Shown here: positions 1 to 35,260 of the stretch, in pieces
Layout of the letters: every line of letters begins with the position of its first letter
How positions within the stretch are numbered: the stretch's first letter is position 1
Assembly (NCBI GenBank): GCA_014874425.1
Contig: JACWAG010000493.1
Location: 1-35,260 of the forward strand
Source of the DNA: Syntrophaceae bacterium
GTDB taxonomy: Bacteria > Desulfobacterota > Desulfomonilia > Desulfomonilales > Desulfomonilaceae
Direction: 5' to 3'
DNA: 35,260 bases
Position numbers and translations under genes: made by a program
The notes under the pieces: generated by a model
The model's database searches: none
The model's input: the letters and a program-made list of their open reading frames with translations, nothing else
Told to the model about the DNA's origin: nothing

Positions 1-173
1 ATGAAGTATGGAAGCAAGGCAAAACAGGAGCCGGATAGGGAAGCCGCAACTACTCGATTCAGCTTACCGGGAAGTAACTTTTCCATTTCTTTCAGCATTT
101 CAGGCGTAAATTCAGATTTGGTGGGCCACTTTCTCTCGTCTCTGGCCCCTAGTTTGTCTGCTTGCTCCGACAT
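1..173 (-). CDS. hypothetical protein, 5' fragment (gene runs off the window edge)
   Basis: Not in the ORF track because it has no stop inside the window. Minus-strand ATG at 173-171 opens MSEQADKLGARDERKWPTKSEFTPEMLKEMEKLLPGKLNRVVAASLSGSCFALLPYF... with no stop down to position 1. It lies 44 nt downstream of the NarI-like gene on the same strand. Product unknown; a soluble partner of the membrane cytochrome is a guess from position only. Confidence 0.35.
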   Translation of the reverse strand, partial: MSEQADKLGARDERKWPTKSEFTPEMLKEMEKLLPGKLNRVVAASLSGSCFALLPYF

Positions 174-217
174 TTATGGCCTCCATTTTGTCATATATTA
201 TTTGTCAATCGAATTGA

Positions 218-910
218 TTACTTAGGGTTCCAGGATGGGTTCTTTACATTTTTGTTCATTACTCCTCGACCACCAAAAGTGCGACCAAAATTGATCCTTC
301 CAAAAGGATAAAGCACATAGTGCGAGATCTTACTGAAGGGGACATAAAGCAAGAAAAATGTGGTCATAAGGAAGAATACCCACATCCAACCAGTATCCGG
401 GCTGCCCTGAATCCACAGGGACATTGCGATAAACCCGACGGCGAAGAATACCGTCATCAACGTGATGGCGAAGAAATCATCCGGGCTGCTTATGATACGA
501 ATCTCAGGGACCGTCAAACGTCTATATATCCGGCGAAGACCGATCAAGAACGCGAGCCCCATGAACAACATGAAGACCGTGGATACCACAGGGGTCATCA
601 ACACCGGCACTAGCGGGATTAAAAAAGTCGCGCCGATAGTTAGCGCTACCCCAATATGAAAAATCATGAATTCCACATAAAAAAACGGATTTTTCCGAGT
701 GCTTTCCATACTCCATGGCTTTAAAACGTTAAGCAAAGAGTCAAAAGCTCCAGCAACCCTATCGCCCTTCAATTCAGCCTTCTCGGGCGGAACTGGCTTT
801 TTTAGCATTTGAGATATCTTGATGATGTACATTAAAGCCATGAATCCCAGGGCCATGTACTGAACCGGCTCCTCAAGAATATGCAGAGCGTGACTGATGT
901 TGTTCTCCAT
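218..910 (-). CDS. NarI/DsrM/HdrE-like integral membrane b-type cytochrome (nitrate reductase gamma subunit family)
   Basis: 230 aa with about 5 hydrophobic helices. Conserved His residues sit in helix contexts typical of the family (FHIGV, SKISHYVLYPF, N-terminal HALH). GAGGA RBS lies 4-5 nt upstream of ATG 910. Family-level call from motif pattern only. Confidence 0.6.
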   Translation of the reverse strand: MENNISHALHILEEPVQYMALGFMALMYIIKISQMLKKPVPPEKAELKGDRVAGAFDSLLNVLKPWSMESTRKNPFFYVEFMIFHIGVALTIGATFLIPLVPVLMTPVVSTVFMLFMGLAFLIGLRRIYRRLTVPEIRIISSPDDFFAITLMTVFFAVGFIAMSLWIQGSPDTGWMWVFFLMTTFFLLYVPFSKISHYVLYPFGRINFGRTFGGRGVMNKNVKNPSWNPK

Positions 911-1368
911 ATTTCCTCACTTTCTTCATGACAAATGACGATGGAACCACAAAATTAACCAACAGGGACAAAGCGAAGGCGACAGGCGCTTGAGTCATTG
1001 CTTCGTTGCAAAATTGACCCTAGTTTTGGGAATTAAAATCCTCAAAACTCTGAAAATATATACGAGTGAATCGAAGATATTTTGTGCGAGCAAATAAGTC
1101 AAGAACTTTCTGTTTAAAGAGGCATGATACTTGATAAAATAAGTAGGTCCTAGAATCCGGCTTAATTAAGGAGTCAGTGACATTATCTCGAAGAATATAC
1201 AATTAATTTTGTCAACAATTAACTGGCAAAATCCCCAAAACAGACCGCAAGTCTTTATATGATCAATTGTATAAACAATTGGAACAAAAATGGATCTCAA
1301 GTGTTCCAATCTTAAGGTGTAAAAATGGATCATTCTCAATTTTGATCCATCATTCAGGAGCGATTATA

Positions 1369-1986
1369 TTGAATCAATTAAGAAAATTTTTAATAATTTT
1401 ACCGGCGCTTTTAGCTATCCTGTTTTCCATTGGAAACGCGTTTGAGGAAAACTGTGATGACAAGTTTGTAAAAAACGCGGCATTGGGAAATGATATAAAA
1501 TTGATGGAAAGGCTGAATAAAGGATCTAATATCAACTCAAAAAACTACAATGGACAGACTGCGTTGATTGAAGCCGCGTTGAATGGAAAAATTGATACAG
1601 TGAACCTCCTAATCAAAAAGGGAGCGGACCTCAATCAGAGAGGCAAAAACGCTCGCACTGCGCTGATGTGGGCCTGCCTGGCTGATCGGATACAAATGGT
1701 ACAATCTTTGTTGGCCCATGGAGCCGATGTTAACGTCAAAGACAGGAACAATCAGAACGCTTTGATGTTAGCGGCCGGGAAAGGAAACGCCGCTTGCGTA
1801 AACAGCTTGCTTGAAGCTGGGGCCGACCCGATGGCCAAGGACAACAATGGAGCCACCGCGTACACTTTAGCTTTGGGAAGCGGGTTCAAAGATGTTGCCA
1901 ATACAATCGCCAACTATCAGGAATCATCTCAATCTAAGCTGGATTTAGATGACTTGAGAATCGGGGCTTATTTCTATGTTGATTAA
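1369..1986 (+). CDS. ankyrin-repeat protein with N-terminal signal peptide
   Basis: At least 4 tandem ankyrin repeats (NGQTALIEAALNGKIDTVNLLIKKGADLN; RTALMWACLADRIQMVQSLLAHGADVN; QNALMLAAGKGNAACVNSLLEAGADP; GATAYTLAL). The track ORF starts at TTG 1267. I prefer TTG 1369 because AGGAG (1356-1360) sits 8 nt upstream and the product then begins with a signal-like MNQLRKFLIILPALLAILFSIGNAF. Confidence 0.85.
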   Translation: MNQLRKFLIILPALLAILFSIGNAFEENCDDKFVKNAALGNDIKLMERLNKGSNINSKNYNGQTALIEAALNGKIDTVNLLIKKGADLNQRGKNARTALMWACLADRIQMVQSLLAHGADVNVKDRNNQNALMLAAGKGNAACVNSLLEAGADPMAKDNNGATAYTLALGSGFKDVANTIANYQESSQSKLDLDDLRIGAYFYVD

Positions 1987-2051
1987 AAAACCCGGCTTGA
2001 CAGTTTTTCGAACATGTAGACATATGTAGTAAAAGCTTGAAAGGTTTGGAT

Positions 2052-2576
2052 ATGGCTGTTCGAAAAATAGTTACAGCGCCTGACCCGAAGTTGAGCACAA
2101 AGGCCGAACCCGTAATTGACCTTTCTGAAGATATATGCCAACTCGCCGCTGACATGACAGACACAATGTATAAGGCCCCAGGTATAGGATTGGCGGCAAA
2201 TCAAGTTGGTGAATTGGTCAGAGTTATTGTTTTCGATATACATTACGCGTACGCTGAACCCAAGGACAAGAAGAAAGCGCCAACGATACTGATTAATCCG
2301 GTCATTTTGCTTTCTGAAGGTGAAGAATTCAAAGAAGAAGGCTGCTTGAGCGTACCCAATTTTAACGTCGAGGTGAAACGAGCGGCCCGTGTCCAGGTTG
2401 AGGGCGTTGATATCAAAGGAAAACCTTTAAGAATAGATGGTGAAGGTCTTGTTGCCCGAGTACTTCAACACGAGATAGACCATTTGGAAGGCAGGACTCT
2501 TCTGGACCATTCTTCAGCTTTGAAACGGAACATGTACCATAGGCGTATCAAGAAATCGCAAAGAGGCAATAAGTGA
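2052..2576 (+). CDS. def: peptide deformylase
   Basis: Motifs GIGLAANQVG, EGCLSVP and QHEIDHLEG are the three PDF signature motifs. ATG 2052 (MAVRKIV...) is preferred over TTG 2037. Classic def-fmt pairing. Confidence 0.95.
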   Translation: MAVRKIVTAPDPKLSTKAEPVIDLSEDICQLAADMTDTMYKAPGIGLAANQVGELVRVIVFDIHYAYAEPKDKKKAPTILINPVILLSEGEEFKEEGCLSVPNFNVEVKRAARVQVEGVDIKGKPLRIDGEGLVARVLQHEIDHLEGRTLLDHSSALKRNMYHRRIKKSQRGNK

Positions 2577-3499
2577 CTTGCCGCATAGTTTTTATGGGAT
2601 CTCCCCAATTTGCTACGCCGACTCTCAAGGTACTTCAAAAACACTTTGACATAGTGGGGGTTTTTTCTCAGTCGGACAAGCGTTCAGGCCGTGGGAAAGT
2701 GCTGACTGCAACACCGGTAAAAAAGTTAGCCCTAGAAATGGGCCTCTTTTGTGCTGAACCCGATGACCTTAAAGATCCCAGTGTACTATCGATCTTAAAG
2801 GAATGGTGTCCAGACGCTATAGTTGTAGTAGCGTATGGAAAATTTCTTCCCAGGGAAATTCTGGAGTTGCCTCGGTTTGGCTGTTTGAATCTTCATGGCT
2901 CATTATTACCCAGACATCGTGGTCCATCTCCAATTTCTACCGCTATTCTTGCAGGAGACGACCAAACGGGCAATACGGTAATGCTGATGGACGCTGGAAT
3001 GGACACCGGGTCAATCCTTGCTGGGCAGATTGTTAAAATAGGGAAGAAAGATACAGCCGGAGACCTCCATGATAGACTCATGGAACTTGGGGCTTTGCTA
3101 ATGGTCCAAACCTTAAGGAAATTAATAAAGGGTGAAATCATACCGACGCCTCAGGACCAGTCAAAAGCTACTTACTCTCGACTCCTCAGGAAAACAGATG
3201 GATTGCTGGATTGGAATTTGGACGCAAAACAGCTTGACAGGATAGTACGTGCTATGGATCCGTGGCCTGGGGCATTTTTCCTGATGGGTAATGAGCAAAT
3301 CAAAGTCCGGTCCGCCACTGCGCTCGAAGGACAGGCGGAGCCGGGGTTAATAACGGCCATAATGGCTGATGGTATTGTGGTAGGGGCAGGCGCAGGGCTT
3401 TTTCTCTTGGAGGAAGTTCAAGCCCCTTCGAAAAAGAAAATATCGGCTTCAGATTTTGCTCGAGGGAAAAGGCTGAAACCAGGAACCTATGTGATTTAA
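2573..3499 (+). CDS. fmt: methionyl-tRNA formyltransferase
   Basis: N-terminus RIVFMGSPQFATPTL and motif HGSLLPRHRGPSPI. The GTG start overlaps the def stop (GTGA), which suggests translational coupling. Confidence 0.95.
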   Translation: MTCRIVFMGSPQFATPTLKVLQKHFDIVGVFSQSDKRSGRGKVLTATPVKKLALEMGLFCAEPDDLKDPSVLSILKEWCPDAIVVVAYGKFLPREILELPRFGCLNLHGSLLPRHRGPSPISTAILAGDDQTGNTVMLMDAGMDTGSILAGQIVKIGKKDTAGDLHDRLMELGALLMVQTLRKLIKGEIIPTPQDQSKATYSRLLRKTDGLLDWNLDAKQLDRIVRAMDPWPGAFFLMGNEQIKVRSATALEGQAEPGLITAIMADGIVVGAGAGLFLLEEVQAPSKKKISASDFARGKRLKPGTYVI

Positions 3500-3571
3500 T
3501 GGAAAATTCATGTATGTGTAACAATTTCTCCTCAATTTTCATGATGACTGCTTAACTCATGGGGTGAAAAA

Positions 3572-4408
3572 ATGAATCGACTTAAGACAGTAATTCTTCT
3601 GGCCGCTCTTGGCGGCTTGCTCGTAATTCTGGGTGGTTATTTTGGCGGTAAGAACGGGGCGACCATTGCTCTTGTTATTGCGCTTGTAATGAATGTGGGC
3701 AGCTATTGGTTCAGTGATCGAATCGTTCTGGCTATGTATCACGCTCAGGAAGTTACTGAATCAGAAGCTTCAGACCTTTTTAGACTGATTAGAGAGCTCA
3801 CTCGCAACGCAGGATTACCAATGCCAAAGGTTTACATAATTCCGGATGATTCGCCAAATGCTTTTGCCACAGGCCGAAATCCGGAACATGCCGCAGTGGC
3901 GGTTACCCAAGGTATCCTTCGTCTCCTGACTCGTGAAGAGCTTGCCGGAGTCATTGGACATGAACTTGGGCATGTTAAAAATCGGGACATACTCATTCAA
4001 ACCATAGCCGCTACCATAGGGACAGCTATAACCTATTTAGCTCAGTTTGGGTTCTTTTTTGGAGGTCGCTCTGATGATGATCGAGGCGGAGGTTCTTTGG
4101 CGGGTTCTCTTCTTATGATGATTCTGGCGCCGCTAGCCGCAGGGATCATTCAAATGGCGATCTCAAGATCACGGGAGTACATTGCTGATGAAACGGGAGC
4201 GCAAATATGTGGCCATCCGTTGTGGCTTGCAAGCGCACTGGGCAAATTGCAAAGAGGCGCCGAGGCGATCCCCATGAATGCTGAGCAAGCTACGGCTCAC
4301 ATGTTCATAGTGAGTCCCTTTTTTGGGAGTGGCTTGTCCAACCTGTTTTCAACTCATCCTCCTATCGAAAATCGTATAGAAAAGCTGGAAAAAATGGCCG
4401 GATATTAA
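3572..4408 (+). CDS. htpX: zinc metalloprotease HtpX (peptidase M48)
   Basis: Two N-terminal TM helices, [10 protein letters not shown] zinc motif, further TM pair, C-terminal [10 protein letters not shown]. Confidence 0.9.
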
Positions 4409-4465
4409 GCCTGGCCATGGATTTAAGCCAATTTGTCCTTTCTAAACTAATGATTTTAACGTTTC

Positions 4466-4518
4466 GACGCCTCTCGTTTCTCTTTTAAAGAGATGTAGGA
4501 CAGGCGTCTCAAATTTTT
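4466..4518 (+). terminator. putative intrinsic terminator after htpX
   Basis: Outer arms GACGCCT (4466-4472) / AGGCGTC (4502-4508) with inner palindrome TCTCTTT-T-AAAGAGA, followed by TCAAATTTTT. The bulged stem and interrupted T-tract limit confidence. Confidence 0.4.
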
Positions 4519-4562
4519 GAGTTCTTTTCAATACCATAACGGCTTATTGAATCAGAGGCCTC

Positions 4563-5927
4563 ATGCCCTTCCGTACCGGCGCAGCCACAATTTCTCGTGA
4601 ACTTGCAGTAAAAATTCTGAGCAAAGTTGACAAAGGTTTCTACGCCGAGACAACTCTTTCACAATTACTTTCAAAAAACGCTATTTCGGATAAGGACCGA
4701 TCACTAACCACCGAAATCGTTTACGGAACGGTTCGATGGAAAGACAGGCTGGATTCGATAATAGACAGGCGGTTAACACTTAAAGGGAAAAGCCTTGATC
4801 CCGAAATTCGAAACATCCTCAGGATAGCCATCTATCAAATACTTTTTCTAACCAGAATACCAGTTTATTCCATTACACACCAAGCTGTCGCGCAAGCCAA
4901 GAACAGGTTCAAAGGAAGATTCTCGAGGTTGGTTAACGCTGTCCTGCGATCCGCTCTAAGAAATCGGGACGATCTTCATCATGAGCCCGAAAAGAACTCA
5001 CGATCCTTAGCCATATATTATTCTCACCCTGAATGGCTTGTTGAGAGATGGCTGGATAGATTCGGCGAACAAGGAACCATTGATATTCTTGAATTTAACA
5101 ATCAACGATCGAATTTAACTCTCCGGGTTAATACCCTGAAAACAACGATTTCCGATGTAAGTTTGAGCTTTAAACAGAATGGTATTGTTTTTGAAATAGT
5201 CGATAATGATTTAGGGGTTTTAAATGTCAGGAATATTGGAGGACCAGTTATAAATATACCTGGCTTTAATGAAGGACTTTTCACCATCCAGGATTTTGGG
5301 TCTCAAATGATCGCCCCATTACTAAAGGCGCAGCCCAATCAACTAATTCTTGATGTTTGTGGGGCGCCTGGAGGGAAAGCTTCACATATGGCGGCGCTTG
5401 TTAATAATGGCGCTCGAATTACTCTAGTGGACGCCGACATTAAGAGATTGGATGAAGCGACAAGGAACTTTGAGCGCCTAGGTGTAAACTGCGTAAAAAT
5501 GATACACGGAGACGCGACTCAAAAATCGTTTCTTTCATCCTTGGGAAAATTCGATCGAATATTAATAGACGCGCCATGTTCCAATTTAGGGGTCTTACGC
5601 CATAACTGTGAAGTTAAATACCGTGTAACACCGCAAGATTTGACTAAATTGGCCGAACAACAGCTAATAATGCTGACGGAAGCCTCACAAGCAGTCAAAA
5701 ATGACGGGATCATCGTTTACTGCGTGTGTTCAACGAGCGAAGAGGAAACAACGTCCGTGGTCCAAAAATTCTTGGCCTGCAATAGAAATTTCTCAGTCGA
5801 TAAAATTGATCACAGTGAAATCCCCAATCCCGAATTCTTGAACACGGAGGGTCATTTTTCTTCATTTCCATCCAACAAATCCAGCTTTGTAGATGGGTTC
5901 TTCGCTGCTAGAATCAAGAAAATGTAG
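4563..5927 (+). CDS. rsmB: 16S rRNA (cytosine967-C5)-methyltransferase RsmB/Sun
   Basis: N-terminal NusB-like domain, SAM-binding DVCGAPGGK, catalytic DAPCS and VYCVCS motifs. Conserved position downstream of def-fmt. Confidence 0.9.
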   Translation: MPFRTGAATISRELAVKILSKVDKGFYAETTLSQLLSKNAISDKDRSLTTEIVYGTVRWKDRLDSIIDRRLTLKGKSLDPEIRNILRIAIYQILFLTRIPVYSITHQAVAQAKNRFKGRFSRLVNAVLRSALRNRDDLHHEPEKNSRSLAIYYSHPEWLVERWLDRFGEQGTIDILEFNNQRSNLTLRVNTLKTTISDVSLSFKQNGIVFEIVDNDLGVLNVRNIGGPVINIPGFNEGLFTIQDFGSQMIAPLLKAQPNQLILDVCGAPGGKASHMAALVNNGARITLVDADIKRLDEATRNFERLGVNCVKMIHGDATQKSFLSSLGKFDRILIDAPCSNLGVLRHNCEVKYRVTPQDLTKLAEQQLIMLTEASQAVKNDGIIVYCVCSTSEEETTSVVQKFLACNRNFSVDKIDHSEIPNPEFLNTEGHFSSFPSNKSSFVDGFFAARIKKM

Positions 5928-6132
5928 ACCCTGAATTCTAACATCAAAACGCGGTCACCATTTTTTGAAGAGTGTTCATCGATAGATGCGGATTGATTTC
6001 AAAATCGTAAGTGTGAAAAAAATTCATTTAGTCATTTTAATGGAAAATAAGTGGGAAGAAAACGCGCGACAATTTGCTGACTCCGATAGCTTAGAGACGA
6101 TAACATACCTGTATTATTGATCATATGTGATT

Positions 6133-6148
6133 TGGCACAGGCCTTGCT
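6133..6148 (+). promoter_or_regulatory. sigma-54 (RpoN) promoter, exact -24/-12 consensus
   Basis: TGGCAC (6133-6138) - aggcc - TTGCT (6144-6148) matches TGGCAC-N5-TTGCW exactly. It is intergenic and plus-oriented. Predicted TSS is near 6158-6160. Confidence 0.55.
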
Positions 6149-6157
6149 AATATAAAG

Positions 6158-6219
6158 GGCGAACAACGACTCCTAACCATACCCTCTTAGCAATCCTCCA
6201 ATCGGATTGCTTTTTTTTT
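6158..6219 (+). ncRNA. candidate ~60 nt sigma-54-dependent small RNA
   Basis: Bounded by the sigma-54 promoter and a strong intrinsic terminator. The segment contains no ATG or GTG, and its only TTG lies inside the terminator stem. It carries three pyrimidine anti-SD-like motifs: CTCCT 6170-6174, CCCTCTT 6182-6188, CCTCC 6195-6199. The downstream gene has its own sigma-70 promoter after the terminator. Confidence 0.4.
6189..6219 (+). terminator. rho-independent terminator
   Basis: Perfect 8-bp stem AGCAATCC (6189-6196) / GGATTGCT (6204-6211), 7-nt loop TCCAATC, then a run of T through 6219. Confidence 0.75.
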
Positions 6220-6231
6220 GCCACAAAGCGA

Positions 6232-6259
6232 TTGACACGGGGAAATATTTAACTATACT
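6232..6259 (+). promoter_or_regulatory. sigma-70-type promoter of the regulator/catabolic island
   Basis: TTGACA (6232-6237), 16-nt spacer, TATACT (6254-6259). The spacer contains the palindrome AAATATTT. ACTTAA direct repeats at 6265-6270 and 6276-6281 (11-bp phase) overlap the predicted TSS and are a candidate operator. Confidence 0.55.
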
Positions 6260-6300
6260 TTGCGACTTAACAAATACTTAATAAAAAGAGCCCCCTTTCA

Positions 6301-6855
6301 ATGCGCGTCGAACTTGAAATCGGTCGAAGAATTAGAGCTAAAAGATCGATCAATAAACTGACCTTGAAACAGCTCGCCGAAAAGGTTGGTTGTTCTGACG
6401 CTTATTTGTCTCAAATAGAAAATGGTAAGGTCTCTCCTTCTATTTCCAGCCTAAAAAAAATTTCTCATGCCTTACAAGCCAAGATAACGGATTTTTTTGT
6501 CGAAACAGAAGATGAAGACCCTGTCGTGCTCTCTCGTGATCAAAGAGTGACAATCAGTCTGGAGGGATGGAACGCACGAATTGAGTCTTTAATCATAAAT
6601 TCCAAGAATAAAAGAATGCACCCCTTTTTTACTACAATTCAACCCGGCGGAGGATCTCATGGACTTTACAGCCATGTAGGCGAAGAATTTGGGATAGTTC
6701 TGAAGGGTGAATTGCAAATCAATATTGATGACACAATTCACAGAGTGCGACGGAGTGAAAGCTTTTATTACAATTCAAACCAACCTCACAGTTGGACCAA
6801 TCCTGGAAAAACAGACACGGTTGTAGTTTGGGTAATTAGCCCGCCCACATTTTGA
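6301..6855 (+). CDS. XRE-family HTH transcriptional regulator with C-terminal cupin domain
   Basis: HTH_3 signature LTLKQLAEKVGCSDAYLSQIENGKVSPSISSLKKISHAL. The C-terminal half has a cupin-like beta pattern (GEEFGIVLKGELQI...SFYYNSNQPHSWTN). Confidence 0.85.
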   Translation: MRVELEIGRRIRAKRSINKLTLKQLAEKVGCSDAYLSQIENGKVSPSISSLKKISHALQAKITDFFVETEDEDPVVLSRDQRVTISLEGWNARIESLIINSKNKRMHPFFTTIQPGGGSHGLYSHVGEEFGIVLKGELQINIDDTIHRVRRSESFYYNSNQPHSWTNPGKTDTVVVWVISPPTF

Positions 6856-6919
6856 TCAATTAGCATGGGTAAAGCCGTAACTTGAAGGACATTATCCCAT
6901 TTTAAAAAGGAGAGCGACG

Positions 6920-8143
6920 ATGGTTTTAAAAAGCTTCAGGTCGATTTTGATCGTGATGTTAGTCTGTTTCCTGTCTGTTGGCTTTGCGTGCGCCGCGCAG
7001 AAAGCAGCATGGAAAATCGGTGTCGCCGTTTCATTAACCGGGGTGTTTGGTAAGGACGGCAGTCTGGTAAAAGACGCGTACACTCTGTGGCAGGAAACTG
7101 TCAATTCCCACGGCGGTATTAACGGGGCGCCTGTAGAGCTAATTTTCTACGATGATAAAAGCGATCCGGCGACCACCGCAAAACTCACTGAACAGCTCAT
7201 TGTAAGCGACAAAGTGGACCTTCTATTGGGCGGTTTCGGTAGTAGCCAGCTATTCGCCGCGAGTCCGGTTGCGGAAAAATATCAATATCCCTTGATTAGT
7301 GGTGGCGCCAGTTCAAACAAATTGTTTGAGCGTGGCTTCAAATATTATTTTTCTACATTGGGTAAAGCAACTGAAGAGGTAAGAGGTTGTGTCGACATTT
7401 TCTCAGAGGTTACCCCGAAACCTAAGACAGCCGCGATTATCGGAGCGGACATACTTTTCACTTCTCTGGCGTGTGATGGTTTTAAGAAATATTGCCAAAA
7501 AAATGGCATAGAAGTCATCCACTTCGAACTTTTCCCTATGGCTCTGCAGGATTACAACTCTCTGTTGATGAAGGTCAAAAACAAAAAACCCGACGTGTTG
7601 CTTGTTGGTTCGCATCTTCTGGTAGCTATGAAGACCATCAAGGCCATGAAGGAAATAGATTTCAGTCCCAAGGCGGTAGCATTCAGCTACGGGCCGACAG
7701 TCCCAAAGTTTGTAGAAGATCTAAAAGGTGACGCCAATTATGTAATCGCTGCGTCCGAATGGACCCCCAATATGCCATATTCTGGAAAGGTATTTGGAAA
7801 AGCTAGCGATTTTAACCAGCTATACATAAAGCGTTTTAATCGTAGGCCTGATTACGTTGAGGCCGCTGCCGCGGGTGGGGCTGTAGCTCAGCAGGAAGTT
7901 CTGGAAGAATTGGGATTGAAGCCGCCTCTAAGCAAAGAAAATCGAATTAAGATAATGGAAGCCCTACATAAAGACAAATTTGAAACTTTCTACGGCAAAA
8001 TCCAATTTGGAGCTGATGGGGCTAACGAAGCTCATCCTCCTGTAGCGGTGCAAATCCAGTCGGAAAAACTGGAAAACGTTTTTCCCCTGGAATATGCTGA
8101 AGCCAAAATCCTATATCCATTTAAGCCCTGGAAAGAACGTTAA
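6920..8143 (+). CDS. ABC transporter substrate-binding protein, Leu/Ile/Val-binding (HAAT, Peripla_BP_6) family
   Basis: Signal peptide (...FLSVGFACAAQ), IGVAVSLTG..G start typical of the family, about 400 aa, AAGGAG RBS. The ligand cannot be read from the sequence. Confidence 0.85.
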   Translation: MVLKSFRSILIVMLVCFLSVGFACAAQKAAWKIGVAVSLTGVFGKDGSLVKDAYTLWQETVNSHGGINGAPVELIFYDDKSDPATTAKLTEQLIVSDKVDLLLGGFGSSQLFAASPVAEKYQYPLISGGASSNKLFERGFKYYFSTLGKATEEVRGCVDIFSEVTPKPKTAAIIGADILFTSLACDGFKKYCQKNGIEVIHFELFPMALQDYNSLLMKVKNKKPDVLLVGSHLLVAMKTIKAMKEIDFSPKAVAFSYGPTVPKFVEDLKGDANYVIAASEWTPNMPYSGKVFGKASDFNQLYIKRFNRRPDYVEAAAAGGAVAQQEVLEELGLKPPLSKENRIKIMEALHKDKFETFYGKIQFGADGANEAHPPVAVQIQSEKLENVFPLEYAEAKILYPFKPWKER

Positions 8144-8158
8144 TTCAAGAACAGAGTG

Positions 8159-8193
8159 GGATTGGCGTCTTTTAAGCTGCCAATCCTCCTTTT
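8159..8193 (+). terminator. intra-operon hairpin after the binding-protein gene (partial terminator/attenuator or mRNA stabiliser)
   Basis: GGATTGGC (8159-8166) / GCCAATCC (8179-8186), 12-nt loop, followed by the weak T-tract TCCTTTT. Confidence 0.35.
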
Positions 8194-8276
8194 AACCACA
8201 ATGTAATTAATGGGAACGGGCGTCAAAATTAAATTCGCGCTCACCCTTTAAATATGTGAACTTAAGAAAGATTCAA

Positions 8277-9791
8277 ATGGAAGTCGAAAAACTAAAAAAC
8301 TACGTGAATGGAAAATGGGTCGATTCCAAAACAGGATCATTTTTCCCCACCGTCAATTCCCTAAATGGTCAAACAATAACTCTATGCCCGGATTCTACTA
8401 TTGACGAAGTTGATCTGACTATTTCTCTCGCCAAAAAGGCTTTCCAATCCTGGCGAAATACAATCCCGACCAGACGCGCGGATATTCTTTACACATTGCG
8501 GGAAAAACTACTCGCCGCTCGGAACGAATTAGCGGAAATAATAACGCTTGAACATGGAAAAACACTCTCCGACGCCAAAGGCGAATTAATGCGAGCGATA
8601 CAGTATGTGGAACATCCTTGCGGTATTCCGGAACTGCTAAAGGGCGATCACAGTGAAGACGTCGGAACAGGAGTTGACGAATATTATATAAGAGAGCCCT
8701 TGGGTGTTTTTAGTCTACTGCCTCCTTTCAACTTTCCGGCCATGATAGCCCTTTATTTCACTTGGCCTATTGCGTGCGGAAACACGGTTGTGGTGAAACC
8801 AAGCGAACTATGCCCCATGACTATGCTCAGAATAACCGAATTAGCCGAAGAGTCGGGTTTACCACCGGGAGTGTTGAATATAGTTAACGGTGGTCCACGT
8901 GTAGGCGAGAGGCTTTGCGTCCATCCGGAAATCGAGGGAGTTACATTTGTCGGGTCTTCAAAGGTCGCCGAAATGGTCTACAGAACATCGACTTCTCATG
9001 GAAAACGCGCCCAGTGTCAAGGTGGCGCAAAAAATCATGTCCTTGTCATGGAAGACGCGAACCTTGATGAGGCGATCCCGAACATAGTCAACTCTTGTTT
9101 CGGTCACACGAGCCAGAGGTGTTTCGCTGTGTCAAACGTGTTGGTCGATGAGAAGATTTATGATTCGTTCGAAGAAAGATTCATAGCTGCCTGTCAGAAA
9201 CTTAAACTGGGTGATGGACACGATCCAAAAGTCAACATGGGCCCGGTTGTGAATCAGCGAGCGCTAGATCGTCTCTACGAATCTGTCGATAAAGCGCTGG
9301 AACAAGGGGCGAAGTTGATTCTGGACGGTAGAAATCCAAAAATAGAAGAGTTTCCTGATGGGCTATTTTTTGGTCCCACTCTTTTGGAAGCTGAACCAGA
9401 TAATTTCGCGTTTAGAGAGGAGATATTCGGTCCAGTCAGGTGTGTCAAAAGCGTCAAGAGCTTGCAGGAAGCGATTAATATTATAAATTCAAGCATGTAC
9501 GGACATACTGCAGTTATATATACTCAAAACGGTGGTTGGTCCCGTCACTTCATAAGGAACGTAAATACAGGCCAAATTGGGGTCAATGTTGGCACACCCG
9601 CTCCAATAGCCTTTTATCCTGTTGGTGGCCGAAAAATATCTTTTTACGGGTCACACCGCGGTCGCGCTAACGACGCTATAGATTTCTACACGGACAAAAA
9701 GGTGATTGTAACCAAATGGAGTTCTTATGTTGAAGAACCGGCTTCAAGCAAATCAACAGAAATAAATGAACTAAACTCAGTCCTGTTTTAA
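8277..9791 (+). CDS. aldehyde dehydrogenase, methylmalonate-semialdehyde dehydrogenase (CoA-acylating)-like
   Basis: ALDH fold with N-terminal NYVNGKWV, FNFPAMI, GGAKNH (the MMSDH-type variant of the ELGGK motif), and catalytic Cys in SQRCFAVS. ATG 8277 preferred over GTG 8256. Confidence 0.85.
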   Translation: MEVEKLKNYVNGKWVDSKTGSFFPTVNSLNGQTITLCPDSTIDEVDLTISLAKKAFQSWRNTIPTRRADILYTLREKLLAARNELAEIITLEHGKTLSDAKGELMRAIQYVEHPCGIPELLKGDHSEDVGTGVDEYYIREPLGVFSLLPPFNFPAMIALYFTWPIACGNTVVVKPSELCPMTMLRITELAEESGLPPGVLNIVNGGPRVGERLCVHPEIEGVTFVGSSKVAEMVYRTSTSHGKRAQCQGGAKNHVLVMEDANLDEAIPNIVNSCFGHTSQRCFAVSNVLVDEKIYDSFEERFIAACQKLKLGDGHDPKVNMGPVVNQRALDRLYESVDKALEQGAKLILDGRNPKIEEFPDGLFFGPTLLEAEPDNFAFREEIFGPVRCVKSVKSLQEAINIINSSMYGHTAVIYTQNGGWSRHFIRNVNTGQIGVNVGTPAPIAFYPVGGRKISFYGSHRGRANDAIDFYTDKKVIVTKWSSYVEEPASSKSTEINELNSVLF

Positions 9792-9794
9792 AAA

Positions 9795-10667
9795 ATGTAT
9801 ACCGTATTCGCTCAAACCATAATTAATGGACTCCTGTTAGGAGGAGTTTATGCCGCATATTCAGCGGGATTTTCCCTGATATTTGGTGTCATGGGCGTAG
9901 TTAATCTCGCCCATGGTGAATTGATAATGTTAGGGGCTTTCACCTCTTACTGGTTGTTCGCTTATTTCAATTTGGATCCCTATTTAAGCGCGCCGTTCGC
10001 AATGGTTTTTCTGTTTCTCTTTGGATATGTAGTTCAAAAATACATCATAAATCGGGTCATTGGGCAGCCTCATATAATGAGCTACATCCTTACGTTCGGT
10101 CTCCACTTGATGATAGCCAACATAGCGATCAAAATGTGGACCCAGGATTTCCGGTCCATAACCACATCCTATTCCGGGGCTAATGCGGCAATCTGGGGTC
10201 TAAACATACCACTTGCAAGATTGGTAACCTTCATGGTGGCGCTCCTTGTGACATGGGTACTATGGTTTTTCCTGATGCGAACAGAGACGGGTCGGGCCAT
10301 CCGGGCTACCGCTCAAGACAAGGAAGTAGCCAGGTTAATGGGGGTAGATATCCGAAATATCTACGCCATAACATTTGGGCTTGGCGCGGCTATAACAGGA
10401 CTCTCCGGATCAGTGATGAGCCCCTTTGTAATTATATCCCCCGAAATGGGTCTCGAATACACAATTATTGCATTCTGTGTTGTGGTGTTGGGCGGAATGG
10501 GATACATGCCCGGAGCGCTCGTCGGAGGATTGGTTCTTGGAGTGGCGCAGTCTCTGGCGGCTACCTATCTCAATGCAGGGGTTTCTGTAGCCATAACGTT
10601 TATAATTCTATTTATTATGCTCGTCATTTGCCCGAAAGGGATCTTGGGCAAAGGTAGTGTAGCGTGA
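9795..10667 (+). CDS. livH: HAAT-family ABC transporter permease (LivH type)
   Basis: 290 aa polytopic protein with the family N-terminus QTIINGLLLGGVYAAYSAGFSLIFGVMGVVNLAHGE. Symbol is family-level only. Confidence 0.9.
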   Translation: MYTVFAQTIINGLLLGGVYAAYSAGFSLIFGVMGVVNLAHGELIMLGAFTSYWLFAYFNLDPYLSAPFAMVFLFLFGYVVQKYIINRVIGQPHIMSYILTFGLHLMIANIAIKMWTQDFRSITTSYSGANAAIWGLNIPLARLVTFMVALLVTWVLWFFLMRTETGRAIRATAQDKEVARLMGVDIRNIYAITFGLGAAITGLSGSVMSPFVIISPEMGLEYTIIAFCVVVLGGMGYMPGALVGGLVLGVAQSLAATYLNAGVSVAITFIILFIMLVICPKGILGKGSVA

Positions 10668-10694
10668 CATGCTTTAACAATAACCGAGGGCCGG

Positions 10695-11645
10695 ATGAAT
10701 TTTAAAATCGACAGGATAATTTTGATCATGTTCCTTGGTATTACTGCCGCGCTGGCCTTCCTGCCTAATTTTGTCGAATCTGAATACCTCTTGAGGTTGA
10801 TCACTGTTGTGATCTTTTGGATCGGGATTGCCGGTTGTTGGAACATGATGAGCGGATACACCGGGTATATTGATTTCGGGCCTGTGGTCTATTTTGGAAT
10901 AGGTTCCTATGTTGTCGCCATAGCCATGACCAAGTATGGGATTCCTTTTTTCCCAAGCCTTTTCATTTCCGGCGTAATATCGGGTTCAGTGGCTTTTTTG
11001 GTTGGAATACCAACCTTGCGTTTGAAAGGGGCATATTTTGCAATCGCCACGTTTGCCTTCGCTGAGGCTATGAAACAAATTACACTGGAATTTGATCGTA
11101 CATTCAGTGTTTCATTTTTTCAAGGTAGTGACGGTATAACTCTTCCGATCAGCGGCCATGACAATTCATTTTTCTTCTATTGCGTTTTACCGGTAACCTT
11201 TTTGGTAATGCTAGCTCATTACTTTATTGAACATTCAAAATTCGGATATGGACTGAAAGCCATAAAGGAAGCTGAAACCGCCGCCGAAATAAGTGGGGTC
11301 AATACTACAGCCAACAAACTGGGCGCTTATGTAAGCAGCGCTTTTTTTCTAGGTTTGTTTGGAGCTATAGAGGCTTACTGGATTACCTATATAACCCCTT
11401 CCGATGTTTTCAACATTCAAAAAACAGTTCAGATGGTAATCATGACACTATTGGGAGGTATGGGGACATTTTTGGGGCCGGTGATAGGAGCGACTTTTCT
11501 GACTCTGATTTCCGAGTCGCTGGGCGCGCGATTTGTCGAATACTACCTCATTATGATTGGCGGGATCATAATTGTGGCTATTTTGATAATGCCCAACGGA
11601 ATAATTGGGAGCTTGAAGATACGCAAGAAATTAAGGTTTATTTAA
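10695..11645 (+). CDS. livM: HAAT-family ABC transporter permease (LivM type)
   Basis: 316 aa polytopic protein; GYTGYIDFGPVVYFGIGSY and LRLKGAYFAIATFAFAE are typical LivM motifs. Confidence 0.9.
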   Translation: MNFKIDRIILIMFLGITAALAFLPNFVESEYLLRLITVVIFWIGIAGCWNMMSGYTGYIDFGPVVYFGIGSYVVAIAMTKYGIPFFPSLFISGVISGSVAFLVGIPTLRLKGAYFAIATFAFAEAMKQITLEFDRTFSVSFFQGSDGITLPISGHDNSFFFYCVLPVTFLVMLAHYFIEHSKFGYGLKAIKEAETAAEISGVNTTANKLGAYVSSAFFLGLFGAIEAYWITYITPSDVFNIQKTVQMVIMTLLGGMGTFLGPVIGATFLTLISESLGARFVEYYLIMIGGIIIVAILIMPNGIIGSLKIRKKLRFI

Positions 11646-11682
11646 TCTATGCAATAAATACAATAGCTTATTCGGGCACAAA

Positions 11683-12420
11683 ATGACTGGTTTGGAATGC
11701 AGGAAAGTAAGTATGAAATTTGGGGCCCTTGCCGCGGTCCAGATGGTGAGTTTTTCCCTGAATCCTGGTGAGATTCTGGGAATGATAGGACCCAACGGGG
11801 CTGGAAAAACTACTCTTCTCAATTGTGTAATTGGTATCCATAAACCTACTTCTGGGAGAATTTTCCTCAATCAAATCGACATAACTGGCATGAAACCCCA
11901 TAAAATTTGCCGCATGGGTTTAGCAAAAACATCCCAAATTATGGAGCCATTTATGGCGATGACCGTATTTGAAAACGTTCTCGTGGGCGCCTTGCATGGT
12001 GGTCGGATGAGAATGCGCCTAGCAACTGAAAAAACGGAGAAGGTCATAGAGCTAGTAGGACTTAAACAATACGCTTACAAGCTTTCAGGGTCTATTCCTG
12101 TGCCGGCGCGCAGACGGCTCGAACTCGCCAGGGCTTTAGCGAGCGGCGCCAATATCCTTCTTCTTGACGAAAACATGGCAGGCTTAAACCCTCATGAAAT
12201 CGATGAAGCGCTTGAGATTCTAAAAAAGATCCGAAACTCAGGAAAATCTCTAATAGTTATAGAACATATCATGAGGGTTGTAATGGGTATTTCAGATCGA
12301 ATCATCGTATTAAATTACGGCTCCAAAATTGCTGAGGGTTTTCCAGAAGAAGTTGTAAATGATGAATCGGTAATAAAAGCGTACCTGGGAGATAAGCTTA
12401 CATCTCTTAAAGTAGCTTGA
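11683..12420 (+). CDS. livG: ABC transporter ATP-binding protein (LivG type)
   Basis: Walker A GPNGAGKTT, Walker B LLLDE (signature loop degenerate), C-terminal IKAYLG typical of LivG. Confidence 0.9.
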   Translation: MTGLECRKVSMKFGALAAVQMVSFSLNPGEILGMIGPNGAGKTTLLNCVIGIHKPTSGRIFLNQIDITGMKPHKICRMGLAKTSQIMEPFMAMTVFENVLVGALHGGRMRMRLATEKTEKVIELVGLKQYAYKLSGSIPVPARRRLELARALASGANILLLDENMAGLNPHEIDEALEILKKIRNSGKSLIVIEHIMRVVMGISDRIIVLNYGSKIAEGFPEEVVNDESVIKAYLGDKLTSLKVA

Positions 12421-13148
12421 GAACAAATAAAATGAACGAACCCCTTCTAAAAGTAGAAAAAATTGATGTTTCGTATCGCGATGTTCAGGTTCTTCATGAA
12501 ATTGATCTAGAGGTTTATCCATCTGAGATTGTTACTGTAATAGGCCCTAACGGGGCTGGGAAAAGCACTTTGCTTAGTGCAATAATGGGTTTTGAAACCC
12601 CCAACAACGGCTCAATAACTTTTAATGGGAAGAAAATAACCGGGACCCCACCGGAAGAAACAGTAAAATTGGGTATGACTATAGTACCGGAGGGGGCCCG
12701 GGTCTTCACGGAGATGACAGTTCTGGACAATCTGAAAATGGGTTCATACATAAAATCATCACGTGTTCATCGAAAATCATCATTTGAAATGGTTTTCAAT
12801 TTCTTTCCCCGTTTACATGAAAGAATAAAGCAGAAAGGCGGCACCTTGAGTGGAGGTGAACGCCAGATGCTGGCAATAGGAAGGGCGTTAATGTCCAGAC
12901 CCTCTTTGTTGCTCCTGGATGAACCTTCTCTTGGATTGGCCCCATTGCTTGTTACTAAAGTATTCGAAACCATAGTTGAAATCGCAACGACTGGTTTAAC
13001 TGTGTTGTTAGTTGAGCAGAATGTTCATTTTTCCCTGGAAATTTCCAAAAGAGCATACGTGCTTGAGAACGGACGGATTGTAAAACACGGCTTTTCTGAA
13101 GAGCTTATGAACAACGATTATATTAAAAAATCCTATCTGGCGCTCTAG
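12417..13148 (+). CDS. livF: ABC transporter ATP-binding protein (LivF type)
   Basis: Walker A GPNGAGKST, signature LSGGERQ, Walker B LLLDEPS. TTG 12417 overlaps the livG stop (TTGA). ATG 12432 (MNEPLLKVE...) is an equally plausible start. Confidence 0.9.
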   Translation: MRTNKMNEPLLKVEKIDVSYRDVQVLHEIDLEVYPSEIVTVIGPNGAGKSTLLSAIMGFETPNNGSITFNGKKITGTPPEETVKLGMTIVPEGARVFTEMTVLDNLKMGSYIKSSRVHRKSSFEMVFNFFPRLHERIKQKGGTLSGGERQMLAIGRALMSRPSLLLLDEPSLGLAPLLVTKVFETIVEIATTGLTVLLVEQNVHFSLEISKRAYVLENGRIVKHGFSEELMNNDYIKKSYLAL

Positions 13149-13173
13149 AAAATTTGCCTCGAGGTTTCCCATT

Positions 13174-13701
13174 ATGAATCAAGAAAACCCACAGGATGAA
13201 CTAGCTGATCTGGAAATTTCTTTCACATTGAATGACTCTCAAGTTCGTGTTTCGATAAAACCATGGGAAACTGCCTTAGAAACTCTTCGAAACAAATTCG
13301 GGCTTACGGGAGTAAAAGAAGGCTGTGGAATTGGTGAATGTGGGGCCTGCACAATAGTCATGGACGGAAAAGCCGTTAATGGATGTCTAATATTGGCGGC
13401 TCAACTCGATGGGCGAACAGTCGAAACAGTCGAAGGTCTGTCTTCGAATGGGACCATGAACTACCTACAAAAAGCCTTTCTGGATAAAGGCGGTGTGCAA
13501 TGCGGTTTTTGTACTCCAGGAATGCTGATGTCAGCCAAGGCCTTGCTGGATGAATGCGATCAGCCATCGAAAAAAGTAATCACAAACGCTTTATCAGGCA
13601 ATTTATGTCGGTGCGCTGGTTACGTTCAAATAGTCGATGCGGTGGAAGAGGCGGCGCTAATAAAGTCAAAAGACGCAGAGGACCAAGCTGTCAATAGATG
13701 A
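13174..13701 (+). CDS. molybdenum hydroxylase small subunit, 2x[2Fe-2S] (CoxS/XdhA-N family)
   Basis: CGIGECGACTIVMDGKAVNGC (plant-type cluster) and CGFCTPGM...CRCAGY (second cluster). Confidence 0.9.
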   Translation: MNQENPQDELADLEISFTLNDSQVRVSIKPWETALETLRNKFGLTGVKEGCGIGECGACTIVMDGKAVNGCLILAAQLDGRTVETVEGLSSNGTMNYLQKAFLDKGGVQCGFCTPGMLMSAKALLDECDQPSKKVITNALSGNLCRCAGYVQIVDAVEEAALIKSKDAEDQAVNR

Positions 13702-14558
13702 GAATTAATTTCAAATACTTAAGACCACATTCTCTGAATGAGTGTTTGGCGGTTCTTGCTACACATGGGGACGAGTCTGCGATATTGGCCGGTGGCACTG
13801 ATCTGATGATTTCTCTCAGAAGTGGTTCACGGACACCTAAGTTTGTCCTGGATATTTCGAGACTAAGTGAAATTCGCTCTGTTGAACAACACGCCGAAGT
13901 CATCAAGATAGGAGCCATTCTGACATATTCAGAATTGATCGCTCATCCTTTAATAGTCAAGACTTTTCCAGCTCTTAGCGCCGCAATGAGCTGCGTAGGG
14001 AGCCTTCAAATCAGAAACGTCGGGACTTTGGGAGGCAATATAGCGAACTCTTCGCCTGCTGCGGATAGTATTCCCCCAATGATGATCCACGACGCTCAGG
14101 TCATGATTCAAAAAGTTAATTCTGTCAGAATAGAAAAGCTGGAGAAACTCATTGTGGGGCCATCTTCAAACACTTTAGAGCCTGATGAATTGATTACCGG
14201 GATAATCTTGAAGCCCGTTGAAAGCGCTTATAAACAAAGTTACCGGCGTATAGCCCGACGCAAGAGCCTTTCCATAGCAAGAGTCAATATGGCGGTATCA
14301 GCAAAATTGGATGCCAATGGACTCATAGAGGACGTTAGAATTTCGGTGGGTTCCGTGGCCCCAACTCCGCTGCGAATTAAAAAAATTGAAGATTCTCTAA
14401 TAGGACTGAAACCTGAATCCAAATTTATTCAGGAAACTGGTGAGTTGGTTGCCCGTCACATTGTGGACCTTGTTGGAGTTCGCCATTCCACTGAGTATAA
14501 ACGGCCGGCTATAGCGGGCCTGGCTATAAAATGCTTAGAGGACGTGTTCATTGACTGA
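13698..14558 (+). CDS. molybdenum hydroxylase FAD-binding medium subunit (CoxM/XdhB family)
   Basis: ILAGGTDLM and TLGGNIANSSPAAD motifs. Its ATG overlaps the small-subunit stop (ATGA). Confidence 0.85.
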   Translation: MRINFKYLRPHSLNECLAVLATHGDESAILAGGTDLMISLRSGSRTPKFVLDISRLSEIRSVEQHAEVIKIGAILTYSELIAHPLIVKTFPALSAAMSCVGSLQIRNVGTLGGNIANSSPAADSIPPMMIHDAQVMIQKVNSVRIEKLEKLIVGPSSNTLEPDELITGIILKPVESAYKQSYRRIARRKSLSIARVNMAVSAKLDANGLIEDVRISVGSVAPTPLRIKKIEDSLIGLKPESKFIQETGELVARHIVDLVGVRHSTEYKRPAIAGLAIKCLEDVFID

Positions 14559-16848
14559 CACAAACTTTAGCCAAAGCTCTTCATCAATCGGATTGAATAT
14601 TTCGCGTGTCGGAGCGGAAGAAAAGCTTCAGGGTAAAGCGCTATTTGCAAACGATGTCGTTTTGAAAAACGCCCTATGCCTGAAAGCCCTAAGAAGTGAA
14701 CTGCCTCACGCTGTAATTGAATCAATAGAAGTTCAAAGGGCTATAAATTCGCCCGGATGTGTAGCCGTTTTCACAGGTAGAGATATACCTGGAAAAAACA
14801 GGTATGGCCTCATCAACAAAGACCAACCACTTCTTGCTGATACTAAAGTTAGATTTGTCGGTGATCCAGTCGCTCTGGTGGCCGCAGTCTCCGAGGACGC
14901 GGCGCAGACCGCCCTCTCCAAAATCAAGGTCGAATACAAGGAATTAGCCGCTGTTTTTGATCCGGAAGAAGCGCTTGCGCCAGGCGCTCCATTGATCCAT
15001 GAAAAAGGCAATCTTTTGGGGAAACGATTAATAAAGAAAGGTGTCCCTGATTTGGCGTTTCAAAAAGCGGATATAGTCATTGAACGGAAGTACCAGACGA
15101 CGTTCGTCGAACACGCTTATCTTGAACCGGACGCCGGAGCCGCATTTGTAGACCAAAGTGGGCGAATAACAATATATGCGTCTACTCAAAACCCCCATTA
15201 TGACCAGGTTGATGTGGCTAAGCTGTTAGGACTTCCCGAAAACATGGTTCGAATCATTCAAACAGCAACAGGCGGAGGCTTTGGATCAAAACTTGACATC
15301 AATACACAGGGGTTCCTCGGGCTGGCGGCTTATCTTTTGAAAAGACCCGTCAAAATGACCTATAGCCGTGAAGAGGCTTTCCTTTGCACATCCAAAAGAC
15401 ACCCATTAAAGATAGTGTACAAATCAGCGGCCAATAAAGATGGGAGACTACTGGCGATAGATGTCAAAATAATTGGCGATACGGGCGCTTACGCGTCCTA
15501 CGGACTTGCTGTTGTGACTCGTTCCGCAGTTCACGCGACTGGTCCGTATGAGGTCCCAAATGTCCACGTCGAGTCTGTTTTCGCGTATACCAACAATTCT
15601 ATTGCAGGCGCAATGAGAGGTTTTGGTGTGCCTCAGATGGCTTTTGCGCATGAGTCGCAAATGGACTTACTTGCTGAAGCATTGGCTGTCAGCCCACTTG
15701 AAATAAGGGCTAGGAATATTCTAAGATTGGGGTCAACTACCGCTACCAAACAGACGCTTACGGCCAGTGTTGGAATAGGGGCGTGCATTGAAGCTATAGC
15801 TCCACATTACGAACAAATTAAAAAATCCATTGAGCTAACAAAAACGAAAAATCTCCGCGGGGTAGGATTGGGTTGCATGATGTACGGTATAGGCAATACA
15901 GGTGTCCAAAACCCGTCTACCGCGCAAGTCGAATTACAACCTGACGGTACGATAACATTGTTCAGTGGAGCGGCTGATATAGGGCAAGGCTCCTCCACCG
16001 TTTTAACTCAAATTGCAGCCACTGAACTTGGTCTGGACTCGAACAAAATCGACCTTGTAACTGCCGATACCGGAATGACGACTTCTGCAGGGGCCACATC
16101 TGCAAGCAGACAAACCTATATCTCCGGAAATGCCGTATTGGATGCTGTCTCAAAACTCAAGGAAATGCTTCTTACTGAAGCCGCTACCATGCTCAGGACT
16201 GGACGAGCCTCCCTGACTTTAAAAAATGGCAGAATCGAAAATATTTCAAACAACGCACTATTTGTCACTCTGGAACAGGTTGTAAGAAAGGCTGTAACGG
16301 AGGGAATACCACTAAAATGGCAGGGTTTTTTTGATCCCGATACTACCCCTCTGGACCCTGATACAGGTGAAGGCAATCCTTACGCGACTTTTGCTTTCGC
16401 AGCTCAACTTGCAGAAATTGAAATCGATGTTCTCACAGGAGAGGTCACAGTCACAAAAGTTGTTGCGGCTCATGATGTAGGAAAGGCTATAAACCCTGAT
16501 TGTGTAAAGGGCCAAATTTATGGTGGGGTCGCAATGGGATTAGGTTTTGCCCTAATGGAAGAATTTGCGCCGGGGAAAACAGTCTCCCTTAAAGATTACC
16601 ATGTGCCTACGTTTTCGGATATGCCCGATGTACATGCCATAATAGTTGAAGACGCTGAACCAACGGGTCCCTACGGAGCAAAGGGAGTGGGTGAACCAGC
16701 GTTAATACCTACCGCTCCGGCGATACTTAACGCGATAGCTGACGCTTTGGGATCAAGAATTTATTTTTTGCCGGCCAACCTGGAACGGATCATGAAAGCA
16801 ATCCATTCAGGGACCTCAAAACCACTTAAAATAAAACTGATGGTGTAA
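14551..16848 (+). CDS. molybdenum hydroxylase large molybdopterin-binding subunit (xanthine dehydrogenase/aldehyde oxidase family)
   Basis: 765 aa with GGGFGSK, MRGFGVPQ and C-terminal GVGEPALIP (catalytic Glu context). TTG start overlaps the FAD-subunit stop by 8 nt. The substrate cannot be called from the sequence alone. Confidence 0.9.
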   Translation: MTDTNFSQSSSSIGLNISRVGAEEKLQGKALFANDVVLKNALCLKALRSELPHAVIESIEVQRAINSPGCVAVFTGRDIPGKNRYGLINKDQPLLADTKVRFVGDPVALVAAVSEDAAQTALSKIKVEYKELAAVFDPEEALAPGAPLIHEKGNLLGKRLIKKGVPDLAFQKADIVIERKYQTTFVEHAYLEPDAGAAFVDQSGRITIYASTQNPHYDQVDVAKLLGLPENMVRIIQTATGGGFGSKLDINTQGFLGLAAYLLKRPVKMTYSREEAFLCTSKRHPLKIVYKSAANKDGRLLAIDVKIIGDTGAYASYGLAVVTRSAVHATGPYEVPNVHVESVFAYTNNSIAGAMRGFGVPQMAFAHESQMDLLAEALAVSPLEIRARNILRLGSTTATKQTLTASVGIGACIEAIAPHYEQIKKSIELTKTKNLRGVGLGCMMYGIGNTGVQNPSTAQVELQPDGTITLFSGAADIGQGSSTVLTQIAATELGLDSNKIDLVTADTGMTTSAGATSASRQTYISGNAVLDAVSKLKEMLLTEAATMLRTGRASLTLKNGRIENISNNALFVTLEQVVRKAVTEGIPLKWQGFFDPDTTPLDPDTGEGNPYATFAFAAQLAEIEIDVLTGEVTVTKVVAAHDVGKAINPDCVKGQIYGGVAMGLGFALMEEFAPGKTVSLKDYHVPTFSDMPDVHAIIVEDAEPTGPYGAKGVGEPALIPTAPAILNAIADALGSRIYFLPANLERIMKAIHSGTSKPLKIKLMV

Positions 16849-16886
16849 AACAGGATATTACGATCAAGACCAAGGAGTCGTCATTT

Positions 16887-18044
16887 ATGTCTAAAACGCT
16901 TATCAAGAACATAGGAACATTGATTTCCGGAAATATCATAAATCCTAAAATAAACGCTGACAGTATATTGATAGCTGACGGGAAAATAAGCGCTATAGGA
17001 TCGGTTTCGGAGTTAGCTGACGGAGTTGATTTAGTAATAGACGCGAATGGAACAACTGTTGCCCCAGGCCTTATTGATTCACACTGTCACGTGGTCCTTG
17101 GTGATTATACTCCTAGACAAAAACAAATGGACTTTATTGAAAGTGAAACTCATGGAGGAGTAACTACAATAATATCAGCCGGTGAAGTCCATTTGCCGGG
17201 ACGACCAACAGATCCTGCCGGGACCAAGGCCCTGGCTATCCTGGCCGCAAAATCCTTTACAAATTTCCGACCCGGAGGCGCCAAGGTAATTGGAGGTTCG
17301 GTAATCCTTGAAAAAGGCCTTGTCGAAAATGATTTTGAAGAAATGGCTCGTGAAGGTGTACGAGTAGTTGGTGAAATAGGGTTGGGCACGGTCAAATTTC
17401 CAGTGGATGCCGTGCCAATGGTAAAATGGGCCAGGAAAAACAATATGACGATATTGATGCACACAGGCGGGACCTCAATACCCGGAAGCGACACTGTTAC
17501 AGCCGAACAAGTCATAGCTACCGACCCAGATGTCGCCTGTCACGTTAATGGCGGTCCTACCGCTATGTCCTCGGGTGAAATCAGAAAACTCATTAATGAC
17601 ACTAAATACGCAATTGAGCTGGTTCACTGTGGTAATCCCAAAGCCCTTCTAGACGCTGTAAATATGGGGCTGGATAGCAAAGCGCTTTCCAGGTTCATTA
17701 TAGGCAATGACGCTCCTTCAGGCACTGGTGTCATACCACTAGGGATTCTAAGGGTAATTTGCATGGTAGCGTCCCTGACTGCCGTGACACCCGAGCAAGC
17801 CATTTGTATGGCTACCGGCAATACTGCAAAAGTGTTCAAGCTTGATACAGGCGTCGTTCAGATAGGGGCGCCCGCTGATCTCATAATGTTGGACAGCCCC
17901 ATGGGATCAGTTGGGAAGTCCGCTTTAGACGCCATAAAAGTTGGTGATATTCCTGGGGTCTCCATGGTGATGATCGACGGAAAAATCCACGTGAAGACAA
18001 GCAGGAATACCCCTCCTGCGGCTAAAAAACCGTCATTCAATTGA
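16887..18044 (+). CDS. enamidase-like amidohydrolase (1,4,5,6-tetrahydro-6-oxonicotinate hydrolase family)
   Basis: 385 aa. It appears collinear with my recollection of Eubacterium barkeri enamidase: MSKT.IKNIG start, DSHCHV metal motif, DY.PRQK.MDFI, HGGVTT, MHTGGTSIPGS.TVTA, NGGPTA, GNDAPSGTG.IPLGILR, CMATGN, C-terminal SRNTPPA. AAGGAG RBS. Needs alignment to confirm. Confidence 0.8.
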   Translation: MSKTLIKNIGTLISGNIINPKINADSILIADGKISAIGSVSELADGVDLVIDANGTTVAPGLIDSHCHVVLGDYTPRQKQMDFIESETHGGVTTIISAGEVHLPGRPTDPAGTKALAILAAKSFTNFRPGGAKVIGGSVILEKGLVENDFEEMAREGVRVVGEIGLGTVKFPVDAVPMVKWARKNNMTILMHTGGTSIPGSDTVTAEQVIATDPDVACHVNGGPTAMSSGEIRKLINDTKYAIELVHCGNPKALLDAVNMGLDSKALSRFIIGNDAPSGTGVIPLGILRVICMVASLTAVTPEQAICMATGNTAKVFKLDTGVVQIGAPADLIMLDSPMGSVGKSALDAIKVGDIPGVSMVMIDGKIHVKTSRNTPPAAKKPSFN

Positions 18045-18078
18045 AATTGGCATTTAACAACTATGAACGCGGGCATAT

Positions 18079-19578
18079 ATGAAAATTGATAGCCTCAAAT
18101 GTGTGGGATGCGCCGATTGCTTGCCGATTTGTCCTCAATCGGCAATCAAAATCAGGAATAGGAAAGCCGTTATAGACGAAAAATGTTGCGATTGCCGCGC
18201 CTGCCTCCGGGTGTGCCAAAACGACGCCATTTGCGCAGAATATATTCCACCGGAACAGTACGTTCAATGCGAGGCCTGCCCAATAAGATGCAAAATAAAA
18301 GAAGGTTTTCTAGGCGCCTGTCAAAGATACCAAAACAAAGACGGCGCTCTTGAGCGAACAATCAAACTCAAAAAACTTTCCGATGTAAAGAGCATGGTGG
18401 GAGAAGACTGGAGGGAGGAAATCCGCCGTCCCCTTATAACAGCGATTGGGGCTGGCACAACATATCCGGATTGTAAACCTGCGCCACACATCATCCAAAA
18501 CAAGGTTAATGGAATTGATGTGGTAACAGTCGTCACAGAGGCGCCATTGAGTTACTCAGGTGTAAAGATTAAGGTCGATACGGATAGGATGTTGGGTGAG
18601 GAAGGGTCCTCGATCTCTTATCATCGGAAAAAAGTCGGGCATCTAACCACTGAAGAATATGGTTCCAAAATGTTGTCTTTGGGGGGAGTAAACCTTCTTA
18701 CAGGCCCGGACGGTCTTTTTGTGGCCAGAGTAGTCGCAGACGTAGCGAATCGGAAAAAAATCCGGCTTAAGATTAGAAATGGGGCCGAATTGGATCTTCA
18801 GGTTGGTGGTCCGCCGCTAATTAACGGGGAAAAAGATTACTTGATGCGAGTGGGATGTGGGAGCGCGACGCTTGGATTATTCGCCGAAATGTTAAAAAAA
18901 GTCGCTGATGAAGTAATAATCCTGGATTCTCATTTGACCGGGTTAATGAGTGAACATACTGCCGGAGTTTATGTTGGAACCGCCCCTTCAGGGGTTAAGC
19001 TCAAATTTTCCAGAAGCACGCCCGGTAGATATTTTGGAGATCACGGTAGTGGATGGGGAGGAACGTCAATCATAAATCCGCTGGAAATAATTGAAAGCGT
19101 GGATTCCAAAATCGCCAAGCCTGGAATGTTGATTTTGATAACAGAAACAACCGGAAGACAAGCCGCCATGTTTCAATTGACATCAACAGGTTCTCTAAAC
19201 GAAATAGCAATAACTGTCAAAGCCAAAGAGGCTGTTCAGACTATAGCGGAGACATGTGAAAATTCCCGCGTATCGGCGATTTATTGCGGCGGTTCTGGTG
19301 GGAGCGCCCGTGCAGGAGTAACTAAGTACCCGATTAGGTTGACATATGCGATTCATACAAACAAAGCTAAATTAACTGTAGGTGGAGCGCCTACTTTTGT
19401 TCTACCGGGAGGCGGAATCAACTTCATGGTCGATGTTGAAAAAGTCGTGCCGGGAGCTTTCAGTTGGACCCCAACTCCTGCTACTATTTGCCCCATTGAG
19501 TATACCATGACACTTGAAGACTACATAAAAATGGGAGGGCACAAAGAGGCGATCAAACCTTTTATTAAAGGGGACTAA
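18079..19578 (+). CDS. 6-hydroxynicotinate reductase-like iron-sulfur protein
   Basis: The N-terminus has two ferredoxin-type motifs (CVGCADCLPICP, CCDCRACLRVCQ) plus an extra CEACPIRC...C cluster, on a ~500 aa body. It sits directly downstream of the enamidase homologue. Assignment rests on domain pattern, size and synteny. Confidence 0.6.
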   Translation: MKIDSLKCVGCADCLPICPQSAIKIRNRKAVIDEKCCDCRACLRVCQNDAICAEYIPPEQYVQCEACPIRCKIKEGFLGACQRYQNKDGALERTIKLKKLSDVKSMVGEDWREEIRRPLITAIGAGTTYPDCKPAPHIIQNKVNGIDVVTVVTEAPLSYSGVKIKVDTDRMLGEEGSSISYHRKKVGHLTTEEYGSKMLSLGGVNLLTGPDGLFVARVVADVANRKKIRLKIRNGAELDLQVGGPPLINGEKDYLMRVGCGSATLGLFAEMLKKVADEVIILDSHLTGLMSEHTAGVYVGTAPSGVKLKFSRSTPGRYFGDHGSGWGGTSIINPLEIIESVDSKIAKPGMLILITETTGRQAAMFQLTSTGSLNEIAITVKAKEAVQTIAETCENSRVSAIYCGGSGGSARAGVTKYPIRLTYAIHTNKAKLTVGGAPTFVLPGGGINFMVDVEKVVPGAFSWTPTPATICPIEYTMTLEDYIKMGGHKEAIKPFIKGD

Positions 19579-19647
19579 AGTCTGAACAAATGGGAAGCCG
19601 AAATTCTTGTTCTTGGTGATCAGAGCGTTCTTGTCGATTGCGGACCG

Positions 19648-20436
19648 ATGAGGATGATGATTGAGGGTTTTGAAGGGCCTCAGCCGCGTCCGGATTTGTG
19701 TGTAAAGGCCGCAAACTTTTCAATAAAAATCTTGGAAGAAGTCGCTGCGGCCAAGGCCCAACTAAGTAAAACGGCAATCACTTCTGACCCTCCATCAGGT
19801 GATGGTGTTTCATTCAAAATGTGGCAGGCCACCAGAAGGATTGGCGCTCATGATTTGACACCCATGGCCACAGTCGCAGGAGCGGTTGCAGACGCTACAG
19901 CAGATTTCTTGCACGGGTTTGGAATGACCAGATCTATTGTAAATAACGGTGGTGACATTGCAATTCGACTAACAGGCGAAGAATTTGTCAACGTTGGTGT
20001 CCGATGTGATATTGACAGGTCTGAAATTTCTCACCGTATATCAGTTTCACAAGCCTCTGGTGTTGGAGGAATTTGTACTAGTGGGCTGGGCGGCCGAAGT
20101 TTCACTCGAGGCATAGCGTCCGCTGTTACTGTATTGGGGGTAACGGCGGCGATAGCTGACGCTGCGGCCACGTCGGTAGCCAACGCGACATATATCGATC
20201 ACCCAAATATCATCCGCATAAATGCTGATGAATTGGACCCACTAACTGATCTCAAAGGTATCAAAATCACATGCGGTGTGGGAGACCTGGAAATGGAATT
20301 CATCGATGAGTGTTTTATCAAGGCGCTTAACTATGCGGACACTCTTGTGTATCAGGGAGCAATAGTTGGGGCTGTGGTCTCAATTAAAGGACGGACACGC
20401 CTAACTAACGGAATAAAATCTATGATGTTAGCTTAG
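19648..20436 (+). CDS. UPF0280 / ApbE-superfamily-like protein (uncharacterised)
   Basis: Ala/Gly-rich alpha/beta protein (TPMATVAGAVAD, NNGGDIA, TSGLGGRSFTRGIA), recalled as the UPF0280 pattern. The frame is open from the upstream stop at 19576-19578, and the upstream residues (EAEILVLGDQSVLVDCGP) look protein-like, so the true start may be non-canonical and upstream of ATG 19648. Confidence 0.5.
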   Translation: MRMMIEGFEGPQPRPDLCVKAANFSIKILEEVAAAKAQLSKTAITSDPPSGDGVSFKMWQATRRIGAHDLTPMATVAGAVADATADFLHGFGMTRSIVNNGGDIAIRLTGEEFVNVGVRCDIDRSEISHRISVSQASGVGGICTSGLGGRSFTRGIASAVTVLGVTAAIADAAATSVANATYIDHPNIIRINADELDPLTDLKGIKITCGVGDLEMEFIDECFIKALNYADTLVYQGAIVGAVVSIKGRTRLTNGIKSMMLA

Positions 20437-20485
20437 TTTACGGGGAATGGCATTTTTCTTAAATGAGAGAAGAAGGGGAACTATC

Positions 20486-21064
20486 ATGGAAATCAGGAAA
20501 ATTTGCACAGTAGTTGAAGAAACTCACACCGAAATGGGAAAAAACGTAACACCTCCATCCAAACGAGCGGCCGCAATAGCAGTCATCAAAAATCCCTTTG
20601 CAGGCCGTTACCAGGAGAATCTGTCAGAGTTAATTGAAACAGGCGAAAAATTGGGAGAGCTTCTTGGGAAGAAGGCCCTTGAAGCGCTAGGTATAAATTC
20701 TGACAAAGCTGAGAGTTACGGCAAGGGAGCAATCGTTGGTTCTCAAGGTGAACTGGAACACGCTGCCGCCATTTTGCATCCAAAACTGGGCACACCTTTT
20801 AGGGAAGCCCTGGGTGGTGGTAAAGCCTTGATCCCATCTGCGAAGAAAATTGGTGGGCCAGGCACGGAACTGGATGTTCCGATTCATTATAAGGACGCCG
20901 CTTTTGTAAGGTCACATTTTGACGCGATGCCAATCCGAGTTCAGGACGCTCCTCGTGGTAACGAGATCGTAGTGGCTCTTGTGGTGACCGATTCAGGAAG
21001 ACCTTTGGCTAGGGTTGGTGGGCTCAAAAAGGAAGAAGCCAAAAAGGAAGACGGCCTGAGATAA
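20486..21064 (+). CDS. 'amino acid synthesis' family (PF06684/DUF1185-like) protein, function unknown
   Basis: About 190 aa starting MEIRKICTVVEE, with AAAIAVIKNPFAGRY, YGKGAIVG..GE.EHAAAILHPKLG and FVRSHFDAM as recalled for this family. GAAGGGGA RBS 7 nt upstream of ATG 20486 (track start 20447 rejected). Confidence 0.6.
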   Translation: MEIRKICTVVEETHTEMGKNVTPPSKRAAAIAVIKNPFAGRYQENLSELIETGEKLGELLGKKALEALGINSDKAESYGKGAIVGSQGELEHAAAILHPKLGTPFREALGGGKALIPSAKKIGGPGTELDVPIHYKDAAFVRSHFDAMPIRVQDAPRGNEIVVALVVTDSGRPLARVGGLKKEEAKKEDGLR

Positions 21065-21161
21065 GATAAGTAATGTAAAAGCCTCAGATTGGATATGGGT
21101 GAAATTCAGAAAGCCTGCGTTCTAATGTTTTCGAAACAAGGTCGCAAAATGCCGGGAATAT

Positions 21162-22742
21162 TTAAAGACTCGATATATCATACGCGAAAATGACACTTCG
21201 ATACCCTGTAATGCTCTTGAAAAACATAGGATTGACCAAAACCAGCACCAAGGATTTTGTCCCTTCATTTTTGAAATCAGTGATCAAGTAATCTGAAATA
21301 ATTCCTGGACTGGTAACCGTGCGCCAATCCTCCACAAACTGCTTTCCGTCCCATCCTAAAGCTTCTATGGCAGACCCGGCTTCCGACTGCTTCGTGACGA
21401 GAATTTCATTTTGCCCCACTCCCTGTGAATTGCTGATCAATATCCTGCCGGGCATCTCGATGTCTACTGGGGACTGCCCCTGCTTGTACAAACGGATGCG
21501 TCTATGCAGGCCATAAAGCTTGTCCAGCTTTGTGGTCACCAAACGGTTGTCTTGGTCAAAGGCCATCAGACGCTGGTCCTGACTGAGCATTATCCTCAGA
21601 AACTGTTTATCAGGCCCGAATCGTCCAGAAGCGTAACTCAAAAGAAATGTTCCGGGCGGTAGATCAATCTCCCCAACTCGTTTTAGCTTACCGTCCTTCA
21701 ATTCATATCTTTCCATCTTGCCGCTGAACATGCCGGACGAATCAATCCGTTGCCCCACGAGCAATTGTTTTTCCTTACCGTCTACAGGTTCCGAGATCAC
21801 TTTTAGTATGACGTCCGGAATTTGATCTACTACTTTAAGGTTCATTCCCTTGTATTGGATAATAGCAGATTCGAACCCTGACAATGTTCTATAGCAAAGT
21901 ATAAGTTCCGCGATCCCACTTCCATCAAGGTCTTTCGCTTCGGCGCTCACGTAGATCGCAGGCGCTTGGGAAAACCGGGTTAGAGGCTTAAGGCCCCTAT
22001 CTTCAAATCGACTTATCGTGATCCCGTTTTCATCGAGGAACACCACTTCATTCTTGCCATCGCCATCAAGGTCCCCAACAGTCACTGAAGCGATACCCAT
22101 AGACATCTCTGGACTTCGCCATGGGGCCAAAGATTGGCTGGAACGTCCAGGTAAGCTCACCAAGGCGGGGTTACGGCTAGGTAAAGTAGCCGCCGGTGAC
22201 ATACCCTCCGATTTATAAAACTCGAGTTTTGGGACCCCGGTCAGTCTCTTGCTAATCGCAGCGGCAAACATATTCAGAGCGCTAGGTAACGCGTGAATAT
22301 TATCAACCCTGATATCAGTGCTTACAGTAGGTTTATTTGCCGCAACGTTCCACATGAGGCCCCGCATCCTGTATTGGTTGTCTTCACGAGACAGGAAGCC
22401 GAAAATAGCCATTTCTGCGCCGACTTTCTGGGCCAGTTTAACTGCTTCCTTGTCGTCCTTGAAAGGGACCTTGTCCTTCATGAATTTTTCGAGTGCGCTA
22501 TCAGGTATAACAATTACCGTGTTCCCCATACTGTTTACTGTAGACTTGACAGTGTCGGTGGCATGATCAGAGAACGATTTCAGCTCATCATCCGAGACGC
22601 CAGACAATAAGCTGAACGGTAAGGTAACAACTTTTAGTGGTTGATGGTTTTTTTCCGACCCGTCTACGCTACCTGCAAAGGTAGAAATAGCGAGAACCAG
22701 AAGAACCCCGAAAATGATTCGGCTGCCTGTGGCTGGAGTCAT
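21162..22742 (-). CDS. secreted FG-GAP/VCBS-repeat protein with TolB/LpoB-like N-terminal domain
   Basis: Signal peptide MTPATGSRIIFGVLLVLAISTFAGS when started at ATG 22742. N-terminal domain pattern KVVTLPFS...GAEMAIFGFL. FG-GAP-like Ca-binding repeats VGDLDGDGKNEVVFLDENG and AKDLDGSGIAELIL. The alternative TTG 22778 adds 12 aa. Confidence 0.75.
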   Translation of the reverse strand: MTPATGSRIIFGVLLVLAISTFAGSVDGSEKNHQPLKVVTLPFSLLSGVSDDELKSFSDHATDTVKSTVNSMGNTVIVIPDSALEKFMKDKVPFKDDKEAVKLAQKVGAEMAIFGFLSREDNQYRMRGLMWNVAANKPTVSTDIRVDNIHALPSALNMFAAAISKRLTGVPKLEFYKSEGMSPAATLPSRNPALVSLPGRSSQSLAPWRSPEMSMGIASVTVGDLDGDGKNEVVFLDENGITISRFEDRGLKPLTRFSQAPAIYVSAEAKDLDGSGIAELILCYRTLSGFESAIIQYKGMNLKVVDQIPDVILKVISEPVDGKEKQLLVGQRIDSSGMFSGKMERYELKDGKLKRVGEIDLPPGTFLLSYASGRFGPDKQFLRIMLSQDQRLMAFDQDNRLVTTKLDKLYGLHRRIRLYKQGQSPVDIEMPGRILISNSQGVGQNEILVTKQSEAGSAIEALGWDGKQFVEDWRTVTSPGIISDYLITDFKNEGTKSLVLVLVNPMFFKSITGYRSVIFAYDISSL

Positions 22743-22832
22743 CAATTGAACTATGTTATTGACCAAAAAAAATACCAACTGACATTGCAGTTGGCGTAGG
22801 AGGAAAAGATTATTTTCTTGACCTTTCCTTAA

Positions 22833-22847
22833 GCAACTGCCGTGCCA
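22833..22847 (-). promoter_or_regulatory. sigma-54 (RpoN) promoter of the FG-GAP protein gene
   Basis: Plus strand reads GCAActgccGTGCCA, so the minus strand reads TGGCAC-ggcag-TTGC, an exact consensus. It lies 55-90 nt upstream of the candidate starts with an AT-rich stretch just upstream. Confidence 0.55.
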
Positions 22848-22957
22848 AAGTTTGACTTAAATTTAATATTAACTAGATCATGATTCATATTATACGTTTA
22901 GCTGCATTTTTGTTCAATAGTTTTATGTCTGGCCAATAGCCTTAAATCCAGGGCCAT

Positions 22958-22973
22958 GTTCAAAAATTTGAAC
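22958..22973. promoter_or_regulatory. inverted repeat GTTCAAA-N2-TTTGAAC, candidate enhancer-binding-protein site
   Basis: Perfect 7-bp arms centred about 119 bp upstream of the -24 element on the minus strand. The half-site AAAATTTGAAC recurs at 23049-23059. Confidence 0.35.
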
Positions 22974-23191
22974 ACAAAAGGTCTCAATATCGTAACATGT
23001 TAATATGACAACGCTTATACATGTCCAAAAAACAAGCGGGACCTGCCGAAAATTTGAACGCGCGAGTAATTTCTTGGCGCCTTTTTGTCACTGGAATTTC
23101 GGTCTCAGAAGAGTTTTTAGTCAAAACGCGGATCACATGAACCTCAACACTTTGATTAAAAAGACTTTTATTAGTAACGCGCCCGATAGCG

Positions 23192-23854
23192 CTAAATCAT
23201 ACGAAAATAGTTCTTAACCATTTCGAAATTTGCTTTAACATTTGCGATCCCTTGTATCGCTGGGCCATGACCAGGCAAAATAAGGTCAATCTTGAGCTTT
23301 GATAGTTTCTCAACACTTTGTTTGAGCTGTTGGCCGTTGCCACCCGGCAGGTCAACCCGTCCGATGCTGCCTCGAAAAATTACATCCCCACAAATCAATG
23401 TTCTATTTCTAGGCCAATAGAGGCACAAACTGCCGGGGCTATGCCCTGGGGCAAGCAACACCTCAAATTCGTGTTTCCCCAGTTTTAGGCCGCCTTCCTT
23501 CAAATAGAAGCTTATCGGAAATTTGGGCGCGTCTTTATCCTGAGAAGCGTACCACCTGGATCCCTCGTCGACCATGAACTTTTCTTCTTCTTTAGAAAGC
23601 GCCACCTTTACATTTGAACCTGCAAACCGAAGTGATCCGGTAAAATGATCGGGATGACAGTGTGTTCCTATTACAACCTGAATCCTGTTTGGGTCAAACC
23701 CATCTTCTCGCATCCGATCAAAGAGATTATCAACACGCAGCTCAAGACCAGGGTCAATCAAGACAGGGACCTTGCCGTCGATCACGTAGCTGTTGCAATT
23801 ATTTTCCTTAGGATTATTCCAGAGATATATGAAAAAATTGTCGGCTATTTTCAT
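23192..23854 (-). CDS. MBL-fold metallo-hydrolase
   Basis: HCHPDHFTG (HxHxDH), later GHSPGS and HGP metal ligands. ATG 23854 (MKIADNFF...) overlaps the stop of the upstream gene (ATGA); the longer track ORF to 23935 is rejected. Confidence 0.85.
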   Translation of the reverse strand: MKIADNFFIYLWNNPKENNCNSYVIDGKVPVLIDPGLELRVDNLFDRMREDGFDPNRIQVVIGTHCHPDHFTGSLRFAGSNVKVALSKEEEKFMVDEGSRWYASQDKDAPKFPISFYLKEGGLKLGKHEFEVLLAPGHSPGSLCLYWPRNRTLICGDVIFRGSIGRVDLPGGNGQQLKQSVEKLSKLKIDLILPGHGPAIQGIANVKANFEMVKNYFRMI

Positions 23855-24444
23855 TGCGCGCAACCCTTGCAAATCATGGAATCTCCCTTTTTGACCATCC
23901 TTGAAATCATGGTTTGTTCGCCGCAAATCGCACAAGGTAATGTTTCGACGATTTGAGCATAAGCTGGTGGTTCCATAGCAATTTCTTTTACGTCAAAGAA
24001 TTTAGTCGGTTCCGATATAAGGGCTGCGGTGAATTCATCCCTGAGTTCTTGCATTTTCCTTTTGTCGTCATCAGTCGCGCTGCCTGCTTCTATCTTCTTT
24101 TTCAAATTGCGTGTAATTTCCTTTTCTGAAGACGGTTGACGAAAAGAGGCCCTCACCGCTTTGCCTTTTTCCCGATCATAGAAAGTGAAAACCTGTTTGC
24201 CCCAATCCCGAAATATGAGATTGCCCTTACCGAAAGTGCAACCTATAAGCGCCTGAACAGCGTCAACTGAACATGAATTGTTCTCTACGATACATACAAG
24301 TTCTTCATCCTCGGACCCCGAAGATTTCAACAATCCTGAAGACGCTTTAACCGCTGCATAACCAATTGCAAGTCCAGGGCACACATGCCCGTGAAATGTA
24401 GCGCATTTTTGGAAGTCATCCGGATAATTAGTCATTGAGTTCAT
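23851..24444 (-). CDS. FmdE/FwdE-family protein with C-terminal zinc ribbon
   Basis: FHGHVCPGLAIGY core motif of the FmdE domain, plus a C-terminal CAICGE...CKGC ribbon. AGGAG (24456-24452) is 7 nt upstream of ATG 24444. Overlaps the Nudix gene end by 17 nt. Confidence 0.75.
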   Translation of the reverse strand: MNSMTNYPDDFQKCATFHGHVCPGLAIGYAAVKASSGLLKSSGSEDEELVCIVENNSCSVDAVQALIGCTFGKGNLIFRDWGKQVFTFYDREKGKAVRASFRQPSSEKEITRNLKKKIEAGSATDDDKRKMQELRDEFTAALISEPTKFFDVKEIAMEPPAYAQIVETLPCAICGEQTMISRMVKKGDSMICKGCAQ

Positions 24445-25054
24445 TTTCATGCTCCTTTGATTCAATTAGTTCCACGAGATGTTTAAGAATTCTGGCTGTT
24501 GCGCCCCAGATGTTGTGACCCTCCCATAAATAGGATGTCATCTTCACTGGTTCTCCACGAAAAATCCACGTGTCTTCTCGTGTTTTGGAAGGATCAAAAA
24601 AAATATCAAGGGGAGGATCGACAATTCCGGCAATCTCACGCGGGCTGACACGGTACTCATAAGGGTGAGGAATTACACCCACGAACGGAACAACATGAAA
24701 ACGAGTGGCGACCGTATAAAAATCGTCGAGTTCTGCGAGCACCTTCACATCAGTAGGCAATATTCCGACTTCTTCCAGTGTTTCCCGAAGTGCGCATGAT
24801 TTAAGGTCCGGATCGGTAAGATCAAGTTTACCGCCGGGGAAAGAAATCTCACCCCTATGATGTTCGACCATGTCGGATCTCTTTGTTAGCAGCACATGCA
24901 AGGCGCCATTTTTCTGAAATATAGGAACCAGGACCGCTGCAGTTACTAGTCCATCTACTGGGAGACTTATCTTCGGGTACCGTCGTCTGGCCGATACAAG
25001 CCGCTCTTCAAATGTGACAAGGTCGTTAAATATATGATTGTGGGCTTTTGACAA
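24428..25054 (-). CDS. CoA pyrophosphatase (Nudix hydrolase, NudL/PCD1 type)
   Basis: NuCoA signature LLTKRS...H.GEISFPGG followed by Nudix box ...ALRETLEEVGI. TTG start, with no in-frame ATG nearby. Confidence 0.8.
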   Translation of the reverse strand: MSKAHNHIFNDLVTFEERLVSARRRYPKISLPVDGLVTAAVLVPIFQKNGALHVLLTKRSDMVEHHRGEISFPGGKLDLTDPDLKSCALRETLEEVGILPTDVKVLAELDDFYTVATRFHVVPFVGVIPHPYEYRVSPREIAGIVDPPLDIFFDPSKTREDTWIFRGEPVKMTSYLWEGHNIWGATARILKHLVELIESKEHENELND

Positions 25055-25095
25055 GGCAATAACCTGCCGAGATCATTGGAATAGTAGTTCCAGGA

Positions 25096-27102
25096 TTAAA
25101 AGTGGGGCAAAACGCGTACTAGCGAAAACGTCAGTCTGTCTTCGCGAGGACTAACTTTTTCTACTTTGGCCACTGCCCGGTCGTACGGATTCAGAGACAC
25201 CCCTGGAGGGGTGTGCAACACTGTGTTGCATCCTAAAGACTCGATCTGTGCCAAATAGAACCTTGGGAAACGCTGGAGAACGATAACTTCGAATTCATCG
25301 CCCCTTCTCTGTTCCATATATTTTAAAAGATAGTACCGGTGTCGCTCCCGTTCAACAAGTGAAGCTCTTTCCAATCTATATGAGATCTCGGAGAGAAGTC
25401 TATCCAGAGTGTCAGCGTCAATTGGTCGTTCGCGCTCATCAATCGCAGTCTGAAGTTGTCGCTGGGTCAGCAGGTCGGTATACCTCCTGAGTGGTGAAGT
25501 CGCTGTGGTGTAGACATTCAACCCAAGTGTAGAATGAGGTTCAGGGTATAGTCCAAGGTTTCCCCGGGCCAGCACTTTTTTGCATCTGTAAGATAACACT
25601 GGATCATAATGAGATCCCAATTCGATCTTTTCCAATGGGGGTGGCTGGCTACGGTAAATGCACGGAATACATTTGTCTTTGAGCGTACTTGCGAACAGGT
25701 TATTGGCTAGTATCATGAATTCCGAAACGAGGACCTGAGAACTTGTTTCGCGTTCCCTAACAGTAACCTCAATTGATTTGTCCTCGTTAACCTTTATGTT
25801 AAGTTCGGGGTCCTTGAAAATTATGGCGCCTGATGACACTCTCTTTTCCCGTAAAGCCCGCGCGACTTGGTACATCCGCTTCTCGACAGAGCCAGCATCC
25901 AAGACGCGTTGGTCGGTTTCTTCGTAAGAAAGCCTATCGGTAACTCTGATGAGCGAACGGACTATACGGTAACCAATTATCCGGAAATTACGATCGAATG
26001 TCGCTACTGCGCTAATGCAGGGACGAAGCTCACCTTTAACGAGACTTGCAGCCTCTTCCGAGAGGACAGTCGGCATCATCGGCAACACAAGGTCAGCCAT
26101 ATAAATTGAGACTGCCCGTTCACGGATCTCTTTATCGAGCGGGCAATCATGATCCACATAGTACGCCGCTTCAGTAATATGGATACCTACGATGGTGTTT
26201 TCCCCACTGAAACTAATCGATAACGCGTCATCTATGTCACGGGTGCTGGCTGAATCAATGGTTATCACATGGCGCTCAAATAGTTCTCTGGGAGAGTCGT
26301 CTAAAGTCTTAGACGCAGCTTGTCGCGCCTGATCTAAGGCCGAGGATGAAAACTCGGTTGGGACCTGTTCAGTCCTCAATCTAATGTTTTCATCTTCAGA
26401 CCATATGCCCAATTTAATTAGGACTTTAAGAGGGTCCCATACAGGATTAAGCGCCGCGCGCGAAAATATTTCCTTGACCTTCTTGTGGGTGGACCAGTCC
26501 GTTCCTAGTAAGGCGGCCTCTTCCAGTAAGGTTTCCAATCCAGCGGGAGCTTCGGCCCTGTCGATATTTTCCCCATTTTTCAGTTTTGATAGATATTCAG
26601 AACATCTCGACAAAAATTCAACACGTTCAATCTCTTTACGCCGACGGTTTTTTTCCTGTTCCACTTTTTCCGGGGTCGCGACTTCAATTGATTCAAGCCG
26701 GATTTTAAAGTACAAGCGACTTTCAATAATGGCTCTAATTAAAGCCGCCCTGGACTCCAGGCTGTCATCTGAGCAAAACACCAGTTGGCTAAGATCCTGA
26801 ACACTGATCTGGTTTGTCTCAGGACCAACAATCTCCCATAATTCTTTCAGATCTATTGTCTTTTTGGTTTCGTCACGTTTGACACATAATTCTTTAAGAC
26901 GGTGTGTCTGTTCATCTCTTGACGCGTGCACCGGGAAATCTGGAACCTTACCACCAATAAGAGCGCGGTTAACAGATATGTTGGACTCCTTGCCCTGATC
27001 ATTGAGCACACGTAGACGGCGATCATCGACATCTAGAACTATGGCGCAAGATATACGGGAATCGTCGTAGTAGTCGATTATGTCATTTTTTTGAAAGGTC
27101 AT
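25096..27102 (-). CDS. rnr: RNB-domain 3'-5' exoribonuclease (RNase II/R family)
   Basis: RNB motifs TRDIDDALS, SPLRRYTDLL and QRQL, plus a C-terminal S1-like segment. ATG 27102 has GAGG 5-8 nt upstream; the track start 27156 is rejected. The R versus II subtype is not resolved. Confidence 0.85.
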   Translation of the reverse strand: MTFQKNDIIDYYDDSRISCAIVLDVDDRRLRVLNDQGKESNISVNRALIGGKVPDFPVHASRDEQTHRLKELCVKRDETKKTIDLKELWEIVGPETNQISVQDLSQLVFCSDDSLESRAALIRAIIESRLYFKIRLESIEVATPEKVEQEKNRRRKEIERVEFLSRCSEYLSKLKNGENIDRAEAPAGLETLLEEAALLGTDWSTHKKVKEIFSRAALNPVWDPLKVLIKLGIWSEDENIRLRTEQVPTEFSSSALDQARQAASKTLDDSPRELFERHVITIDSASTRDIDDALSISFSGENTIVGIHITEAAYYVDHDCPLDKEIRERAVSIYMADLVLPMMPTVLSEEAASLVKGELRPCISAVATFDRNFRIIGYRIVRSLIRVTDRLSYEETDQRVLDAGSVEKRMYQVARALREKRVSSGAIIFKDPELNIKVNEDKSIEVTVRERETSSQVLVSEFMILANNLFASTLKDKCIPCIYRSQPPPLEKIELGSHYDPVLSYRCKKVLARGNLGLYPEPHSTLGLNVYTTATSPLRRYTDLLTQRQLQTAIDERERPIDADTLDRLLSEISYRLERASLVERERHRYYLLKYMEQRRGDEFEVIVLQRFPRFYLAQIESLGCNTVLHTPPGVSLNPYDRAVAKVEKVSPREDRLTFSLVRVLPHF

Positions 27103-27193
27103 CCAAGCCTCTGAACCCTCAGATATAAGCCAAAAAGCTCCCAAATGATAGAACAAAAAAATAGTCTATAGTGTGTCTACCCCTCGGGAGCGC

Positions 27194-27252
27194 TTCGAAT
27201 TATTGATGCAATATTGGCCAATTATGTGTTAAATGAGAGCTAATAATTCGAA
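27194..27252. repeat. perfect 11-bp inverted repeat TTCGAATTATT ... AATAATTCGAA with 37-nt spacer
   Basis: Arms at 27194-27204 and 27242-27252 in the divergent rnr/gmhA intergenic region. Function unknown (operator pair or leader hairpin). Confidence 0.5.
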
Positions 27253-27293
27253 CGACCCTGGTATTAGTCGACAAAAGAAAGGCGTCCAAGGCA

Positions 27294-27863
27294 TTGAAGA
27301 CCCATATTCAGGCTATTTTTCAGGAAAGCGCGCGTGTAAGAGACGCGTTTCTGGCTGAAGGTGTTGAAACCTTGATAGAAGTTGTAAATCAACTGGTTGA
27401 AGTAATAAAAAAAGGCGACAAAGTCTTGTTGTTCGGTAACGGTGGGTCCGCGGCGGACGCTCAACATATCGCGGCGGAATTCGTAAACCGCTATCGGATT
27501 GAACGGAGGCCCTTATCCGCTTTGGCTTTGACGACAGACACGTCTATACTGACCGCTATCGGGAACGACTACGATTTTGACGACATATTCTCAAAACAAT
27601 TGCAAGCCCTGGGCCGGAAAGGCGACGCTGCAATTGGTATAAGCACTTCAGGAAAATCAATCAATGTAAATAAGGGGCTTCAAATCGCGCGTGAGATAGG
27701 CATTTTAACCATAGGCCTTGGAGGCGCTCCTGATAGTCCAATGAAAGATTGTTGTGACTATTACCTGGCCGTATATGATTCGACAACACCCCGAGTCCAG
27801 GAAACACACTCGATCATAGGCCACACGATTATCGAAATGCTTGATATGAGGCTTTTCGGCTAG
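27294..27863 (+). CDS. gmhA: D-sedoheptulose-7-phosphate isomerase (SIS domain)
   Basis: GNGGSAADAQHIAAEFVNRY, LTTDTSILTAIGNDYDFDDIF, GISTSGKS and RVQETH match GmhA signatures. TTG start. Confidence 0.85.
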   Translation: MKTHIQAIFQESARVRDAFLAEGVETLIEVVNQLVEVIKKGDKVLLFGNGGSAADAQHIAAEFVNRYRIERRPLSALALTTDTSILTAIGNDYDFDDIFSKQLQALGRKGDAAIGISTSGKSINVNKGLQIAREIGILTIGLGGAPDSPMKDCCDYYLAVYDSTTPRVQETHSIIGHTIIEMLDMRLFG

Positions 27864-27913
27864 GTATAAAAGACGATACGGCAATAATAATGTTTTATAC
27901 AGGATGTTAGAAA

Positions 27914-30412
27914 ATGAGTGACCTAAAAGAAAAACTCCGCTTGAGTCCACAGGATTTAACATGGATCGCGCCTCCCGAAGGTTTAATTTCGGGGACAACA
28001 GCTTCAATTGAAGCGGCTGAGGACATCGTCGGGCAGGATAGGGCCGTAAAGGCCATCAAGCGTGGCCTTGCAATGAAAAGCCACGGTTACAACATTTTTG
28101 TTTCCGGCACCAACGGAACAGGTCGAACTGCGACAGTTAAAAAACTCCTTGAAGAATTTAATGTCGGCGGTTCTGTTCCGGATGATCTGTGTTACGTGAA
28201 CAACTTCAAGGATCCCGATCAACCGAGACTCATTGCATTACCCGCTGGACAAGGATCCGTATTTCGCGATCAGGTCAATGACCTCATTAATTCCCTGAAG
28301 AAGAAAATTCCTGCGATTTTTGAGAGTGAAGAATTTCAAACAGCGCGCAATGAAATTGTTAACCGACACATGGGAGCGCAAAAGGCTTTATTCAAGAATT
28401 TTGAGAATAAAGTAACTTCCCAAAATTTCATGATGGTACAGGTTCAGGTCGGCCCGTTCACCCGTCCGGATCTTGCGCCTGTAATTGTTGGCAACCCGAT
28501 GAAAATCGAACAACTCGAAGCGCTGGTGGATGAAGGAAAATTTTCGGCGGACGAACTGGCTAAGATCAAAGCGATGTACAAAGAATTGTCCCAGGAGATG
28601 GAAAAAATATTTAAAGAAGCGCGGGACATAGACAAGACAATTCAGGAGGATTTGGAAAAACTCGGTAAAGAATGGATTGAACCGTTGTTGAGGGATTCAT
28701 TTTCCCAAGTTCGTGAAAGTTTCGCCACAGAAGCTGCTAAAACCTATTTTGATGAAGTAGAATCCGACATAGTGGCCCACCTGGAACGATTTCGTCCAAG
28801 GCTCGTGCCTCCGCCTTCAGGGACGGAAGGCGCTGGGCCGCCAATGCTGATGCCTCCAGACCCATCGCAATTCAAATATTACGAAGTGAATTTGCTCATT
28901 GATAACTCTGAGACCACAAAGCCGCCGGTAGTAATCGAGACAACACCGATCTACCGAAACCTTTTTGGGACAATAGAGCGCATCGTAGATCAGGGTGGGG
29001 TTTGGTATTCTGATTACCGCCACATCAAATCCGGTAGTCTGCTTAAGGCGAATGGTGGTTTCCTGGTGCTTAATTCAAGAGATCTGGTCATGGAGCCCGG
29101 TAGCTGGCCGACGCTAAAAAGGAATCTTCGAAACCACGTCACGGAAATCCAGGCCGAACCTTTTGGTTGGCTATTTAATAGCGCCCTTAAACCAGAAAAG
29201 GTCCCAATTAAACTTAAAGTCATAATGATTGGTGATGCGGAGGTTTATGATCTATTGCACTGGTACGATGAAGATTTTCGTAAGATTTTCAAGGTGAAGG
29301 CTGATTTTGACACAAGCATGAGCAACACGAATGAAAATCGAAATAAGATTATTGGTTTCATAGCACGGATCAGCGCAGAGGAAAACCTGCTCCCCAGTGA
29401 TCCTGGCGGAGTGGAAGCGCTTGCTCGTCTTGCTATTCGATGGGCCGGCCACAAGAAAAAAATCACTGCGCAGCTTGAACGTATTGGGGATGTGCTAAGA
29501 GAAGCGGACCTTGTTGCTCGTGAGGACGGTTCGGACATAATTCAAGCGCGTCATGTGGAGACTGCAAACGCGGATCGGATCGAACGCGTGAATATGTATG
29601 AAGATAAAATACAAGAATATATCGAAGACGGCGTCATAATGATCGATACTGACGGGGCAAAGGTGGGGCAAATAAACGGTTTGAGCGTTTATTCACTGCC
29701 TGAAATCTCTTTTGGCAAACCGTCGCGCATTACAGTTAAGACCAGCATGGGCAAGTCTGGTATTATAAGTATTGAAAAGGAGGCCGAGCTTTCAGGTTCA
29801 AGCTATGACAAAGGCGTATTGATTTTCACAGGCTTTCTTCGTGATCGGTTTGCCCAGGACAAGCCTCTCAACCTGACAGCGAGCATAACATTTGAGCAGT
29901 CATATTCGGGTGTGGATGGAGACTCGGCATCCTCCACCGAACTATATGCTTTAATGAGTTCCCTGTCCGGCATCCCGATTGATCAGGGTATAGCTGTAAC
30001 AGGTAGTGTAAACCAGAACGGAGAAGTTCAGGCTATAGGTGGCGTAAACCAAAAGATTGAGGGTTTTTTCAGGGTTTGTAAAGCGATGGGGTTGACTGGC
30101 CGTCAGGGAGTCATGATCCCCAAAACCAATGTTGGGGATCTTGCATTGAATTCAGAAGTTGTTGAAGCTGTCAAAGAGAACAAGTTCCATATTTGGCAGG
30201 TTGACCATGTCGATCTCGGCATAGAGGTGCTTACTGGTATATCCGCTGGCGCCAGGGATGAAGACGGCGCCTACCCGGAAGGAACAATCAATTTCCTTGT
30301 CAATCAGAAACTGGAAGACCTGGCTAGGGGCATAAAGGAATTTGAAGACAGCGAAGAACCGGAACCGGAAGAAGAGAAACCGGAAAAAGATCACAGTTCG
30401 GTTGAACAATGA
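27914..30412 (+). CDS. Lon-like protease with degenerate AAA module (LonC-like, COG1067 type)
   Basis: C-terminal Lon S16 domain with GDSASS (Ser) and NQKIEGFF (Lys). Walker A reads GTNGTGRT (Arg in place of Lys, aa 65-72). The Walker B position reads GGFLVLNSRD (no DE, aa ~381-390). A ~310 aa coiled-coil-rich insertion separates them. Acidic C-terminal tail. Confidence 0.85.
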   Translation: MSDLKEKLRLSPQDLTWIAPPEGLISGTTASIEAAEDIVGQDRAVKAIKRGLAMKSHGYNIFVSGTNGTGRTATVKKLLEEFNVGGSVPDDLCYVNNFKDPDQPRLIALPAGQGSVFRDQVNDLINSLKKKIPAIFESEEFQTARNEIVNRHMGAQKALFKNFENKVTSQNFMMVQVQVGPFTRPDLAPVIVGNPMKIEQLEALVDEGKFSADELAKIKAMYKELSQEMEKIFKEARDIDKTIQEDLEKLGKEWIEPLLRDSFSQVRESFATEAAKTYFDEVESDIVAHLERFRPRLVPPPSGTEGAGPPMLMPPDPSQFKYYEVNLLIDNSETTKPPVVIETTPIYRNLFGTIERIVDQGGVWYSDYRHIKSGSLLKANGGFLVLNSRDLVMEPGSWPTLKRNLRNHVTEIQAEPFGWLFNSALKPEKVPIKLKVIMIGDAEVYDLLHWYDEDFRKIFKVKADFDTSMSNTNENRNKIIGFIARISAEENLLPSDPGGVEALARLAIRWAGHKKKITAQLERIGDVLREADLVAREDGSDIIQARHVETANADRIERVNMYEDKIQEYIEDGVIMIDTDGAKVGQINGLSVYSLPEISFGKPSRITVKTSMGKSGIISIEKEAELSGSSYDKGVLIFTGFLRDRFAQDKPLNLTASITFEQSYSGVDGDSASSTELYALMSSLSGIPIDQGIAVTGSVNQNGEVQAIGGVNQKIEGFFRVCKAMGLTGRQGVMIPKTNVGDLALNSEVVEAVKENKFHIWQVDHVDLGIEVLTGISAGARDEDGAYPEGTINFLVNQKLEDLARGIKEFEDSEEPEPEEEKPEKDHSSVEQ

Positions 30413-30478
30413 ACCAAATGTCGCCATCCGGGGCCATACATAACATTTTTTATTAGTAATATCCTGCGATTGCAAAAG

Positions 30479-30520
30479 GCAGGCGGTTTATATCCAAAGC
30501 GCGCGATGTGCGCCGCCTGC
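30479..30520 (+). terminator. possible terminator hairpin after the Lon-like gene
   Basis: GCAGGCGG (30479-30486) / CCGCCTGC (30513-30520) perfect 8-bp stem, but with a long 26-nt loop and only a weak TCCTCTTT tail. Confidence 0.3.
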
Positions 30521-30609
30521 TCCTCTTTCAAAATTAACCCCCGAATTGAAACCTTTTTCGATTATAGGCATCAAATAAGTTGTGGCCAATTAATTACGGG
30601 GAGGTCAAT

Positions 30610-31455
30610 ATGAATTATTGGGCTGAATCTGATGAATTAAAAATATACTTGCAAGAGATAGAGCGTTATCCTCTTCTTAACCGAGAACAGGAGATCGAAT
30701 TGGCTAATAGATTTAGGGATAGCCAAGACGCTCAGGCGGTCAATGATCTGATAACATCTAACCTGCGCTTCGTTATAAAAGTGGCGTTAGGTTACCGCAA
30801 CTATGGAATCAAGATAATGGACCTGGTTCAGGAGGGTAACATCGGACTGATCAAAGCAGTTGAAAAGTTCGACCCCGATAAGGGTTACCGTCTGATATCC
30901 TATGCGGTGTGGTGGATTAAGGCTTACATTCAAAACCACATAATCAGATCATGGTCCATGGTAAAAATGGGCACGACCCAGGCTCAGAGAAAATTGTTCT
31001 ACCGAGTCGGCGACCTTCCCGAGGCCACTGATTTTGACATTCATCGTGATAACGTGTCCAAACTGGCCGGCCGAATCAATGTGACAGAGGATGAAGTAGT
31101 AGATATGGCGGCCAGGTTAAAAGCTAGAGACCTTTCGCTGGATGAACTCTTGGGTGATAGTTCAAGAGATTCTTTTGCAGACACTCTTAGAGATGACACT
31201 GCGGATCAGGAACGCGATCTGGCAAAGAAGCAGGAGCTTGAAAACTTGAAACGATGGGTAGATAAAGCTGTAGAAAAACTCAACCCACGTGAAAAATATA
31301 TAGTTGAAAAAAGAATACTCTCCGATGAACCCGAGACCTTGAAAGAACTGGGGAAACACTTTGGAGTGACCAGGGAGCGGGCGAGGCAGATCGAGCGGGC
31401 AGCGCTACAGAAATTGAGAGGAAACTATCAGTCGTCGGAATTGGTAGCTGCTTGA
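30610..31455 (+). CDS. rpoH: RNA polymerase sigma-32 (heat-shock sigma factor)
   Basis: Sigma-70 regions 2-4 (LVQEGNIGLIKAVEKFDP, YAVWWIKAYI) and RpoH-box-like QAQRKLFYRV. GGGGAGG RBS 5 nt upstream of ATG 30610. Confidence 0.85.
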   Translation: MNYWAESDELKIYLQEIERYPLLNREQEIELANRFRDSQDAQAVNDLITSNLRFVIKVALGYRNYGIKIMDLVQEGNIGLIKAVEKFDPDKGYRLISYAVWWIKAYIQNHIIRSWSMVKMGTTQAQRKLFYRVGDLPEATDFDIHRDNVSKLAGRINVTEDEVVDMAARLKARDLSLDELLGDSSRDSFADTLRDDTADQERDLAKKQELENLKRWVDKAVEKLNPREKYIVEKRILSDEPETLKELGKHFGVTRERARQIERAALQKLRGNYQSSELVAA

Positions 31456-31487
31456 TTGGCAAATCTAAAGGGACAATGTAATGAAAA

Positions 31488-31517
31488 GGGTCGACGAATG
31501 TCTGTCGATCCTTTTTT
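31488..31517 (+). terminator. rho-independent terminator of rpoH
   Basis: GGGTCGAC (31488-31495) / GTCGATCC (31504-31511), 8 bp including one G-U pair, 8-nt loop, then TTTTTT (31512-31517). Confidence 0.75.
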
Positions 31518-32523
31518 AATTTGATGTCACAGTTCTAAAACTAATCCAGCATAGCACGGATTCGATGGTGGAAGATCCGGATATCCCTAATCCCTGTATG
31601 ATGGCTGTTGGATAGGCTCGTACTTGTTTATTTTGGGGCTGAAAGGGCTTTCCTTGCCGTCTTTGGTCACAAAGTGAGCGTCCATTAAAGAGGAGCACCC
31701 ATTTAGGAAAACTGTCAAAGCTACAATTAGTATAATCAAGTAATTCATCGATAACCTGAGTATGCGTCTTGATTGAAATTAATGTCGCAATTATATCATC
31801 AGGAATCTGAATTGGCAATTTTGCCGCCAAATCCAAGCTTATACAAGCTTTCGATAGATTCTTCGTAAAGTTGACTAATTGGGTTAAGTTTTAAAAAGGT
31901 CTTTGGCTAACGGGCGACGTATCCCCCCCTTTTACAGGATCGTTCATCTAAAGGTGATCCTAAAGGTTGTCACCCGTTTTGCCAAAGAAGTTACGAAATC
32001 TTATGAGAAACGATTTCGTTAACTGTGAAAGAGTGAGTCGGCTTGACCGTCACTGTGGCAGAAAGCAAGGTACAAACATACCTTAAGCCAAATCCTACCG
32101 CTAATCCCCCCATTCAAATAAACTGATTTCGAAGCTAAGATTTCGTGTGAGGCCGTAATCACATAAGGAAGGTTTCCGTGAATCTCTCTCGCAGGACATC
32201 AAACCGAGCTACCGTTATTGGCTTGAACTCTAGTCTGGATAAAGACATGGTTTCTTTTTGTTTCACGGATTTTTTCCTTCCTTTAACTGAACTGAAATGA
32301 GACGTATTTGATAATCCTATGGGACTATCTGCACAGAAAATGCCTTTATCTGACTAAACCCCCCGAGATCAGTCTTGTTCTCGGTTTCAAGAGTAAATAT
32401 AATAGGCAAAAAACGATTGCAAGCTTTTTTTGCTTAAAAACCCACTTTTTTTTAATAAGGGCTTATTTGCTGTAGATGTGCTGAAAGCATCAAACATATA
32501 AAGCGGTTATCGATGCAGAGATC

Positions 32524-33315
32524 CTATTTGAAGAAAAATCGTAAACGACGTTTAGTTTTTTGAGGTTTTCGCGGAGATAAGTTCCAGTCTGCGATTTCTC
32601 CATTTACCACGGCTCGGGGCCATTCCCATGTCATTTTGTCGGCCCTGTCTTTTCCCACGATAGATGCGACTAATTGGAGCGCGTTTGACATCAGGGGAGG
32701 CCGTTCAGTAGGCGAATGCGCGTCGGTTGCCAATATGTGCGCCAAATCATGTTCCAGTAAATATTTCGCCGTAGTCAGCGCAGAAAGTCCCGCGTCACCG
32801 GTTATGCTGTCCGCTGTAATTTGAACCAAGAACTCTCCAGGTTTAAATAGAGTAAGCAGCTCATAAATAATTTCCGGGCGGCGCTGAATTTCGATGTTTT
32901 TCTCAGGGTGGGCAAGTACTATTCTTTTTCCCGAATTAAGTAGCATGCGGACAAAGTTTTCAAAACCAGCAGGCGCCTGCATGGCAGGTAGTTCAAGAAG
33001 GACGTAACGTCCTTCATTGATTGTCAGAATTGTTCCTTTTGAGAGGCATCCAAGAAGGTCGGCTGTTAGTCGAGCTTCCATTCCGGGGAAAATCGTCAGA
33101 CTTATATTTTGAGCGACCAATTCCTGGTTAAGTTCGCGCACGACTTCTCTGACACGATTGATATCACTGAAGAACTGTCCACTACCGTAATGAGGTGTAG
33201 CGACAATGCCAGAAAACCCCTGTTCAACCGCTATACGAGCCATTTCCAGGGCTTCATTCAAATCTCTCGCGCCATCATCGATCCCAGGGAGTATATGATT
33301 GTGCAAATCGATCAT
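32524..33315 (-). CDS. PHP-family protein-tyrosine phosphatase (CpsB/YwqE type)
   Basis: MIDLHNHILPGIDDGA N-terminus is the family signature; later ATPH, LAHPE and ATDAHS metal-ligand motifs. ATG 33315 preferred; the 35-aa N-terminal extension in the track ORF is rejected. Confidence 0.8.
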   Translation of the reverse strand: MIDLHNHILPGIDDGARDLNEALEMARIAVEQGFSGIVATPHYGSGQFFSDINRVREVVRELNQELVAQNISLTIFPGMEARLTADLLGCLSKGTILTINEGRYVLLELPAMQAPAGFENFVRMLLNSGKRIVLAHPEKNIEIQRRPEIIYELLTLFKPGEFLVQITADSITGDAGLSALTTAKYLLEHDLAHILATDAHSPTERPPLMSNALQLVASIVGKDRADKMTWEWPRAVVNGEIADWNLSPRKPQKTKRRLRFFFK

Positions 33316-33433
33316 TTTAGCGTTACTATGTTTGCAACAATTTTCTATCCTACCCAATCTAACCCCCATAACAGACAAATTCAAGAAGGAGAAAAATATT
33401 ACGATCAATCTCTCCAACATTCGTTGTCATTAA

Positions 33434-33800
33434 AAGGCGCTCTCCAGAAGGCTCACAAAGACTGATTCTTCTATATTCGACGCAGACACCGTAAAGCGAC
33501 TTCAAAGCTTTGCAAAGGTCAGGCCTGAAGACAGAATTGGAGAACAACCTGTTCGATTTATCCAAGATAGTGAGACAGGCTGCTGACATAAGTCGCCATG
33601 GCGGAACACCAACCTTGAAAAGAAGGGCCTTAAGATAAAAATGGGACTCAATCTCGAGGATGGCTGCCTGGTATTGGGAAAGGAAAGCGAACTGTTCGAG
33701 GTGTTGATAAATTTGATCAAGAACGCTGCCAGGCCATGCCGGATATTGGCAACATGTCGAAGTCCAGAGAGATGTTTTTTGAGAATCGTTTATGACATGA
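33434..33800 (+). pseudogene. possible relic of a sensor histidine kinase (ATPase N-box region), disrupted
   Basis: One frame reads ...VKRLQSFAKVRPEDRIGEQPVRFIQDSETGC-[TGA 33584]-HKSPWRNTNLEKKGLKIKMGLNLEDGCLVLGKESELFEVLINLIKNAA, resembling the segment leading into the HATPase_c N-box (D..l.qvl.NLi.NA). The expected continuation QAMPDIGN appears in a different (-1 nt) frame, and no H-box or G-boxes are seen. Weak, motif-only evidence. Confidence 0.3.
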
Positions 33801-33997
33801 ATTGAGACTTATAAAAATCATGGCTCATGATGTAATTGGAACAAGCCCTGCGTCTACTAGTCAATCCGTTAATAAATATGATAAAGAATTGATTAACATG
33901 GCGCTGAGAAAAGAGGGAGCGCCGATATTAATAATTCCCCGGGTAAATGAAAGTTTCACGGTGGCGTCAAATGTCATGAAATAGGGGAGAATTTATT

Positions 33998-34417
33998 TTG
34001 AATACAGCCCTATGGCCATTAGCAATTTATTTTTTTGCCGCAATCGCGCTTGTAATAATAATGATAGGACTTTCGTATCTTCTTGGGGAAAGCCATAAAG
34101 AGAGGACTACGGGCGATCCCTATGAGTCCGGGATGGTTGTGACCGGCTCAGCGCATGTTCGTTTTAACGCTCCATTCTATCTGATAGCCGTTTTCTTTGT
34201 GATTTTCGATCTCGAAACTCTTTTCATAATTTCATGGGCGGTTGCTGTTCGTGACTTGGGCTGGACCGGCTACATCGAAATATTTGTGTTTATTGCGGTT
34301 CTTTTTATTTCACTGATATACCTATGGCGTATCGGCGCTTTGGAGTTGCGTGGAAGGGACACAACCATCCTACGTAAAGCATCCGGCTTGTTGGGAAACA
34401 CTGAAACATGGAACTAA
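33998..34417 (+). CDS. nuoA: NADH-quinone oxidoreductase subunit A
   Basis: Three TM helices; GDPYESG and FVIFDLETLF motifs. TTG start with GGGGAGA 7 nt upstream. Confidence 0.9.
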   Translation: MNTALWPLAIYFFAAIALVIIMIGLSYLLGESHKERTTGDPYESGMVVTGSAHVRFNAPFYLIAVFFVIFDLETLFIISWAVAVRDLGWTGYIEIFVFIAVLFISLIYLWRIGALELRGRDTTILRKASGLLGNTETWN

Positions 34418-34505
34418 CCTCGGGTGGACAAGTTAATTTTTGTAAGGGCTAAGATTCAGGGGGCTAGAGCCATCAGAACAAATTCATGGAGATAAAGCCG
34501 ACACT

Positions 34506-35141
34506 ATGCGTTGGAGTTTGACAAAACCTCGTTCCGGTTCATTAAGTAGAGATGGCGCCTCGGTCGAAGACGCTGTGCAGTCAAGTGTCATTCTCACAAA
34601 AGCTCAAGATTTAATCGCATGGGGCCGTAAATATTCTATCTGGCCTTTCAATTTCGGTTTGTCGTGTTGTTACGTGGAGATGGCGACCGCGTTTACAAGC
34701 AAATACGATGTGGCGCGTTTCGGATCAGAGGTCCTTCGCGGGACCCCTCGTGAAGCGGATCTTATGGTTATTGCCGGAACGGTATTCATCAAAATGGCCC
34801 CAATAATCAGACGAATGTACCAACAAATGATGGAGCCTCGCTGGGTAATTTCGATGGGATCTTGCGCTAATTCCGGCGGTATGTACGACATTTACAGTGT
34901 GGTTCAGGGCGTTGACAAATTTCTGCCGGTTGATGTTTATGTACCGGGTTGTCCGCCCCGCCCTGACGCGTTCCTGGAAGGCTTGACTCTCCTTCAAAGC
35001 GCAGTGGGCAACGAACGTCGGCCATTGAGTCGATTTGTAGGCCCTCAAAATGTTATCAGCCCTGAAAAGCCATCTATGCGTGACTTGAAACATGAAGCCA
35101 GAAAACTAGTGACAACGCTGCCGTCCCCGGATGAACTCTAG
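34506..35141 (+). CDS. nuoB: NADH-quinone oxidoreductase subunit B
   Basis: [26 protein letters not shown] and VPGCPPRP (N2 cluster ligands). The N-terminal start is uncertain (GTG 34575 is possible). Confidence 0.9.
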
Positions 35142-35161
35142 GAGATATTTCCAAAAATCTT

Positions 35162-35260
35162 ATGGATCAAAATACGGACATTCTTCAGCAATTAGGAGTT
35201 CGATTCGGAGAAGGGATTTTCACGCCCCAGGCTACCCTTGATGATGTCACAACGGTCTGG
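35162..35260 (+). CDS. nuoC: NADH-quinone oxidoreductase subunit C, 5' fragment
   Basis: ATG 35162 opens MDQNTDILQQLGVRFGEGIFTPQATLDDVTTVW with no stop to the window end. Called by position after nuoB and an N-terminus typical of NuoC. Confidence 0.6.
   Translation, partial: MDQNTDILQQLGVRFGEGIFTPQATLDDVTTVW

Follow-up and report, generated by a model that had tools for sequence, protein, structure and literature searches.

A nicotinate-type catabolic operon of an uncultured Desulfomonilaceae bacterium with a proposed aldehyde dehydrogenase exit to glutaryl-CoA

Introduction

Which compound does a ~15 kb operon of an uncultured Desulfomonilaceae bacterium degrade, and by what route does the carbon leave the pathway? 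The operon lies in a stretch of 35,260 nucleotides (the window), and an earlier note had read it as an upper nicotinate pathway joined to a dedicated importer. A proteobacterial nicotinate cluster that combines three steps with an ABC transporter and with a pair of conserved proteins of unknown function has already been described (PMC3511419, Fig. 4), and nicotinate catabolism of the Azorhizobium caulinodans / Bradyrhizobium type runs via glutarate (PMC3511419; Kitts et al., 1992). From our analysis, the operon probably serves substrate-inducible, anaerobic catabolism of nicotinate by a reductive route, with an aldehyde dehydrogenase (ALDH) exit to glutaryl-CoA.

Results

Layout of the operon

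The 14 co-directional plus-strand genes (6301-21064) counted in the earlier note are confirmed by the ORF listing of the window, with all ORF coordinates and junctions reproduced (Table 1). Genes meet at TTGA (12417-12420) and ATGA (13698-13701) and overlap by 8 nt at 14551-14558; the remaining intergenic gaps are 3-112 nt. Every domain assignment made earlier is backed by Pfam and NCBIfam profile searches, and the start coordinate chosen for the island, 6232, coincides with the top-scoring sigma-70-like site in 5800-21400. This promoter candidate directly follows a hairpin and T8 (6189-6211) that terminate the upstream neighbour, rsmB; the genes flanking the operon are housekeeping genes. The XRE-cupin protein scores 90.8 bits with the NCBIfam PuuR model, under the model cut-off, and has orthologues at the equivalent position in two related loci (L060 and L062, 73-76% identity). 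It is likely the regulator of the operon and is presumed to sense the pathway substrate.

Table 1. Features of the operon, with their positions in the window and supporting matches
Position	Strand	Feature	Support
6232..6259	+	Candidate sigma-70-like promoter, upstream of regulator gene	TTGACA-16-TATACT, 11/12; consensus match only
6301..6855	+	XRE-family HTH and cupin transcriptional regulator, PuuR-like architecture	HTH_3 2e-13; Cupin_2 4e-16
6920..8143	+	HAAT-family periplasmic substrate-binding protein	Peripla_BP_6 9e-49
8256..9791	+	CoA-acylating, decarboxylating ALDH, methylmalonate-semialdehyde dehydrogenase (AlDH6) family	TIGR01722 483.3 bits (cut-off 448.5)
9795..10667	+	ABC importer permease, LivH-like	BPD_transp_2 8e-39
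10695..11645	+	ABC importer permease, LivM-like	BPD_transp_2 9e-32
11683..12420	+	ABC importer ATPase, LivG-like	ABC_tran; BCA_ABC_TP_C tail
12417..13148	+	ABC importer ATPase, LivF-like; TTG start overlapping preceding stop codon	ABC_tran-type ATPase domain
13174..13701	+	Nicotinate dehydrogenase [2Fe-2S] subunit, NdhS-like	Fer2_2 5e-30; 48% identity to E. barkeri NdhS
13698..14558	+	Nicotinate dehydrogenase FAD subunit, NdhF-like	FAD_binding_5, CO_deh_flav_C; 32% identity to E. barkeri NdhF
14551..16848	+	Nicotinate dehydrogenase molybdopterin subunit, equivalent to an NdhL and NdhM fusion	MoCoBD; 48% and 45% identity
16887..18044	+	Enamidase, putative 1,4,5,6-tetrahydro-6-oxonicotinate -> 2-formylglutarate + NH3	2VUN, E 1e-141, residues 1-380
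18079..19578	+	6-Hydroxynicotinate reductase (Hnr), N-terminal 2x[4Fe-4S] ferredoxin domain and further four-Cys motif	48% identity, 497/499 residues, to E. barkeri Hnr
19582..20436 (ORF call from ATG 19648)	+	UPF0280 protein, ApbE superfamily	NCBIfam PRK04334 7e-61
20447..21064	+	DUF1185 ('AA_synth', PF06684) protein	PF06684 7e-74; PDB 2qtp 3e-76

Enzymes of the proposed upper pathway

The nearest characterised relatives of Ndh, Hnr and Ena are all nicotinate enzymes of Eubacterium barkeri. As the earlier note had supposed, the Mo hydroxylase is probably of the nicotinate type: the top PDB matches of its Mo subunit are 3HRD_A (residues 13-414, 390 bits) and 3HRD_B (residues 435-751, 262 bits), and NdhL and NdhM together reach 652 bits in the PDB search against 357 for 4-hydroxybenzoyl-CoA reductase. 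For the amidohydrolase, whose affiliation had been set beforehand as a refutation test, we find the match to enamidase listed in Table 1 and 58% identity to the E. barkeri enzyme, with His66, His68, His192, His219 and Asp275 invariant. A hydantoinase or dihydroorotase identity was rejected, the best such match being 3e-8 compared with 1e-141 for 2VUN. The expected resemblance of the 499-aa Fe-S protein to Hnr was likewise found, the reference being the gene of the E. barkeri VPI 5359 nic cluster (L009), and its database homologues carry the name 6-hydroxynicotinate reductase. Its Cys pattern, with two ferredoxin motifs that contribute eight Cys and the four-Cys motif C64/C67/C71/C81, fits two [4Fe-4S] clusters and one [2Fe-2S] cluster.

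On these homologies, the three-subunit Mo/FAD/[2Fe-2S] enzyme, related to NdhSFLM, would convert nicotinate to 6-hydroxynicotinate (step 2); Hnr, taking electrons from reduced ferredoxin via its own 2x[4Fe-4S] domain, would reduce this to 1,4,5,6-tetrahydro-6-oxonicotinate (step 3); and enamidase, for which the homology is strong, would open the ring to (S)-2-formylglutarate and NH4+ (step 4). We regard these three steps as very probably correct.

Comparison with known clusters

The nicotinate fermentation cluster of E. barkeri (Alhapel et al., 2006; L009) and the operon have homologues of NdhF, NdhS, NdhL, NdhM, Hnr and Ena in common, at 32-58% identity, a range that leaves substrate specificity unfixed. 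Hnr has an N-terminal 2x[4Fe-4S] domain in both, and the E. barkeri cluster also contains a UPF0280 gene after hnr and a DUF1185 gene after ena. The Mo subunit is a single 765-aa protein in the window, whereas it is split into NdhL and NdhM in E. barkeri, and the window adds the ABC importer, the XRE-cupin regulator and the methylmalonate-semialdehyde dehydrogenase (MMSDH)-type ALDH. When the lower-pathway ORFs of E. barkeri (Hgd, Hmd, Mgm, Mii, Dmd and Dml) were compared with the window, no match was found, in line with the earlier note; Hgd, Hmd, the B12-dependent 2-methyleneglutarate mutase, methylitaconate isomerase, dimethylmaleate hydratase and dimethylmalate lyase are all missing from it.

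The combination of upper pathway and importer is not unprecedented, since a comparable cluster is described for Proteobacteria (PMC3511419). The Azorhizobium caulinodans / Bradyrhizobium-type cluster shares with the window the genes for the first three steps, those for a liv-type ABC transporter, UPF0280 and DUF1185, and in both systems carbon is expected to exit via a C5 dicarboxylate/glutaryl-CoA and not by the B12 route. The proteobacterial Hnr, in contrast to that of the window, is without the ferredoxin domain (matches begin at about residue 57-62), and a gene for a ferredoxin-NADP reductase accompanies it. Proteobacterial loci usually have two DUF1185 paralogues, several have HyuA/HyuB where the window has enamidase, and their Mo enzyme is often NicAB-like.

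The UPF0280 and DUF1185 proteins

Two products had been set apart in the earlier note as proteins of unknown function. One indeed has no Pfam match at E<=1e-3 and the other falls in PF06684, but they are not extras: both belong to the known core, because homologues are present in the E. barkeri cluster (40% and 62% identity, respectively) and adjoin hnr in all six of the six proteobacterial loci examined. The DUF1185 gene, whose E. barkeri counterpart adjoins ena, was found in nearly all clusters examined, and by this gene context its product is a conserved accessory of hnr/ena clusters.

The UPF0280 gene, which probably starts at the conserved CTG 19582 and not at ATG 19648, follows hnr in the majority of the clusters examined; in the others it is still part of the cluster. 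Its homologues carry PF02424/PF27030, and some are named FMN transferase. With the AF2 model of the 262-aa protein (pLDDT 94), Foldseek returned only DUF375 and ApbE/Ftp/FmnB structures (41 matches at E<=1e-3). The predicted fold is thus that of the superfamily of the ApbE/Ftp/FmnB FAD:protein FMN transferases and of the DUF375 branch; UPF0280, however, is cytoplasmic, short (about 262-284 aa) and a separate family, with TM-scores of 0.38-0.57. The flavin of E. barkeri Hnr is reportedly bound covalently, and the UPF0280 protein of the operon would install or deliver the flavin of the adjacent Hnr. We advance such a role as flavin transferase or maturase for Hnr tentatively, at somewhat less than an even chance; in contrast to the clients of ApbE/Ftp/FmnB, the presumed client Hnr contains no canonical ApbE target motif ([ST]GA[ST], Dxx[ST]GA[ST]).

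The ALDH and the proposed exit to glutaryl-CoA

The top ten PDB matches of the ALDH are all MMSDH, with values between 1e-117 and 1e-108, and no other family comes closer than 1e-75. The protein aligns over its full length with Bacillus subtilis IolA (1T90) and exceeds the TIGR01722 cut-off. Compared with the AlDH6 enzymes IolA and human ALDH6A1, the catalytic Cys and Asn (Cys289 and Asn159), the Arg beside the Cys and an Arg at residue 113 are kept, and Gln255 stands in place of the catalytic Glu (PMC12041015). With this AlDH6 signature hydrolysis is prevented, and after beta-decarboxylation the acyl group has to pass to CoA (PMC12041015). The context of the window ALDH is nicotinate catabolism, in contrast to the valine, beta-alanine or inositol catabolism served by AlDH6 enzymes.

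Because 2-formylglutarate is a 2-substituted malonate semialdehyde, the chemistry of the family suggests, with slightly better than even probability, that the ALDH is a 2-formylglutarate dehydrogenase forming glutaryl-CoA and CO2. In this step 5, the enzyme would oxidise 2-formylglutarate, lose the 2-carboxyl as CO2 and transfer the acyl group to CoA, yielding glutaryl-CoA and NADH, and would replace the aldehyde reduction and B12-dependent rearrangement of E. barkeri. The proposed substrate would have an additional carboxyethyl side chain relative to those of AlDH6 enzymes, and we know of no MMSDH shown to accept one as large and doubly charged. Glutaryl-CoA would then pass via crotonyl-CoA to two acetyl-CoA (step 6) through the products of genes outside the window; no glutaryl-CoA dehydrogenase gene lies next to any cluster examined. 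Step 6 agrees with the final part of the Azorhizobium pathway, which runs 'via glutarate'.

Importer and substrate

The solved relatives of the binding protein are distant ones only, and its ligand, which is not readable from the sequence, is presumed from context to be nicotinate. It and the proteobacterial 'nicotinate' binding proteins are not orthologues, the identity reaching at most 26% over 171 residues. Transporter types swap between related clusters (HAAT-type ABC, TRAP, SSF), which would suit a small organic acid as the imported compound. Judged by its position, the HAAT-type importer would rather likely take up the pyridine carboxylate (step 1). In a related cluster (L061), whose Hnr and Ena are each 62% identical to those of the operon, a nicotinamidase-like gene lies between the ALDH and ndhS genes (NF008623, 172 bits, cut-off 174; PDB 2wt9, 7.5e-41); nicotinamide, a precursor of nicotinate, may possibly also feed into the pathway.

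Conservation in relatives

The block from binding protein or ALDH through DUF1185 is kept in the same order in six other Desulfomonilaceae-type genomes (L002-L005, L007, L008; 53-98% amino-acid identity), so the arrangement is non-random; L001 and L006 have partial copies. In L062, the same chromosomal site carries the regulator gene together with ndh-ena-hnr-UPF0280-DUF1185, but the genes for the binding protein, the ALDH and the ABC components are missing. Either the core can therefore do without the ALDH, or the enzyme is supplied in trans.

Discussion

The earlier interpretation was largely right, on the enamidase, Hnr, the Mo enzyme and the absence of any E. barkeri lower-pathway gene from the window; where it fell short was in treating UPF0280 and DUF1185 as extras, in the proteobacterial precedent and in giving no role to the ALDH, which is the best clue to an alternative lower route.

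The genes for the binding protein, the ALDH and the ABC components (6920-13148) could instead be an independent module for uptake and catabolism of an amino acid or a beta-alanine/valine-type compound, inserted by chance into a nicotinate operon and without a part in nicotinate degradation; the ALDH would then be a (methyl)malonate-semialdehyde dehydrogenase of the ordinary kind. Amino-acid transport is the classical task of HAAT importers, the classical setting of MMSDH is valine, beta-alanine or inositol metabolism, and the L062 operon shows that the block moves as a unit. However, MMSDH-like ALDHs adjoin ndh/ena/hnr genes in nine further loci of Desulfobacterota and Peptococcaceae, in combination with three types of transporter and four of regulator, among them loci that have TRAP (L053-L055 and L061) or SSF (L059) and no HAAT importer, so the ALDH tracks the nicotinate genes rather than the importer. 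This one position in nic clusters is filled by two ALDH clades with a mutual identity of only 32-36%, which is hard to explain without a shared pathway function; the window ALDH has a 20-residue C-terminal tail and the second clade has none. The window contains neither a transaminase gene nor any other gene of amino-acid catabolism, and we consider a chance insertion unlikely. In six proteobacterial loci, no ALDH homologue was found within 13-20 kb of hnr.

We give a similarly low probability to a reading in which the same chemistry (hydroxylation, reduction of the ring, hydrolysis of the lactam) serves to degrade another N-heterocyclic carboxylate and nicotinate is no more than a side substrate; the compound could be a different pyridine carboxylate or a nicotinate with a substituent, for example 6-chloronicotinate-derived 6-hydroxynicotinate. 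The moderate identity to the E. barkeri enzymes leaves room for this, Mo-hydroxylase specificity is notoriously difficult to infer from sequence, and the Hnr/Ena family is diversified, with tandem Ena paralogues in L012-L014, an ALDH-Ena-DUF1185 arrangement without Hnr in L058, and HyuAB substituting for Ena in several proteobacterial loci. Against it stand the characterised relatives of all three enzymes, the nicotinamidase-like gene of L061 and an ALDH chemistry that suits the product specifically expected from nicotinate. Less probable still is that 2-formylglutarate enters an E. barkeri-type fermentative lower pathway (Hgd, Hmd, B12 mutase etc.) encoded elsewhere, with the ALDH a detoxifying or side enzyme. 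The window is 35 kb of the genome, and absence from it does not show absence from the genome; yet lower-pathway genes are interleaved with upper-pathway genes in E. barkeri (L009) and E. aggregans (L011), whereas none of 14 Desulfobacterota or Peptococcaceae loci has any within about 10 kb, and the ALDH is consistently embedded in the clusters of these groups.

If nicotinate catabolism with an exit to glutaryl-CoA is the true reading, the operon would be a known upper pathway in which an unusual ALDH replaces the classic B12-dependent fermentation.

Organization and conservation of the operon

The operon in the window comprises 14 co-directional ORFs on the forward strand, with TTGA, ATGA and 8-nt overlap junctions and remaining gaps of 3-112 nt. 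The ORF listing matches exactly the coordinates and overlaps claimed in the earlier note, and Pfam and NCBIfam confirmed every one of its domain assignments. A hairpin with a T8 run closes the upstream gene rsmB and is directly followed by the best promoter-like site of the region (TTGACA-16-TATACT), the -35 box of which coincides with the start coordinate chosen in that note. Housekeeping genes flank the operon (upstream: ankyrin-repeat, def, fmt, M48 and rsmB; downstream: FG-GAP, metallo-beta-lactamase, FmdE, NUDIX, RNase II, SIS, Lon-like, sigma-70, CpsB and nuoA/B). The ankyrin-repeat and FG-GAP-repeat proteins, both of kinds uncommon in bacteria, are unrelated to the operon. A search of the window for a riboswitch or other RNA element gave no Rfam match, and a repeat search for an operator of the XRE-cupin regulator gave weak repeats only. 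A 13-bp inverted repeat (GGATTGGCGTCTT / AAGCTGCCAATCC) inside the 112-nt gap between the binding-protein and aldehyde dehydrogenase (ALDH) genes may act as an intercistronic stabiliser or attenuator.

The gene block is real and conserved. The closest database proteins (92-98% identical) come from Desulfomonilaceae-type metagenome-assembled genomes, and six species-level genomes (L002-L005, L007 and L008; 53-98% amino acid identity) have the genes between the binding protein or ALDH and the DUF1185 protein in the same order, with partial copies in L001 and L006. Horizontal acquisition of the operon as an island is argued against by the base composition (G+C and skew), which is uniform over the operon borders, and by the more distant locus L062, where the operon occupies the same def-fmt-M48-rsmB-XRE/cupin site with core proteins (from the ndh-ena-hnr genes) that are 66-79% identical. 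'Operon' is for these reasons a better term than 'island'. The regulator and core are present in L062 and the entire block of binding protein, ALDH and ABC genes is absent; this block therefore behaves as a movable module.

Coordinates of features in the window and in related loci (identities are to the E. barkeri protein named)
Feature	Locus	Position	Strand	Remark
Ankyrin-repeat protein	window	1267-1986		upstream flank
Hairpin and T8	window	6189-6211		
-35 box of promoter-like site	window	6232		
Operon	window	6301-21064	+	14 ORFs
XRE-cupin regulator	window	6301-6855	+	
Binding protein	window	6920-8143	+	
Inverted repeat	window	8159-8186		13 bp
ALDH	window	8256-9791	+	
TTGA junction	window	12417-12420	+	
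ATGA junction	window	13698-13701	+	
8-nt overlap	window	14551-14558	+	
Ndh small subunit	window		+	NdhS, 48% identity
Ndh FAD subunit	window		+	NdhF, 32% identity
Ndh Mo subunit, N-terminal part	window		+	NdhL, 48% identity
Ndh Mo subunit, C-terminal part	window		+	NdhM, 45% identity
Enamidase	window	16887-18044	+	
Hnr (499-aa Fe-S protein)	window	18079-19578	+	Hnr, 48% identity over 497/499 residues
Region with conserved CTG	window	19579-19650	+	
Suggested UPF0280 start (CTG)	window	19582	+	about 284 aa, gene 19582-20436
Called UPF0280 start (ATG)	window	19648	+	262 aa
DUF1185 protein	window	20447-21064	+	205 aa
FG-GAP-repeat protein	window	21162-22778	-	downstream flank
UPF0280 homologue	L009 (E. 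barkeri)	3289-4161		directly after hnr
DUF1185 homologue	L009 (E. barkeri)	11194-11775		directly after ena
Tandem enamidases	L012	5558-7886		
Tandem enamidases	L013	347-2666		
Tandem enamidases	L014	10001-12368		
HyuA/HyuB pair	L051	4522-8261		
HyuA/HyuB pair	L056	17999-21834		
HyuA/HyuB pair	L057	18629-22422		
ALDH, enamidase and DUF1185 trio	L058	9986-13546		
Nicotinamidase-like gene	L061	4262-5017		
Operon at the same site	L062	137-13056		

The upper pathway

Judged by sequence, the locus is very probably a nicotinate-type operon for nicotinate dehydrogenase (Ndh), 6-hydroxynicotinate reductase (Hnr) and enamidase (Ena), equipped with its own importer. Among characterised enzymes, those of E. 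barkeri are the closest to all three, which supports the core interpretation of the earlier note, an upper nicotinate pathway. In this pathway, 6-hydroxynicotinate is converted via 1,4,5,6-tetrahydro-6-oxonicotinate to (S)-2-formylglutarate, with the last step carried out by the bifunctional enamidase (PMC9304392).

A PDB search aligned residues 1-380 of the amidohydrolase with the E. barkeri enamidase 2VUN (E 1e-141, 58% identity), whereas the next structures, hydantoinases and dihydroorotases, reached only 3e-8, which places the protein with enamidase. The positions of the enamidase metal ligands (His66, His68, His192, His219 and Asp275) are invariant. The enamidase alignment also served to fetch genomic loci, and recovered the nicotinate cluster of E. 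barkeri VPI 5359 (L009). L012, L013 and L014 (Adiutrix, Clostridia) carry enamidase paralogues in tandem, which share 42-44% and 32-37% identity with the window enzyme; in L012 and L014 a more distant Hnr (38-41%) accompanies them. The enamidase family appears to have diversified.

The hydroxylase is an XDH-family molybdoenzyme with [2Fe-2S] and FAD subunits, and its closest characterised relative is nicotinate dehydrogenase. NdhL and NdhM (3HRD_A and 3HRD_B) are the best solved relatives of the single 765-aa Mo subunit, with 390 + 262 bits versus 357 for 4-hydroxybenzoyl-CoA reductase; this chain is thus an unsplit counterpart of the E. barkeri molybdoprotein.

The similarity of the 499-aa Fe-S protein to Hnr was borne out along almost the entire chain. 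Its residues 1-52 hold two ferredoxin-type Cys motifs (C8/11/14/18 and C36-46), followed by a conserved four-Cys motif (C64/C67/C71/C81). This pattern fits the two [4Fe-4S] clusters and one [2Fe-2S] cluster that E. barkeri Hnr reportedly contains. No Pfam domain matches the catalytic core (residues about 60-499), and the AlphaFold (AF2) model of the protein is mediocre (pLDDT 71.8), being least confident in the very loops that are most conserved (102-135, 287-300, 313-319 and 407-416). A Foldseek search for a solved relative of the core with this model matched the ferredoxin domain only. The low-confidence conserved loops may be cofactor- or partner-binding regions.

Comparison with known clusters

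The locus belongs to the reductive (Hnr/Ena) family of nicotinate pathways. With E. barkeri it has in common an oxygen-independent Hnr with a ferredoxin domain, and it differs in its importer, regulator, ALDH and missing lower pathway. With the Proteobacteria it shares the importer and accessory layout, in which a liv-type ABC importer and genes for UPF0280 and DUF1185 proteins accompany hnr in a three-step cluster (PMC3511419), and probably also the C5 exit route; the Azorhizobium pathway continues "via glutarate" (PMC3511419). However, proteobacterial Hnr lacks the ferredoxin domain and is partnered with ferredoxin-NADP reductase, whereas the window Hnr keeps its N-terminal 2x[4Fe-4S] domain, and the window contains no fpr gene. 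The embedded ALDH of the methylmalonate-semialdehyde dehydrogenase (MMSDH) type sets the operon apart from both systems. Since the proteobacterial and E. barkeri clusters hold the same accessory genes, the architecture is not unprecedented. The description of the gene set in the earlier note as unlike that of E. barkeri holds for the importer, regulator, ALDH and absent lower pathway, but not for the shared UPF0280 and DUF1185 genes, and so overstated the unfamiliarity. In the searchable, incomplete literature we found no link between sulfate reducers and nicotinate gene clusters, and no description of an anaerobic variant with an ALDH or of the ALDH reaction proposed below.

In three other loci (L051, L056 and L057), a HyuA/HyuB pair of the hydantoinase/oxoprolinase type, presumably ATP-dependent, stands in the place of the enamidase. 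The alphaproteobacterial clusters with this pair encode an Hnr without ferredoxin domain, paired with a ferredoxin-NADP reductase gene. The pair looks like a substitute that opens the ring of the same lactam.

Among possible substrates of the predicted pathway, nicotinate has the best support, because the nearest characterised relatives of Ndh, Hnr and Ena are the E. barkeri nicotinate enzymes, because a related cluster (L061) contains a nicotinamidase-like gene, and because the swapped importers (HAAT-type ABC, TRAP and SSF) suit the uptake of a small organic acid. The L061 gene is located between the ALDH gene and ndhS in a TRAP-type version of the cluster; its product scores 172 bits against NF008623 (cut-off 174) and has nicotinamidases as best PDB matches (7.5e-41), which points to nicotinamide as an entry substrate. 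A search for solved relatives of the window's binding protein, as a guide to its ligand, gave distant ones only, and the binding proteins encoded in the proteobacterial clusters are not its orthologues.

A candidate route to glutaryl-CoA

The E. barkeri lower-pathway genes (hgd, hmd, mgm, mii, dmdAB and dml) had been described as missing from the window. In agreement, tblastn with the lower-pathway ORFs of L009, identified by position and size as Hgd, MgmL, Mii, Hmd, Dml and DmdAB, gave no match in the window at E<=1e-3. The aldehyde is instead handled in E. barkeri by Hgd, an NADH-dependent reductase. The window ALDH scores 483.3 bits against TIGR01722 (CoA-acylating MMSDH; cut-off 448.5), and its ten best PDB relatives are MMSDHs without exception (E 2e-117 to 1.5e-107), with the next family at 1e-75. 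When matched to 1T90 using the GAKNH and RC motifs as anchors, Cys289 corresponds to Cys284, Asn159 to Asn153 and Gln255 to Leu250; the catalytic Cys and Asn are present, and the catalytic Glu is replaced by the non-acidic Gln255. Also conserved are R113 and R288, and these two arginines are said to bind the substrate carboxylate.

2-Formylglutarate is malonate semialdehyde with a 2-carboxyethyl substituent. In AlDH6, the MMSDH family, the thioacyl-enzyme escapes hydrolysis because the catalytic Glu is lost (Leu250 position in 1T90), and the intermediate loses its beta-carboxylate and passes to CoA (PMC12041015). Acting on 2-formylglutarate with this chemistry, the ALDH would yield glutaryl-CoA, CO2 and NADH, and we lean slightly towards this being its reaction.

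The genomic context strongly supports the proposed reaction. The ALDH gene precedes the core after a TRAP transporter in L053; L054 and L055 have a GntR regulator, ALDH, the core and then a TRAP transporter; L061 has TRAP, GntR, ALDH, the nicotinamidase-like gene and then the core; L059, from Peptococcaceae, has a sigma-54 activator, ALDH, Ena, Hnr, Ndh and an SSF transporter; and L060 has an XRE-cupin regulator, binding protein and ALDH before the core. The ALDH is thus found beside the core with differing transporters and regulators, and so tracks the nicotinate genes. The associated ALDHs form two clades that share only 32-36% identity, with TIGR01722 scores of 473-483 bits in clade one (window, L059 and L061 scanned) and 367-390 bits in the other (L053-L055 scanned); the L058 and L060 proteins were assigned to clades by identity alone. 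R113 and R288-C289 are kept, and the Glu is absent, in the four aligned ALDHs (window and L053-L055). In six proteobacterial loci, the 13-20 kb around hnr contained no ALDH homologue. Two observations count against the proposed reaction: L062 has the regulator and core at the same site but lacks the ALDH, and no glutaryl-CoA dehydrogenase gene was found adjacent to any related cluster examined.

Locus L058 holds an ALDH (59% identical to that of the window), an enamidase (54%) and a DUF1185 protein (65%) together. Genes of the Mo-hydroxylase, UbiD and luciferase-like kinds adjoin the trio, which lacks an Hnr within 10 kb and may belong to a related pathway for another heterocycle.

The UPF0280 and DUF1185 proteins

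Two proteins that had been set down as being of unknown function turn out to lie within the known core, with homologues in the E. barkeri cluster and beside proteobacterial hnr. The 262-aa protein is a member of UPF0280 (PRK04334, 7e-61) and the 205-aa protein one of DUF1185/PF06684 (Pfam 7e-74); their L009 homologues are 40% and 62% identical, respectively. Both genes follow hnr in proteobacterial plasmid/chromid loci (Sagittula, a Comamonadaceae strain, Pleomorphomonas, Neorhizobium, Allorhizobium and Methylobacterium), and both occur in Desulfobacterota and Peptococcaceae clusters.

The solved homologues of the DUF1185 protein are 2qtp (3e-76, the closest) and 3byq (1.5e-41); 2qtp is the crystallised SPO0826 of Ruegeria pomeroyi. 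The "amino-acid synthesis" label of the family is based solely on neighbouring liv-type ABC genes (PMC2954203), and so is probably a misnomer stemming from nic-type clusters, where these genes presumably encode the nicotinate importer.

The AlphaFold model of the UPF0280 protein (pLDDT 94.2, built from 27 sequences) matched DVU1097 (DUF375, E 8e-9) in a Foldseek search of the PDB, followed by ApbE/Ftp/FmnB flavin transferases alone. The 41 matches at E<=1e-3 are without exception DUF375 or ApbE/Ftp/FmnB chains, with no others below E=1. Homologues bear PF02424 and PF27030, and the name FAD:protein FMN transferase has been given to some of them. The UPF0280 gene accompanies hnr in every hnr cluster examined, and E. 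barkeri Hnr reportedly carries a covalently bound flavin; because of these two points, the most economical role for the protein would be delivery or attachment of flavin to Hnr. The proposal that UPF0280 flavinylates Hnr is a tentative one, and the absence from Hnr of the canonical ApbE acceptor motif, [ST]GA[ST], counts against it. Our guess at the nearest candidate acceptor site is T127 in a conserved G-A-G-T-T loop. No paper linking ApbE and hydroxynicotinate was found in the searchable literature.

The UPF0280 ORF as called is preceded by 22 in-frame codons (L-N-K-W-E-A-E-I-L-V-L-G-D-Q-S-V-L-V-D-C-G-P) that are homologous to the N-terminus of longer homologues. In 8/8 Desulfomonilaceae loci (the window, L001-L005, L007 and L008), a CTG lies 2-4 codons before the conserved Trp, which suggests that translation starts there. 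In the window and L001-L004, the Hnr stop codon is in frame with this CTG and one codon upstream of it; this is not the case in L005, L007 and L008. Read-through of the stop codon to give an Hnr-UPF0280 fusion is rejected, and the CTG start is the simpler reading, because the frames of the two genes differ in the latter three loci.

Implications for nicotinate oxidation

Nicotinate occurs ubiquitously as a vitamin and serves as a model N-heterocycle. To our knowledge, the E. barkeri fermentation is the only case in which its breakdown without oxygen has a known genetic basis. The nicotinate route of the sulfate reducer Desulfococcus niacini has been known since the 1980s, and we found no gene-level account of it in the searchable literature. 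The operon and its relatives provide a concrete, testable gene set for such a route. We put forward, as somewhat less likely than not, the hypothesis that in strict anaerobes (Desulfobacterota and Peptococcaceae) a previously unassigned enzyme, an MMSDH-family 2-formylglutarate dehydrogenase (CoA-acylating, decarboxylating), joins Ndh-Hnr-Ena to glutaryl-CoA in one step, and that a cytoplasmic ApbE-type UPF0280 protein installs the covalent flavin of Hnr. If true, the ALDH step would be the missing genetic basis of complete nicotinate oxidation in sulfate reducers, UPF0280 would receive its first function and DUF1185 a defined context. The MMSDH family would gain a new substrate, and the predicted single step to glutaryl-CoA would replace six E. 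barkeri enzymes, the B12 mutase included.

UPF0280 and DUF1185 are widespread families that accompany Hnr across three phyla (DUF1185 in nearly all clusters examined), which suggests that they help to make or support Hnr, an unusual flavo-iron-sulfur reductase. The nic-cluster context accounts for the misleading database name "amino acid synthesis protein". The pathway is unsurprising in kind; what it offers are testable assignments of genes to a physiological observation of long standing and of a context to two protein families of unknown function.

Follow-up and report, generated by a model that had tools for sequence, protein, structure and literature searches.

An aldehyde dehydrogenase (ALDH), encoded amid genes for nicotinate breakdown in a Syntrophaceae bacterium, probably converts 2-formylglutarate to glutaryl-CoA and CO2. 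We predict that it is a CoA-acylating, decarboxylating enzyme of the methylmalonate-semialdehyde dehydrogenase (MSDH) family that was recruited to anaerobic nicotinate catabolism. The substrate is suggested by genetic linkage and gene replacement. The product is suggested by the chemistry of the family. With slightly less confidence, we consider it likely that the same conversion by MSDH-family enzymes defines a widespread, B12-independent nicotinate pathway. This pathway would occur in uncultured sulfate reducers, syntrophs, Chloroflexota, Bacillota, Actinomycetota and some archaea. It would have enamidase, a DUF1185 protein and the ALDH as its core trio. The enzymatic solution itself would have arisen at least twice within the MSDH family.

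To our knowledge, Eubacterium barkeri is the only organism in which the anaerobic breakdown of nicotinate has been worked out in molecular detail. Its lower pathway has many steps and requires coenzyme B12. Our literature search covered 2-formylglutarate, enamidase, 6-hydroxynicotinate reductase (Hnr), THON, Desulfococcus niacini, and nicotinate together with MSDH. It returned no paper giving an ALDH this step.

The ALDH gene and its family

We analysed a stretch of 35,260 nucleotides, hereafter the window; its relevant features are listed in Table 1. The ALDH reading frame ends at position 9791 and could start at a GTG (8256) or an ATG (8277). The ATG is the likelier start because it yields a protein of 504 amino acids, the length of most homologues, and because a purine-rich stretch lies 5' of the ATG only and not of the GTG. 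The original prediction described an ALDH with the motifs GGAKNH and SQRCFA, encoded between binding-protein and permease genes. Both motifs are present, at residues 249–254 and 279–284 respectively, and the gene does separate the Peripla_BP_6 gene from the first permease gene. This location had also been called unusual for an enzyme gene. The placement is real, but we do not read it as a functional signal. It is found only in the closest relatives (loci L001–L012, L036 and L044). Elsewhere, the ALDH gene is located after the last ABC gene, before the enamidase gene or at the head of the operon. Since the position varies among relatives, we rejected it as a functional clue and regard it as local gene order.

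Table 1. Position and assignment of features in and around the predicted nicotinate operon.
Feature	Position	Strand	Basis or remark
Terminator-like hairpin	6189-6211		closes preceding unit
Promoter-like site, TTGACA-16-TATACT	6232..6259	+	consensus match alone (11/12); ahead of regulator gene
Regulator with XRE-type HTH and cupin domains, PuuR-like architecture	6301..6855	+	conserved in 21 related loci
Periplasmic substrate-binding protein (Peripla_BP_6), Liv-type ABC importer	6920..8143	+	domain match
MSDH-like CoA-acylating aldehyde dehydrogenase	8277..9791	+	profile, structure-match, linkage, tree and alignment evidence; predicted 2-formylglutarate dehydrogenase
LivH, LivM, LivG, LivF-type permease/ATPase genes	9795-10667, 10695-11645, 11683-12420, 12417-13148	+	BPD_transp_2 x2, ABC_tran x2
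Three-subunit molybdenum hydroxylase, nicotinate dehydrogenase homologue	13174..16848	+	profile/domain matches, identity to L088
2Fe-2S subunit	13174-13701	+
FAD subunit	13698-14558	+
Mo subunit	14551-16848	+
Enamidase	16887..18044	+	full-length match to PDB 2VUN enamidase, E 1e-141
Hnr homologue, N-terminal 2x[4Fe-4S] ferredoxin domain	18079..19578	+	48% identity to E. barkeri-type Hnr
UPF0280 / ApbE-like protein (PF27030)	19648..20436	+	always beside Hnr
AA_synth / DUF1185 protein	20447..21064	+	present with enamidase in all cluster types

The protein is a member of the AlDH6/MSDH family (TIGR01722, cd07085) with the full catalytic signature. It scores 483.4 bits against the TIGR01722 model, "CoA-acylating methylmalonate-semialdehyde dehydrogenase", for which the curated cut-off is 448.5. 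Among PDB structures, MSDH/ALDH6A1 enzymes take all ten top places (best match 1T90, E 2e-117), and the next ALDH family begins at E 3e-75. Models for SSADH give 290 bits, below their cut-off of 646. The catalytic Glu268 and ELGGK motif of DavD/GabD-type enzymes are both lacking; the motif here is QGGAKNH. Public records annotate the protein as ordinary methylmalonate-semialdehyde dehydrogenase (MmsA/IolA).

Residue conservation was assessed by aligning 48 sequences of the clade described below, taken from species-representative genomes plus the window. Cys282, Asn152 and Arg281 are each kept in 48/48 sequences and Arg106 in 47/48. Where hydrolytic ALDHs have their catalytic Glu, all of the sequences have Gln248 (48/48). 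According to a review, the catalytic set of 1T90 is Cys284, Asn153, Arg283 and Arg107, with L250 instead of Glu (PMC12041015). Briefly, Arg107 and Arg283 bind the substrate carboxylate, the beta-carboxylate is released from the enzyme thioester prior to CoA transfer, and the family is unable to hydrolyse its thioester, the catalytic Glu being replaced (PMC12041015). Because family and catalytic residues match, we predict MSDH-like chemistry for the window protein: oxidation, beta-decarboxylation on the thioester and CoA transfer. The conserved arginines are no proof of decarboxylation, since enzymes built on the MSDH scaffold can also oxidise aldehydes that carry no carboxylate, propionaldehyde among them (PMC12041015).

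Genes for ring opening without the known lower pathway

The genes around the ALDH appear to encode uptake and ring opening of nicotinate. The Liv-type importer presumably takes up nicotinate; a "putative nicotinate ABC transporter" has been described for proteobacterial nic clusters (PMC3511419). The XRE/cupin protein probably serves as the operon's sensor and regulator, and its gene is conserved ahead of the cluster in 21 related loci. Identities between the molybdenum hydroxylase and the genes of an E. barkeri-type cluster (L088) are 49% for NdhS, 32% for NdhF, 48% for NdhL and 45% for NdhM, the last two being fused in the window's Mo subunit. The enamidase is 57% identical to its L088 counterpart. 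Enamidase hydrolyses 1,4,5,6-tetrahydro-6-oxonicotinate to 2-formylglutarate and NH3. A Sulfitobacter homologue of Hnr is annotated "6-hydroxynicotinate reductase" by NCBI, and the UPF0280/ApbE-like protein may be a flavin transferase for Hnr.

The E. barkeri-type clusters L088 and L089 contain Hnr, ApbE, Ndh, Ena and AA_synth. They also carry Hgd, Mgm, Mii, MutL, Dml, Hmd and DmdAB, and neither has an ALDH gene. Searching with the L088 genes (tblastn), we found no lower-pathway genes in the window; loci of the ALDH clade likewise do not have them. This gene content fits the original proposal of a B12 bypass. The ALDH is the sole candidate in these clusters for consuming 2-formylglutarate. Work by Alhapel et al. 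in 2006 is said to have placed Hgd at this point in E. barkeri, where it reduces 2-formylglutarate without decarboxylation. Hmd, the B12-dependent 2-methyleneglutarate mutase with its reactivase, methylitaconate isomerase and dimethylmalate dehydratase/lyase reportedly follow. Hgd (PDB 3CKY), the E. barkeri user of 2-formylglutarate, is a paralogue of 3-hydroxyisobutyrate dehydrogenase, which is the partner of MSDH in valine catabolism.

Decarboxylation could precede the ALDH. In this case, 2-formylglutarate would lose CO2, either spontaneously or by the action of another cluster protein, and the ALDH would only oxidise the resulting glutarate semialdehyde to glutaryl-CoA. Carbon flow would be as in the Azorhizobium route, with a thioester as the end product instead. 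Decarboxylation and oxidation are reportedly separate steps in Azorhizobium, MSDHs accept propionaldehyde, and the conserved AA_synth gene always lies alongside that for enamidase. However, both arginines expected to hold the beta-carboxylate are retained through the clade, and the clusters share no further gene that is a candidate for a decarboxylase. AA_synth itself is an unlikely decarboxylase because it is equally present in the E. barkeri-type clusters L088 and L089, where 2-formylglutarate is reportedly reduced with its carboxylate in place; we rejected it for this role. Overall, we consider separate decarboxylation unlikely.

Alternatively, the cluster could degrade another N-heterocycle or a nicotinate analogue, with the ALDH acting on the corresponding 2-formyl-dicarboxylate. 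Identity to the E. barkeri-type enzymes is only moderate (Ena 57%, Hnr 48%, NdhL 48%). Furthermore, a second MSDH-like lineage, here called type 2, is found outside nicotinate clusters as well as within them; locus L172 combines it with an Hgd-like dehydrogenase, AcnX and a UxaA-like dehydratase. Set against this, the enamidase matches 2VUN over its full length (E 1e-141), the set of upper-pathway genes is identical to that of the characterised pathway, and several clusters hold nicotinamidase-like genes, of the isochorismatase type. We consider a different ring compound unlikely, and nicotinate is preferred.

A distinct clade linked to enamidase

The original prediction called for the ALDH to be placed relative to bona fide MSDHs. 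Using simple distance (neighbour-joining, NJ) trees, we found it in a clade of its own, apart from the bona fide MSDHs 1T90 and 4ZZ7 and separated from 33 canonical MSDHs with a bootstrap of 100/100. With a Glu-bearing outgroup, the clade was recovered in 59/60 replicates. Mean identity is 68% inside the clade and about 41% to canonical MSDHs. Consistent with this, one relative in a library of 50%-identity representatives scores 524 bits, while canonical MSDH-like representatives score 411 at most.

The clade is marked by Tyr160, Phe283, Asn287, Arg388, His410, Val449, Arg452, Arg461 and Arg463. Tyr160 replaces a Trp, and Val449 a Phe, each present in 33/33 canonical MSDHs. We take these positions to be Trp177 and Phe465 in ALDH2 numbering, and to belong to the substrate channel. 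Phe283, which adjoins Cys282, replaces the Met/Leu of canonical MSDHs. These three pocket changes are fixed across the clade. Basic residues have been gained at five positions (Arg388, Arg/Lys452, Arg461, Arg463 and His410). We conjecture that clade-specific residues could bind a second carboxylate.

One outcome named in advance as fatal to the prediction was that orthologues never co-occur with enamidase or Hnr. The opposite was found. A clade member adjoins enamidase in 34/35 species-representative genomes with adequate flanks, compared with 0/31 canonical MmsA-like loci. The exception, L033, has the ALDH and Ndh genes but neither enamidase nor Hnr. Seven more contigs (L084–L087 and L174–L176), representing five distinct clusters, show the same linkage. 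Enamidase-linked members span at least five phyla, including Thermodesulfobacteriota, Chloroflexota, Bacillota and Actinomycetota, together with two archaea. In L086, L175 and L176, a luciferase-like gene replaces Hnr; enamidase, AA_synth and the ALDH remain together. Hence, the tightest link of the ALDH is to the enzyme that makes 2-formylglutarate. Because this separate branch occurs almost only beside enamidase, 2-formylglutarate is its probable substrate.

These data also bear on whether the protein is an ordinary MmsA/IolA, acting on methylmalonate or malonate semialdehyde in valine, beta-alanine or inositol breakdown and surrounded by nicotinate genes by chance. This reading agrees with the TIGR01722 score and with public annotation, but it is made very improbable by the separate clade, the enamidase linkage, the replacement of the invariant canonical pocket residues Trp177 and Phe465, and the finding of no valine, inositol or beta-alanine genes near the clade ALDH loci.

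Proposed route to glutaryl-CoA

We propose the following route. The operon would import nicotinate, which the molybdenum enzyme would hydroxylate. Hnr would reduce the product, and enamidase would then open the ring to give 2-formylglutarate and ammonia. 2-Formylglutarate is a 2-substituted malonate semialdehyde. In the ALDH, Arg106 and Arg281 would anchor the beta-carboxylate, Cys282 would attack the aldehyde with Asn152 as the oxyanion hole, and hydride would pass to NAD(P)+. The resulting 2-carboxyglutaryl thioester would shed CO2 or bicarbonate. Transfer of the glutaryl group to CoA would complete the reaction, and is the only predicted exit because Gln248 takes the place of the water-activating Glu. 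In this way, a single ALDH could replace the seven-gene, B12-dependent lower pathway of E. barkeri.

Hydrolytic oxidation to a free acid (2-carboxyglutarate or glutarate), activated afterwards by a CoA transferase as in Azorhizobium, is likewise very doubtful: glutarate is an intermediate in that organism (PMC3511419), but Gln replaces the required Glu in 48/48 clade members, the AlDH6 family cannot hydrolyse its thioester without this Glu (PMC12041015) and the clusters share no gene for a CoA transferase.

Glutaryl-CoA made by the ALDH would presumably feed the route from glutaryl-CoA to crotonyl-CoA used by such anaerobes. Genes for glutaryl-CoA dehydrogenase, glutaconyl-CoA decarboxylase and CoA-transferase were found neither in the window nor in any 10-kb flank. 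We also clustered all open reading frames of 51 loci in search of conserved neighbours. Apart from genes already assigned to the cluster, the families seen repeatedly were those of TRAP transporters, isochorismatase and antisense shadow reading frames. The few further uncharacterised families were carried by gene order in closely related loci. A single thiolase was seen, in L048, and the scanned reading frames of the 51 loci contained no acyl-CoA dehydrogenase or decarboxylase. In a search for expression, the ALDH gene was matched in DNA metagenomes only, with no RNA data.

If our proposal is true, one enzyme fills the gap after ring opening in the glutarate-type nicotinate route. Turnover of vitamin B3 and the pyridine ring in anoxic sediments, soils and mine drainage would be tied to the glutaryl-CoA route found in anaerobes that degrade aromatic compounds, and the MSDH family would gain a third class of physiological substrate. 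For annotation, the prediction implies a simple rule: an "MmsA" adjoining enamidase is probably not MmsA.

Comparison with known systems

The window shares nicotinate dehydrogenase, Hnr, the ApbE-like protein, enamidase and AA_synth with the E. barkeri cluster. Missing from the window are Hgd, Hmd, the B12 mutase and its reactivase, the isomerase, and the dimethylmalate dehydratase and lyase of the E. barkeri lower pathway; the ALDH is found instead.

The upper pathway is also common to the window and the nic cluster of Azorhizobium caulinodans and other alphaproteobacteria. As proposed for the window, the Azorhizobium route turns a C6 dicarboxylic aldehyde into a C5 glutaryl unit and CO2. Kitts et al. 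are said to have described, in 1992, separate decarboxylation, oxidation to free glutarate and then succinyl-CoA-dependent activation. We know of no genes assigned since then to the steps of this route that follow ring opening. Glutarate is a reported intermediate of Azorhizobium nicotinate breakdown, and the genes listed for the alphaproteobacterial nic cluster are limited to those for the three initial steps, an ABC transporter and two proteins of unknown function (PMC3511419). Unlike the window, this cluster has no ALDH, as seen on a Sulfitobacter plasmid.

The type 2 lineage takes the place of the window's ALDH in other Ndh-Ena-Hnr clusters (for example L101, L158 and L173), a recurrence that speaks for the proposed role. 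Like the window clade, it has the Cys, the Asn and both Arg residues; Asn occupies the Glu position. Identity between the two is 32–39%, and type 2 falls under the TIGR01722 cut-off. A sister relationship was unsupported in a rooted NJ tree (2/60 replicates). Both lineages have Asn287, His410, Ser/Thr411, Val/Leu449, Lys/Arg452 and Arg463, which are absent from canonical MSDHs. We rejected these six sites as a sign of convergence: the count proves nothing, because a control comparison yields five.

Canonical MSDHs (MmsA, IolA, ALDH6A1; EC 1.2.1.27, 1.2.1.18; B. subtilis 1T90) have the same fold and length as the window ALDH. Common to both are the Cys/Asn pair, the two carboxylate-binding arginines and the missing catalytic Glu. 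They differ in the predicted substrate, which bears a carboxyethyl group in the case of the window enzyme where canonical substrates bear H or methyl.

An MSDH-like aldehyde dehydrogenase encoded in the operon

The plus strand of the window, from approximately position 6260 to 21064, reads as a single operon. Component genes, and features of the loci fetched for comparison (L numbers), are listed in the table. Housekeeping genes (def, fmt, htpX and rsmB) lie on one side of the operon and unrelated genes on the other. The open reading frame, motifs and neighbours of the aldehyde dehydrogenase (ALDH) gene are as described in the original prediction. The likelier start codon is the ATG at 8277, giving a predicted protein of 504 amino acids, the length of most homologues. 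An 8-bp inverted repeat (GGATTGGC / GCCAATCC), with a 12-nt loop and followed by a short T run, separates the binding-protein and ALDH genes. Such a repeat could act as a partial terminator, keeping binding-protein expression above that of downstream genes.

Operon of the window and selected features of compared loci
Locus	Feature	Coordinates	Strand	Remarks
Window	Promoter-like site	6232-6259	+	Strong
Window	HTH/cupin regulator	6301-6855	+	
Window	Liv-type binding protein	6920-8143	+	
Window	Inverted repeat	8159-8186		
Window	Aldehyde dehydrogenase, MSDH-like	8277-9791	+	
Window	ABC permease and ATPase genes	9795-13148	+	Four genes
Window	Molybdenum hydroxylase	13174-16848	+	Three subunits
Window	Mo subunit	14551-16848		One fused protein, 765 aa
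Window	Enamidase	16887-18044	+	Matches PDB 2VUN, E 1e-141, full length
Window	Hnr homologue	18079-19578	+	Ferredoxin domain at N-terminus
Window	UPF0280 protein	19648-20436	+	ApbE-like
Window	DUF1185/AA_synth protein	20447-21064	+	
L088 (E. barkeri type)	Mo subunit	5971-8224		Two genes, 425 and 330 aa
L088	UPF0280 protein	2824-3672		
L088	AA_synth	10703-11284		
L090	AA_synth	14342-15504		Two copies
L090	UPF0280 protein	15497-16357		
L086	AA_synth	12953-13546		
L086/L087	Bac_luciferase gene	13668-14672		
L175	Bac_luciferase gene	6483-7475		
L176	Bac_luciferase gene	4902-5900		
L028	Isochorismatase-family gene	16290-16964		
L175	Isochorismatase-family gene	8110-8751		
L173	TRAP transporter	11590-14897		
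L039	MttB-family gene	12513-14018		After Hnr
L174	MttB-family gene	11713-13161		After Hnr
L033	Region lacking enamidase and Hnr	11623-15980		Between Mo-enzyme genes and AA_synth
L037	Hgd-like gene	12210-13115		One gene further downstream of ALDH; best PDB match 3CKY
L048	Hgd-like gene	11526-12422		Directly after ALDH
L172	Type-2 ALDH region	10001-17270		Outside any nicotinate cluster

The motifs GGAKNH and SQRCFA, on which the family assignment was first based, occupy residues 249-254 and 279-284. The protein scores 483.4 bits against the NCBI MMSDH model (cut-off 448.5). Among solved structures, the best ten matches are all methylmalonate-semialdehyde dehydrogenases (MSDHs), led by B. subtilis 1T90 (E 2e-117); the first match from another ALDH family appears only at E 3e-75. 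According to a 2025 review of the superfamily, this family (AlDH6) has Cys284 and Asn153, in 1T90 numbering, and another residue in place of the catalytic Glu, L250 in 1T90 (PMC12041015). Hence, the thioester is not hydrolysable and passes to CoA (PMC12041015). The substrate carboxylate is bound by two additional arginines (Arg107 and Arg283), for which a part in bicarbonate release from the malonyl-type thioester on the enzyme has also been proposed (PMC12041015). The equivalent residues here are Cys282, Asn152, Gln248 (at the Glu position), Arg106 and Arg281. Each is kept in 47 or 48 of 48 aligned relatives. On sequence, we predict that the protein functions as MSDH does. Its nearest relative (98% identity) is in a Syntrophaceae MAG, with others in Desulfomonilaceae and Desulfomonile MAGs. 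The gene occurs in metagenomes from mine drainage, soil, sediment and hot springs.

Linkage to enamidase

We collected 80 loci, one genome per species, and searched 10-kb flanks with all fourteen cluster proteins of the window. Contrary to the refuting condition set in the original prediction, orthologues co-occur with enamidase and 6-hydroxynicotinate reductase (Hnr). Enamidase is present at 34 of 49 loci from the window's clade, usually together with Hnr, the molybdenum enzyme, AA_synth and the ApbE-like gene. A further 14 loci end within the cluster or just short of it. The last, L033, is the sole long-flanked locus of the clade without enamidase and Hnr; ALDH, the molybdenum enzyme and AA_synth are present. 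The gap could stem from deletion or a MAG assembly problem. Hosts include Thermodesulfobacteriota, Anaerolineales, Bacillota, Actinomycetota and two archaeal MAGs (Thermoplasmatales and Hydrothermarchaeum). Neither enamidase nor Hnr was found in the 10-kb flanks of any of 31 canonical MSDH loci (39-44% identity).

Exact protein-sequence look-up added seven contigs, representing five distinct clusters, with the same enamidase linkage. These include the most divergent members sampled (54-55% identity). The L086/L087, L175 and L176 clusters lack the ferredoxin-type Hnr. A luciferase-like gene, possibly an alternative 6-hydroxynicotinate reductase, occupies its place beside AA_synth, enamidase and ALDH. 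This trio survives replacement of Hnr. Hence, the tightest partner of the ALDH is enamidase, which makes 2-formylglutarate.

A clade separate from canonical MSDH

We aligned 48 sequences at least 52% identical to the window protein with 33 canonical MSDH-like proteins, including 1T90, 4ZZ7 and one Virgibacillus enzyme. In a distance tree, the phylogeny proposed originally, the two sets split in 100 of 100 bootstraps. With eight Glu-bearing ALDHs as outgroup, the MSDH-like sequences formed one group in 60 of 60 replicates and the window's clade was intact in 59. Average identity is 68% between clade members, against 41% with canonical enzymes. When 1.8 billion cluster representatives were searched exhaustively, one relative scored 524 bits; a multi-domain protein came next, then canonical MSDH-like representatives at 411 bits or less. 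In public records, clade proteins are named methylmalonate-semialdehyde dehydrogenase or just aldehyde dehydrogenase.

Fixed differences from canonical enzymes number 31. Conserved or invariant canonical residues are replaced by Tyr160 (from Trp), Phe283 (from Met/Leu, immediately following the catalytic Cys) and Val449 (from Phe). We take these to be ALDH2 positions 177, 303 and 465, in the substrate channel. The clade has gained four invariant residues, Arg388, His410, Arg461 and Arg463, plus Arg/Lys452. Smaller aromatics and added positive charge would fit a larger substrate that bears an additional carboxylate.

Accessory genes

AA_synth (DUF1185) is found with enamidase in all cluster types encountered, namely the window, E. 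barkeri, alphaproteobacterial and luciferase-like variants (also L174-L176). It is among the best-conserved cluster proteins (53-79% identity in related loci), has two structural-genomics structures (2QTP and 3BYQ) and probably takes part in ring opening. The UPF0280 protein (PF27030) adjoins Hnr in most Hnr-bearing clusters. The Hnr of E. barkeri has a covalently bound flavin. Hence, UPF0280 is a candidate flavin transferase maturing Hnr. Nicotinamidase-like isochorismatase-family genes, inside L028, six other loci of the clade and L175, suggest that nicotinamide also feeds the pathway. Syntrophorhabdus-like and other clusters have a TRAP (DctPQM) system in place of the Liv-type ABC importer, upstream of ALDH at L015, L018, L023, L024, L030, L031, L035 and L049, and also present at L173. 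The uptake system is interchangeable and the enzymes are retained. Actinobacterial or unassigned clusters (L039 and L174) encode an MttB-family, trimethylamine methyltransferase-like protein.

A second MSDH-like lineage

An alignment of enamidases was used to scan metagenomes; the scan, biased to relatives of the window's enamidase, gave 80 more loci. Among the 27 of at least 10 kb, nine encode an ALDH of the window's clade, 15 encode a second MSDH-like lineage and three are cut off at the expected ALDH place. The second lineage (32-39% identity to the window protein) has MMSDH as its best NCBIfam match, yet falls below the TIGR01722 cut-off (345-401 bits). The Cys, the Asn and the two arginines are retained, Asn occupies the Glu position, and the motifs are NGNGKNH and GQRC. 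The lineage occurs in other nicotinate clusters (L094, L100, L101, L106, L110, L128, L129, L136, L140, L151, L158, L164, L171 and L173), where its gene lies within the operon, adjoining nicotinate dehydrogenase (Ndh) or AA_synth genes, and it is frequent in MAGs of Desulfobacterales, Dethiobacteria and Bacillota. Despite the caveats given next, the recurrence of an MSDH-type enzyme in enamidase clusters strengthens the idea that these pathways need MSDH chemistry.

The rooted distance tree does not place the two lineages as sisters. They share six sites that canonical enzymes lack (Asn287, His410, Ser/Thr411, Val/Leu449, Lys/Arg452 and Arg463). A control comparison gave five, so we rejected this number as evidence. 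At L172, away from any nicotinate cluster, a type-2 ALDH (a member of the second lineage) 76% identical to that of L158 neighbours a TAXI-TRAP transporter, an Hgd-like dehydrogenase (best PDB match 3CKY), AcnX, a UxaA-like dehydratase and LarA. These genes may convert a hydroxymethyl-dicarboxylate into 2-formylglutarate or an analogue of it.

Proposed conversion of 2-formylglutarate to glutaryl-CoA

The window encodes the upper-pathway enzymes and an ALDH with the complete MSDH catalytic set. We consider it probable that this ALDH turns 2-formylglutarate into glutaryl-CoA and CO2. Arg106 and Arg281 would hold the C1 carboxylate while Cys282 formed a thiohemiacetal and NAD(P)+ took the hydride. 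The resulting 2-carboxyglutaryl thioester would lose CO2 and, with no Glu available for water activation, the glutaryl group would pass to CoA. Enzymes encoded elsewhere would then oxidise and decarboxylate glutaryl-CoA to crotonyl-CoA. This last step is the weakest point; no gene for it was found in the window or any 10-kb flank.

In the main alternative, decarboxylation is a separate first step and glutarate semialdehyde is then oxidised to its CoA thioester. We judge this unlikely because the ALDH keeps both carboxylate-binding arginines and no candidate decarboxylase is specific to these clusters. It is also improbable that the true substrate is a related but different heterocycle. A hydrolytic enzyme is very unlikely, as is an ordinary MmsA, which we rejected given the separate clade (100/100), approximately 41% identity to canonical enzymes and 31 differing fixed positions. 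The literature open to search yielded no paper assigning an aldehyde dehydrogenase to 2-formylglutarate. The enzyme family and upper pathway are already known; the predicted substrate, and the lower branch implied, are new.

Comparison with known nicotinate pathways

Alphaproteobacterial clusters differ in having no ALDH. A Sulfitobacter plasmid encodes enamidase, two AA_synth proteins, UPF0280, Hnr, the molybdenum enzyme and an ABC transporter. In Azorhizobium and Bradyrhizobiaceae, a conserved cluster covers steps one to three together with an ABC transporter and two unknown proteins, and the pathway proceeds via glutarate (PMC3511419).

An E. barkeri-type cluster was recovered via an enamidase 97% identical to 2VUN, and a second from Acetobacterium bakii. 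The order is LysR, Hnr, ApbE-like, 2-(hydroxymethyl)glutarate dehydrogenase (Hgd), NdhFSLM, transporter, enamidase and AA_synth. The lower-pathway genes other than Hgd come next: B12-binding mutase, PrpF-type isomerase, MutL-type reactivase, lyase, Hmd and two dehydratase subunits. Neither cluster contains an ALDH. By tblastn, upper-pathway genes are present in the window and in related clusters at 32-61% identity. The same searches detected none of the lower-pathway genes there, apart from Hgd-like genes at L037 and L048. Thus, the ALDH is the sole remaining enzyme to consume the product of enamidase in these clusters. As far as comparative genomics reaches, the clade, the enamidase linkage and this absence support the original prediction.

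The pairing of ALDH and Hgd-like genes at L037 and L048 resembles the classical mmsA-mmsB arrangement. The Hgd of L088 matches PDB 3CKY, 2-(hydroxymethyl)glutarate dehydrogenase (E 6e-184), and the nearest solved relatives after 3CKY are 3-hydroxyisobutyrate dehydrogenases. In valine catabolism, 3-hydroxyisobutyrate dehydrogenase is the partner of MSDH. Hence, the enzyme that acts on 2-formylglutarate in E. barkeri is itself a paralogue of one from methylmalonate-semialdehyde metabolism. By analogy, the chemistry predicted for the ALDH has a close precedent in Hgd.

Follow-up and report, generated by a model that had tools for sequence, protein, structure and literature searches.

The closest described relatives of the locus analysed here are the nicotinate clusters of Eubacterium barkeri and of Proteobacteria, such as Azorhizobium AZC_2790-2804 and Bradyrhizobium blr3818-3830, in which a proteobacterial member of the 6-hydroxynicotinate reductase (Hnr) family is 42% identical to the E. 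barkeri enzyme (PMC3511419). Two further protein families have been described in other settings. The UPF0280/COG2122 family includes the COG2122 proteins of the DUF39 pathway, MA1715, DvMF_0044 and DVU1097 (PDB 2O34); COG2122 (MA1715, DvMF_0044) is genetically required with DUF39 for homocysteine synthesis (PMC5764234, PMC4045070), and the assimilation of sulfide into homocysteine and cysteine depends on this sister clade, as PMC5764234 relates, citing Rauch and Perona 2016. DUF39 itself has no conserved cysteines (PMC4045070). The PF06684 family (DUF1185, 'amino acid synthesis') includes SPO0826 (2QTP), BB2672 (3BYQ), TgnF and HcdD; a DUF1185 protein forms homohexamers in solution, contains a conserved cavity and has a chorismate-mutase-like fold (PMC2954203). 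TgnF, from the trigonelline pathway, is reported to stimulate the aldehyde dehydrogenase TgnE (PMC7913881, citing Perchat 2018), and HcdD adjoins an ene-reducing enzyme (PMC7913881). The COG2122 genetics and the TgnF effect, as those two papers recount them, contradict the statement of an earlier note on this DNA that neither family has an experimentally defined role.

The window, by which we mean the whole stretch of 35,260 nucleotides, comes from a Desulfomonilaceae MAG, a host that differs from those of the known nicotinate clusters. It carries an operon of 14 genes on the + strand (6301-21064), and the three genes of interest are the 3' end of this operon, which is a nicotinate (vitamin B3) catabolic operon and thus a known system. 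The operon likely starts at a promoter candidate on the + strand (6232..6259), the best sigma-70-like match (TTGACA-16-TATACT) in a scan for the consensus only, just 5' of which lies a terminator-like hairpin (6189-6211). The genes, all on the + strand, encode an HTH-cupin (PuuR-like) regulator (6301..6855), a LIV-type ABC substrate-binding protein (6920..8143), a CoA-acylating aldehyde dehydrogenase of the methylmalonate-semialdehyde-dehydrogenase (MMSDH) type (8256..9791; 483 bits with TIGR01722, whose cutoff is 448.5), two ABC permeases (9795-10667 and 10695-11645) and two ABC ATPases (11683-12420 and 12417-13148). The 2Fe-2S, FAD and Mo subunits of a xanthine-dehydrogenase-family hydroxylase follow (13174-13701, 13698-14558 and 14551-16848), together a candidate nicotinate dehydrogenase (13174..16848), and then an orthologue of E. 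barkeri enamidase (16887..18044) that matches PDB 2VUN over its full length (E=1e-141). As the earlier note had described, three consecutive + strand ORFs complete the operon (18079-19578, 19648-20436 and 20447-21064).

Gene content, folds, motifs, co-occurrence and segregation are what we observed; the biochemical activities that we infer would lead from import through hydroxylation to 6-hydroxynicotinate and ferredoxin-dependent ring reduction to tetrahydro-6-oxonicotinate, after which enamidase would open the ring and the MMSDH-type aldehyde dehydrogenase, a candidate for converting 2-formylglutarate to glutaryl-CoA and CO2, would take over. That dehydrogenase stands in place of the B12-dependent lower pathway of the known nicotinate clusters, and the window has one DUF1185 gene where the proteobacterial cluster has two. 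In E. barkeri (cluster in GenBank DQ310789), 2-formylglutarate undergoes reduction. On balance, we lean towards assigning the three terminal genes to two functional units, Hnr with UPF0280 and DUF1185 with the steps after ring reduction, rather than to one triad.

E. barkeri Hnr was reportedly isolated as a homotetramer of one kind of subunit, and a covalently bound flavin has been reported in it (Alhapel 2006). In the window protein (499 aa; 18079..19578), Pfam recognised only an N-terminal 2x[4Fe-4S] domain (Cys8/11/14/18 and Cys36/39/42/46), which is absent from the proteobacterial Hnr but is kept here, and a further motif, Cys64-x2-Cys67-x3-Cys71...Cys81 (CxxCxxxC...C), is invariant family-wide. 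This Fe-S content (two [4Fe-4S] and one further cluster motif) and the upstream enamidase fit 6-hydroxynicotinate reductase (EC 1.3.7.1), the name that relatives carry in JGI and NCBI. The domain and these names agree with the earlier note, which called the protein an Hnr-like Fe-S protein; we keep the term Hnr-like for an assignment that rests on the relatives' source names and on the identity given in PMC3511419.

We found no Pfam or PDB relative of the Hnr body (∼420 aa): a profile search against the PDB returned ferredoxins only, and Foldseek against the PDB, like VIA-align wide, returned the ferredoxin domain only. Because the body was not folded alone, these results do not show that its fold is new. 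The sole Pfam match outside the ferredoxin domain families was a weak one to GCV_T_C, seen in 9 of 19 family members (best E 0.003), and a relationship between the body and DUF39/HcyBio was rejected at the sequence level (hhalign probability 0.2%). No flavin-binding domain was recognisable in Hnr, and the acceptor motif Dxx[ST]GA[ST] was found in 0/55 Desulfobacterota Hnr and 0/17 full-length family representatives. Conserved residues that are candidates for flavin attachment are Cys260, Tyr194, Thr433 and Thr476; no His that could serve is conserved in the family, and GSAT (262-264) was rejected as a flavinylation site because Thr264 varies within the family.

The second gene was recognised in the earlier note as encoding a 262-aa protein of the UPF0280/ApbE superfamily, and this identification holds, although the gene likely starts further upstream than its first ATG (19648). 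The protein matches NCBIfam NF003322 (PRK04334/UPF0280; E=6.7e-61, 205.9 bits, under the equivalog cutoff of 290), its profile matches 2O34 (E=7e-16) and its proteobacterial orthologues are named 'UPF0280 family protein' by NCBI. The AlphaFold (AF2) model (pLDDT 94.9) has the UPF0280 structure 2O34 as its top Foldseek match, followed by ApbE/Ftp/FmnB only (E 1e-6 to 4e-4, TM 0.38-0.57), and the protein as modelled is of the ApbE-superfamily fold. Matches by sequence are fainter, with Pfam ApbE (PF02424) at E=1.2e-3 (18.9 bits, under the gathering score of 25.6) and a profile-profile comparison with the canonical ApbE of relatives at E=1.9e-4 (probability 48%). The fold is thus common to UPF0280 and the FAD:protein FMN transferases ApbE, Ftp and FmnB (7ESA, 4XGV, 4XDR, 6NXI), but UPF0280 is about 60-80 residues shorter, cytoplasmic and below the Pfam threshold, and its presumed client, Hnr, lacks the acceptor motif.

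Comparison with the ApbE site gave a divided answer to the earlier note's proposal of a flavinylation factor. Three motifs, NNGGD (99-103), TSG (144-146) and ADAAAT (170-175), show little or no variation; they align with GG, TSG and EADA of E. coli Ftp in a weak alignment (E about 0.8), and GGD and TSG also align in the profile comparison with canonical ApbE. The GGD, TSG and ADAxxT residues have a role in ApbE, where ADAxxT is the Mg site. The catalytic His loop (HH[IL]xDP) is missing from UPF0280, the ApbE segment FEKDGKRYHHILDPxTGYPA being a gap in the alignment, and there is no conserved Cys among the invariant columns of Hnr-type UPF0280.

The gene (19582..20436) probably starts at CTG 19582, 66 nt 5' of the ATG, to give a protein of 284 aa; this CTG is invariant in 10/10 loci of the genus and is preceded by an SD-like sequence. 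We rejected programmed read-through from Hnr into UPF0280: the two genes have a common frame in the window, but relatives do not consistently keep it. At a different locus (L022), Hnr does read through into UPF0280, which is weak evidence for a complex.

Hnr and UPF0280 are nearly inseparable. In a census of 70 Desulfomonilaceae genomes, which are not independent because all come from one bacterial family, Hnr was present in 61 and Hnr-type UPF0280 in 57, adjoining Hnr in 55 of these 57. Each of the four Hnr genomes without Hnr-type UPF0280 has Hnr at a contig edge, and none of the nine Hnr-less Desulfomonilaceae genomes has Hnr-type UPF0280. Of 80 Desulfobacterota loci, nearly all have UPF0280 immediately 3' of Hnr; the two stay paired where the operon splits, stand alone among unrelated genes at two loci (L047 and L050), and occur without enamidase or DUF1185 in two genomes that are 98-99% complete. 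The same order is found in Alpha- and Betaproteobacteria, where the genes overlap by 4-8 bp, and of the UPF0280 genes that could be detected on plasmids, 13/14 immediately follow Hnr. One Hydrogenophaga plasmid has an orphan UPF0280, which is what remains of a cluster at an IS1071 junction. The neighbourhood statistics proposed by the earlier note for both families tie UPF0280 to Hnr; DUF1185 leaves Hnr in 20/57 genomes.

A second UPF0280 gene in the genome that the window comes from lies between DUF39/HcyBio and a NIL-ferredoxin. This Hcy-type UPF0280 adjoins DUF39 in about 64/67 genomes and belongs to a clade distinct from the Hnr-type, with only about 35% identity over the core between the two copies of this genome. 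The window UPF0280 is of the same family as COG2122 of the DUF39 pathway, and in both cases the gene directly follows that of a ferredoxin-dependent client enzyme; the client differs, being Hnr here, with no detectable homology to DUF39.

Because UPF0280 has an ApbE fold and adjoins Hnr almost without exception, a role as maturation factor or subunit, as the earlier note had suggested, is the best reading; the specific part of that suggestion fares less well, the catalytic His loop being absent from UPF0280 and the acceptor motif from Hnr, and UPF0280 is at most a possible flavin transferase. The protein, in which the motifs on the Mg/pyrophosphate side (NGGD, TSG, ADAAAT) are retained, would be a client-specific accessory of Hnr and would most likely install or mature an Hnr cofactor, with the covalently bound flavin reported for the E. 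barkeri enzyme as the leading candidate. More broadly, and only tentatively, UPF0280/COG2122 proteins may be cytoplasmic cofactor transferases, each specific to one client. As minimal relatives of ApbE they would use the kept Mg/pyrophosphate site to place covalent FMN or another ADP-linked cofactor into two-electron reductases that depend on ferredoxin and whose fold is otherwise unknown, with one paralogue for Hnr and another for the DUF39 homocysteine synthase. Against a role in flavin attachment, DUF39, the other client, is not known to contain a flavin.

Instead, UPF0280 and Hnr could form a two-component reductase in which UPF0280 is a stoichiometric subunit and supplies a non-covalent cofactor site or some of the active site, as might be expected from its strict adjacency to Hnr, the translational coupling in Proteobacteria, a separate paralogue for each client and the missing His loop. 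We consider this rather unlikely: E. barkeri Hnr is reported to be a homotetramer of one subunit, UPF0280 evolves much faster than Hnr across the same loci (38-53% versus 58-80% identity), and the conserved weak CTG start in the genus argues for low expression, for which reason UPF0280 is probably catalytic rather than stoichiometric. A role in sulfur or Fe-S handling, following the persulfide idea for MA1715, would have UPF0280 assemble or mend the Cys64/67/71/81 cluster, or some other feature of Hnr that depends on sulfur. Each of the two clients works with Fe-S domains and the sister clade acts in sulfide assimilation, as PMC5764234 relates, but the invariant columns hold no Cys, the conserved motifs correspond to the ApbE nucleotide/Mg site and DUF39 is itself without conserved cysteines (PMC4045070), which makes this reading very improbable. 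A client-specific maturation enzyme remains our preferred reading for UPF0280.

The third gene (20447..21064, 205 aa) belongs, as the earlier note had it, to the 'amino acid synthesis' family: it matches PF06684 (E=6.7e-74, 247.5 bits against a gathering score of 27, profile positions 1-175), 2QTP (E=3e-76; SPO0826 is very close) and 3BYQ (E=1.5e-41). Homologues resemble it from residue 14 onwards, so its true start may be the second ATG (20486). The earlier note's suggestion that DUF1185 could be a partner of the reductase is not supported by its associations. In 20/57 genomes it lies away from Hnr, behind enamidase or behind ftsY, and in seven genomes it is directly 3' of enamidase with Hnr-UPF0280 elsewhere. 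Split operons separate regulator-enamidase-DUF1185-transporter-aldehyde dehydrogenase from (FeS-)FAD-Mo-Hnr-UPF0280 in four of five loci examined, DUF1185 in the fifth (L113) not being resolved by the ORF call used, and G012 and G061 lack both DUF1185 and enamidase while keeping Hnr and UPF0280. Among annotated Hnr-less contexts, a hydrolase gene is immediately downstream of DUF1185 in 6/6 and an aldehyde dehydrogenase is present in 5/6, and on plasmids DUF1185 occurs on 386 versus 26 for Hnr. TgnF likewise belongs to a pyridine-carboxylate catabolic cluster with a hydrolase and an aldehyde dehydrogenase. DUF1185 would then be a self-standing homohexamer that serves the steps after ring reduction, probably acting on the labile ring-opening product (enamine/2-formylglutarate) or delivering it to the aldehyde dehydrogenase in the manner reported for TgnF. 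The idea that DUF1185 is the only possible 2-formylglutarate decarboxylase is weakened, since the operon aldehyde dehydrogenase is a decarboxylating enzyme of the MMSDH type.

Two readings would bring DUF1185 nearer to Hnr, and a role at the Hnr step is conceivable because DUF1185 directly follows UPF0280 in 37/57 genomes and because, in Proteobacteria, Hnr-UPF0280-DUF1185(x2) is kept even where a hydantoinase/oxoprolinase pair replaces enamidase. DUF1185 might act on the Hnr product while the ring is still closed; as a tautomerase or double-bond isomerase, for instance, it could supply the hydrolase with the enamide form that this enzyme requires. Its place between Hnr/UPF0280 and the ring-opening enzyme in most clusters, its retention with the replacement enzymes, the chorismate-mutase-like fold (PMC2954203) and the position of HcdD (PMC7913881) would suit such an activity; we nonetheless think it unlikely, given that tgn-type clusters without a ring reductase still have DUF1185 next to a hydrolase and an aldehyde dehydrogenase. 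Quite improbable, in our judgement, is a single three-protein holoenzyme with UPF0280 and DUF1185 as subunits or maturation partners of Hnr. The shared gene order, with overlapping stop and start codons in Alpha- and Betaproteobacteria, and rare fused ORFs (UPF0280 with DUF1185 in P0127 and P0135, Hnr with UPF0280 in P0130) speak for it, but DUF1185 parts from Hnr as described, is missing beside Hnr and UPF0280 in G012 and G061, and is a stable homohexamer by itself (PMC2954203) that is mostly found without Hnr. The fusions are singletons, several with frameshift-type sequence, and we did not accept them as proving a complex: a search for longer proteins gave 12, all of them singletons and several with frameshift-like Arg-rich stretches.

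The pathway as such is ordinary, and the gain lies in a sharper pairing of UPF0280 with Hnr and of DUF1185 with enamidase and aldehyde dehydrogenase. The pairing of DUF1185 could explain the TgnF effect and correct a misleading 'amino acid synthesis' label on hundreds of genes. The pairing of UPF0280 with Hnr, parallel to that of its paralogue with DUF39, could settle the role of UPF0280, which as a family has been essential by genetics yet biochemically blank since 2014-2016, and a cofactor-transferase activity, if true, would explain how one-electron donors are coupled to hydride-type chemistry in Hnr and DUF39.

The genes encoding Hnr, UPF0280 and DUF1185 are three consecutive ORFs on the + strand, just where the earlier note had placed them (18079-19578, encoding 499 amino acids; 19648-20436, counted from the first ATG; and 20447-21064), and they form the end of a co-directional gene block (6301-21064). 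The block also encodes an HTH-cupin regulator, a LIV-type ABC importer, an aldehyde dehydrogenase (8256-9791), a three-subunit hydroxylase of the xanthine dehydrogenase family and an enamidase orthologue (PDB 2VUN, E=1e-141); the best promoter-like site (6232-6259) lies directly past a terminator-like hairpin. This is the reductive nicotinate route, a cluster of known type in which the co-occurrence of the genes was already known. The aldehyde dehydrogenase scores above the curated TIGR01722 cutoff for CoA-acylating methylmalonate-semialdehyde dehydrogenase (MMSDH), which suggests that it would convert 2-formylglutarate directly to glutaryl-CoA and CO2; by means of this enzyme, the operon would bypass the B12-dependent branch of E. 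barkeri. A convergent gene for a 538-aa FG-GAP-repeat protein (21162-22778, - strand) borders the operon, seemingly with no tie to the pathway.

The triad of Hnr, UPF0280 and DUF1185 genes is conserved broadly. Among 80 Desulfobacterota loci, UPF0280 is the gene after Hnr nearly wherever the contig extends far enough, and DUF1185 comes next in most. On alpha- and betaproteobacterial plasmids, Hnr is followed by UPF0280 and then by one or two DUF1185 genes, with overlaps of 4-8 bp; the Hnr proteins there have no ferredoxin domain, and four of five annotated loci have a gene for ferredoxin-NADP reductase close by. In a census of the window's order, in which four queries were run against all of its 70 genomes, Hnr is present in 61; these genomes are kin within one family, and all such counts reflect a few evolutionary events rather than 70 independent trials. 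The UPF0280 paralogue of the type found beside Hnr (Hnr-type) occurs in 57 genomes and adjoins Hnr in 55; in each of the four Hnr genomes that lack it, Hnr is at a contig edge, and it was found in none of the nine Hnr-less genomes. DUF1185 is present in 57 genomes, directly behind UPF0280 in 37.

The co-occurrence of the three families stands, but the triad separates into two pairs, Hnr with UPF0280, and DUF1185 with enamidase/aldehyde dehydrogenase. DUF1185 lies directly behind enamidase in seven genomes (G037, G038, G052, G062, G063, G069 and G070), and in these Hnr-UPF0280 belongs to a different operon or contig. Four of five split loci examined have two divergent operons, one with regulator, enamidase, DUF1185, transporter and aldehyde dehydrogenase and one with (FeS-)FAD-Mo-Hnr-UPF0280; the fifth (L113, in G037) has the same layout, but its DUF1185 was not resolved by the ORF call used. 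In one genus, DUF1185 and Hnr are on different contigs in 7/7 genomes, and in the loci examined DUF1185 has been relocated behind ftsY. G012 and G061, both of them 98-99% complete genomes, retain Hnr and UPF0280 but have neither enamidase nor DUF1185; at two loci (L047 and L050) the Hnr-UPF0280 pair lies amid unrelated genes.

In one Desulfomonile MAG (L022:10001-12373), the Hnr frame runs stop-free into UPF0280, which reflects a natural fusion or else faulty assembly. In genome G032 (contig C25; L095:6508-8349), ftsY (SRP54-type GTPase) and DUF1185 share one 613-aa open frame; they are separate neighbouring genes in the sister genome G033, and loss of a stop codon or a sequencing error probably accounts for the joining. 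On Sagittula, Pleomorphomonas and Neorhizobium plasmids (L091, L097 and L099), a hydantoinase/oxoprolinase A/B pair replaces enamidase beside Hnr-UPF0280-DUF1185, which suggests ATP-dependent ring opening. The Hydrogenophaga plasmid NZ_CP044550.1, whose record has four UPF0280 matches, carries an orphan UPF0280 (L122) at an IS1071 junction, inside a Rieske/PDR oxygenase unit that is repeated in tandem.

The apparent gap that separates the first UPF0280 ATG from Hnr (19579-19647) is coding sequence. Its 22 in-frame codons (19582-19647) encode LNKWEAEILVLGDQSVLVDCGP, a stretch that is conserved between loci and corresponds to the N-terminal end of proteobacterial UPF0280 proteins, and include no ATG, GTG or TTG. 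The CTG at 19582, preceded by the SD-like AAAGGGGA, is invariant in 10/10 loci of the genus while neighbouring codons vary, and other genera have an ATG at this position or within a few codons. Because the stretch is conserved without a more usual start and the CTG is invariant behind an SD-like sequence, the gene most likely begins at this CTG and would encode 284 amino acids; ATG-only gene calling shortens UPF0280 by 22 residues.

The UPF0280 protein (COG2122) matches NF003322, the model for UPF0280, with E=6.7e-61, under the equivalog cutoff, and Pfam ApbE with just E=1.2e-3. Its AlphaFold model (pLDDT 94.9) matches 2O34 (DVU1097, the UPF0280 protein of solved structure) and then solely ApbE/Ftp/FmnB flavin transferases, bearing out the likeness to the ApbE superfamily recognised in the earlier note. 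Among the invariant motifs (TPMAxVAG, NNGGD, TSG..GRS and ADAAAT..N), GGD and TSG can be aligned to canonical ApbE, and the ADA stretch aligns weakly with ‘EADA’ of E. coli Ftp. UPF0280 lacks a stretch of ∼20 residues that in ApbE holds the HH[IL]xDP catalytic histidine. UPF0280 is a separate family inside the ApbE superfamily and does not qualify for the ApbE transferase family itself.

The window's genome has a second, Hcy-type UPF0280 paralogue between DUF39/HcyBio and NIL-ferredoxin genes, and of 67 genomes across the order, about 64 have this type adjoining DUF39. This homocysteine-synthesis trio is followed by a rubrerythrin-like gene (contig C299; L010:259-3311, - strand). Genome G050 has a second, divergent DUF39-UPF0280 pair (C1:3784542-3786338), whose DUF39 may be the coenzyme-M-type paralogue discussed in PMC4045070. 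UPF0280, for which the earlier note knew of no experimentally defined role, has been studied experimentally: in Desulfovibrio vulgaris Miyazaki, the COG2122 gene is needed for homocysteine synthesis, and its fitness correlates with that of DUF39 (r=0.98; Price et al. 2018, PMC5764234); that paper cites Rauch and Perona 2016 for MA1715. Kuehl et al. 2014 called the COG2122 family “probably a flavin transferase” (PMC4045070). Because the Hnr-type adjoins Hnr and the Hcy-type adjoins DUF39, and given the fitness link between COG2122 and DUF39, we conclude that each paralogue serves a single ferredoxin-dependent reductive enzyme; homology between the clients Hnr and DUF39 was not detectable.

Hnr has >7,700 database relatives, and JGI or NCBI call many of them 6-hydroxynicotinate reductase; the closest are in Desulfomonilaceae MAGs. 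Its sole Pfam domain is the N-terminal 2x[4Fe-4S]; residues 57-499 matched neither a Pfam family nor a PDB relative, which does not equate to a new fold. Across Desulfobacterota, Proteobacteria, Chloroflexota and Bathyarchaeota, Cys64/67/71/81 are conserved, presumably as a third cluster, and no His is conserved; other conserved residues are Arg83, Glu154, Lys165, Asp167, Tyr194, Cys260, Asp277, Arg411, Thr433, Glu474, Thr476 and a few more. The E. barkeri Hnr reportedly carries covalent flavin; no Hnr examined has the canonical Dxx[ST]GA[ST] acceptor motif.

The DUF1185 protein matches PF06684 over its full length (E=6.7e-74) and is very close to SPO0826, a DUF1185 protein whose structure is solved (PDB 2QTP, E=3e-76). 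This family, too, is not without experimental work, contrary to what had been supposed: in published structural work, the protein is homohexameric in solution and has a conserved cavity of roughly 1000 cubic angstroms beside a histidine cluster (PMC2954203), and in the trigonelline pathway the DUF1185 homologue TgnF is reported to stimulate TgnE-dependent succinate-semialdehyde oxidation (PMC7913881). HcdD is a further member of the family (PMC7913881). PF06684 is found on 386 plasmids, compared to 26 with Hnr. In 6/6 annotated contexts without Hnr, a hydrolase gene is immediately downstream of DUF1185 (four alpha/beta hydrolases, one FAH-family enzyme and one amidohydrolase); five have an aldehyde or succinate-semialdehyde dehydrogenase, and three have a tgn-type layout of DUF1185, hydrolase, flavin reductase, LLM oxygenase and aldehyde dehydrogenase. 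Since these contexts agree with the operon splits, we read DUF1185 as belonging to the hydrolase-to-aldehyde-dehydrogenase section of such pathways, and not as the reductase partner envisaged in the earlier note.

In the route that we propose, the hydroxylase would make 6-hydroxynicotinate, and all that follows this step we infer. UPF0280 would act before Hnr turnover, its ApbE-like nucleotide/Mg site installing or maturing the Hnr cofactor. UPF0280 might instead be a true subunit of Hnr, the protein whose gene it so regularly adjoins; by inference, a weak start is more in keeping with a catalytic helper than with a 1:1 subunit. UPF0280 might also be a sulfur or Fe-S factor, with one paralogue beside an Fe-S protein and the other in homocysteine synthesis.

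With UPF0280 as the maturation factor, the two [4Fe-4S] clusters of Hnr and its Cys4 site would carry electrons to a flavin for reduction of the ring, which enamidase would open to an enamine and then 2-formylglutarate. For the MMSDH-type dehydrogenase, which would yield glutaryl-CoA and CO2, DUF1185 would tautomerise, deaminate, decarboxylate or channel the labile ring-opening product. DUF1185 could alternatively be an isomerase of the Hnr product. Beyond the CTG start of UPF0280 and its failure in tests of ApbE membership, what is added here is that the triad is split into two pairs and that both ‘unknown’ families are tied to existing experiments.
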